A stretch of DNA of 64,000 nucleotides from Balanoglossus misakiensis (lineage: Eukaryota; Animalia; Hemichordata), in assembly GCA_040954595.2 (NCBI GenBank), contig CM082591.2, forward strand, positions 1,587,745 through 1,651,744, in the 5' to 3' direction. Below the pieces are notes generated by a model. It saw only the letters and a list, made by a program, of their open reading frames with translations. It did not search any database and was not told the DNA's origin. A program made the translations under genes and the position numbers. Of the stretch, positions 1-64,000 are shown piece after piece. Within the stretch, counting starts at the first letter, position 1. Each line of letters begins with the position of its first letter.

Positions 1-154
1 TATTGCTTGAAATTATTTTATTTATGTTGAAATATTGACTGGCTCCATATGATCTGAAATGAAAACTGATTAATGGACAAAAATTGATAATTTAACTAGT
101 GACTGTGACTTTAGAATGGCGTGTAACTATGTTATATTTATTGTTTGTTTGTAG

Positions 155-1743
155 CTTACATGATCGTAAAATCTGTGCACTTGGACTTTGTACATTGATG
201 AGTTTGCCGTCGAGACCAGAAACTGTCAATTCCTTTGCATCTCAGTTTCTGCCAGCTCTCTTGCTAATATTCAAAGGACTTCACAGAGCCTATGAAAGTA
301 AGTACACATACTTGATACATCCAATTTCACTGTGATTTTTACAGTTAAACGTGTATGGCATTTTCTGCTTAAATATATATCGTACACAATATAAGATGTA
401 TTCTGTTCCTATCACAAATTATAACGTTCTCTTTTGTTGCATTGACAGGTAGGGCTCAGGCGGAGGAGGGGGACAGTGATGACGACGAGGAGGAAGATGA
501 GGAGGAAGATTACGAGGAAGTCTTAGAAAGTGATGAAGATGAAGTAGACGAGACGTCGCAGGAATACATGGATATGTTAGCGAAGAGGGTGAGTCAGTTG
601 CTTGCCTCTAGGTGGCGCTCTTCCTAACTGTCTGAACACAGCTGGAATGATAACTTTAAACTTGGTCCTTTTTTAAATAAAGCTGGTATATTCTCTAGAG
701 GGCGGTGTCCACTATGATTGCAATTTCTCCAGTGAGTAATTGACACAGGAAAAATTACAAGTAACATTTTGGCATAAGAATTATTGTTTCCTTGGCAACA
801 GAGTGGTGACAGGAATTTTGACGATGATGAGGAAGGCTATGAAGAGACCGCTCTGGAAAGTTACAACACGCCTCTTGATGATGAAGACTGTCCAATCGAT
901 GAATACATGGTATTTAAAGAAGTTTTACAAGGTAAAAAATGGCAGGATGTAAAATTGTTGAATTGTGAATCAAGCAGATTTGTTCATTAACTCCTTGACT
1001 ATCATCAGCCATATAATCTTCTATACCAAATAAGCTTCAGATTCATATGAATTTGCCTGCTTTGTGAGAAATCTTGTCAGAGCCATTTTGAAGTTCTTGA
1101 ACTGATGTCAGTCCTCGAATAGTTTATTGGTCCAGTGGGGACTGTGTCATTAACAATGATTTGTTCTTCTACAATAGGTTTACAAGTGCAAGATCCCAGC
1201 TGGTATAACGCCTTAATAAGTGGTTTAACTGCAGAACAACAATTGGAAATTCAAGAAATTGGGAAATTGGCCGATCAGAGGAAAGCTTTAGCAGGTAAGG
1301 TTTTGTGATGCCTTCTGTTTACCCCTTTCAACACAATGGTTTGGTCCGAATCCATTGTTTTGTATCAGGTTGGACCTTTATATAGAGGGAACTGGGGTGA
1401 AGGGTTTCAGGCTATGTATGTTATTCTATCACTTTCATGACATTTGACCAGTTTTGGCATTTCTGTTTGAACAACAAAACTTCTATATGAGCCAAAATCC
1501 AGAAGCATAAATCTTATAAAAACAGTTTTGTTGTTACTCTTTTCCCATATGCCTTTAGACAGATTTTGTTGCAAAAATATTGTCTGAAACATTTTCAGCA
1601 AATAGAAGCAATTATAATAAAATGCATTTGTTTTTGTTTATTTGACAGAGTCTAAGAAAATCAAGGAAGTTGGGGGGTATCAATTTACACAGACAGCCGT
1701 GCCTACTGCGTTTCAGTTTGGAATGCCTCCACCACAGCAGTGA
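155..1743 (+). CDS. IPO7: Importin-7 (importin-7/8 family), 3' coding exons 155-297, 449-588, 802-931, 1178-1294, 1649-1743; 5' part lies outside the window
   Basis: GT-AG bounded, phase-consistent exons translate to [12 protein letters not shown]...GLHRAYES, an acidic DDDEEED tract, [30 protein letters not shown]...LADQRKA and [13 protein letters not shown]...FQFG, ending in TGA at 1741-1743. This matches my recollection of the importin-7 C-terminus. Confidence 0.93.
1318..1406 (+). mobile_element. Short dispersed MITE-like repeat with (TT)AACCCTTT...AAGGGTT-type ends; related copy in reverse at ~43880-43938, weaker one at ~7002-7068
   Basis: acccctttcaacacaatggtttggtccgaatccattgtttt (1321) resembles the reverse complement of 43880-43938 (ttaaccatctcaccaccatggtttggtccaagcccattgtttt). 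The ends are imperfectly inverted. Confidence 0.4.
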
Positions 1744-2927
1744 AGACAACCCCTCAGATATCACCCTGCCCACCCCTTGATACAGAATAACCTTGTCCTG
1801 TTAAAATAAACAGAACATACCATTATACCTAATTGGGGAAGGAAGACCACTGAATGTGGGTGAAAACAAGGAAGTCTTAAACAACTTCAAAGATATTTTT
1901 ATCTGTTTCTTCCAAAGAATTTTTTTGTAAAATAAATCTGAAGAAACAGTAATCTTTAGGTGTACAAGAGAATTATTCTTTAATATTGTGTTAGAAATAA
2001 AATCAGAATAAAATTCTTCCAGAATATTTCAGAATGGAATTAATTTCCAAGTAAAAGAGGAAACATATATATGGGTTTATAATGCGGCCATTTGAATCCA
2101 CTTAGAAACTGCAAATTTTAAAACAACCAAAACTGAAAGTCAAAGTCCAGAATTCACACTAATAGTCACAGCCATCTACCCAACGGTGAATTTTAATAGA
2201 CATGTGAATTTTAGCCTGGACTAAAATTCAGATCTCAATGATAAGATTGCACTTGCATGATACTTACTTTGCTGACAATGTGAATACTTGGCGTTTTTAA
2301 GATGTTTTACAAGCAGACCAAGAAATTGTCTTTGCGCAGACCAAATAGTGAATAAATCATCAAATGGTCATAGCTACCGGCCCTTTAACCAATCCTGTAG
2401 TTTTCTGTCTTGAGATTCAGCATAATGATGTGAAAATCAAATAAACAAAACTATTTATCACATGAAACTTTCTTGAGATAGGATTATTTCACTTTATTTA
2501 AAACTTTCAAATGTGTGAGCCCATGTTTTTTTCTGCTATCATGTTATTTTTGCCGGAATGTGAGAAGCAAACAGATATATCCAGTGTTTGTTGCAATAAA
2601 ACCAACTGAATGTTACTGTTCTTTTCATTGGCTTGTAATGTGTATCTATACCAATCTTAACCAATCACAAGCACCGTTTTACATCTACCTTCAAACCATC
2701 TCATGATCTTAGTAGTTTGACCCTGGACATTTTTTTAGTCGAAGATTGCCATGGTATCAACCAGACAGAATAATACTATGATAGTTCCATTTGACCTTTG
2801 ACATAGCAGACAACATACAGCAAAGCTTCATTTTCCTGTTTCTGAATTCAGAATTTTGTTTGAAATGACAGACGAGTTTTATTCTGATTTACTGTAACCT
2901 AGTGACACCAGCATTGCTACCATTTGT

Positions 2928-2933
2928 AATAAA
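2928..2933 (+). terminator. Candidate poly(A) signal of IPO7
   Basis: AATAAA followed by GT/T-rich sequence (tgtttttctgagtgtttatgtctgtgtgggg). Other AATAAA sites occur earlier in the UTR. Confidence 0.5.
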
Positions 2934-3098
2934 ACTTTGAACCGAACATGTTTTTCTGAGTGTTTATGTCTGTGTGGGGTATGTGTGCAAACGATTTAGA
3001 TGTTAGCTTGTTTTGCAGGTGGTTTTTTTTTTTTTTTTTGGGGGGGGGGGGTGAATGCAAACATCAAACACACAGGTATTGGATTTTTCACATTCTCA

Positions 3099-3104
3099 TT
3101 TATT
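3099..3104 (-). terminator. Candidate poly(A) signal of paralog 1, tail-to-tail with IPO7; conserved in units 2 and 3
   Basis: tttatt on + (AATAAA on -) lies just inside the unit boundary. It is repeated at ~16878 and ~30478. Confidence 0.45.
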
Positions 3105-4538
3105 ACATGTAGATATATGTTGCAAACTGACTTGTTTACTAGTGTAAGAGACCTACATAATTGTTAATTAGGTTCTACAATGTCAATCATGAAAATGTGC
3201 TGACCTGGCTGTCAATCATGGGATTACAAACGTCCAATTCCATCATAAATTCTTGCATTCAGTAAAATGACTTAACAGTACTAACACGACTTTCAGCCAT
3301 TGAATGATGGCTAATGATGAAGTCAAGGTGCCATATACAGATGCACTTTCTCAGCTAAACATTCAACTACATTTAAAGTTTAAACAAATTAAAAAAAAGT
3401 AAATACAAACAGCATGTGATTATTTGCAATAAAAACTCAAAATAACACGATAAACAACTTTATACTAATTGTTTACTGACTATGTACATTTTAGTAACGA
3501 AAATATCAACTAAAACAAAGAAAGCATGCTAGAGTATCATACAATCTGCGCAAGTCATCTTTGCTTGCCAAAGCTGCATGTTTCTATCGGGCAAAAGGAC
3601 AGTGGCCTCAAAACATACAGGACGATCGAGGATGGCTGTATTAACGCTTTTCAGCCAGACAGCAAAATTTTACTCCTTTAAATCGACTAAATAAAAAAAC
3701 AAACAAACTTTCTGTACAAACTGCAAAGTTACTTTTCACGCTAGTCTCATCGAGCTCTAAGTGCGCCCTCTACACCATTAATCAAAAGTGGATATGCAAA
3801 TCATGGCGGTAAAACTTCGCCGTTCACATGGTTCACATCCCTTGTTCATATATATTTGAAATAACAACAATTTTGGACTACAGAATGGAAATATGTACAA
3901 ATTACAATACAATATATATCAGGCGATTTACAGGTAAGTTTTTAGAATCATTTTGCACACATAAATTGATGAAACGCCTTCATCCTTTCGGATGCAATGG
4001 AGATCTGATGGGAAATGGACAGGTCTCACATCATAACTTTCAGACCCCTCCATGTCAAAATTCATAAAAAAAACGAGTAAAAATACTCCAAAACGACTCA
4101 GATTTGGATTGTTTATACTCGTTACATGAAGGGACTGTAGGCTGAAATAAGTTTCTTTCAAAAATGTCTTTGTAAATGTGGAAAAAAGAACCCAATTTTT
4201 GATTGTTTACATTCCAAGTGACGGATTGCATTCAGTTTCAAACAGTCTTGTCTCAAAATCCCTCAAAATAAACTGCAAAAATGACTCAAAACACCCTCAG
4301 TTTATATTGCCTCCACTCAGTGGATGTAGCGACTGCAATTAATTTCTGTTTTGAATTTTACTTCAAAATGTGGAAAATAACAAAAAATTGTGAAAGTGAC
4401 ATTGGTTCATTTTGTACTTTGTTGCCATGGCGTGCAATCAACAACAGTCGGAAATTCATCGACGCAGCCTCTAAATTTTCTCCCAAATTTCACTTTTTTG
4501 ATGTCGTGTTGACATGCATTTCATGATGATGTTTATGT

Positions 4539-5350
4539 CTACTTGTGGAATACTTTGATTTGGTCGCTTTTATACTCTCTAACAGCAATTCTGTCACCGC
4601 TGACTGCAAGGAACTGAGGGCCTCTCACCTCACCTTCAAATAAGTGACAGATCCACTCTCCATCAAATCTCCATTTCACAATCCTATCATTCCCATTATC
4701 ACACACAAACAAATTATCGTCGTCATCGACGTCAATGCAGACTGGATACACCAGCTGACCAGGACCTGAACCTTTCACACCAAATTGATACAAGAATTTC
4801 AATTCAGCATCAAAACACTTGATGCAGTGATTGAGACAGTCAGACACCATGATGACATTCTTACTGTTGACCACCACAGAGTATGGGGAACGGAATTGTG
4901 TTTGGCCACCACCTTCACCACCAACCTCTGCAACATACTGACCATCTTGGGTGTACTTGAGTAGCCGATCACCTTTGACCTCAGTGACCAAAACAAATCC
5001 ATTCAGTAGAGCGATGCCCCAAGCATTGACGCCTGCAGGTAGAGTAATTATTCTAAGAATTTTATTGTTTTGATCACAAACAACAATTTGAGAATTTCCA
5101 TCATCACTTATGAAGTAGATGTTGTCATGGGAGACAGCTACATCCCATGGCTGGAATGGCTTTGCAAACTGACCATCAAAACTTCCCAAGACTTTGTCAC
5201 AGGTGTAATCTTGATTCAGTATCTGTACAACCTTGTTGCCTTTGTCACACACCACCAGTTTGTCACCATGGAACACCATACCTCTCGGTTCTTTAAACTT
5301 TCGTCCTGGCTTTGGACTTTGGCCATCCAGTGTCCTCATTGACCAGTGAC
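4539..5350 (-). CDS. Terminal exon of paralog 1: six-bladed NHL-repeat beta-propeller (TRIM2/3/71-like C-terminus)
   Basis: Repeated F/L-x-x-P-x-G/D/S-hydrophobic...V-x-D-x-x-N-x-R/C-I motifs, e.g. FKEPRGM, FRSPYSV...VSDCLNHCI, GSGPGQLVYPVCI...VCDNGNDRI. Acceptor cacctaacag|GT CAC. Confidence 0.92.
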
Positions 5351-8300
5351 CTGTTAGGTGAAACAGAGGTCAAAGGTCAAACATGCTGTATTGAAATGCA
5401 TTAGGAATATGCTAGAGTTAGTGTTTTATTGTTCATTTTAATAAGAGAAAACATATTACAAAAGAAACAAATCATTGCTATGACAACTGAACTACTAAGA
5501 GGTAGTTTTTCTACAAAATGTTTACAGTGACAAATCACCATGGCAACCATAGTAACCATGAGTTTCTTGAACTATTTCTTTTTCTCTGCAATATAGCTAG
5601 GAGGAAATTTACTTTGTCTCTTGTTGACAGCTTTGCTATAATATACATGAAAGACCATCTTATTTAACCATTCAATAGATATACTATCATTGATGTTGCC
5701 ATGGTAACACATTCAATGAAATCAGTTCAAAAATAATCTTTTACTTGTAACTTTTGACTCGGTAGACATTTCATAACAATTCTTGAACTGATGAGTTTCA
5801 GGGATATGGTCCATTGTTTTCATGAAAAAAACGTATGATGGTAGCATTGTACACTGGTAACCATGACAACTGAACCTCAATATCTTTTGTAAAACATTGG
5901 CAATGTGCTAAAGTTAGTGTTTTAATTTAACTTAAACCTTTTTTTTTTTACAAATTTAGCGAGTTATTGCCATGATATATTTGTGCCAACGTACTCTATA
6001 TGTACACATTTTCCAATACCAAGTAACCATGGAAACTGGACAAAACGTTAATATCAGTTACTAATTCTATTTTTTATAACAAGTAACAGAAATATTACCT
6101 GAAATTATCACTTTATTTATGGTCTTTGTAACCCATAAAAATTTGTTCCTATTCAACTGCTCAATGGATTTAGTGACAGTATTGTTGTCATGGTAACACA
6201 TCTTAACAGATCAGTACAGGAATAATCTTTGCCTTGTAATTTTGGAATTAGTAGGTCTTACATAAAAATTCTTGAACAATGTATTAAGGATCATTGCCTA
6301 CCTTATACTTGTAGCTTTTCAGTGCCAAGAAACCAGGGCAACACCAATTTCTGAAACTATTCCTATTGCTTTGCAATATAAAGAAAATATTTCTAACTAT
6401 ATGTACTATCAGTAATGTTGTTGTGATATAGGTTTTGTTTCTTTTTCCAGCCAACCAGATATGGTCTGCTTTTAAATCAGTAATTGTCATATTGGTGAAC
6501 AGAGAAAAATTATCTACTCCTTAGCTGAGAGGGCTTGTACTTTCTTTGACCAGGTGAGTATTTTTGTGAATAAACCCTTGAGAAAATTATTGGTGTAAAC
6601 CTTTCTAACTTTAGAGAATTTACTGGAAAGTAAAATGCATGGTTGGAAATTTAGTGATATATTTTTTTGCAAGAATAAACCCTAACCACTTATATAGTGA
6701 CATCATTTCAGATGATCTGAGAGATGGAAAACCTGCAGTTACCTAGGATGAGTCATGATAAATAGTCTGTTTCAACACCACTGGCTGTTCCAGATTGTCA
6801 CTTGGATAAAAAATTGGTAAGTTCGTAATTTGAATTACCTTTTTTGATTATTTATAATCATTACAAAATTAAAGTTTCTTGATATTGTGGAATATCTACA
6901 TTTGACAATTCCAAAGTCAAATGAAGAAATTGAATTATAGAAATTGAGCATTTTCACCCTGGACCAGAGTTGTTGTATTTCTGGCCACTGTTACAAAGAG
7001 TGAACCTTTCACCCCTTTCTGTTGCATATGGATTCAACCATACCAGTCAAAACAAAGGGTTGAACCACTGTTCTATTTTATATTGCTTTATGCTGTCTGT
7101 ATCTGCAAATAATCAGCCTACTTGTACATTGGATATTTACACACAAATTGGGTCACAACTTTTTCTTTTTTCCATTCTGGCACACCTTGATGCTCCATCA
7201 AATGCTCTGGCAGAATTGATCATAACAACCTAATCCACATGATATTGATATTGAGTAAATATCTGCACGCATTTTGATGTTTTTATTTTACAGACAAAAG
7301 TATTCATCAATCACCAGACAGCCAATCTATTCTTGCAAAGAATTATTGAATTCAAAGATGACAAGGTTGGTATCTTCTGACGTTACTTTGTTTATGTTTG
7401 ATCAAGTGAAAAGTTACTTGCAATAATTCTGAACTCTCTGAATTGTTGGTGACCAGACCTCTATTCTCATCTTGCCTCATACTTGTAAACATTTGCGTTG
7501 TGATGTCAAGGTTTCTGGTAAGTGCCATAAATGTTTTGTCTTCAAGTTTTGTTATATTATACATTTACACACAATGCAGTTTGGTAGTACCGGTAGAAGT
7601 CTGGCAACCAATGATTCAACATTTACTTGAAGTTTTGAATCAACTGGTCCCTGGTTAGTATCAACACATGAGAAGTAATGCACATACCTGTTTTAGAAGA
7701 TTTTGCTGAAACACTGGCTCCCTTTGTATCCTCAGATATCTCTTTACTTCCTGTAGTGGAGAGATGACTTAGACATTAGTTTTACTTGAAGTTTTGAATC
7801 AACTGGTTCCTTATTATCAACACATGTATTCAACTGTTATTTTCCAACACTGAGATGAAATGTGCATACCTGTTTTAGAAGGTTCTGTTGAAATACTGGC
7901 TCCCTTTGTATCCTCAGATATCTCTTTACTTCCTGTAGTGGAGAGATGACTTAGACATTAATTTTACTTGAAGTTTTGAATCAACTGGTCCCTTATTATC
8001 AACACATGTATTCAACTGTTATTTTCCAACACTGAGATGAAATGTGCATACCTGTTTTAGAAGGTTCTGTTGAAATACTGGCTCCCTTTGTATCCTCAGA
8101 TATCTCTTTACTTCCTGCAGTGGAGAGATAACTTAGACATTAATTTTACTTGAAGTTTTGAATCAATTTGCCCCTTTAGTAGTATCAGCATACTGATATG
8201 TACTTAACTGTTGTTTTCCAACACTGAGATGTAATGGACATACCTGATAAATCTGTTTTAGAAGATTCTGCTGAAACACTGGCTCCCTTTGTATCCTCAG

Positions 8301-11300
8301 ATATCTCTTGACTACCTGTAGTCTCAGTTCCATCGACTCCTTCCGTCATCACAGCCTCAGTGTCTTCTTTTCCCATTGTCTCCGGTTGTGGATGTCTGGC
8401 TTTCTCAGCTCCTGTTTCTTCTGATGCCATCTCAGGTTGCATTGATGCTGGTTTCACAGACTCATCTTCATCTTTTGTAGCCATGGTTACAGGTGATATG
8501 TCTCCTGTGTCATCTTTCTTGAGAGGCACATCAGATGGTGTGAGTTTGCCTACAAATATTTGAAATTAAATGTTAAGTACCTGGTTAATTCTTACAACAA
8601 TGAAAACTTGCATTTTTTTATAATCTATGTGAGCTGGAAGATTTTATTTGACCAAGGGTTTCTTGATGCAGGAATAATCGAAGCAGATTTATATCAATCT
8701 CACCTTGTTCTATTTCCAACTTTGCATCTTCTTCCAGTTGAAGAGTTATAGCAGTTTTCAGTTGCAGCTCTGCAGTGTCAGATTGCTCATCCTGAATTTT
8801 GGATAATTTTGACATTAGCTCAGTTATGGTTTGTTCTTGTTGTTCAAGTTTAGATTCCAACTTTTGGATGTGTCTAGGGTCTAATTCTTCCAATCTTTGC
8901 TTGAGGGAAATGACATCCATAAGTTGTGTGAAAGCTACTTTTTCAGTTTTTTCAAGTTTCTGAACACAATCTTTGTACTGCTTTTCTAAGAGGGACTTTT
9001 CCTGAATTGCTTCTTTCAACTGATTCTCTAGAATTGTTTTCTCTGTCTGCAGTTTAGTGTTTTCTCCAACTAGCTTTCTCTTATTCTCAACTGACTCAGT
9101 CTGCAGTTTAGTGATTTCTCCAACTAGCTTTCTCTTATTCTCAACTGACTCAGTCTGAATTTTGGACTTCTCTGTCAGGGCCCCATCCAACTGTTGTTTT
9201 AGTTCTTTGAGCTGCTTTGCACTAGCTTCAAAGGGCAGTAAGCTTTTTGCTTGTAAGCTGATAGATTCAGCTGGTATGGGATCAATTGGTCTGCCATGTT
9301 GTATGATTTCTTCTTCTAACTCTGAAATGGAGAATGTAGATAAATATGTCATTGATATCAAGTAACCTCGGACATGTATTAAGTTCCATAATTATCACAC
9401 ATAGAGAATGATATTGCATAACTATTAATAAAGTTTTATTCATGTTGCACAGTGCATAGCTGTGTATGTTCCTATTTATTTTTTGTTACAAAGTGCAGCA
9501 AACATACTTCCCTTTGTAAAGCAAATGTGCTGTTTGCATCATATTTGCGAATTACCTGATTCACTGAAATCCAATCTTTCTGTGTCAGTCATAAGATACC
9601 TTCTAACACCCAGTAACTCAAAGACTTGAGGTCTGTGAGATAGGATATGCTGAACTTTCTCGGTCATTTTCACTGTAAGTTGTATGATGTCACACTGTCT
9701 TCCTTTCTGTCTTTTACACTGCTCACTGTTGAGTATCAGAGGTGCATATTTGTCAGCTGACTTCTGAATTTCTTGTGTCGGATCAATCTCAAGGAACAAC
9801 AACCTGGATAATATCCCACCTGCAAAATACAAACAAAAGCAGATTTTTAGTCTTGGCACATCAATCTTTCAAACATGAAATCCAACTGGTGATACAGAAA
9901 GAACAGATGGTATACTGTGCAATGTATGGTAGAATGTTAATGTTGGCTGACAATTGTTTCTTCCATCATTACAAGTTAACAATCCTAATTTATTTTAAGG
10001 AGATATCAATTTTTATGGCCACAACAAAATCCTTCCTACATGTACATTGTTCATGTGGTAAAAAAAGAGTATTGTGTAAGTGCAACGCCAAGTCAAATGT
10101 GTATCGTCAAGGAAAATTTGGATATACAAAATGTATGTGAACACATTTTATGCCAGTATTTTTCGAATCTTTGAATATTTATGAAGCCTAAATGTGCATT
10201 TTGTTGTCATTGACTGAAATGATGGTAAAATCACTCACTTTGTATCAGGCCAGTGTGTTCAGTATCAGAATCTTTTTCTGTTAACTCCCGTTGCAAAGTC
10301 AGGTGTGTTCTGTCAATCTGAAATTGGAAGAAATGAACACTTTTATTATTTGACAACTATATATAAAAAACATGACCACATGATATAATACCCATCACTC
10401 AAATACCACACAGTCGATCACCAGATTCGCAACAGGTCAACCAGTATTGACCTGTGCAGCTGATATTGCTCTTGAAGACAATTATGCAAGAGCAGCTTGG
10501 CTTGCAATTGATCAGGTGTGGCACTTTAAGGGTTAAAGTTACAAAGCATACCTCGGCCAGTATCTCATTGACATATTCCTCATCAACGCTGTCATCACAT
10601 ACCACTGGTCCTATTCCTCCACCATCTCCTGAAAGATAATAATACAATAATATATTTACATATTAGTAGATATGTTAACCATTAAATCTTTATCAAATCA
10701 AGTTCTGCTGTTTAATAATTCTATCATCTATGATTTCAGAGTAATGTGTGTCTCTTTGGAGAGCATTTAACCCATCAAGTGCTGTTCTTAACAATCGATT
10801 CATAGTAAATTGTCCTGAATTGTATTTTTTTTCTGGTTTGATAGTCTGAGAGTTTTATAGCATTATCTGATAAACAAAACTTACTGTTCAAAAAGTATAG
10901 TTCCAGTTCATCAAACCTGGCTTGGTCATATGAAGCTATCAACTGTAGTGGAATTCCAGCTGTGTTGGCCTCTGTCATTTCATCTGTCATCAAGATTGGT
11001 TCTAATGCCTTGGCTAAACTTCTTGAATCTTCAAGACAGCTTCCCCGCAATCTGTAGAGATTATAAAGTCTACGCATGTTGGCTGTGATTTGCAGAGACC
11101 CTGTTTCCATACTGGTTATGTCCACTTCACCCAAATTCTCAGTGCAGACTTTATTGACTTTCTCAGTGTCATCACTGTTGGATACCACATCAGATGCTCT
11201 TCTCTTCAACTGTTGTTGGCAGTTGTTCCAAGCTGTAGATGCTGCCTGTTGCCTTTCCTCATTCTGGCCCTCATTTTCTGCTCGATGTTGCTGATAGGCA

Positions 11301-14196
11301 TTTTCATCCAGTTGGACGTGGATTGCAATTTTTGTGTCAGCTGAAGATAGGAGAAAGAACGTGCTTTAGCTCTTGAAATCAACACTGTATGTTTTGTAGG
11401 ATTTTGCTGCTTTAGTACTTACTCCCAACCACTCCACTCGATTTTACTAATATCTGTAGTCACTTAAAATTAATTACTTTAGAAATGAACAGGTTTGTAA
11501 ATGGTGATTTGCAGATAATGAGAAATTGTAGGCACAACAGAACTCAGTTTACTTTTTAGAAATAAGATGGTATCTCAGTGATGCATGCAATTGTCAGTGC
11601 AGGTTTCACTATTTGACCAAATTTACTCTTGTAGTTGAAAAATAAAGCAACAATTACCAGTATGTATCATTAACTAGACACAGGATATAATTTACTAAAA
11701 GTGTACACTGTACATACCTGTTACATTTTGTCTGTCCTTTGAAGTCAACAAACTGGTGAATTTGGCGTAACACTTGTTGACATCTTCACACTCCATGAAA
11801 GCCTTCTTCAGCTCCTTAGCTTCTTCAAAAGCTAACCTGGTCTTCTGGACACTCCATATTATCTTCTCTGAAATCTTATCAGATGAGTGTGACACTACAC
11901 ATTTGTCTGCGTGGTATGGAAAGTATTTCTTGACTAACTTTCCAAGCTGGGAATATTCATCAGGATAGGTTGGTAGTCCAACTGCTATAGATTCTAAACC
12001 GCTATATGGATAGTCCTTGTAGACAGAGACAGGAAGACAACTGTGAGATTGATGCACTGATATCATTAAGGTCTTTTCTGAGTAATCTGGGTGAGGATAT
12101 GCCATTACATGATTGCTGTTCATCTGCTGTAGAATATGCTTCAGTTCAGCCTCACCTGCTCCCCGTATTGACCAATTCAGAAGTTTGTTGTGAAAGTCTT
12201 TCACCGTGTTTGCTGCACTTCCAATAGCAGCTGCTATTGTCTCACATCTGTCCAAGGCTTCTTGTGTATCAATCTGCCCGTATGTCAGTATGCTGTGAGT
12301 AGTCATTCCATCTAGGAACGTTGGGTCTTTTCTGAAAAAGACTTCAGCAGGTCTGGGAAAAATCTCTTCATGAGGGATCATGTGTAGTTCCCTGCCATCA
12401 AAGGTAGCCCGGTATTCGTTCTGGAAATGCTCATACATGCTTGGACCAATTGAAAATATGATATCAGCTTTACTGGCCAGCTTCAGCATCATTTCACTTA
12501 ACTTTCCTTTTGGTTGTTTCAACCGACAGTTGCGTTCTTCATAGGCATGGTTGATCATCACTAGTTCTGCATCAGGAAACAATTTTTTTCTGATATTTGC
12601 AGCAGCGAATCCAGTCCTCGGAGCATAACCAACAACATACTTGATGTTTTGTAGCTGTCTGAGGTGAGGGTAGTAGATTTCATGATTCATCAACCACTTA
12701 AGTTCTGGCTTGTCTTCCTCTGGTTCAACCCCTTCCCTTTTTTGTGCTGGAATCAATGTAACCCGACACTTGGCAGCATCTGCCTTCTGATCATCACTGA
12801 CTTTGACACCAACCAGAGTGGAGTAAGCTCTTCCTTCTTTGGTTTTCCTTTTACAGAAATCTTGTACAAGAATTCTGTGAAACCCAGTCAAGCCACAATC
12901 TTCTTTGTTCCATTCATTATACACAAACAGTGCCCCAGGAGGTGGTTCAGGAAGATGGGGTTGATGAAGTTTGGCTTCAGGGAAGAGACTTTCATGGATT
13001 GCTTTGGCTGCATTGTTTGTCTTTGGAGAATATCCGACTACATGTTGGATGTTTTTCAGTTTCTTCAGTCCTGGGAAGTAGACCCAATGGTTGAAGAGCC
13101 AGTGTTCTCCAGGTGGGTCTTTCTTTGGATCCAACCACTTGTTTCTTTTCGCTGGGATCAAAGTAGCATCAAAACTTTCTGCATCTTTCTTTTGTTCTTC
13201 ACTCACTTTAACTTCAAGGGTAGTACAGTGGAGTTCAGAAACTTTATCAGACTTAATCTTTTCACGGAACTCATTGACAAGCATATGACTTGGTTTTGTA
13301 ATCTTCCCTTCTGAGGTTGTGTCCCAGGTTGGTAGTAGCAGTAACGCTGCAGCTGGTGGTTCAGGAAGTGAGAGTTGGTGAAGTTTGGCTTCAGGGAAGA
13401 GACTTTTATGAATTGCCACTGCAGCATTTTTTGTGTTTGGAGAGATTCCCACTACATGCTTGATGTTTAGCAGTCCCTTCAAGTCTGGGAAGTATGTACC
13501 ATGGTTAACAAGCCAGTGTATTCCAGGGGGGTCTTCAAGAGGATCCATCCTCTCGTCTCTTATAGCTGGGATCAAAGTAACATCAAATTTCTCTCCATCT
13601 TTCCTTTGTTCTTCACTCACAACAACATCAAGTGTAGTACAGTAGGATTGAGAAACTTTCTCTGACTTCAGGGTTTCTTCTCTAAATTTTGTGACAAGCT
13701 GGTGAGTTGGTGTTGTTGTCTGATCTTCTGATTCTGTCTGCCATGTTTGCATGACCATTAATGCTGCCACAGGTGGTGGGTCAGGAAGACTGAGTTGATG
13801 AAGTTTGGCTTCTGGGAAGAGACTTTCATGAATTGCTTTGGCTGCATTGTGTGTCTGTGGAGAATATCCGACAACATGTTGGATGTTTTTCAGGTCCTTC
13901 AGGTCTGGGTAGTAGACCAAATGGTTGAAGAACCAGTGATCTCCAGGTGGATCTTTCTTTGGATCCAACCACTTGTTTCTTTTGGCTGGAATCAAAGTGA
14001 CATTCACACTCTTTGCATCTTTCTTTTGTTCTTCACTCACTTCAACTTCAAGGGTAGTACAGTGGAGTTCAGTAACGTTCTCAGACTGGAGTGTGTTTTC
14101 TTGGAGATGTTTGATTATAGCTTGAGTTGGTTGGGAGGTCTTTGCCTTCTTGTCCCATGATTTCAATAAAACCAGTGCTGCAGATGGTTCGGACAT
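4539..14196 (-). CDS. Paralog 1: GT N-lobe repeats x3 + GT4-like + TRADD-N-like + coiled coil + NHL propeller protein, 1759 aa as spliced
   Basis: Exons (-): 14196-11718, 11340-10885, 10628-10552, 10317-10239, 9819-9556, 9321-8704, 8549-8244, 8114-8052, 7932-7870, 7750-7688, 5350-4539. All are GT-AG and phase-compatible, total 5280 nt, with no internal stop seen. The ATG (MSEPSAA) lies 10 nt after an acceptor at 14206. Confidence 0.8.
5400..6290. repeat. Degenerate ~490-bp two-copy tandem repeat rich in GTTGCCATGG(T/C)AAC-type motifs; also in units 2 and 3
   Basis: aatatgctagagttagtgtttt (~5407) vs aatgtgctaaagttagtgtttt (~5902); gttgccatggtaacacattc (5695) vs gttgtcatggtaacacatct (6184). 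Confidence 0.65.
6451..7365 (+). pseudogene. Antisense three-exon gene relic in the last intron (6451-6553, 6712-6816, 7294-7365; unit 2: 20199-20301, 20460-20564, 21071-21146)
   Basis: Plus-strand acceptors and donors (ttttccag|...cag|gtgagt; tttcag|...ttg|gtaagt; ttttacag|...aag|gttggt) join in phase 0. The frame carries stops; product not recognised. Confidence 0.45.
7620..8310 (-). repeat. 182-bp tandem exon+intron repeat carrying three 63-nt exons (GSKEISEDTKGAS(I/V)S(T/A)(E/K)(P/S)SKT)
   Basis: Exons 8114-8052, 7932-7870 and 7750-7688 are spaced exactly 182 bp apart. Each is bounded by ...cag| and |gtatg and is phase 1-1. Confidence 0.88.
8704..9321 (-). CDS. Coiled-coil exon of paralog 1
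   Basis: Heptad-like E/K/Q/L-rich sequence (LKELKQQLDGALTEKSKIQ...LESKLEQQEQTITELMSKLSKIQ) with an internal 54-nt tandem duplication. Confidence 0.8.
10885..11340 (-). CDS. TRADD-N-like domain exon of paralog 1
   Basis: ITSMETGSLQITANMRRLYNLYRLRGSC...SLAKALEPILMTDEM...LQLIASYDQARFDELELYF fits the pattern I-x-x-h-x-x-GSL-x-h...L-x-x-L-x-x-L...L-x-x-x-L-x-x-h-L-h-T that I recognise from invertebrate TRADD-N-like domains. Confidence 0.6.
11718..12933 (-). CDS. GT-B fold, family-4-like glycosyltransferase domain with degenerate catalytic motifs, paralog 1
   Basis: LFVYNEW...GLTGFHR (N-terminal strand and glycine loop), VVGYA, LVMINH, ADIIFSIGP, ILTYG, and GLESIAVGLP (cf. the GT4 motif EGFGLxxLEAxxxGxP). 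Confidence 0.72.
12934..14181 (-). repeat. Three in-frame ~417-bp (~139 aa) repeats homologous to the N-terminal lobe of the adjacent GT domain
   Basis: Each repeat has AAL-hhh-x-x-W...CTTL-x-V-x-VSEEQ-x-KD...TLIPA...DPPG-x-HW...NH...YxPxL...NI-x-HVVG-x-SP-x-T...AA-x-AIH-x-SLFPEAKL. This aligns with STLVGVKVSDDQKADA...TLIPA...WLMNH...YYPHL...NIKYVVGYAPRT...LFPDAEL in the GT domain. Confidence 0.9.
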
Positions 14197-15099
14197 AATT
14201 GCATTCCTGCTTGGAAGAAACATATTGTACCCTGGTATAGTTAATGAGAAGTTGACCAGTGATTGTGGTGATGATGTGATCATGTTTCATTTGTATCGAG
14301 AATGGACAAAATCAATGCAGTTGATTCAGTGGATGTAGGGTATACTGGTATGTGATGTGACACTGTATTAAAGACAGCTCCCTAAAGGTCAAATGAGGTC
14401 ACTGTCTGTGTAAAACCAGACCACAACATGTACAATTAAATATTAACCTTACTCTGCATGATAGTATCATGTCTACGTATTGATTGATAGAAAAGTTAGA
14501 GCTTAATAATCGTGATTGGCAAAAACAGATTGTCTCAATCTTACAGTTGTTGACAGAATTTCAAAGTAGAGTTAAAGTAGAATTTTATTTAGATAAAATT
14601 CGCTCTGTGATACCAACAAATAATTTGAAGGCATTGACTTTGAGGGGTAGACGACTGTTGAAATGATCACTTCTGTCATAATAAAACACTCTACCAACTT
14701 AGGTCTGTAAAAAAGTGGACAATTTTCTCACAAGACATGGCTTTGTTTCCAGGAATCCTACATTTATAAATGCACAATCTCCACAAATTGTCATGAAAGT
14801 TAGTGCTCACGAGGCAAAATCACGTCTTTGATCGAGTTTGGTTCTAGGCTTACATGAGTACTGCATGTGATTTTCATGTGATACCTGTTGTTGTACCTGT
14901 TACATATTGACACAGGACACTATCACCAGTTTGCTGTTTGTGATATCTCCAAAAGTGCATACATGTACTTAATATTTTGTATAACCTATAGTGTACCGCG
15001 TTGGTGAAAATAATTGTCCCTAGTTTTGATATTGATGAATCACAGACAATGTTCAGACCCATTAATTCAAATCATGAAAAGTGTAGTGACTTATTTTTT

Positions 15100-15840
15100 C
15101 GATAGAATTCTTTTTTAGGGTGTGTTTCTGTTATATGAAGAAGTCGTTGAGTTTGAGGACTGAAAGAATTTCAAGACAATAAATCACAAAGTTCTATACA
15201 TTTAACATACCCAGTAATGTTGTAACAGAGAGGTTGATTCCTTCAGAAGTTAGAGTTTCAATCCATTCGATCCATACAAAGATAGAGTAGCTCCCACTGG
15301 CAAAAAGAGGAGAAATCCCAGAGTTTGGTTCCGATCGAGTACCACAGAGCTGCTCAGTACTTGTCACATACCTGTGTTGTAGATGCGATATCAGAGTTTG
15401 GAATCTCTTTGCCACTACCCATTTACAATGTCATCTATATGTATTCAATATCTTCAGTTAAAACACAAGACAATAAATCATCAGCTCCAGTAGAACATAC
15501 ATCTGAAAATGGTTGTAAAAGAGTGGTTGATTCCTTCACAAGTTAGAGCTTCAATCCTTATACATGTGATATAAGTGGTATTAGTCACATGTAAATTTTT
15601 ATATAAGTATATTGGTATTCACAATATTCTGGTCATCTGTCAAGCCAAGAAAAGTTTGGAGGCTTAATTGTTAAGTTATTTCCAATAGAATTCTTTTTAA
15701 AGGTGTGTTTCTGTTACATGAAAATGAAAAAGGCGTGGCTTGAGTTTGAGGACTGAAAGAAAAAGACAGCAAATCACCAAGTTCAATGCAACATTACCTC
15801 TTAGTGTTGTAACAGAGAAGTTGATTCCTTCACAAGGTAG
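15100..15840. repeat. Degenerate non-coding direct repeats upstream of the first coding exon; rearranged with an extra copy in unit 3 (~38417-38590)
   Basis: Recurrent atagaattctttt...gtgtgtttctgtta...ttgagtttgaggactgaaagaa...gttgtaacagaga(g/a)gttgattccttca blocks at ~15100 and ~15685, with a partial copy at ~15465. Confidence 0.6.
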
Positions 15841-18233
15841 AAATCCTGTCCTGAGGCACACAACTGTATCAAGAGCTCTGCAGGTGACATGCTCACCGGG
15901 AAAAAAATGGCAGAAAAGTCGCTGAGTCAGATTTTTTGTACCTCGAGATACCAAGCACGCTTGTCATGTGATCTGATAAAATATCTGTGTTGTACATCTA
16001 GTCTGGACTCTATCAAAGTTCAACTGACATTGTCCATTTAGAACATGTCAGTAATTGAAGTTCAGTTATTAACTTTTACAATGTTTCACTGCAACTAACT
16101 AAAACTTCATCAAATGTTTTAAATTTTCTTTGGTTACTGGAACTTTGTCATCTTCTATTCAATTCAAATATATTTTGTCTGTTGAATTTCCATTTAATGT
16201 TTGTTTAGGACAGTTGGATATATGAGGTAAAGGTCAGATAAGGTCGATTGCAGATAAAGCCAGTTGTACATGGAATTCATATATTTTGGATCCTTGTCAG
16301 AGAATTATTCATTCAAGTTTCAAAGTAGTAATTTTCAACTTCATTGTTCATAACACATACACCTCAACCTTGCAGATGATTTGAGAAAATTATGTAAAAT
16401 TTGTAACAGACTTTTGTGGTCAGAAAATCTTCAAAAAAACAAAAGAAACAACAAACTATTTGCATGAGGGTGCAAAACAAAGAGTTTACTTACAGTGGCC
16501 CAACACAGTGGAGATCGAGACACTGTCAAAGTTCAATTGCCAGTCTCCATTGACAACATGTCAGCTATTCTAAAATTCTAAAAACCTTTGAAAAAAATGC
16601 CCTACAGCTTCATGAATTCAAGAGTTATTAGTACCTTATACTCAAGTTTTTGATATTCTTATTACGTACGTACGTACGTACCGGTATTCAAATCAAGGTG
16701 AATGGATAGCCAATAGTAAAATAGTATAATTCAGGGGCAATTTCTGGTTTAAACTCTCATAAACAATGTGGTTGTTACTTTGTATATATGGCAATCAATG
16801 TGTTTATGTCTTAATGTACAGCCACAAACAATAGTTGAGATATCAAACACACAGGTGTTTAATTTATCACATTTCCATTTATTATATGTAGATATATGTT
16901 GCAAACTGACTCGCATGCTAGTTACAAACGTCCAATTCCATCATAAATTCTTGCATTCAATAAAATGACTTAACAGTAAGTAACATGACATTCAGCCATT
17001 AAATTATTGATGAAATCAGGGTGCCATATACAGATGCACTTTCTCAGCTAAACATTCAACTACATTTAAAGTTTAAACAAATTAAAAAAAAGTAAATACA
17101 AACAGCATGTGATTATTTGCAATAAAAACTCAAAATAACACGATAAACAACTTTATACTATTTGTTTACTGACTATGTACATTTTAGTAACGAAAATATC
17201 AACTAAAAACTAAGAAAGCATGCTAGAGTATCATACAATCTGCGCAAGTCATCTTTGCTTGCCAAAGCTGCATGTTTCTATCGGGCAAAAGGACAGTGGC
17301 CTCAAAACATACAGGACGATCGAGGATGGCTGTATTAACGCTTTTCAGCCAGACAGCAAAATTTTACTCCTTGAAATCGACTAAATAAAATAAAAAACAA
17401 ACTTTCTGTACAAACTGCAAAGTTACTTTTCACGCTAGTCTCATCGAGCTCTAAGTGCGCCCTCTACACCATGATTAATCAAAAGTGGATATGCAAATCA
17501 TGGCGGTAAAACTTCGCCGTTCACATGGTTCACATCCCTTGTTCATATATATTTGAAATAACAACAATTTTGGACTACAGAATGGAAATATGTACAAATT
17601 ACAATACAATATATATCAGGCGATTTGCAGGTAAGTTTTTAGAATTATTTTGCACACATAAATTGATGAATCGCCTTCATCCTTTCGGATGCAATGGAGA
17701 TCTGATGGGAAATGGACCTCACATCATAACTTTCAGACCCCTCCATGTCAAAATTCATTAAAGAAATGAGTAAAAATATTCCAAAACGACTCAGATTTGG
17801 ATTGTTTATACTCGTTACACGAAGCGACTGTAAACTGAACTATTTTTCTTTCAAAAATGTCTTTGCAAATTTGAAAAAAGAACCCAATTTTTGATTGTTT
17901 ACATGCCAAGTTGACGGATTGCATTCAGTTTCAATCAGTCTTGTCTCAAAATCCCTCAGAATAAACTGCAAAAATTACTCAAAACACCCTCAGTTTATTT
18001 TGCCTCCACTCAGTAGATGTAGCGACTGCACCTACAATTAATTTCTGTTTTGAATTTTACTTCAAAATGTGGAAAATAACTCCAAAAATTGTGAAAGTGA
18101 CATTGGTTCAGTTTGTACTTCGTTGCCATGGCGTGCAATCAACAACAGTCGGAAATTCATCGACGCTGCCTCTAAATTTTCTCCCAAATTTCACTTTTTT
18201 GATGTCGTGTGGACATGCATTTCATGGTGATGT

Positions 18234-21200
18234 TTATGTCTGCTTGTAGAATACTTTGATTTGGTCGCTAACCCGCTCTCTAACAGCAATTCTGTCACCG
18301 CTGACTGCAAGGAACTGAGGGTATCTCACCTCACCTTCAAATAAGTGACAGATCCACCCCCCACCAAATCTCCATTTCACAATCCTATCATTCCACGAAT
18401 CACACACAAACAAATTATCGTCGTCATCGACGTCAATGCTAACTGGAAGCCACAGCTGACCAGGACCTGAACCTTTCACACCAAATTGATACAAGAATTT
18501 CAATTCAGCATCAAAACACTTGATGCAGTTATTGTGACTGTCAGACACCATGATGACATTCTTACTGTTGACCACCACAGAGTATGGGTAATGGAATTGT
18601 GTTTGGCCACGACCAAGATCACCAACCTCTGCAACACACTGACCATCTTGGGTGTACTTGAGTAGCCGATGACCTTCGAGCTCAGTGACCAAAACAAATC
18701 CATTCAGTAGAGCGATGCCCCTGCCAGTGACACCTTCAGGTAGAGTAATTATTCTAAGAATTTTATTGTTTTGATCACAAACAACAATTTGAGAATTTCC
18801 ATTATCACTTATGAAGTAGATGTTGTCATGGGAGACAGCTACAACCTCTGGCTGGAATGGCTTTGCAAACTGACCATCAAAACTTCCCAAGACTTTGTCA
18901 CAGGTGTAATCTTGATTCAGTATCTGTACAACCCTGTTGCCTGAGTCACACACCACCAGTTTGTCAGCATGGAACACCATACCTCTCGGTTCTTTAAACT
19001 TTCGCCCTGGCTTTGGACTTTGGCCATCCAGTGTCCTCACTGACCAGTGACCTGTTAGGTGAAACAAAGGTCAAAGGTCAAACATGCTATATTGAAATGC
19101 ATTAGGAATATGCTAGAGTTAGTGTTTTATTGTTCATTTTAACAAGAGAAAACATATTACAAAATAAACGAATCATTGCTATGACAACTGAACTACTAAG
19201 GGGTAGTTTTTCTACACATGTTTACAGTGACAAATAACCATGGCAACCAGAGTAACCATGAGTTTCTTGAACTATTTTTTTTTCTCTGCAATATAGCTAG
19301 GAGGAAATTTACTTTGTCTCTTTTTGACAGCTTTACTATAATATACATGAATGACTATCTTATTTAACCATTCAATAGATATACTATTGTTGATGTTGCC
19401 ATGGTAACACATTCAAAGAAATCAGTTCAAAAATAATCTTTTACTTGTAACTTTTGACTCGGTAGACATTTCATGACAATTCTTGAACTGAGTTTCAGGG
19501 ATAATTCTTTGGTCCATTATTTTTAGGAAAAAATGTATGATGGTAGCATTATTCACTGGTAACCATGACAACTGAACCTTAATGTATTTTGTAAAACATT
19601 GGCAATGTGCTAAAGTTAGTGTTTTACTTTAACTTTAAACCTTTTTTTACAAATTTTACTTTTTTTGCAAAAGTTATTGCCATGATATATTTCTGCCAAA
19701 TTACTTTATACATACACATTTTCCAATACCAAGTAACCATGGAAACTGGACAAAATGTCAATATCAGTTGCTAATTCTATTTTTTATAACAAGTAACAGA
19801 AATATTTATTTAGAGTCTTTGTAACCCATGAAAAATGTTCCTATTCAACTGCTCAATAAATTTAGTGACAGTATTGTTGTCATGGTAACACATCTTAACA
19901 GATCAGTACAGGAATAATCTTTGCCTTGTAATTTTGGAATTAGTAGGTCTTACATAAAAATTCTTCAACAATGTCTCAAGGATCATTGCCTACCTTATAC
20001 TTGTAGCTTTTCAGTGCCAAGAAACCAGGGCAACAAGACAAACATCAATTTCTGAAACTATTTCTATTGCTTGGCAATATAAAGTAAAAAGCTATCCTAT
20101 CTGTCATTTTATTGACAGACTATTATAATACAAAGTATTTCTAACTTTATGTACTATCTGTAATGTTGTTGTGCCAAAGATTTTGTTTCTTTTCCCAGCC
20201 AACCAGAGATGGTCTGCTTTTCAATCAGTAATTGTCATATTGGTGAACAGAGAAGAATTATCTACTCCTTAGCTGAGAGGGCTTGTACTTTCTTTGACCA
20301 GGTGAATATTTTTGTGAATAAACCCTTGAGAAAATTATTGGTGTAAACCTTTCTAACTTTAGAGAATTTATTGGAAAGTAAAATGCATGGTTGGAAATTT
20401 AGTGATATATTTTTTTGCAAGAGTACACCCTAACCACTTATATAGTGACATCATTTCAGATTATCTGAGAGATGGAAAACCTGCAGTTACCTAGGATGAG
20501 TCATGATAAATAGTCTGTTTCAACACCACTGGCTGTTCCAGATTGTCACTTGGATAAAAAATTGGTAAGTTCCTAATTTGAATTACCTTTTTTGATTATT
20601 TATAATAACAAAATGAAAGTTTCTTGATATTGTGGAATATCTACATGATGTGACAATTCCAAAGTCAAATGAAGAAATTGAATGATTGTAGCTAGTGGTT
20701 GAAATTGTAGAAATTGAGCATTTTCACCCTGGAACAGAGTTGTTGTATTCTGGCCATTGTAACAAAGAGTGAACCTTTCACCCCTTTTTCTTGTGTATGG
20801 ATTCAACCATACCAATCAAAACAAAAGGCTGAACCACTGTTCTATTTTATATAATTGCTTTATGCTGTCTGTGTCTGCCAATAATCAGCCTACTTGTACA
20901 TTGGACATTTACACACAAAATGGGTCATAACTTTTCTTTTTTCTATTCTGGCACACCTTGATGCTCCATCAAATGCTCTTGCAGAATTGATCATAGCAAA
21001 ATTAAACTAATCCACATGATATTGATATTGAGTCAATATCTGCAGGCATTTTTATTTTTTTATTTTACAGACAAAAGTATTCATCAATCACCAGACAGCC
21101 AATCTATTCTTGCAAAGAATACAAAGTTGAATTCAAAGATGACAAGGTTGGTATCTTCTGACGTTACTTTATTTATGTTTGATCAAGTGAAAAGTTTCTT

Positions 21201-24200
21201 ATAATCATTTTGAACTCTCTGAATTGTTGGTGACCAGACCTCTATTCTCATCTTGCCTCATACTTGTAAAAATTTGCATTGTGATGTCAAGGTTTCTGGT
21301 AAGTGCCATAAATGTTATGTCATCAAGTTTTCTTATATTATACATTTACACACAATGCAGTTTGGTTGTACCGGTAGAAGTCTAGCAACCAATGATTCAA
21401 CATTTACTTGAAGTTTTGAATCAACTGGTTCCTTATTATCAACACATGTATTCAACTGTTATTTTCCAACACTGAGATGAAATGCACATACCTGTTTTAG
21501 AAGGTTCTGCTGAAACACTGGTTCCCTTTGTATCCTCAGATATCTCTTTACTTCCTGTAGTGGAGAGATGACTTAGACATTAATTTTACTTGAAGTTTTG
21601 AATCAACTGATCCCTTAGTATCAACACTTGTATTCAACTGTTGTTTTCCAACACTGAGATGAAATGCACATACCTGTTTTAGAAGGTTCTGCTGAAACAC
21701 TGGTTCCCTTTGTATCCTCAGATATCACTTTACTTCCTGTAGTGGAGAGATGACTTAGACATTAATTTTACTTGAAGTTTTGAATCAACTGATCCCTTAG
21801 TATCAACACTTGTATTCAACTGTTATTTTCCAACACTGAGATGAAATGCACATACCTGTTTTAGAAGGTTCTGTTGAAATACTGGCTCCCTTTGTATCCT
21901 CAGATATCTCTTTACTTCCTGTAATGTAGAGATGACATAGACATTAATTTTACTTGGAGTTTTGAATCAACTGATCCCTTAGTATCAACACTTGTATTCA
22001 ACTTATTTTCCAACACTGAGATGAAATGCACATACCTGTTATAGAAGGTTCTGCTGAAACACTGGCTCCCTTTGTATCCTCAGATATCTCTTTACTTCCT
22101 GTAGTCCCTGAATCACCAGCAGTTTCTTTACTTCCACCAAAAAATCTCCTAATCTTGCTGATGACACCTTTGGATTTCTTTTCTTCTGCAAAAGAAAGTG
22201 ATCAAACAATGAAAATATAGTGCTGTACACATTTGGCCAACATCTGACTGATGTTTCCCTATCAAGAATACTAGTAAACTACCGGTATACCATGCTTTCC
22301 AACATCAGATTGAATGTACGGTTAATGTAGTTCATACTTTCTATAGCATCCCATTACCACTCTCCACGTTTTATTGGTGTACCTTTTTCTTTTGTCTTAA
22401 CTTGTTTTGATTTGGTTTGCTCAGTCTCAGTTCCATCTCCTTCCGTCATCTCGGCCACAGTCTCAGTGTCTTCTTTTCCCATTGTCTCCGGTTGTGGATG
22501 TCTGGCTTTCTCAGCTCCTGTTTCTTCTGATGCCATCTCAGGTTGCACAGCTGCTGGTTTCACAGGCTCATCTTCATCTTTTGTAGCTATGGTTACAGGT
22601 GATATGTCTCCTGTGTCATCTTTCTTGAGAGGCACATCAGATGGTGTGAGTTTGCCTACAAATATTTGAAATTAAATGTTAAGTACAGAAGTTGGTTAAT
22701 TCTTACAACAATGAAAACTTGCATTTTTTTATAATCTATGTGAGCTGGAAGATTTTATTTGACCAAGGGTTTCTTGATGCAGGAATAATCGAAGCAGATT
22801 TATATCAATCTCACCTTGTTCAGTTTCCAATTTTGCATCTTCTTCCAGTTCAAGAGTTTTAGCAGTTTTCAGTTGCAGCTCTGCAGTGTCAGATTGCTCA
22901 TCCTGAATTTTGGATAATTTTGACTTTAGTTCAGTTATGGTTTGTTCTTGTTGTTCAAGTTTAGATTCCAACTCTTGGATGTGTCTAGGGTCTGAGTCTT
23001 TCAATCTTTGCTTCAGGGAAATGACATCCATAAGTTGTGTTTTGGCTACTTTCTCACCACTTGCAAGTTTCTTTTTGTACTGCTCTTCTAAGAGTGACTT
23101 TTCCTGAAGTGCTTCTTTCAACTGATTCTCTAGAATCATTTTCTCTGTCTGCAGTTTAGTGATTTCTTGAACAACCTTCCTCTTATTCTCAACTGACTCA
23201 GTCTGAATTTTGGACTTCTCTGTCAGGGCCCTATCCAACTGTTGTTTTAGTTCTTTGAGCTGCTTTGCACTAGCTTCAAAGGGCAGTAAGCTTTTTGCTT
23301 GTAAGCTGATAGATTCAGCTGGTATGGGATCAATTGGTCTGCCATGTTGTATGATTTCTTCTTCTAACTCTGAAATGGAGAATGTAGATAAATATGTCAT
23401 TGATATCAAGTAACCTCGGACATGTATTAAGTTCCATAATTATCACACATAGAGAATGATATTGCATAACTATTAATAAGTTTTATTCATGTTGCACAGT
23501 GCATAGCTGTGTATGTTCCTATTTATTTTTTGTTACAAAGTGCAGCAAACATACTTCCCTTTGTAAAGCAAATGTGCTGTTTGCATCATATTTGTGAATT
23601 ACCTGATTCACTGAAATCCAATCTTTCTGTGTCAGTCATAAGATACCTTCTAACACCCAATAACTCAAAGACTTGAGGTCTGTGAGATAGGATATGCTGA
23701 ACTTTCTCTGTCATTTTCACTTTAAGTTGTATGATGTCACACTGTCTTCCTTTCTGTCTTTTACACTGCTCACTGTTGAGTATCAGAGGTGCATATTTGT
23801 CAGCTGACTTCTGGATTTCTTGTGTCGGATCAATCTCAAGGAACAACAACCTGGATAATATCTCACCTGCAAAATACAAACAAAATCAGGTTTTTAGTCT
23901 TGGCACAAGTGACATCAGTCTTTCAAGCATCAAATCAAACAGATGATGCAGAAAGAACAAATGGTATACTGTGCAATGTATGGTAGAATGTTAATGTTGG
24001 CTGACAATTGTTTCTTCCATCATTACAAGTTAACAATCCTAATTTATTTTAAGGAGATATCAATTTTTATGGCCACAGCAAAAACCTTCCTACATGTACA
24101 TTGTTCATGTGGTAAAAAAGTCAGAGTATATTGTGTAAGTGCAACGCCAAGTCAAATGTGTATTGTCAAGGAAAATTTGGATATATGCCACTATTTTTCG

Positions 24201-27200
24201 AATCTTTGAATATTTATGAAGCCTAAATGTGCATTTTGTTGTCATTGACTGAAATGATGGTAAAATCACTCACTTTGTTTCAGGCCAGTGTGTTCAGTAT
24301 CAGAATCTTTTTCTGTTAACTCCTGTTGCAAATTCAGGTGTGTTCTGTCAATCTGAAATTGGAAGAAATGAACACGTAGTCTTTATTATTCGACAACTAT
24401 AAAAAACATGGAAACTGTTGAAATGCACATCCCAGAAATACTATTTTGACCACATGATATAATAGCCATCACTCAAATACCACACAGTCACCAGATTCTC
24501 AATGGGTCAACCGGTATTGACCTGTGCAGCTGATGTGGCTCTTGAAGACAATTATGCAAGAACAGCTTGGCTTGCAATTGATCAGGTGTGGCACTTTAAG
24601 GGTTAAAATTACAAAGCATACCTCGTCCAGTATGTCATTGACATATTCATCGTCTACACTGTCGTCACATACCACTGGTTCTATTCCTCCACCATCTCCT
24701 GAAAGATAACAATACAATAACAAATCAAGTTCTGCTGTTTAATAATTCTATCATCTATGATTTCAGAGTAATGTGTGTCTCTTTGGAGAGCATTTAACCC
24801 ATAAAGTGCTGTTCTTAACAATCGATTCATAGTAAATTGTCCTGAATTGTATTTTTTTTTCTGGTTTGATAGTCTGAGAGTTTTATAGCATTATCTGATA
24901 AACAAAACTTACTGTTCAAAAAGAATAGTTCCAGTTCATCAAACCTGGCTTGGTCATATGAAGCTATCAACTGTAGTGGAATTCCAGCTGTGTTGGCCTC
25001 TGTCATTTCATCTGTCATCAAGATTGGTTCTAATGCCTTGGCTAAACTTCTTGAATCTTCAAGACAGCTTCCCCGCAATCTGTAGAGATTATAAAGTCTA
25101 CGCATGTTGGCTGTGATTTGCAGAGACTCTGATCTCATGCTGGTTATGTCCACTTCACCCAAATTCTCAGTGCAGACTTTCTTGACTTTCTCAGTGTCAT
25201 CACTGTTGGATACCACATCAGATGCTCTTCTCTTCAACTGTTGTTTGCAGTTGTTCCAAGCTGTAGATGCTGCCACTAGTTGCCTTTCCTCATTCTGGCC
25301 CTCATTTTCTGCTCGATGTTGCTGATAGGCAGTTTCATCCAGTTGGACGTGGATTGCGATTTTTGTGTCAGCTGAAGATAGGAGAAAGAACATGATTTAG
25401 CTTGTGAAATCAACACTGTATGTTTTGTAGGATTTAGCTGCTTTAGTACTTACTCCCAACCACTCCACTCGATTTTACTATTATCTGTAGTCACTTACAA
25501 TTAATTACTTTAGAAATGAACAGGTTTGTAAATGGTGATTTGCAGATAATGAGAAATTGTAGGCACAACAGAACTCAGTTTACTTTTTAGAAATAAGATG
25601 GTATCTCAGTGATGCATGCAATTGTCAGTGCAGGTTTCACTAATTTACTCTTGAAGTTGAAAAATAAAGAAACAATTACCAGTATGTATCATTAACTAGA
25701 CACAGGATATAATTTACTAAAAGTGTACACTGTACATACCTGTTACAGTTTGTCTGTCCTTTGGAGTCAACAAACTGGTGAATTTGGCGTAACACTTGTT
25801 GACATCTTCACACTCCATGAGAGCCTTCTTCAGCTCCTTAGCTTCTTCAAAAGCTAACCTGGTGTTCTTGACACTCCATATTATCTTCTCCGAAATCTTA
25901 TCAGATGAGTGTGACACTACAAATCTGTCTGCGTGGTATGGAAAGTATTTCTTGACTAACTTTCCAAGCTGGGAATATTCATCAGGATAGGTTGGTAGTC
26001 CAACTGCTATAGATTCTAAACCGCTATACGGATAGTCCTTGTAGACAGAGACAGGAAGACAACTGTGAGATTGATGCACTGATATCATTAAGGTCTTTTC
26101 TGAGTAATCTGGGTGAGGATATGCCATTACTTGATTGTTGTTCATCTGCTGTAGAATATGCTTCAGTTCAGCCTCACCTGCTCCCCGTATTGACCAATTC
26201 AGAAGTTTGTTGTGAAAGTCTTTCACCGTGTTTGCTGCACTTCCAATAGCAGCTGCTATTGTCTCACATCTGTCCAAGGCTTCTTGTGTATCAATCTGCC
26301 CGTATGTCAGTATGCTGTGAGTAGTCATTCCATCTAGGAACGTTGGGTCTTTTCTGAAAAAGACTTCAGCAGGTCTGGGAAAAATCTCTTCATGAGGGAT
26401 CATGTGTAGTTCCCTGCCATCAAAGGTAGCCCGGTATTCGTTCTGGAAATGCTCATACATGCTTGGACCAATTGAAAATATGATATCAGCTTCACTGGCC
26501 AGCTTCAGCATCATTTCACTTAACTTTCCTTTTGGTTGTTTCAACCGACAGTTGCGTTCTTCATAGGCATGGTTGATCATCACTAGTTCTGCATCAGGAA
26601 ACACTTTTTTTCTGATATCTATAGCAGCGGATCCGGTCTTTGGAGCATAACCAACAACATACTTGATGTTTTGTAGCTGTCTGAGGTGAGGGTAGTAGAT
26701 TTCATGATTCATCAACCACTTAAGTTCTGGCTTGTCTTCCTCTGGTTCAACCCCTTCCCTTTTTTGTGCTGGAATCAATGTAACCCGACACTTGGCAGCA
26801 TCTGCCTTCTGGTCATCACTGGCTTTGACACCAACAAAGGTGGAGTAGGCTTTAACAGGTGTTTCTTCTTTGACTTTTCTTGCACAGAAATCTTGTACAA
26901 GAGTTCTGTGAAACCCAGTCAAGCCACAATCTTCTTTGTTCCATTCATTATACACAAACAGTGCCCCAGGAGGTGGTTCAGGAAGATGGGGTTGATGAAG
27001 TTTGGCTTCAGGGAAGAGACTTTCATGAATTGCTTTGGCTGCATTGTGTGTCTGTGGAGAATATCCGACTACATGTTGGATGTTTTTCAGTTTCTTCAGT
27101 CCTGGGTAGTAGATTGAGTGACTGACAAGCCAGTGTTCTCCAGGTGGATCTTTCTTTGGATCCAACCACTTGTTTCTTTTGGCTGGGATCAAAGTGACAT

Positions 27201-28227
27201 TCACACTCTTTGCATCTTTCTTTTGTTCTTCACTCACTTCCACTTCAAGGGTAGTACAGAGGAATTCAGAAACATTCTCAGACTTAATCTTTTCACGGAA
27301 CTCATTGACAAGCATATGACTTGGTTTTGTAATCTGCCCTTCTGAGGTTGTGTCCCAGGTTGGTAGTAGAAGTAACGCTGCAGCTGGTGGTTCAGGAAGT
27401 GAGAGTTGGTGAAGTTTGGCTTCAGGGAAGAGACTTTTATGAATTGCCACTGCAGCATTTTTTGTCTTTGGAGAGAATCCGACGACGTGCTTGATGTTTT
27501 GCAGCCCCTTCAGATCTGGGAAGTATGTACCATGGTTAACAAGCCAGTGTACTCCAGGGGGGTCTTCAAGAGGATCCATCCTCTCGTCTCTTATAGCTGG
27601 GATCAAAGTAACATCAAATTTCTCTGCATCTTTCTTTTGTTCTTCACTCACAACAACATCAAGTGTAGTACAATAGGATTGAGAAACTTTCTCTGACTTC
27701 AGGGTTTCTTCTCGAAATTTTGTGACAAGCTGGTGACTTGGTGTTGTTGTCTGATCTTCTGATTCTGTCTGCCATGTTTGCATGACCATTAATGCTGCCA
27801 CAGGTGGTGGATTGGGAAGTTGGAGTTGGTGAAGTTTAGCTTCAGGGAAGAGACTTTCATGAATTGCTTTGGCTGCAGTTTGTGTCTGTGGAGAATATCC
27901 GACAACATGTTGGATGTTTGTCAGTTCCTTCAGTTCTGGAAAGTAGACCAAATGGTTGAAAAGCCAGTGTTCTCCAGGTGGATCTTTTTTTGGATCCAAC
28001 CACTTGTTTCTTGTGGCTGGGATCAAAGTAGCACAAACACTTTCTGCATCTTTCTTTTGTTCTTCACTCACTTCAACTTCAAGGGTAGTACAGAGGAATT
28101 CAGAAACGTTCTCAGACTGGAGTGTGTTTTCTTGGAGATGTTTGATTATAGCTTGAGTTGGTTGGGAGGTCTTTGCCTCCTTGTCCCATGATTTCAATAC
28201 AACCAGTGCTGCAGATGGTTCGGACAT
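18234..28227 (-). CDS. Paralog 2 of the GT/TRADD-N/coiled-coil/NHL protein, 1783 aa as spliced
   Basis: Exons (-): 28227-25740, 25371-24913, 24698-24622, 24352-24274, 23866-23603, 23369-22815, 22655-22383, 22185-22036, 21918-21856, 21736-21674, 21554-21492, 19051-18234. GT-AG, phase-compatible, 5352 nt. Confidence 0.8.
21400..22105 (-). repeat. 182-bp exon+intron tandem repeat of paralog 2 (three 63-nt exons plus the parental exon end)
   Basis: Exons 21918-21856, 21736-21674 and 21554-21492. The same 63 nt form the 3' end of exon 22185-22036. Confidence 0.88.
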
Positions 28228-31200
28228 AATTGCATTCCTGCTGGGAAGAAACATATTGTACCTGGGTATAGTTAATGAGAAGTTGACCAGTGATTGTGGT
28301 GATGATGTGATCATGTATCATTTAATGTATCGAGAATGGACAAAATCAATGCAGTTGATTCAGTGGATGTAGGGTATACTGGTATGTGATGTGACACCGT
28401 ATTAAAGACAGCTCCCTAAAGGTCAAATGAGGTCACTGTCTGTTTAAAACCAGACCACAACATGTACGATTAAATAATAACCTTACTCTGCATGATAGTA
28501 TCATGTCTACGGTTGATATAAAAGTTAGAGCTTAATAATCGTAATTGGCAAAAACAAATTGTCTCAATCTTACAGTTGTCGACAGAATTTCAAAGTAGAG
28601 TTAAAGTAGAATTTTATTTAGATAAAATTCGCTCTGTGATACCAACAAATAATTTGAAGGCATTGAATTTGAGGGGTAGACTGCTGTAGAAATGATCACT
28701 TCTGTCATAATAAAACACTCTACCAACTTAGGGCTGTAAAAGAGCTGACAATTTTCTCACCAGACATGGCTTTGTTTCCAGGAACCTTACACTTTATAAA
28801 TGCACAATCTCCACAAATGGTCGTGAAAGTTTAAGTGCTCACGAGGCAAAATCACGTCTTTGATCGAGTTTGGTTCTAGACTTACATGAGTAGTGCATGT
28901 GATTTTCATGTGATACCTGTTGTTGTACCTGTTACATATTGACACAGGACACTATCACCAGTTTGCTGTTTGTGATATCTCCAAAAGTGCATGCATGCAC
29001 TAAATATTTTGTGTAACCTATACTGTACCGCGTTGGTGAAAATAATTGTCCCTAGTTTTGATATTGATGAATCACAGACAATGTTCAGACCCATTAATTC
29101 AAATCATGAAAAGTGTATTGACTTATTTTCGATAGAATTCTTTTTTAGGGGGTGTTTCTGTTATATGAAGAAGTCGTTGAGTTTGTGGACTGACAGAATT
29201 TCAAGACAATAAATCACAAACTTCTATACATTTAACATACCTAGTAATGTTGTAACAGAGAGGTTGATTCCTTCAGAAGTTAGAGCTTCATTTCATTTGA
29301 TCCTTACAAAGCTAGAGTAGCTCCCACTGGCAAAACGTGGAGAAATCCCAGAGTTTGGTTCCGATCGAGTACCGTACGAGCTGCTCAGTACTTGTCACCT
29401 AACTGTGTTGTAGATGTGATATCAGAGGTTAGAATCTCTTTGCCACCACCCAATTTACAACATGTCACTTATATGTATGTATTCACTTAAAAAACAAGAC
29501 AATAAATCACCAGCTCCAGTACAACAAACTTCAAAAACGGTTGTAAAAGAGAGGGTTGATTCCTTCACATATTAGAGCTTCAATCCAGGTTCACTAATAA
29601 ATGTATAGATCTTCAAATTATACAAGGAAGTTGGTGTTCACCAGGAGAAAAAAAATTGCAGACAAGTTCCAGTGTGTGGCTTTTGAGTACCTTGGAGCTA
29701 ACACAATGCTTGTCATGTGATCTGTAAAATAAGGCCAAAGAAAGTGAATTCTTTGTTTAGCATCTACTCAAAGTTTTGAAAGGTTCATGGATAAGTGATC
29801 GAAAAATAAACACAGGAAATTTAATACAGTACATGGAATTTATATATTTTAGATCCTTGTCAGAGAAGTATTCATTCAAGAATCATGTCAAAGAAGTATT
29901 CATTTAAGAATCAAAGTAGTAATTTTCAACTTCATTGTTCATAACACATACACTTCAACCATGCAGGTGATTTGAGCAAATTATGTAAAATTTGTAACAG
30001 ACTTTTCTGGTCAGAAAATCTCGGTCTTTGTCAAAAATCTTCCAAAAACAAAAGAAACCAAACACCATGAGGGTGCAAAACAAAGAGTTTACTTACAGTG
30101 GCCCAACACAGTGGAGATCCAGACACTGTCAAAGTTCAATTGCCAGTCTCCATTGACAACATGTCAGCTATTCAAATCTAAAAACCTTTGAAAAAAATGC
30201 CCTACAGCTTCATGAATTCAAGAGTTATTAGTACCTTATACTCAAGTTTCTGATATTCTTATTACGTACGTACGTACGTACCGGTATTCAAATCAAGGTG
30301 AATGGATAGCCAATAGTAAAATAGTATAATTCAGGGGCAATTTCTGGTTTAAACTCTCATAAACAATGTGGTTGTTACTTTGTATATATGGCAAACAATG
30401 TGTTTATGTCTTAATGTACAGCCACAAACAATAGTTGAGATACCAAACACACAGGTGTTTAATTTATCACATTTCCATTTATTACATATAGATATATGTT
30501 GCAAACTGACTTGCATGCTAGTTACAAATGTCCAATTCCATCATAAATTCTTGGATTCAATAAAATGACTTAACAATAGTAATACGACTGTCAGCCATTA
30601 AATTATTGATGAAATCAGGGTGCCATATACAGATGCACTTTCTCAGCTAAGCATTCAGCTACATTTAAAGTTTAAACAAATTAAAAAAAAAATAAAGTAA
30701 ATACAAACAGCATGTGATTATTTGCAATAAAAACACAAAATAACACGATAAACAACTTTATACTAATTGTTTACTGACTATGTACATTTTAGTAACGAAA
30801 ATATCAACTAAAAACAAAGAAAGCATGCTAGAGTATGATACAATCTGCGCAAGTCATCTTTGCTTGCCAAAGCTGCATGTTTCTATATCGGGCAAAAGGA
30901 CAGGCCTCAAAACATACAGGACGATCGAGGATGGCTGTATTAACGCTTGTCAGCCAGACAGCGAAATTTTACTCCTTGAAATCGACTAAATAAAATAAAA
31001 AACAAACTTTCTGTACAAACTGCAAAGTTACTTTTCACTCTAGTCTCATCGAGCTCTAAGTGCGCCCTCTACACCATGATTAATCAAAAGTGGATATGCA
31101 AATCATGGCGGTAAAACTTCGCCGTTCACATCCCTTGTTCATATATATCTGAAATAACAACAATTTTGGACTACAGAATGGAAATATGTACAAATTACAA

Positions 31201-31834
31201 TACAATATATATCAGGCGATTTGCAGGTAAGTTTATAGAATCATTTTGCACACATAAATTGATGAAACGCCTTCATCCTTTCGGATGCAATGGAGATCTG
31301 ATGGGAAATGGACCTCACATCATAACTTTCAGACCCCTCCTTGTCAAAATTCATCAAAAAAACGAGTAAAAATATTCCAAAACGACTCAGATTTGGATTG
31401 TTTATACTCGTTACATGAAGCGACTGTAAACTGAACTATTTTTCTTTCTTTTAAAAATGTCTTTGCAAATTTGAAAAAAGAACCCAATTTTTGATTGTTT
31501 ACATGCCAAGTTGGCGGATTGCATTCAGTTTCAAACAGTCTTGTCTCAAAATCCCTCAAAATAAACTGCAAAAATTACTCAAAACACCGTCAGTTTAGTT
31601 TGCCTCCACTCAGTAGATGTAGCGACTGCACCTACAATTAATTTCTGTTCTGAATTTTACTTCAAAATGTGGAAAATAACTCCAAAAATTGTGAAAGTGA
31701 CATGGGTTCAGTTTGAACTTTGTTGCCATGGCGTGCAATCACCAACAGTCGGAAATTTCTCAACACAGCCTCTAAATTTTCTCCCAAATTTCACTTTTTT
31801 TGATGTCGTGTTGACATGCATTTCATGGTGATGT

Positions 31835-34800
31835 TTATGTCTGCTTGTGGAATACTTTGATTTGGTCGTTGTACTCCTCTCTAACAGCAATTCTGTCACC
31901 GCTGACTGCAAGGAACTGAGGGCCTCTCACCTCACCTTCAAATAAGTGACAGATCCACTTTCCATCAAATCTCCATTTCACAATCCTATCATTCCTCCAA
32001 TCACACACAAACAAATTATCGTCGTCATCGACGTCAATGCTGTGTGGAAACTCCAGCGGACCAGGACATTTACTATACACACCACCAAATTGATACAAGA
32101 ATTTCAAATCAGCATCAAAACACTTGATGCAGTGATTGCCACAGTCAGACACCATGATGACATTCTTACTGTTGACCACCACAGAGTATGGGGAACGGAA
32201 TTGTGTTTTGCCATCACCCCAACCACCAACCTCTGCAACATACTGACCATCTTGGGTGTACTTGAGTAGCCGATGACCTTCGATCTCAGTGACCAAAACA
32301 AATCCATTCAGTAGAGCGATGCCACAGACATCGACGCCTGCAGGTAGAGTAATTATTCTAAGAATTTTATTGTTTTGATCACAAACAACAATTTGAGAAT
32401 TTCCACCATCATTTATGAAGTAGATGTTGTCATGGGAGACAGCTACATCCCGTGGCTTGAATGGCTTTGCAAACTGACCATCAAAACTTCCCAAGACTTT
32501 GTCACAGGTGTAATCTTGATTCAGTATCTGTACAACCCTGTTGCCTTCATCACACACCACCAGTTTGTCACCATGGAACACCATACCTCTTGGGTCTTTA
32601 AACTTTTGTCCTGTTCATTTTAACAAGAGAAAACGTTACAAAAGAAACAAATCATTGCTATGACAACTGAACTACTAAGGGGTAGTTTTTCTACACAATG
32701 TTTACAGTGACAAATAACCATGGCAACCAGAGTAACCATGAGTTTCTTGAACTATTTCTTTTTCTCTGCAATATAGCTAGGAGGAAATTTACTTTGTCTC
32801 TTTTTGACAGCTTTATTATAATATGCATGAAAGACTATCTTATTTAACCATTCAATAGATATACTATTGTTGATGTTGCCATGGCAACACATTAAAGAAA
32901 TCAGTTCAAAAATAATCTTTTACTTGTAACTTTTGACTCGGTAGACATTTCATAACAATTCTTGAACTGAGTTTCGGGGATAATTTCGTTGGTCCATTAT
33001 TTTTAGGAAAAAATGTATGATGGTAGCATTATTCACTGGTAACCATGACAACTGAACCTCAATGTATTTTGTAAAACATTGGAAATGTGCTAAAGTTAGT
33101 GTTTTAATTTAACTTTGAACCTTTTTTTACAAATTTAGCGAGTTATGCCATGATATATTTCTGCCGAAGTACTCTATATGTACTCATTTTTCAATACCAA
33201 GTAACCATGGAAACTGGACAAAATGTTAATATCAGTTAATAATTCTATTTTTGAAAACAAGTAGCAGAAATATTACCTGAAATTATCGCTTTATTCATGC
33301 CTTGTAACCCATAAAAAATGTTTCTATTCAACTGCTCAATGGATTTAGTGACAGTATTGTTGTCATGGTAACACATTTTAACAGATCAGTACAGGAATAA
33401 TCTTTGCCTTGTAATTTTGGAATTAGTAGGTCTTACATAAAAATTCTTGAACAATGTCTCAATGATCATTGCCTACCTTATACTTGTAGCTTTTCAGTGC
33501 CAAGAAACCAGGGCAACCAGACAAACATCAATTTCTGAAACTATTTCTATTGCTTTGCAATATAATGAAAATATTTCTAACTACATGTATATGTACTATC
33601 AGTAATGTTGTTGTGATATAGGTTTTGTTTCTTTTTCAAGCCAAGCAGAGATGGTCTGCTTTAAATCAGTAATTGTCATAGTAACAGTCTTTAAGTCGGA
33701 GTATTGTGTAAGTGCAACGCCAAGTCAAATGTGTATCGTCAAGGAAAATTTGGATATATGTTAACACATTTTATGCCAGTATTTTTCGAATCTTTGAATA
33801 TTTATGAAGCCTAAATGTGCATTTGGTCGTCATTGACTGAAATGATGGTAAAATCACTCACTTTGTTTCAGGCCAGTGTGTTCAGTATCAGAATCTTTTT
33901 CTGTTAACTCCCGTTGCAAAGTCAGGTGTGCTTTGTCAATCTGAAATTGGAAGAAATAAACACTTTTATTATTTGACAACTATATAAAAAACATAACCAC
34001 ATGATATAATACCCATCACTCAAATACCACACAGTCGATCGCCAGATTCTCAATGGGTCAACCGGTATTGACCTGTGCAGCTGATGTGGCTCTTGAAGAC
34101 AATTATGCAAGAGCAGCTTGGCTTGCAATTGATCAGGTGTGCCACTTTAAGGGTTAAAATTACAAAGCATACCTCGGCCAGTATCTCATTGACATATTCC
34201 TCATCAATGCTGTCATCACATACCACTGGTCCTATTCCTCCACCATCTCCTGATAATACAATAATATATTTACATATTAGTAGATATGTTAACCATTAAA
34301 TCTCTATCAAATCAAGTTCTGCTGTTTACTAATTCTATCGTCTATGATTTCAGAGTGATGTGTGTCTCTTTGGAGAGCATTTAACCCATCAAGTGCTGTT
34401 GTAGTAAATTTTTTTCTGGTTTGATCAATACCGGTAGTCTGAGATTAGTATTCTCTGATAAACTAAACTTACTGTTTAGAAAGAGTAGTTCCAGTTCATC
34501 AAACCTGGCTCGGTCATATGTAGATGTCAACTGTAGTGGAATTCCAGCTGTGTTGGCCTCTGTCATTTCATCTGTCATCAAGATTGGTTCTAATGCCTTG
34601 GATAAACTTCTTGAATCTTCAAGACAGCTTCCCCGCAACCTGCAGAGATTATAAACTCTACGCATGTCTGCTGTGATTTGCAGAGACTCTGATTTCATAC
34701 TGGTTATTTCCACTTCACCCAAATTCTCAGTGCAGGCTTTCTTGACTTTCTCAGTGTCATCACTGTTGGATACCACATCAGATGCTCTTCTCTTCAACTG

Positions 34801-37392
34801 TTGTTTGTAGTTGTTCCAAGCTGTAGATGCTGCCTGTTGCCTTTCCTCATTCTGGCCCACATTTTCTGCTAGATGGTGCTGATAGGCATTTTCATTCAGT
34901 CCGACATGGATTGTAATTGTTGTGTCAGCTGAAGATAGGAGAAAGAACATTATTTAGCTTGTAAAAACAACACTGTATGTTTTGTAGGATTAGCTGCTTA
35001 AGTGTAGTATATACTCCCAACCACTAGGCCACCCACATCCCGATTTTACTAATGTCTGTAGTAACTTATAATTAATTACTTTAGAAATGAACAGGTTTTT
35101 AAATGGTCATTTGCAGATAAGAAGAAATTGTAGGCACATTAACAGAACTCAGTTTATTTTTAGAAATAAGATGGTATCTCAGTGATGCATGCATGTCTGT
35201 GCAGGTTTCACTATTTGACCAAATTTAAATTGAAAGTGTAGACAGCCTAGTCTTGAAGTTGAAAACTAAAGAAACAATTACCGGTATGTATCCTTAACTA
35301 GACAATATAATTAACTAAAACTATACATACCTGTTACATTTTGTCTGCCCTTTGGTGTCAACATACTGGCAAATCTCGCATAACTCTTGTTGACATCTTC
35401 ACTCTCCATGAAAGCCTTCTTCAGCTCCTTAGCATGTTCAAAAGCTAACCTGGTGTTCTTGACACTCCATATTATCTTCTCCGAAATCTTATCAGATGAG
35501 TGTGACACTACACATTTGTCTGCGTGGTATGGAAAGTATTTCTTGACTAACTTTCCAAGCTGGGAATATTCATCAGGAAAGGTTGGTAGTCCAACTGCTA
35601 TAGATTCTAAACCGCTATATGGATAGTCCTTGTAGACAGAGACAGGAAGACAACTGTGAGATTGATGCACTGATATCATTAAGGTCTTTTCTGAGTAATC
35701 TGGGTGAGGATAGGCCATTACATGATTGCTATTCATCTGCTGTAGAATATGCTTCAGTTCAGCGTCACCTGCTCCCCGTATTGACCAATTCAGAAGTTTG
35801 TTGTGAAAGTCTTTCACCGTGTCTGCTGCACTTCCAATAGCAGCTGCTATTGTCTCACATCTGTCCAAGGCTTCTTGCGTATCAATCTGCCCGTATGTCA
35901 GTATGCTGTGAGTAGTCACTCCATCTAGGAACGTTGGGTCTTTTCTGAAAAAGACTTCAGCAGGTCTGGGGAAAATCTCTTCATGAGGGATCATGTGTAG
36001 TTCCCTGCCATCAAAGGTAGCCCGGTATTCGTTCTGGAAATGCTCATACATACTTGAACCAATAGAAAATATGATATCAGCTTCACTGGCCAGCTTCAGC
36101 ATCATTTCACTTAACTTTCCTTTTGGTTGTTTCAACAGACAGTTGCATTCTTCATAGGCATGGTTGATCATTACAAGTTCTGCATCAGGAAACAATTTTT
36201 TTCTGATATCTATAGCAGCGGATCCGGTCTTTGGAGCATAACCAACAACATACTTGATGTTTTCTAACTTTCTTAGATCAGGAAAGTAACTTTCATGATT
36301 CAACAACCATTTTACATCTGGCTGATCAGTGATGTCTTTTGGTTGTGCTGGAATCAATTTAACCCGACACTTGGCAGCATCTGCCTTCTGGTCATCACTG
36401 GCTTTGACACCAACAAAGGTGGAGTAGGCTTTAACAGGTGTTTCTTCTTTGACTTTTCTTGCACAGAAATCTTGTACGAGAGTTCTGTGAAACCCAGTCA
36501 AGCCACAATCTTCTTTGTTCCAGTCGTCATACACAAATAATACTCCAGGAGGTGGATCTGGAAGATGGAGTTGATGAAGTTTGGCTTCAGGGAAGAGACT
36601 TTCATGAATTGCTTTGGCTGCATTCTGTGTCTTTGGAGAATATCCGACTACATGTTGGATGTTTTTCAGTTCCTTCAGATCTGGGAAATATGTGTCATGG
36701 TGAACAAGCCAGTTTATTACAGGGGGGTCTTCATGAGGATCCAACCTCTTGTCTCTTACAGCTGAGATCAAAGTAGCACCAGCCTTCTCTGCATCTTTCT
36801 TTTGTTCTTCACTCACTTCAACTTCAAGGGTAGTACAGTTGATTTCAGAAACTTCATCTGGCTTTAGTTTTTCTTCTCGAAATTCAGTGACAAGTTTGTG
36901 AGTTGGTGTTGTTGTCTGATCTTCTGATTCTGTCTGCCAGGTTTGCATGACCATTAATGCTGCCACAGGTGGTGGGTCAGGAAGACTGAGTTGGTGAAGT
37001 TTGGCTTCTGGGAAGAGACTTTCATGAATTGCGGCTGCTGCTTTGTGTGTCTGTGGAGAATATCCGACTACATGTTGGATGTTTTTCAGTTCCTTCAGTC
37101 CAGGGAAGTATGTATCATGGTTAACAAGCCAGTTTATTGCAGGGGGGTCTTCATGAGGATCCAACCTCTTGTCTCTTACAGCTGAGATCAAAGTAGCACT
37201 AACACTCTCTGCATCTTTCTTTTGTTCTTCACTCACTTCAACTTCAAGGGTAGTACAGAGGAATTCAGAAACATTCTCAGACTGGAGTGTGTTTTCTTTG
37301 AGATGTTTGATTATAGCTTGAGTTGGTCGGGAGGTCTTTGCCTTCTTGTCCCATGATTTCAATACAACCAGTGCTGCAGATGGTTCTGACAT
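31835..37392 (-). CDS. Paralog 3: shortened form (2 N-lobe repeats + GT + TRADD-N-like + NHL, no coiled coil); 1149 aa if a new acceptor is used, otherwise a young pseudogene
   Basis: Open exons 37392-35331, 34928-34473, 34249-34173, 33940-33862 and 32610-31835. There is a ~3.6-kb deletion at ~33680 and a ~120-bp deletion at ~32613 that removes the original NHL acceptor. Confidence 0.55.
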
Positions 37393-39949
37393 AATTGCAT
37401 TCCTGCTTGGAAGAAACATATTGTACCTGGGTATAGTTAATGAGAAGTCGACCAGTGATTGTGGTGATGATCTGATCATGTTTCATTTGTATCGAGAATG
37501 GACAAAATCAATGCAGTTGATTCAGTGGATGTAGGGTATACTGGTATGTGATGTGACACTGTATTAAAGGTCAAATGAGGTCACTGTCTGTGTAAAACCA
37601 GACCACGACATGTACGATTAAATATTAACCTTACTTTGCATGATAGTATCATGTCTATGTATGATTGATAGAAAAGTTAGAGCTTAATAATCGTGATTGG
37701 CAAAAACAGATTGTCTCAATCTTACAGTTGTCGACAGAATTTCAAAGTAGAGTTAAAGTAGAATTTTATTTAGATAGAATTCGCTCTGTGATACCAACAA
37801 ATAATTTGAAGGCATTGACTTTGAGGGGTAGACGGCTGTTGAAATGATCACTTCTGTCAATAAAATGGCTGTAAAAGAGCTGACAATTTTCTCACAAGAC
37901 AATTGGCTTTGTTTCCAGGAACCTTACACTTTATAAATGCGCAATCTCCACAAATTGTCATGAAAGTTTAAGTGCTCACGAGGCAAAATCACGTCTTTGA
38001 TCGAGTTTGGTTCTAGACTTACATGAGTACTGCATGTGATTTTCATGTGATACCTGTTGTTGTACCTGTTACATATTGACACAGGACACTATCACCAGTT
38101 TGCTGTTTGTGATATCTCCAAAAGTGCATGCATGCACTTAATATTTTGTATAACCTATAGTGTATCACGTTGTTGAAAATAATTGTCCCTAGTTTTGATA
38201 TTGATGAATCACAGACAATGTTCAGACCCATATATTCAAATCATGAAAAGTGTAGTGACTTATTTTTGATAGAATTCTTTTTTAGGCTGTGTTACTGTTA
38301 TAATATGAAGAAGTCGTTGAGTTTGAGGACTGACAGAATTTCAAGACAATAAATCACAAAGTTCTATACATTTAACATACCTAGTAATGTTGTAACAGAG
38401 AGGTTGATTCCTTCAGACGCTTAATTGTTAAGTTATTTCCAATAGAATTCTTTATAAAGGTGTGTTTCTGTTACATGAAAATGAAAAAGGTGTGGCTTGA
38501 GTTTGAGGACTGAAAGAAAAAGACAGAAAATCACCAAGTTCAATGCAACATACCTCTTAGTGTTGTAACAGATTAATGTTGTAAGTTGATTCCTTCAGAA
38601 GTTAGAGTTTCAATCCATTCGATCCATACAAAGCTAGAGTAGCTCCCACTGGCAAAACGAGGAGAAATCCCAGAGTTTGGTTCCGATCGAGTACCACAGA
38701 GCTGCTCAGTACTTGTCACATACCTGTGTTGTAGATGCGATATCAGAGTTTGGAATCTCTTTGCCACTACCCATTTACAATGTCATCTATATGTATTCAA
38801 TATCTTCAGTTAAAACACAAGACAATAAATCATCAGCTCCAGTAGAACATACATCTGAAAATGGTTGTAAAAGAGTGGTTGATTCCTTCACAAGTTAGAG
38901 CTTCAATCCTTATACATGTGATATAAGTGGTATTAGTCACATGTAAATACGTGTATATTGGTATTCACAATATTCTGGTCATCTTTCATAGCCAAGAAAA
39001 GTTTGGACGCTTAATTGTTAAGTTATTTCCAATAGAATTCTTTTTAAAGGTGTGTTTCTGTTACATGAAAATGAAAAAGGCGTGGCTTGAGTTTGAGGAC
39101 TGAAAGAAAAAGACAGAAAATCACCAAGTTCAATGCAACATTACCTCTTAGTGTTGTAACAGAGAAGTTGATTCCTTCACAAGATAGAAATCCTGTCCTG
39201 AGGCACACAACTGTATCAAAAGCTCTGCAGGTGACATGCTCACCGGGAAAAAAATGGCAGAAAAGTCGCTGAGTCAGATTTTTTGTACCTCGAGATACCA
39301 AGCACGCTTGTCATGTGATCTGATAAAATATCTGTGTTGTACATCTAGTCTGGACTCTATCAAAGTTCAACTGACATTGTCCATTTAGAACATGTCAGTA
39401 ATTGAAGTTCAGTTATTAACTTTTACAATGTTTCACTGCAACTAACTAAAACTTCATCAAATGTTTTAAATTTTCTTTGGTTACTGGAACTTTGTCATCT
39501 TCTATTCAATTCAAATATATTTTTTTCTGTTGAATTTCCATTTAATGTTTGTTAATAGGACAGTTGGATATATGAGGTAAAGGTCAGATAAGGTTGATTG
39601 CAGATAATACAGTTGTACATGGAATTCATATATTTTGGATCCCTGTCAGAGAAGTATTCATTCAAGTTTCAAAGTAGTAATTTTCAACTTCATTGTTCAT
39701 AACATAAAATATGTATGATGTCAGTCCACAAAATTGAAGTTTTTTATTCAAATCAAGGTGAATAGTATAATTTAAGGGCAATTTCTGGTTTAAAACTCTC
39801 AGAAACAATGTGGTTGTTACTTTGTATATATGACAAGCAATGTGTTTATGTCTTAATGTACAGCCACAAACAATAGTTGAGATCAGTTGGTCTAGTCAGG
39901 ACTCCATAGTTTGGTCATGGAGGTCCCTTAATTTTCCCATTTCTGTTGT

Positions 39950-40600
39950 TTGGTGTATTATCGTGCACACTCGCGAGAACCGGGCCGGGTACGAGGATGG
40001 GGCAGTGACTAGCGCCCTCAGCAGGCAGAGTCCAGTGTGGGTCAGTGCAGAGATAGCCATGCAGTGGTCATCGGCAGAACATTTTTGTCAACCGTGGCAT
40101 TGTCGTGTTTGCCGAGACCAACTTTGCAGATAACGCAAAGCTTGATTACGTCAGTCGTGTGTGAAGTGGGGGCATGTAGTCCCCAGACGGTTATAATCTT
40201 TGATTAGCTGACGAAACGGACAACATTGCAATTGATGACCGCAGAATGATTCATTTCATCCTGTTGTATTTTTAAAGTTAGCCCACCATTCGTCAGACGA
40301 ACAGAGCCCAGAAAGCGACTGTATAAGAGCGATTTATAGCATAGAGAGAGAAATTGGAAACTTAAATCGATGAAGAATAAAAATCAAACTTATAAACTTA
40401 ATTTTTGTGTGTTGAGTCATGAATGATGAAAGCTGACCCGACTTTCTGTGCGCGTAACTGCGTACTGCGTATATTACGCTAATGTCACAGGATACCCAGA
40501 ACCCGGAAGCTTCAAAACTTTAAACAAACTTGACGAAAACGCCTCCGATTCTGTAATATACTGCCTGTTTTGTCTTTTAAAGATGGTTTCTGTGTGGGTA
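39950..40600. promoter_or_regulatory. CpG-enriched putative promoter/first-exon region of the DENND2-like gene
   Basis: Visibly higher CpG density than the flanks, a CRE-like ttacgtca at ~40146, and a donor tgg|gtaagt at 40597/40598. It sits between divergently oriented genes. Confidence 0.45.
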
Positions 40601-42435
40601 AGTGGCGTAGTTTAGTCCGAAATCACTAGGAAATATATGCGACATGACTTGGTCGCCGTTCGTGTGACAAAATTCGCTTGATCTGATTTTTAACCAATTT
40701 ATGACAAAGTGTACACTGCGATTATTCAAGTTGTCGCGATCTGCAGTGTAGCCATGTATATGTGATCTGCGTTTTAACTTTCGCTGTCACCATTGAGAGC
40801 ACTGCGCAAAGCCGTTGCCTCTGTGAGAAATCTTGGTGGGGGGGGGGGACAGGCATACCCGAACACAACTTTACCAACTAGATTTGAACTCAGAACCAAG
40901 AGAAATAACATTACTCATAAGCAAGGTCATGTCGATAGTGTTTGTCCGTGGAAATCAAGTTTCTTGAAAGATCAGCTGATTTACAGGTGCTTTATATAAA
41001 CTGTGATTTCACTTTGCATAAGTGCTTTGTTGCAAAAAGTTAAATATATTTCTGAGCCAGTCCACAATGCTTTACATAATATGATTCCATGAGGTAGATT
41101 GCAAACATGATACCAAGAGTTGCCACTTCTTCATTTTGATAAATTATCAGTTAACATTATCAGAATTCTTTAGTGACAAATCACATTTGTATATAATGTA
41201 CAGTGCTCATCAAAATATTTATATGGGAATAATGCTGAACTAGGACTGTTGCCATTTGATCTTGTTATGTCGTTGGGATGTAAATCTAACAAAATATTTT
41301 TAATTTGATTACACAAATATAATTGCATTCCAATTCCATGATTTTTACTTCACTTCACATGTAAATACTTTCTAAGGTCACTGGTCGCCCCCACCTCAAA
41401 TAGCTGAGATCAAAGGTTATCTTCTGTACGCAGCTGTCAATAATACTGTTTTGCATTTTATACATTATATTATTGATTGGAAATTGCCAGACTTCCTGCT
41501 ATGACTGTAAACAGTGAGATATTAATATTAACCTAACTTATCAAATACTTGTCCACTTGTGTCAGTATTAGCTGAATGCTGCTGAACCACAGACAAACAA
41601 TAGGTGTTGTTTACGTATCTACATGTACAGTGTTTAGTACAGGCAAAATATCTTGTCTTCATCAAAATTCGCCACATCGTAAGTACATGCAGATTTTTTG
41701 TTGTATGTAGAGGAGTTGCCCAGGGATATGTATGAGGTAAATTCAGCCCCCACATCAGTCTTCTGCTAGTCTGATCAGCTTTTGGGGGAAAACACGTCAG
41801 AATAATTGTTGAGACTGTGACAGGTTCATTTGTTTATTCAGAATTATTCACTACAGACATCTCATTTAGCCGATCAGTGAAAGAAAAGTGACTATATAGA
41901 TTTATTTTTGACTGTGGGTGGTGTTTTATGGTCACCTAACAAGAGAAATGAGGGGGAGAGAACACAAGGACAGGTTATTTTTATCTCATTTCCTGGTACA
42001 CTATTTCGGACATCAGCTGTACTTGACTCATGGATATGTAAATGAGACCATATAAGGAAATGAACAAAACTCAGGTTTGTGGAGTACATGTTGGTGATTT
42101 CGCAGTGGTTTAAAAGTATTATTGGTGCTGACTGCTTTAACTGTATGTCCAGGAAAGTTTACATGTGAGATAGGACAAAAAAGGTGAACATTTCTGTCAC
42201 AATGCCACTAATTTACATAACAACATAACCAATTGTTATGATAATGAGTTTCTATTGTTTTTCCTAAAATTAAAGGGTATTGGCCGGTACTCTTTAATTA
42301 ATCTGGGGAGAACACTGAAATGGCCAAATGTCCCTGGATTGTTCTCATTGTAAAATCTTTGATAGTTGCTTTTGTTTTTCTTTTCTAGACTTCCAAGATG
42401 GCTGCAGAGATTGATGTTGTCTGCCGTAACTAACA

Positions 42436-45400
42436 ATGTCCAAACCTCCGCCACCACCACCACCCAAACCAAGTGAACGGAAGAGTAGCGAAAGTTCCAC
42501 CAAGGCCAGCGGTGTGAAGAAACTCAACCATGCAATTCTGGACAAATTTGAAACTCCGGGTTCAGAACTGGAAATCCCTGGAGACAAGATTAAGGAACTT
42601 AAGAGTGACACACAACATGATGTTGATGGAAACATTAAGGCCAGGAGAACTACATGGACAACGCCCCCAAGTGATGCACCCAAGGTTGTCAAGGTTACAA
42701 GGAGAATGTTATCGGAGGAGTCTTTGTTTTCGGCAAAACTGCGGGCATTTGAGGAGCAAGAGACGTCTGTCAATAAAGCAACAGAAGAATCTACATTTCA
42801 GTCAAAGTTAAGTGTGTTCAACTTCAAACAGCAAGATTCAGCAAGAGAGAAGAATGCTGTGGAAGTCAAACTTCCTGGGCCTGGAGTTGTGGAGGAGAGA
42901 GGGAAGATTTCTCGCATTGAAAAGCCAGATAGGCCACCTCCTCCACCCCCGGCGAAATTCGCGGCAAAACCCCAGAATGTAGACACAGCCACCAATCATA
43001 CAAGTCCTACACAGGAAACTGCTGATGACGAGCAGATGAAAAATCGACCTGTGGCAGCACCGAGAAAAAGCATCGTAAACAAGGACAGTGACGCGACAAA
43101 AGAACAGAAACCAGACAGACCCCTGGCTCCACCACCAAAGCCAAAGCGAACGTTCGCACACGACATTTACATGGAGAGCAAGAGCGTCTTCAAGGACCAG
43201 AAAGCAGTGGATTCTAACAAGAATGCCGTCTCAGGGAAAATTCAGAACTTTGAGAAGTCACACCTCAAGGCTTCTCCACCCAGACCACCGCCGCCCCACC
43301 CAGTCAAGTGGAGGGCGTCACACCCCCAATCACCGATACACAAGCAACCTTCATCTCCGAACTCCTACCGAATGGGATCGGTCACGTCTGATCGAAGCTC
43401 AGCCTCGGACTATGAGTATGTCGTCGATTGGTTGGACGGTCGCAGAGAATATCCTGTGGTAGAAAAGAGGCAATTCAGACCCAGGTCATTATCAAGCGAA
43501 GACGTCGTTATAATTCGACCGAGGACAGTCGCGACCGAGGCTCCAACATCATATGAGGAGCCCGTCTATGCCGACCCAAACATCGCCATGGCCAGCAAAC
43601 GAATTCAACCAATGGAACATATTTATGCCGAGCCTTATGAATCGGTACGAATTCATACTGATAGGGGTGGTGTGGTCAATTACGACACGACAGGATACGC
43701 TGTTGCTGAAACTAAGGAGGAATTCAGTAGAAGAAAAGCACAAACTATGAAACCCACGGTATGTTCGATTGTAAGGAAACTATAACGTTGGGAGGGGTAC
43801 AGTGTAGGAAAAATATGCTGTATCGGTTTGGTTTGTGGGAATGTAAAGGTATAAGCACCAAACATTTCAATTCTTTGTCCAACTCTACCATAAAAAAAAC
43901 AATGGGCTTGGACCAAACCATGGTGGTGAGATGGTTAAAGCAAGGTTTTTGAGCTGTGCACCTGTCATGTCTTTTTGACAGTGACACATCCAGTTGTTGA
44001 AATCGTCCCGTTTTCTTTTAGGGTTCAGCCATGTTTCGATCCGAACTACAAAGACGATCCAGTTCTCTTGAAGGAAAGCAAAGTCCCACAATGGAAGATG
44101 AAGAGGATGGCGACAAGAAAAAGCTACCATGGGTATGTTGCTTTGAAATGATTTCCACATTGCACATGACTTGTCTTTATTCACAGAGCATTAATCCTTT
44201 GAGTCACCTTGTGTCCAAAACAATAATGTTTGTGGGGAACAGATCGATTTGTGCTTAATTAATTTAATTACACACGATTGCTAATGTAGAGTGCCTTTTA
44301 AAACTCACTAATTAAATCGAAAATCCTTGTGTTTCAGTTTTGTATTCAATTGTGCATGGTACAATGTTATTGCTTATTTCAACTTTCTACACTGTATATT
44401 TACCAGGTTTGCATATTCATGTTTCAATTAAATTAGCATATGTCTTGTGAAATATTTGCAGTGTTGTCAGAGTGTGATAATGGTGCTGTATACTTTGATT
44501 GCTCGCAGATCCAACGGAAGATCAACGACGCGTTCATGGCCTTGAAGTTCAAGAAACCCAAACCCGGTGATAAGAAAGAGAAAGGTGTAGCAGATTCCAC
44601 GGTGATGGCCGAGAGCATGTCGCAGGAAAGTACTGACAGTGATGTTGATACTGAGAAATCTGAAGCAGGTGGGTCAAAGGTCAAGCCTGTTGGCTACATG
44701 TTTGTCGCAAACATTTTTCATGTTGATCACTTTAGAGAGGATAAATGCGTTTCTTTGCACATTAGTGATTTTCTTCACAGAAATAAACACCATTTGCTAT
44801 GTACAGTAAGTTTCATTTTGGCTGCATGAAAAATTTCATGAATCATGGAAAATATTAGTGAATTTTGTCCTCATATGCCTGTCTGTCGGCATATTGCTGA
44901 CATGTGCTTCTTGTGGTCACTTTCAAATCGTGGCAGGCGACGCAGACTGTCACTTCTTTGTTGATCTCTCATTGGTTGTTTCCCAGAACTGAGGCGGTTT
45001 CACTATCTTTCATCCAATCAACACGCACGTTTCATTTCAGATCACCGGAGAAGACTTCGACACGTGAAATCAGTGAAGGAGACGGCGATATACTGCACCT
45101 TGGATAAAATCAGAGCTGGGCTGAGATACCAACAGATCTTCGACTGCATTGTGTGCGTAGAACTACAGAAAAATGAAACAACTCAGAAATATGATCCTGT
45201 TGTAACGTATAAATATCCTCAGGAGGTAATTATCCATGCATTATGATTTATATGTAATCTGGTAGCTGATGTAATAATAACCCATCTTTTATTTCAGCAT
45301 AGCTCTTTCCTTATGTGTATATTTTCCTGTACTTGAGCATTTCTTTCTGAATTTTACGACCCTACCTTATGAAAGTCTGTATCCCTGGCAGCAACCAAGG

Positions 45401-48292
45401 TCAAAAGTCAATAATGGTTGATAAATTTTGTCTCTGTAGGTCAGTGGTGCAAGCAATGACAGATTGCCGGCTATCCCACAATTCTGTTTCCCTGACGCTG
45501 CCAACTGGGCCCCAATCAGGACAGATCGAGTCGAGACATTCTCTTTTGTCTTGACGAGTCTCGATGGTTCAAGAACGTACGGATACTGCAGGAGGTTGAT
45601 GGTAAGGATTCATCCTGTACCCCCTATTTTCTGTAATGGAGACTCCCAATAGACTGTAAAACAATTGGTGGGTTTCATATCTGATGGTATTTTAGGTAGA
45701 GTCAAGATATGTACGGAGGGGTATTGACACTGTCATGTTAATAAAAAATGGCCCAAAATGTGTCAAAACTGGAATTTTGCACCTTCAAACATAGACATAC
45801 TTCACTGTTTTGTATAATTTATTTTACAGCCTGTGGGTATTGGTCTTCGATTGCCTGTTGTGTACTGCATATTGAGTCCAGTTGGATGTTTTAATCTGTA
45901 CGATCAGATATTGGATGAAGTTGAAAGGAGGAGGAAGGTGTCCTCGGCCAGTGTCTTTACATTCTTGAAAGCGGTCAGCAGTAGAACCATGCCACGACCG
46001 GTGAGTCAAGCAGTCAGGCATCTCTGTGAAGAAGCAGAATGTAAGTTTTAGTCAGCCTATTGACATACCACTTCAAACTTTCTTGAACAGAATTGTAAAA
46101 TTGAGTCATTTCTTTGCTAGGGTAAATTTATCAACGTGGACGTCCTAGGTGAAAGTACGGGTGTTGTGTTACAACGACCAATGGATTCAAGACTGGAACA
46201 TGTAAGTATGAATTCATACATTTCCTTTTTTATCTCCTGTTATGTCTTGTACACAGAAGTGTTTCTGAGTTTCTAGTCATATACAGTCGAACCTGTCAAT
46301 AGTGGCCAATAAAGGGACTTTCCTAATCTGGCCTTCTGTTCTGTTTTATGCACATTCAGATTAAGAAGCCGCTACACATAGAGATGTTTTCTCTTCTCTC
46401 GAATGATAAAGCTCACCATTCTTAGCGCATGAACAGAAGTTGAAACTGTCTAAAGCATGAACTAACTCGTCTCTCTGTTTCAAAGGTGGATTTTGGTTGC
46501 ATCTTGAAATTCCTGAGTGTGAAGAGAGTCATAGAAATCTTTGCGTCCATAATTCTGGAGAGAAGAATTATCTTTACTGCCAAGAAACTCAGGTGAGAAG
46601 AATTGGCTTCTTTCTTGACCTCTTTGTGATCTTACATCGTGGTATTTGTGCTTGCAACTGTGAAAGCTGAGAAAAGCGAAACGTTAGTTTTGAACTGTAC
46701 AGTCTGTTGTAAAATAGGTTAGTGCTTCTCTTAGTTTGAAGAACCTTATATATGAAAACAATGATGGAGAGAAAAAGTTTATGGGGGTTTGAACAAGGTG
46801 AGGTCGGTTTAACTGAAACAAGGAAATTGTTTTGTACCCTTATGTGGATTTTTTTTCCTGTTTGACAATCAGTACACTATCAGGTTGCATCCATGCATTT
46901 GGGGCAATGTTGTATCCTTTCAACTGGCAACATGCGTATATCCCTGTGTTACCTATACACCTGATTGAGATGTGCTGTCTGCCAACTCCGTACATGATTG
47001 GTCTGCTGTCTGTCTGCATACCAGAGCTGGATGACTTGGAGTTAGATGAGGTAAGAAACAACAGACACCCCAAATATTCCACAAGATATTTTGGGGGGGT
47101 CTATGCATTATTCTGTGATAGTTGTGATCAACTCTGCTCAGACTACACCCTGACATTTGTCATGTCAAATTCTAGAATGTCATTGTGGTAAACGTCATTG
47201 CACAAATGTCCTGAAAAAGTGATTAGCGGAGGATAATATCACACATGCAACTCTAACTACAACTGAGAAGATAACTTTTCTGATGTGAACACTTTCATGT
47301 TTCATCTCATTAGGCGTTGATTGTGAATTTGGACAATGAAAGTTTTGTACGTGCTGTTGGTGATGAACACACAATCTTGCCCAAGAAACTTCAGATGGTG
47401 TTAGAGAAGGCACTTACAAGTATATACCGTGACAACCACAGACACTTGGGTGACCCAAACTATGGTGAGTTAACCCTTTATTTCCTTCCCAACTGCTGGT
47501 GCAACATTTTTTTCATTTTTACATATTTTCTCCCAATTTTTTGCTTAATTTTGGAGAACACCTGATAACCAGTTTCCTTTCTCTCATCAGATGTATCATT
47601 ACGGGATCAGATGGTGTCGGAAACGTTTGTACGGTTGTTTGTCGAGATGGTTGGTCACTATGGTAACCACTTGAAGACATTTCCGAATGCCAGTGTCCGT
47701 TTCCAGAAGGAGGCATTCCAGAAGGCACACCCGTCGAAAAGCATCCGGAAATTCCTGGAAATCTTCATGGAAACGCAGATGTTTTCCGTCTTCATTCAGG
47801 AGAAGGAAATGGAACAGATGCAGATATCCCCCACACAAGGTAACAGTGATTGCCCTTTCTTTAGAATTGCGTCCGGTTTTGCTGTAAAATGCATGTCCCC
47901 AAAATTCAAGACTGAATGACTAAGACCAGTTCAAGACTGAATGACTAAGACCAGATCAATGAGCATTGAGAAACCAGGAAATCTGAGGTCTAGTCTAGAT
48001 GTCACTGAATTCCAAAGTGACAAATTTGCTGACTACACTCTGAACTGTCTGCTGCTATGGGATGCAGTGCACAAAAGAATTAAGCAAGAAGGTGTAAGTA
48101 ACTCCTTCTTCCTTCCTGGTTTCAGGAACTTTTGACAAGAGAGTTCAAGAATACGCCGAGGTATCTGCTGTCATGCCGAGTAACGCCTTTGCCAAGTTTG
48201 GAAACAGAGTTCGAGCGCTTGGTAAGATCATGAAGACTAGTCCTCACATCAAGTCTAAGAAAGATGACAAGGACCCTAAAAGTATTTTCTGA
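42436..48292 (+). CDS. DENND2: DENN domain protein 2 / ST5-like Rab guanine nucleotide exchange factor, 1014 aa as spliced
   Basis: Exons 42436-43758, 44022-44132, 44509-44668, 45041-45225, 45440-45601, 45830-46000, 46121-46201, 46486-46592, 46873-47050, 47314-47464, 47591-47839, 48126-48292; 3045 nt in frame. Motifs: PKPKRTF, IPQFCFPDA, ETFSFVLT..DGSRTYGYCRRL, RPMDSRLEHVDF, LLE-like ILERRIIF, LYPFNWQHAYIPVLP, PTPYMIG, FVEMVGHY, FMETQMF. Confidence 0.92.
46281..46335 (+). mobile_element. Possible Tc1/mariner-type MITE terminal fragment
   Basis: ta-cagtcgaacctgtcaatagtggcca resembles TA-CAGT(C/G)GAACCT TIR starts. No partner end was found. Confidence 0.25.
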
Positions 48293-50429
48293 GTTTATCT
48301 CGATTGGGAAATTTCAACATCTATTACTGTCACCGTTTGTAGTGATATGATATCACAGCCTAGGCCCAGTCCGTTTTCTCGCATATCAGCAATTAATATC
48401 TTGCTCTCTGTAGTGTTTTGCTATTCCAATATATATCTTAAGAAGCTTGATGTGTGCTATCCAGTTTATTATTGGGAAGCTTTGTTAAACATCCGCCAAA
48501 CATTACTTATTTATGAGATGATATGAGTGTGATATGTTTTTGTAGTTATTTAGTTGTATTTATTAGATTCTAACGAGTGTCTGGATTCCATTACATGGCA
48601 CCATTTCTAAAGGCATTTTTTGTTCCAGTTTTTGTTGTTTTTTCTTGTGCACTGTATAATGTTTATACCACTGTGAATTAAGGATATTTTAAGGATAGTT
48701 TGGTCCAAGTGGAGGGGTGGATGGGGGTGGGGTTGACTGATCTAAAATTTAAACCAGCATAAAATAGTGCAACGACCATGTGATTATTAATAAGTCTAAC
48801 AGTGTCCTCTGTTCTTTGCCTCGAAGGTAACAAAGTTGTTGAGGTTGCTAATGCTAAGCTGAAGAAATAAGAAACTCGTCATTTGTGTGTTGCCATGGTA
48901 AACGTCATCACTGCCCATCCTGTGCCATAATCACCAGATCATCGAGGAAATTCCATTTCATCCTGAAGTCACTCACGCCAGAGAAATCGTTTCTACCATA
49001 ATTCTCATGCATTGTGTGGTCATTTCAAATCTGTGTTTAGTATCACTAATCAGAAGTCAATTATTATGTGAAACAGTGTTTAATTATAAACGTTGACATG
49101 CCATATTGAAAAATGTTTGTTCAGATATCCTTGTACTAAACTTTTGTGTACAGTTTTTCACAGTTTTGTATTTAGATGTGAGACTGGATGTTGAACTTGA
49201 CACTAAAAGAATCAATCAAGTAAATATACATTCAGACACTCACTCACAGAGAAGCTAGACTTCTCTAGATTTGCTTTGTAACCTTTCAAGTTTGCCAAAT
49301 GTTTTTCAATCATCATATAGAGTCTGCTGGTTCAACTCAAGTACTACGGGAAAGTGATGTCTGGAACAAAATAAGGTGACTCACACATATGCAAGTCAAA
49401 CTACTGTATATATTTAAAACAAATATAGATCAGTGCCTTAAAAGCATTACAGTATTACCCTGCAGAGAATCATGGGATGCAGGTGCTATATTAGATATAT
49501 CGCCTGGTGTCAGGTCAATATCTGATATTACCCAAGCAAAGTATTATGGGATACAGTAAATGAATTTCAATTTTCAAAGGATTACTACATTAGTATTTTC
49601 ATTTACTCTTGAACAATCAGAGAATTTTTTAAATGATTTGTTATTACATTTCGTCAGTTGTTACATAGCAGACTTTTATTAATGGAATTAAAAAAATTTC
49701 ACCATGATGTGAATGCATCAACATAATTAAAGATTTCATAAATCTATGCAATTAATATTTACGAATGGTCATCCGTGGAAGGTAACATTGATTTATTTTC
49801 AGATTTCTTCACCTTCTCACCCCTGTATTTTGTGGTATAGTCCGTCTGGCAATAGAATGGGCCTTCAGTATTTCTATGAACAGGTGACGTGGGTGGTATA
49901 GTTTACACAGCTATCAATACCTTGTATCACAAATATGGAATAATTATATTAGATGTACTAACTTCACATGCGAGTGTCTTGGACAACAGCAAAAGTCCTC
50001 TATTTACTGTTAAATGCAGGTGAAATCACATGTTCATGCATTTCAGGGCTTTTTTTAAAATCTACTCTAAATCACACATCTGATTGTAACAAACCCAATC
50101 AGATTTATTCAAATATTGGTCAATTTTTACCAGTGTTTGTTAAAAAGATTGCCCTAGATTCTTTTATTAAGACGCCTTTCTCAGAATGTTAACCCACATG
50201 TTTTGTTCGGATATTTTATTATTTTTTCTAAGGTGTTTTGGTATGTAATTGTTTTTAATCATGTTTATACAAGATCTGATGAAAAAGAAATGAATGAAAA
50301 ATAAATATACATGATCGTTAATGGTGAAATGTGTGAATTACTTGGAATTTTCTAAACAGACATTTTCCATCAAACAACCAAAATTCAGGTATGAAATCCT
50401 ATCATTGGAATGAAAATCATCACAAAATG

Positions 50430-51760
50430 AAAATTTTTCGACTTGATTTCTAGAAATCGAAAAATTTCATGAACTATAACCCATGAAAAATATCAAAAAA
50501 TGACAAATTCGCAAGATCGGAAAAATGTCATTTTTTGACAATTTTCATGAGCTATAACCAATGATTTTTTTCAAAAAATGACGAAATTTTTAAATATCTC
50601 GAAATCGAAAAATTTTCGGATTTTGATGATTTTCATGAGCTATAACCCATGATTTTTTCAAAAAATGACCAAATTTCGAAAGTTCGCAAAGTCGAAAAAT
50701 CCTCGATTTTTGGCGATTTTCCTGAGCTATAACCCATGATTTTTTCAAAAAATGACCAAATTTCGAAAGTTCGCAAAGTCGAAAAATCCTCGATTTTTGG
50801 CCATGATTTTTTGAAAAAAATGACCAAATTTCGAAAGTTCGCAAAGTCGAAAAATCCTCGATTTTTGACGATTTTCCTGAGCTATAACCCATGATTTTTT
50901 CAAAAAATGACCAAATTTCGAAAGTTCGCAAAGTCGAAAAATCCTCGATTTTTGACGATTTTCCTGAGCTATAACCCATGATTTTTTCAAAAAATGACCA
51001 AATTTCGAAAGTTCGCAAAGTCGAAAAATCCTCGATTTTTGACGATTTTCCTGAGCTATAACCCATGATTTTTTCAAAAAATGACCAAATTTCGAAAGTT
51101 CGCAAAGTCAAAAAATCCTCGATTTTTGACGATTTTCCTGAGCTATAACCCATGATTTTTTCAAAAAATGACCAAATTTCGAAAGTTCGCAAAGTCGAAA
51201 AATCCTCGATTTTTGACGATTTTCCTGAGCTATAACCCATGATTTTTTCAAAAAATGACCAAATTTCGAAAGTTCGCAAAGTCGAAAAATCCTCGATTTT
51301 TGACGATTTTCCTGAGCTATAACCCATGATTTTTTCAAAAAATGACCAAATTTCGAAAGTTCGCAAAGTCGAAAAATCCTCGATTTTTGACGATTTTCCT
51401 GAGCTATAACCCATGATTTTCTCAAAAAATGACCAAATTTCGAAAGTTCGCAAAGTCGAAAAATCCTCGATTTTTGACGATTTTCCTGAGCTATAACCCA
51501 TGATTTTTTCAAAAAATGACCAAATTTCGAAAGTTCGCAAAGTCGAAAAATCCTCGATTTTTGACGATTTTCCTGAGCTATAACCCATGATTTTTTCAAA
51601 AAATGACCAAATTTCGAAAGTTCGCAAAGTCGAAAAATCCTCGATTTTTGACGATTTTCCTGAGCTATAACCCATGATTTTTTCAAAAAATGACCAAATT
51701 TCGAAAGTTCGCAAAGTCGAAAAATCCTCGATTTTTGACGATTTTCCTGAGCTATAACCC
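50430..51760 (-). repeat. 87-bp satellite, reverse-orientation arm (~13 good monomers plus ~2 degenerate edge monomers)
   Basis: Reverse complement of the main monomer (gagctataacccatgattttttcaaaaaatgaccaaatttcgaaagttcgcaaagtcgaaaaatcctcgatttttgacgattttcct). Similarity decays left of ~50640. Confidence 0.95.
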
Positions 51761-51772
51761 AAAAAAATGACC

Positions 51773-54700
51773 AAAATCGAGGATTTTTCGACTTTGCGAA
51801 CTTTCGAAATTTGGTCATTTTTTGAAAAAATCATGGGTTATAGCTCAGGAAAATCGTCAAAAATCGAGGATTTTTCGACTTTGCGAACTTTCGAAATTTG
51901 GTCATTTTTTTGAAAAAATCATGGGTTATAGCCCAGGAAAATCGTCAAAAATCGAGGATTTTTCGACTTTGCGAAATATCGAAATTTGGTCATTTTTTGA
52001 AAAAATCATGGGTTATAGCTCAGGAAAATCGTCAAAAATCGAGGATTTTTCGACTTTGCGAACTTTCGAAATTTGGTCATTTTTTGAAAAAATCATGGGT
52101 TATAGCTCAGGAAAATCGTCAAAAATCGAGGATTTTTCGACTTTGCGAACTTTCGAAATTTGGTCATTTTTTGAAAAAATCATGGGTTATAGCTCAGGAA
52201 AATCGTCAAAAATCGAGGATTTTTCGACTTTGCGAACTTTCGAAATTTGGTCATTTTTTGAAAAAATCATGGGTTATAGCTCAGGAAAATCGTCAAAAAT
52301 CGAGGATTTTTCGACTTTGCGAACTTTCGAAATTTGGTCATTTTTTGAAAAAATCATGGGTTATAGCTCAGGAAAATCGTCAAAAATCGAGGATTTTTCG
52401 ACTTTGCGAACTTTCGAAATTTGGTCATTTTTTGAAAAAATCATGGGTTATAGCTCAGGAAAATCGTCAAAAATCGAGGATTTTTCGACTTTGCGAACTT
52501 TCGAAATTTGGTCATTTTTTGAAAAAATCATGGGTTATAGCTCAGGAAAATCGTCAAAAATCGAGGATTTTTCGACTTTGCGAACTTTCGAAATTTGGTC
52601 ATTTTTTGAAAAAATCATGGGTTATAGCTCAGGAAAATCGTCAAAAATCGAGGATTTTTCGACTTTGCGAACTTTCGAAATTTGGTCATTTTTTGAAAAA
52701 ATCATGGGTTATAGCTCAGGAAAATCGTCAAAAATCGAGGATTTTTCGACTTTGCGAACTTTCGAAATTTGGTCATTTTTTAAAAAAATCATGGGTTATA
52801 GCTCAGGAAAATCGTCAAAAATCGAGGATTTTTCGACTTTGCGAACTTTCGAAATTTGGTCATTTTTTGAAAAAATCATGGGTTATAGCTCAGGAAAATC
52901 GTCAAAAATCGAGGATTTTTCGACTTTGCGAACTTTCGAAATTTGGTCATTTTTTGAAAAAATCATGGGTTATAGCTCAGGAAAATCGTCAAAAATCGAG
53001 GATTTTTCGACTTTGCGAACTTTCGAAATTTGGTCATTTTTTGAAAAAATCATGGGTTATAGCTCAGGAAAATCGTCAAAAATCGAGGATTTTTCGACTT
53101 TGCGAACTTTCGAAATTTGGTCATTTTTTGAAAAAATCATGGGTTATAGCTCAGGAAAATCGCCAAAAATCGAGGATTTTTCGACTTTGCGAACTTTCGA
53201 AATTTGGTCATTTTTTGAAAAAATCATGGGTTATAGCTCAGGAAAATCGCCAAAAATCGAGGATTTTTCGACTTTGCGAACTTTCGAAATTTGGTCATTT
53301 TTTGAAAAAATCATGGGTTATAGTTCAGGAAAATCGCCAAAAATCGAGGATTTTTCGACTTTGCGAACTTTCGAAATTTGGTCATTTTTTGAAAAAATCA
53401 TGGGTTATAGCTCAGGAAAATCGCCAAAAATCGAGGATTTTTCGACTTTGCGAACTTTCGAAATTTGGTCATTTTTGAAAAAATCATGGGTTATAGCTCA
53501 GGAAAATCGCCAAAAATCGAGGATTTTTCGACTTTGCGAACTTTCGAAATTTGGTCATTTTTTGAAAAAATCATGGGTTATAGCTCAGGAAAATCGCCAA
53601 AAATCGAGGATTTTTCGACTTTGCGAACTTTCGAAATTTGGTCATTTTTTGAAAAAATCATGGGTTATAGCTTAGGAAAATCGCCAAAAATCGAGGATTT
53701 TTCGACTTTGCGAACTTTCGAAATTTGGTCATTTTTTGAAAAAATCATGGGTTATAGCTCAGGAAAATCGCCAAAAATCGAGGATTTTTCGACTTTGCGA
53801 ACTTTCGAAATTTGGTCATTTTTTGAAAAAATCATGGGTTATAGCTCAGGAAAATCGTCAAAAATCGAGGATTTTTCGACTTTGCGAACTTTCGAAATTT
53901 GGTCATTTTTAAAAAAAATCATGGGTTATAGCTCAGGAAAATCGTCAAAAATCGAGGATTTTTCGACTTTGCGAACTTTCGAAATTTGGTCATTTTTTGA
54001 AAAATCATGGGTTATAGCTCAGGAAAATCGTCAAAAATCGAGGATTTTTCGACTTTGCGAACTTTCGAAATTTGGTCATTTTTCGAAAAAATCATGGGTT
54101 ATAGCTCAGGAAAATCGTCAAAAATCGAGGATTTTTCGACTTTGCGAACTTTCGAAATTTGGTCATTTTTCGAAAAAATCATGGGTTATAGCTCAGGAAA
54201 ATCGTCAAAAATCGAGGATTTTTCGACTTTGCGAACTTTCGAAATTTGGTCATTTTTCGAAAAAATCATGGGTTATAGCTCAGGAAAATCGTCAAAAATC
54301 GAGGATTTTTCGACTTTGCGAACTTTCGAAATTTGGTCATTTTTCGAAAAAATCATGGGTTATAGCTCAGGAAAATCGTCAAAAATCGAGGATTTTTCGA
54401 CTTTGCGAACTTTCGAAATTTGGTCATTTTTCGAAAAAATCATGGGTTATAGCTCAGGAAAATCGTCAAAAATCGAGGATTTTTCGACTTTGCGAACTTT
54501 CGAAATTTGGTCATTTTTCGAAAAAATCATGGGTTATAGCTCAGGAAAATCGTCAAAAATCGAGGATTTTTCGACTTTGCGAACTTTCGAAATTTGGTCA
54601 TTTTTCGAAAAAATCATGGGTTATAGCTCAGGAAAATCGTCAAAAATCGAGGATTTTTCGACTTTGCGAACTTTCGAAATTTGGTCATTTTTTGAAAAAA

Positions 54701-57700
54701 TCATGGGTTATAGCTCAGGAAAATCGTCAAAAATCGAGGATTTTTCGACTTTGCGAACTTTCGAAATTTGGTCATTTTTTGAAAAAATCATGGGTTATAG
54801 CTCAGGAAAATCGTCAAAAATCGAGAATTTTTCGACTTTGCGAACTTTCGAAATTTGGTCATTTTTTGAAAAATTCATGGGTTATAGCTCAGGAAAATCG
54901 TCAAAAATCGAGAATTTTTCGACTTTGCGAACTTTCGAAATTTGGTCATTTTTTGAAAAAATCATGGGTTATAGCTCAGGAAAATCGTCAAAAATCGAGG
55001 ATTTTTCGACTTTGCGAACTTTCGAAATTTGGTCATTTTTTGAAAAAATCATGGGTTATAGCTCAGGAAAATCGTCAAAAATCGAGGATTTTTCGACTTT
55101 GCGAACTTTCGAAATTTGGTCATTTTTTGAAAAAATCATGGGTTATAGCTCAGGAAAATCGTCAAAAATCGAGGATTTTTCGACTTTGCGAACTTTCGAA
55201 ATTTGGTAATTTTTTGAAAAAATCATGGGTTATAGCTCAGGAAAATCGTCAAAAATCGAGGATTTTTCGACTTTGCGAACTTTCGAAATTTGGTCATTTT
55301 TTGAAAAAATCATGGGTTATAGCTCAGGAAAATCGTCAAAAATCGAGGATTTTTCGACTTTGCGAACTTTCGAAATTTGGTCATTTTTTGAAAAAATCAT
55401 GGGTTATAGCTCAGGAAAATCGTCAAAAATCGAGGATTTTTCGACTTTGCGAACTTTCGAAATTTGGTCATTTTTCGAAAAAATCATGGGTTATAGCTCA
55501 GGAAAATCGTCAAAAATCGAGGATTTTTCGACTTTGCGAACTTTCGAAATTTGGTCATTTTTCGAAAAAATCATGGGTTATAGCTCAGGAAAATCGTCAA
55601 AAATCGAGGATTTTTCGACTTTGCGAACTTTCGAAATTTGGTCATTTTTCGAAAAAATCATGGGTTATAGCTCAGGAAAATCGTCAAAAATCGAGGATTT
55701 TTCGACTTTGCGAACTTTCGAAATTTGGTCATTTTTCGAAAAAATCATGGGTTATAGCTCAGGAAAATCGTCAAAAATCGAGGATTTTTCGACTTTGCGA
55801 ACTTTCGAAATTTGGTCATTTTTTGAAAAAATCATGGGTTATAGCTCAGGAAAATCGTCAAAAATCGAGGATTTTTCGACTTTGCGAACTTTCGAAATTT
55901 GGTCATTTTTTGAAAAAATCATGGGTTATAGCTCAGGAAAATCGTCAAAAATCGAGGATTTACTCTCACGAGATGTGTATCTTTCGAAATTTGGTCATTT
56001 TTTGAAAAAATCATGGTTATAGCTCAGGAAAATCGTCAAAAATCGAGGATTTCTTTGCGAACTTTCGAAATTTGGTCATTTTTTGAAAAAATCATGGGTT
56101 ATAGCTCAGGAAAATCGTCAAAAATCGAGGATTTTTCGACTTTGCGAACTTTCGAAATTTGGTCATTTTTTGAAAAAATCATGGGTTATAGCTCAGGAAA
56201 ATCGTCAAAAATCGAGGATTTTTCGACTTTGCGAACTTTCGAAATTTGGTCATTTTTTGAAAAAATCATGGGTTATAGCTCAGGAAAATCGTCAAAAATC
56301 GAGGATTTTTCGACTTTGCGAACTTTCGAAATTTGGTCATTTTTCGAAAAAATCATGGGTTATAGCTCAGGAAATCGTCAAAATCGAGGATTTTTCGACT
56401 TTGCGAACTTTCGAAATTTGGTCATTTTTCGAAAAAATCATGGGTTATAGCTCAGGAAAATCGTCAAAAATCGAGGATTTTTCGACTTTGCGAACTTTCG
56501 AAATTTGGTCATTTTTCGAAAAAATCATGGGTTATAGCTCAGGAAAATCGTCAAAAATCGAGGATTTTTCGACTTTGCGAACTTTCGAAATTTGGTCATT
56601 TTTCGAAAAAAATCATGGGTTATAGCTCAGGAAAATCGTCAAAAATCGAGGATTTTTCGACTTTGCGAACTTTCGAAATTTGGTCATTTTTCGAAAAAAT
56701 CATGGGTTATAGCTCAGGAAAATCGTCAAAAATCGAGGATTTTTCGACTTTGCGAACTTTCGAAATTTGGTCATTTTTCGAAAAAATCATGGGTTATAGC
56801 TCAGGAAAATCGTCAAAAATCGAGGATTTTTCGACTTTGCGAACTTTCGAAATTTGGTCATTTTTCGAAAAAATCATGGGTTATAGCTCAGGAAAATCGT
56901 CAAAAATCGAGGATTTTTCGACTTTGCGAACTTTCGAAATTTGGTCATTTTTCGAAAAAATCATGGGTTATAGCTCAGGAAAATCGTCAAAAATCGAGGA
57001 TTTTTCGACTTTGCGAACTTTCGAAATTTGGTCATTTTTTGAAAAAATCATGGGTTATAGCTCAGGAAAATCGTCAAAAATCGAGGATTTTTCGACTTTG
57101 CGAACTTTCGAAATTTGGTCATTTTTGAAAAAATCATGGGTTATAGCTCAGGAAAATCGTCAAAAATCGAGGATTTTTCGACTTTGCGAACTTTCGAAAT
57201 TTGGTCATTTTTGAAAAAATCATGGGTTATAGCTCAGGAAAATCGTCAAAAATCGAGGATTTTTCGACTTTGCGAACTTTCGAAATTTGGTCATTTTTTG
57301 AAAAAATCATGGGTTATAGCTCAGGAAAATCGTCAAAAATCGAGGATTTTTCGACTTTGCGAACTTTCGAAATTTGGTCATTTTTTGAAAAAATCATGGG
57401 TTATAGCTCAGGAAAATCGTCAAAAATCGAGGATTTTTCGACTTTGCGAACTTTCGAAATTTGGTCATTTTTTGAAAAAATCATGGGTTATAGCTCAGGA
57501 AAATCGTCAAAAATCGAGGATTTTTCGACTTTGCGAACTTTCGAAATTTGGTCATTTTTTGAAAAAATCATGGGTTATAGCTCAGGAAAATCGTCAAAAA
57601 TCGAGGATTTTTCGACTTTGCGAACTTTCGAAATTTGGTCATTTTTTGAAAAAATCATGGGTTATAGCTCAGGAAAATCGTCAAAAATCGAGGATTTTTC

Positions 57701-60700
57701 GACTTTGCGAACTTTCGAAATTTGGTCATTTTTTGAAAAAATCATGGGTTATAGCTCAGGAAAATCGTCAAAAATCGAGGATTTTTCGACTTTGCGAACT
57801 TTCGAAATTTGGTCATTTTTTGAAAAAATCATGGGTTATAGCTCAGGAAAATCGTCAAAAATCGAGGATTTTTCGACTTTGCGAACTTTCGAAATTTGGT
57901 CATTTTTTGAAAAAATCATGGGTTATAGCTCAGGAAAATCGTCAAAAATCGAGGATTTTTCGACTTTGCGAACTTTCGAAATTTGGTCATTTTTTGAAAA
58001 AATCATGGGTTATAGCTCAGGAAAATCGTCAAAAATCGAGGATTTTTCGACTTTGCGAACTTTCGAAATTTGGTCATTTTTTGAAAAAATCATGGGTTAT
58101 AGCTCAGGAAAATCGTCAAAAATCGAGGATTTTTCGACTTTGCGAACTTTCGAAATTTGGTCATTTTTTGAAAAAATCATGGGTTATAGCTCAGGAAAAT
58201 CGTCAAAAATCGAGGATTTTTCGACTTTGCGAACTTTCGAAATTTGGTCATTTTTTGAAAAAATCATGGGTTATAGCTCAGGAAAATCGTCAAAAATCGA
58301 GGATTTTTCGACTTTGCGAACTTTCGAAATTTGGTCATTTTTTGAAAAAATCATGGGTTATAGCTCAGGAAAATCGTCAAAAATCGAGGATTTTTCGACT
58401 TTGCGAACTTTCGAAATTTGGTCATTTTTTGAAAAAATCATGGGTTATAGCTCAGGAAAATCGTCAAAAATCGAGGATTTTTCGACTTTGCGAACTTTCG
58501 AAATTTGGTCATTTTTTGAAAAAATCATGGGTTATAGCTCAGGAAAATCGTCAAAAATCGAGGATTTTTCGACTTTGCGAACTTTCGAAATTTGGTCATT
58601 TTTTGAAAAAATCATGGGTTATAGCTCAGGAAAATCGTCAAAAATCGAGGATTTTTCGACTTTGCGAACTTTCGAAATTTGGTCATTTTTTGAAAAAATC
58701 ATGGGTTATAGCTCAGGAAAATCGTCAAAAATCGAGGATTTTTCGACTTTGCGAACTTTCGAAATTTGGTCATTTTTTGAAAAAATCATGGGTTATAGCT
58801 CAGGAAAATCGTCAAAAATCGAGGATTTTTCGACTTTGCGAACTTTCGAAATTTGGTCATTTTTTGAAAAAATCATGGGTTATAGCTCAGGAAAATCGTC
58901 AAAAATCGAGGATTTTTCGACTTTGCGAACTTTCGAAATTTGGTCATTTTTTGAAAAAATCATGGGTTATAGCTCAGGAAAATCGTCAAAAATCGAGGAT
59001 TTTTCGACTTTGCGAACTTTCGAAATTTGGTCATTTTTTGAAAAAATCATGGGTTATAGCTCAGGAAAATCGTCAAAAATCGAGGATTTTTCGACTTTGC
59101 GAACTTTCGAAATTTGGTCATTTTTTGAAAAAATCATGGGTTATAGCTCAGGAAAATCGTCAAAAATCGAGGATTTTTCGACTTTGCGAACTTTCGAAAT
59201 TTGGTCATTTTTTGAAAAAATCATGGGTTATAGCTCAGGAAAATCGTCAAAAATCGAGGATTTTTCGACTTTGCGAACTTTCGAAATTTGGTCATTTTTT
59301 GAAAAAATCATGGGTTATAGCTCAGGAAAATCGTCAAAAATCGAGGATTTTTCGACTTTGCGAACTTTCGAAATTTGGTCATTTTTTGAAAAAATCATGG
59401 GTTATAGCTCAGGAAAATCGTCAAAAATCGAGGATTTTTCGACTTTGCGAACTTTCGAAATTTGGTCATTTTTTGAAAAAATCATGGGTTATAGCTCAGG
59501 AAAATCGTCAAAAATCGAGGATTTTTCGACTTTGCGAACTTTCGAAATTTGGTCATTTTTTGAAAAAATCATGGGTTATAGCTCAGGAAAATCGTCAAAA
59601 ATCGAGGATTTTTCGACTTTGCGAACTTTCGAAATTTGGTCATTTTTTGAAAAAATCATGGGTTATAGCTCAGGAAAATCGTCAAAAATCGAGGATTTTT
59701 CGACTTTGCGAACTTTCGAAATTTGGTCATTTTTTAAAAAAAATCATGGGTTATAGCTCAGGAAAATCGTCAAAAATCGAGGATTTTTCGACTTTGCGAA
59801 CTTTCGAAATTTGGTCATTTTTTGAAAAAAATCATGGGTTATAGCTCAGGAAAATCGTCAAAAATCGAGGATTTTTCGACTTTGCGAACTTTCGAAATTT
59901 GGTCATTTTTTGAAAAAATCATGGGTTATAGCTCAGGAAAATCGTCAAAAATCGAGGATTTTTCGACTTTGCGAACTTTCGAAATTTGGTCATTTTTTGA
60001 AAAAATCATGGGTTATAGCTCAGGAAAATCGTCAAAAATCGAGGATTTTTCGACTTTGCGAACTTTCGAAATTTGGTCATTTTTTGAAAAAATCATGGGT
60101 TATAGCTCAGGAAAATCGTCAAAAATCGAGGATTTTTCGACTTTGCGAACTTTCGAAATTTGGTCATTTTTTGAAAAAATCATGGGTTATAGCTCAGGAA
60201 AATCGTCAAAAATCGAGGATTTTTCGACTTTGCGAACTTTCGAAATTTGGTCATTTTTTGAAAAAATCATGGGTTATAGCTCAGGAAAATCGCCAAAAAT
60301 CGAGGATTTTTCGACTTTTGCGAACTTTCGAAATTTGGTCATTTTTTGAAAAAATCATGGGTTATAGCGCAGGACAATCGCCAAAAATCGAGGATTTTTC
60401 GACTTTGCGAACTTTCGAAATTTGGTCATTTTTTGAAAAAATCATGGGTTATAGCTCAGGAAAATCGCCAAAAATCGAGGATTTTTCGACTTTGCGAACT
60501 TTCGAAATTTGGTCATTTTTTAAAAAAATCATGGGTTATAGCTCAGGAAAATCGTCAAAAATCGAGGATTTTTCGACTTTGCGAACTTTCGAAATTTGGT
60601 CATTTTTTGAAAAAATCATGGGTTATAGCTCAGGAAAATCGTCAAAAATCGAGGATTTTTCGACTTTGCGAACTTCGAAATTTGGTCATTTTTTGAAAAA

Positions 60701-63700
60701 ATCATGGGTTATAGCTCAGGAAAATCGTCAAAAATCGAGGATTTTTCGACTTTGCGAACTTTCGAAATTTGGTCATTTTTTGAAAAAATCATGGGTTTAT
60801 AGCTCAGGAAAATCGTCAAAAATCGAGGATTTTTCGACTTTGCGAACTTTCGAAATTTGGTCATTTTTTTGAAAAAATCATGGGTTATAGCTCAGGAAAA
60901 TCGTCAAAAATCGAGGATTTTTCGACTTTGCGAACTTTCGAAATTTGGTCATTTTTTGAAAAAATCATGGGTTATAGCTCAGGAAATCGCCAAAAATCGA
61001 GGATTTTTCGACTTTGCGAACTTTCGAAATTTGGTCATTTTTAAAAAAATCATGGGTTATAGCTCAGGAAAATCGCCAAAAATCGAGGATTTTTCGACTT
61101 TGCGAACTTTCGAAATTTGGTCATTTTTTGAAAAAATCATGGGTTATAGCTCAGGAAAATCGCCAAAAATCGAGGATTTTTCGACTTTGCGAACTTTCGA
61201 AATTTGGTCATTTTTTGAAAAAATCATGGGTTATAGCTCAGGAAAATCGCCAAAAATCGAGGATTTTTCGACTTTGCGAACTTTCGAAATTTGGTCATTT
61301 TTTGAAAAAATCATGGGTTATAGCTCAGGAAAATCGCCAAAAATCGAGGATTTTTCGACTTTGCGAACTTTCGAAATTTGGTCATTTTTTGAAAAAATCA
61401 TGGGTTATAGCTCAGGAAAATCGCCAAAAATCGAGGATTTTTCGACTTTGCGAACTTTCGAAATTTGGTCATTTTTTGAAAAAATCATGGGTTATAGCTC
61501 AGGAAAATCGTCAAAAATCGAGGAATTTTCGACTTTGCGAACTTTCGAAATTTGGTCATTTTTTGAAAAAATCATGGGTTATAGCTCAGGAAAATCGTCA
61601 AAAATCGAGGATTTTTCGACTTTGCGAACTTTCGAAATTTGGTCATTTTTTGAAAAATCATGGGTTATAGCTCAGGAAAATCGTCAAAAATCGAGGATTT
61701 TTCGACTTTGCGAACTTTCGAAATTTGGTCATTTTTTGAAAAAATCATGGGTTATAGCTCAGGAAAATCGTCAAAAATCGAGGATTTTTCGACTTTGCGA
61801 ACTTTCGAAATTTGGTCATTTTTTGAAAAAATCATGGGTTATAGCTCAGGAAAATCGTCAAAAATCGAGGATTTTTCGACTTTGCGAACTTTCGAAATTT
61901 GGTCATTTTTTGAAAAAATCATGGGTTATAGCTCAGGAAAATCGTCAAAAATCGAGGATTTTTCGACTTTGCGAACTTTCGAAATTTGGTCATTTTTTGA
62001 AAAAATCATGGGTTATAGCTCAGGAAAATCGCCAAAAATCGAGGATTTTTCGACTTTGCGAACTTTCGAAATTTGGTCATTTTTTGAAAAAATCATGGGT
62101 TATAGCTCAGGAAAATCGCCAAAAATCGAGGATTTTTCGACTTTGCGAACTTTCGAAATTTGGTCATTTTTTGAAAAAATCATGGGTTATAGCTCAGGAA
62201 AATCGCCAAAAATCGAGGATTTTTCGACTTTGCGAACTTTCGAAATTTGGTCATTTTTTGAAAAAATCATGGGTTATAGCTCAGGAAAATCGCCAAAAAT
62301 CGAGGATTTTTCGACTTTGCGAACTTTCGAAATTTGGTCATTTTTTGAAAAAATCATGGGTTATAGCTCAGGAAAATCGCCAAAAATCGAGGATTTTTCG
62401 ACTTTGCGAACTTTCGAAATTTGGTCATTTTTTGAAAAAATCATGGGTTATAGCTCAGGAAAATCGCCAAAAATCGAGGATTTTTCGACTTTGCGAACTT
62501 TCGAAATTTGGTCATTTTTTGAAAAAATCATGGGTTATAGCTCAGGAAAATCGTCAAAAATCGAGGATTTTTCGACTTTGCGAACTTTCGAAATTTGGTC
62601 ATTTTTTGAAAAAATCATGGGTTATAGCTCAGGAAAATCGTCAAAAATCGAGGATTTTTCGACTTTGCGAACTTTCGAAATTTGGTCATTTTTTGAAAAA
62701 ATCATGGGTTATAGCTCAGGAAAATCGTCAAAAATCGAGGATTTTTCGACTTTGCGAACTTTCGAAATTTGGTCATTTTTTGAGAAAATCATGGGTTATA
62801 GCTCAGGAAAATCGTCAAAAATCGAGGATTTTTCGACTTTGCGAACTTTCGAAATTTGGTCATTTTTTGAGAAAATCATGGGTTATAGCTCAGGAAAATC
62901 GTCAAAAATCGAGGATTTTTCGACTTTGCGAACTTTCGAAATTTGGTCATTTTTTGAGAAAATCATGGGTTATAGCTCAGGAAAATCGTCAAAAATCGAG
63001 GATTTTTCGACTTTGCGAACTTTCGAAATTTGGTCATTTTTTGAAAAAATCATGGGTTATAGCTCAGGAAAATCGTCAAAAATCGAGGATTTTTCGACTT
63101 TGCGAACTTTCGAAATTTGGTCATTTTTTGAAAAAATCATGGGTTATAGCTCAGGAAAATCGTCAAAAATCGAGGATTTTTCGACTTTGCGAACTTTCGA
63201 AATTTGGTCATTTTTTGAAAAAATCATGGGTTATAGCTCAGGAAAATCGTCAAAAATCGAGGATTTTTCGACTTTGCGAACTTTCGAAATTTGGTCATTT
63301 TTTGAAAAAATCATGGGTTATAGCTCAGGAAAATCGTCAAAAATCGAGGATTTTTCGACTTTGCGAACTTTCGAAATTTGGTCATTTTTTGAAAAAATCA
63401 TGGGTTATAGCTCAGGAAAATCGTCAAAAATCGAGGATTTTTCGACTTTGCGAACTTTCGAAATTTGGTCATTTTTTGAAAAAATCATGGGTTATAGCTC
63501 AGGAAAATCGTCAAAAATCGAGGATTTTTCGACTTTGCGAACTTTCGAAATTTGGTCATTTTTTGAGAAAATCATGGGTTATAGCTCAGGAAAATCGTCA
63601 AAAATCGAGGATTTTTCGACTTTGCGAACTTTCGAAATTTGGTCATTTTTTGAGAAAATCATGGGTTATAGCTCAGGAAAATCGTCAAAAATCGAGGATT

Positions 63701-64000
63701 TTTCGACTTTGCGAACTTTCGAAATTTGGTCATTTTTTGAAAAAATCATGGGTTATAGCTCAGGAAAATCGTCAAAAATCGAGGATTTTTCGACTTTGCG
63801 AACTTTCGAAATTTGGTCATTTTTTGAAAAAATCATGGGTTATAGCTCAGGAAAATCGTCAAAAATCGAGGATTTTTCGACTTTGCGAACTTTCGAAATT
63901 TGGTCATTTTTTGAAAAAATCATGGGTTATAGCTCAGGAAAATCGTCAAAAATCGAGGATTTTTCGACTTTGCGAACTTTCGAAATTTGGTCATTTTTTG
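51773..64000 (+). repeat. 87-bp satellite, forward arm, ~140 near-identical monomers, running off the window end
   Basis: Monomer aaaaaatcatgggttatagctcaggaaaatcgtcaaaaatcgaggatttttcgactttgcgaactttcgaaatttggtcattttttg; the ORF track shows the matching 29-aa periodicity. Confidence 0.98.

Follow-up and report, generated by a model that had tools for sequence, protein, structure and literature searches.

The question raised by this locus is whether a series of unrelated-looking open reading frames in Balanoglossus misakiensis encodes proteins in which a glycosyltransferase-like head and an NHL propeller belong to one polypeptide, and whether such an architecture had already been recorded. The DNA analysed here (the window) is a stretch of 64,000 nucleotides. 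Three head-to-tail units were located on the minus strand at approximately 3224-16922, 16922-30522, and 30522-39883, and the long blocks of these units are 88-93% identical to one another by self-BLAST. The predicted exon paths yield open frames of 1759, 1783, and 1149 amino acids for copies 1, 2, and 3, respectively, with no internal stop, and all 25 introns in the three paths (25/25) are bounded by GT-AG. Copy 2 (18234..28227, minus strand) is assembled from 12 coding exons along the predicted splice path, among them exon A at 25740-28227, exon B at 24913-25371, exon E at 23603-23866, exon F at 22815-23369, and the NHL exon at 18234-19051, all on the same strand.

The splice sites were selected by eye from the open reading frames and from the similarity between copies, and thus the phase match alone is not independent evidence for the chain. 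The exact protein lengths hinge on the spacer exons, which include three skippable phase-1 exons of 63 nucleotides. Since the sites were picked by hand, independent support was drawn from homology with Ptychodera flava. The RefSeq proteins P0001 and P0002 align with copy 1 in a single collinear stretch covering residues 283-1759 with 37-38% identity. The GT4-conflict and NHL domains occur together in 9 of the 12 long P. flava homologues, and every module except the extra lobes is present in Glandiceps protein P0075. Comparison of these protein sequences corroborates a single GT4-to-NHL gene formed by the predicted exons. The original prediction had joined the same reading frames through phase-matched sites into proteins of 1759, 1783, and possibly 1149 residues and had placed the GT and NHL parts in one gene; the lengths were reproduced by the scripted paths, and the single gene is borne out by the collinear P. 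flava proteins and by P0075.

We consider it highly improbable that GT4-TRADD-N and NHL belong to different genes, or that the array consists of decaying duplicates or of wrongly joined haplotypes. In copies 1 and 2 a phase-1 acceptor precedes the NHL exon, which opens with Met in copy 1 and with Val in copy 2 and thus has no common start codon; the RefSeq models of two other acorn worms join GT4 and NHL; and the three head-to-tail units differ structurally, with no stop in any exon. These observations stand against the AATAAA words in the last intron, the lack of a terminal NHL in P0010 and some other relatives, an intron divergence of 2.4-6.9% among the copies, and the damage in copy 3. The latter copy (31835..37392, minus strand; five exons with two extra lobes) would encode 1149 amino acids provided that splicing uses a cryptic acceptor at 32610. 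It is missing domain E, the coiled coil, and the spacer (exons E-H), together with the normal NHL acceptor. At the first deletion junction (33680..33699), identified by self-BLAST and from the sequence, the counterpart of copy 1 positions ~6491-10067 is absent. At the second (32605..32620), the normal NHL acceptor and the first codons are gone and an in-frame AG is left. Read-through of copy 3 depends on this cryptic AG, which was created by the deletion.

The array is flanked by two other genes. The last exons of an importin-7-like gene (373-1743, plus strand) lie tail to tail with it and give a weak PDB match to importin 7 (E 0.0097). A DENN/dDENN-domain gene (42430-47919, plus strand), which we take to be DENND2-like and whose first exon is long and proline-rich, lies head to head with it. 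The long repetitive reading frames at 50532-64000 are due to an 87-bp satellite with 99% matches across 140 copies and an orientation flip at ~51761-51773. A unit of ~170 bp, repeated two to four times and in most cases ending in a splice donor, is found upstream of each copy (15096-15841, 29123-29586, and 38260-39188, minus strand); these repeats are possible alternative first exons or promoters.

The first module is encoded by exon A. The 3' part of this exon in copy 1 (11718..12948, minus strand) specifies a full GT4-conflict domain of the GT-B type (PF20706, E 1.8e-28), and the Pfam matches of PF20706 to copies 1, 2, and 3 have E values of 1.8e-40, 2.1e-43, and 2.3e-39, respectively. The exon A model contains Rossmann-like lobes with a mean pLDDT of 88, and the GT4 model matches BshA, MshA, and PimA in Foldseek with E values of 1e-10 to 8e-10, as expected for a GT-B fold. 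The GT4-like assignment made originally is thus upheld by both family and fold. A PDB sequence search with the GT4 core returned chance matches only. The 5' part of exon A in copy 1 (12949..14196, minus strand) is a 414-bp tandem repeat encoding three extra truncated GT4 N-lobe units of ~139 amino acids each. These units span approximately the first 130 residues of the N-lobe, without its glycine loop and His, and weak GT4-conflict matches appear on units 1 and 3 of copy 1. Three extra lobes are present in copies 1 and 2 and two in copy 3. Among 154 proteins with a lobe unit, a count of three is confined to copies 1 and 2 of the window; most of the P. flava and Glandiceps proteins with GT4 and NHL have one, and two of them have two. 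All of the proteins with tandem extra lobes lie in or adjoin a set with a degenerate GT4 site.

In characterised GT4 enzymes, Arg and Lys coordinate the donor pyrophosphate, and the active site carries an EX7E motif (PMC8760489). The GT4 domain of copy 1 has no donor-binding Arg or Lys and no first Glu, and it retains the His and second Glu. All three copies have Gln at the Arg position and no Lys-Gly. The second Glu of EX7E is kept in the window copies; Lys stands at the first position and is followed directly by Asp, and Pro occupies a position of the donor loop where members outside the clade have Gly. A minimum identity of 28.5% to copy 1 was used to define the degenerate clade of GT4 domains (n=53, with the remaining 98 outside), and three or four isoform rows as well as gapped rows were dropped from the residue counts. 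Within the clade, Arg is found in 2/53, Lys-Gly in 0/53, and the first Glu in 4/53, versus 73/98, 71/98, and 86/98, respectively, outside. All three features together are kept in none of the 53 clade members and in 64 of the 98 others. The two sets are split by one branch with a support of 99 (FastTree), and those members of the degenerate set that were named come from Ptychodera, Glandiceps, and Saccoglossus. Another GT4 group (P0016, P0145, P0162, P0189, and P0193), some with TRADD-N and NHL, is degenerate in a different way and is also without the donor motifs, so the active site may have been lost more than once.

Because the donor-binding Arg, Lys, and first Glu were lost across the clade, its GT4 is likely a pseudo-enzyme, and the enzymatic sense of the term "effector" used for it in the original prediction is doubtful. 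The model of Kaur et al. 2021 treats GT4 as the effector (PMC8195603), and the same receptor might instead carry an active GT4 with a rebuilt donor site, which would attach sugars to host or invader targets upon opening of the TRADD-N domain. The GT-B fold is intact, and the clade retains His in 49/56, the second Glu in 56/56, and, next to the position of the lost Glu, an Asp/Glu in 51/56. The GT4 core is under purifying selection, with dN/dS values of 0.40-0.72 between copies. One Glu of EX7E is expendable in some GT4 enzymes (PMC8760489), and a variant with Asp in this motif is known (PMC9692976). The persistence of these residues, together with the dispensability of one Glu, makes a remodelled active site possible. 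We nevertheless regard an active GT4 as unlikely, given the joint loss across the clade of the first Glu and of the Arg and Lys that hold the donor pyrophosphate, and the Pro in the donor loop of the window copies. The reading as a non-catalytic module is the one carried forward below.

Exon B of copy 1 (10885..11340, minus strand) encodes a predicted TRADD-N-like domain of the DEDD2 type, as assigned by profile-profile comparison and fold. No direct TRADD-N match was obtained for this exon with Pfam. The profile-profile comparison with a TRADD-N set gave a probability of 95.8 and an E value of 7.9e-9 over 84 columns; the target set was seeded separately from a Pfam TRADD-like_N match and includes two proteins labelled TRADDN-DEDD2 by Kaur et al. 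The exon B model has a pLDDT of 95, and TRADD-N is ranked first by Foldseek (E 0.044). Upon re-alignment, TRADD-N structure 1f3v is the top match (Z 7.7, rmsd 3.4, 110 residues aligned; next 6.3), and in a wide fold search TRADD-N (Z 6.0) is tied for first with a protocadherin domain. The fold scores are middling and in agreement, and together with the profile result they argue for a TRADD-N-like domain, which had been proposed earlier and is the top or tied-top match in all three fold rankings. A GS motif in the exon B relatives has Ser in 40/51 rows, including all three copies, and Cys in 9/51; we infer that this Ser is the conserved TRADD-N Ser of Kaur et al. The ESM Atlas leads for exon B (0.89) were unrelated and weak and were not accepted.

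An acidic linker is encoded by exons C and D of copy 1 (10552-10628 and 10239-10317, within 10239..10628, minus strand). Exon E (9556..9819, minus strand) encodes a conserved domain of ~85 amino acids, with 19 relatives found by HMM, that lies between the TRADD-N domain and the coiled coil and was absent from the architecture first proposed. It belongs to no Pfam family. Its identification as a second TRADD-N domain was ruled out by probabilities of 0.1-0.3 against TRADD-N profiles, and an ESM Atlas lead (0.92, DUF3987 on 36% of members, low recognition) was not accepted. Exon F (8704..9321, minus strand) encodes a predicted coiled-coil stalk, as had been anticipated, with a heptad periodicity equalled in 2/100 and 0/100 shuffles (the former for copy 1) and with weak coiled-coil matches in Pfam. 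A 54-bp repeat (9041-9157) extends the copy 1 stalk. The low-complexity spacer of copy 1 is specified by exons G and H1-H3 (7688..8549, minus strand), in which the 63-nucleotide exons are part of a 182-bp exon+intron tandem repeat. With these repeats, at 7662-8322 and 21403-22105, the spacer grows in steps of 21 amino acids.

The terminal exon of copy 1 (4539..5350, minus strand) encodes an NHL propeller (PF01436, E 1.5e-17) with variable predicted top-face loops. The dN/dS values for NHL between copies are 1.70, 2.92, and 2.42, versus 0.46-0.49 for exon A. The corresponding Fisher p values are 0.10, 0.018, and 0.019, so that two of the three pairs, which are not independent of one another, fall below 0.05. 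The dS of the NHL exon is low (0.03-0.04) and may reflect gene conversion. In NHL propellers, ligands are bound on the top face, which is made up of the b-c and d-a loops (PMC4015489, PMC9634614). Among the three copies, 27 of the 48 predicted top-face positions vary versus 19 of the 206 elsewhere, with the top-face positions assigned by repeat motif and set after the alignment was seen. The same positions are also more variable in P. flava (entropy 1.23 versus 0.41). Loops are more variable than cores in any case. The hypervariability originally ascribed to this NHL domain thus agrees with the dN/dS values above 1 and is concentrated on the predicted top-face loops.

The best PDB relatives of the propeller are the NHL domains of TRIM3, TRIM71, and TRIM2, and Brat binds RNA through its top face (PMC4015489). 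A non-immune, TRIM-NHL-like regulator that binds RNA or protein and was expanded by neutral tandem duplication would share these properties. The predicted top face contains 6-8 Lys+Arg and 5-9 Asp+Glu among its 48 positions and is not net basic, which argues against RNA binding of the Brat or LIN-41 type. This face is also the least conserved part of the propeller, and the large lineage-specific expansion with exchanged tails further stands against such a regulator, which we consider quite improbable.

No Pfam match to NACHT/NB-ARC was found in the window proteins. Walker A is absent from copies 1 and 2, and one chance word lies within an NHL loop of copy 3. The absence of a NACHT/NB-ARC switch noted originally therefore holds in both the Pfam and Walker A scans. 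No signal peptide or membrane segment was seen (top 19-residue hydropathy of 1.2-1.9), and RING and B-box domains have no Pfam match in the scanned exons, in models that begin at the lobe repeats.

The head found here is shared with other tails, including NHL, TPR, NB-ARC+TPR, and PARP14-like, and with DED in front. A constant head with variable tails around TRADD-N is a pattern described by Kaur et al. (PMC8195603). Within the degenerate clade (n=51), 44 proteins have a TRADD-N-like domain, 21 of them also have NHL, and 16 also have the stalk. These counts identify an expanded family rather than a single-copy housekeeping gene, the outcome that had been named as fatal to the proposal, and the many P. 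flava and Glandiceps relatives with swapped tails agree with the lineage expansion foreseen in it. Glandiceps P0087 (XP_077990954.1) carries a degenerate GT4+TRADD-N head on a whole PARP14-like protein (RRM, KH, Macro, WWE, and PARP). The Glandiceps proteins P0075, P0078, and P0091 (LOC144440056, 144440070, and 144440077) are all GT4-TRADD-N-NHL with neighbouring locus numbers and with contigs of equal length, and their genes are probably another tandem array.

Of the 59 matches to the NHL module, 12 are to B-box proteins of P. flava and 22 are to proteins with precomputed GT4 and NHL annotations, and nearly all begin at the phase-1 exon boundary used in the window. In a 23-row tree, which carries long-branch warnings and a sample biased to the query, three P. 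flava TRIM-headed NHLs lie on starred branches within the NHLs that carry GT heads in two genera of acorn worms, and the amphioxus NHL falls outside. The stalk is common to the GT4-TRADD-N-TPR protein P0004 and has no match to any TRIM protein in the similarity comparison. The earlier proposal that the RING/B-box of a TRIM-NHL protein was replaced is unsupported because the TRIM-headed NHLs nest inside the GT-headed ones. Judged from these sequences, at least one head swap has happened, and the recent one is more likely to have moved a GT-family NHL onto a TRIM head than a TRIM NHL onto a GT head. The free P. flava NHL tree mixes the heads and suggests more than one swap. The AU test does not reject a single TRIM-headed clade (p-AU 0.145, 36 rows), which means that one swap would suffice and that repeated swapping in P. 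flava is not required.

On balance we lean towards the reading that the window holds three tandem paralogues of an acorn-worm GT4-TRADD-N branch that would act as cytosolic invader sensors with a non-catalytic GT4. In this scheme a foreign ligand would dock on the variable NHL tip, and clustering would be the task of the predicted coiled-coil stalk. The TRADD-N-like domain, which would then open, would stand in for a NACHT as the switch, with GT4 serving as a likely binding or scaffold unit rather than in transfer. In the model of Kaur et al., TRADD-N keeps the flanking domains inactive and is reconfigured on sensing (PMC8195603), which would supply the switch missing from the window proteins. 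The immune role, ligand binding, oligomerisation, TRADD-N switch, and loss of catalysis are all inferred. A more speculative and rather unlikely extension is that these are germline combinatorial receptors, in which a portable, positively selected NHL exon is exchanged among TRIM, Death, and pseudo-GT4 heads, and the dead GT4 with amplified acceptor lobes is a second sensor or an integrated decoy whose targets are glycans, sugar nucleotides, or microbial compounds that inhibit active GT4 effectors.

Little work has been devoted to immunity in hemichordates, and GT4-conflict domains of animals have been taken for enzymatic effectors. In this clade the fold is kept, the donor residues are lost, and the acceptor-lobe part is multiplied, which offers a natural contrast with canonical paralogues that these genomes also encode, such as P. 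flava P0107. Three close paralogues that differ mainly on the predicted top face of the propeller offer a tractable test of ligand specificity and a test of the TRADD-N switch model without NACHT.

The core architecture, originally thought to be undescribed, has a precedent. Kaur et al. 2021 reported GT4 before TRADD-N in cnidarians, cephalochordates, and hemichordates, and their Figure 4-source data 1 lists amphioxus XP_019644604.1 as GT4+TRADDN-DEDD2+beta-propeller and five Branchiostoma proteins as Death+TRADDN-DEDD2+coiled-coil+propeller (PMC8195603). XP_019644604.1 was recovered here as P0146, and its propeller is NHL (Pfam E 2.6e-23). The first-round exon B profile fell short of this protein (E 13), and the iterated profile matches its middle with an E value of 3e-16. 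By these sequence matches the core architecture is already catalogued in the source data of that paper, though not discussed as NHL; the word NHL has no occurrences in its supplements 4 and 6. Supplement 4 may list a closer match, since the comparison covered 60/176 of its GT4 places and 30/201 of its propeller places. The window proteins very probably belong to the GT4-TRADD-N (DEDD2 clade) family of Kaur et al. In the open-access literature no paper was found on the acorn-worm expansion, the degenerate GT4 site, or the lobe repeats. What looks new is the acorn-worm clade with a GT4 lacking the donor residues and one to three extra truncated N-lobes, and, as it appears, the NHL variation on predicted top-face loops and an NHL module common to Ptychodera TRIM ligases.

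Like the window proteins, the GT4+TRADD-N family of Kaur et al. combines GT4-conflict, a TRADD-N-like domain, and a variable C-terminal repeat module with no STAND NTPase; the window clade differs by its one to three truncated N-lobes, by the presence of domain E, and by the greater length of its stalk and spacer. XP_019644604.1 keeps the Lys and first Glu that the window clade lost, and Arg is absent in both. The window NHL does not group with the amphioxus NHL in the tree, subject to the long-branch warning. GT4-headed NLR/STAND receptors contain NACHT/NB-ARC, unlike the window proteins, and P0012 has the same lobe+GT4+TRADD-N head on NB-ARC+TPR. TRIM-NHL proteins (TRIM2/3/71 and Brat) likewise end in an NHL propeller, but the window proteins are without RING and B-box, and the conserved, basic top face of TRIM-NHL contrasts with the variable one seen here. 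The NHL domains of 12 B-box proteins, related to the RING-B-box-NHL expansion of P. flava, are 59-68% identical to that of the window and share its boundary. Further close counterparts are RefSeq database models of Ptychodera and Glandiceps for which no paper was found in the open-access literature: the "uncharacterized" GT4+NHL proteins of P. flava and Glandiceps talaboti (such as XP_070557111.1, XP_070561900.1, and XP_077985438.1) have the same chain and the same degenerate GT4 site.
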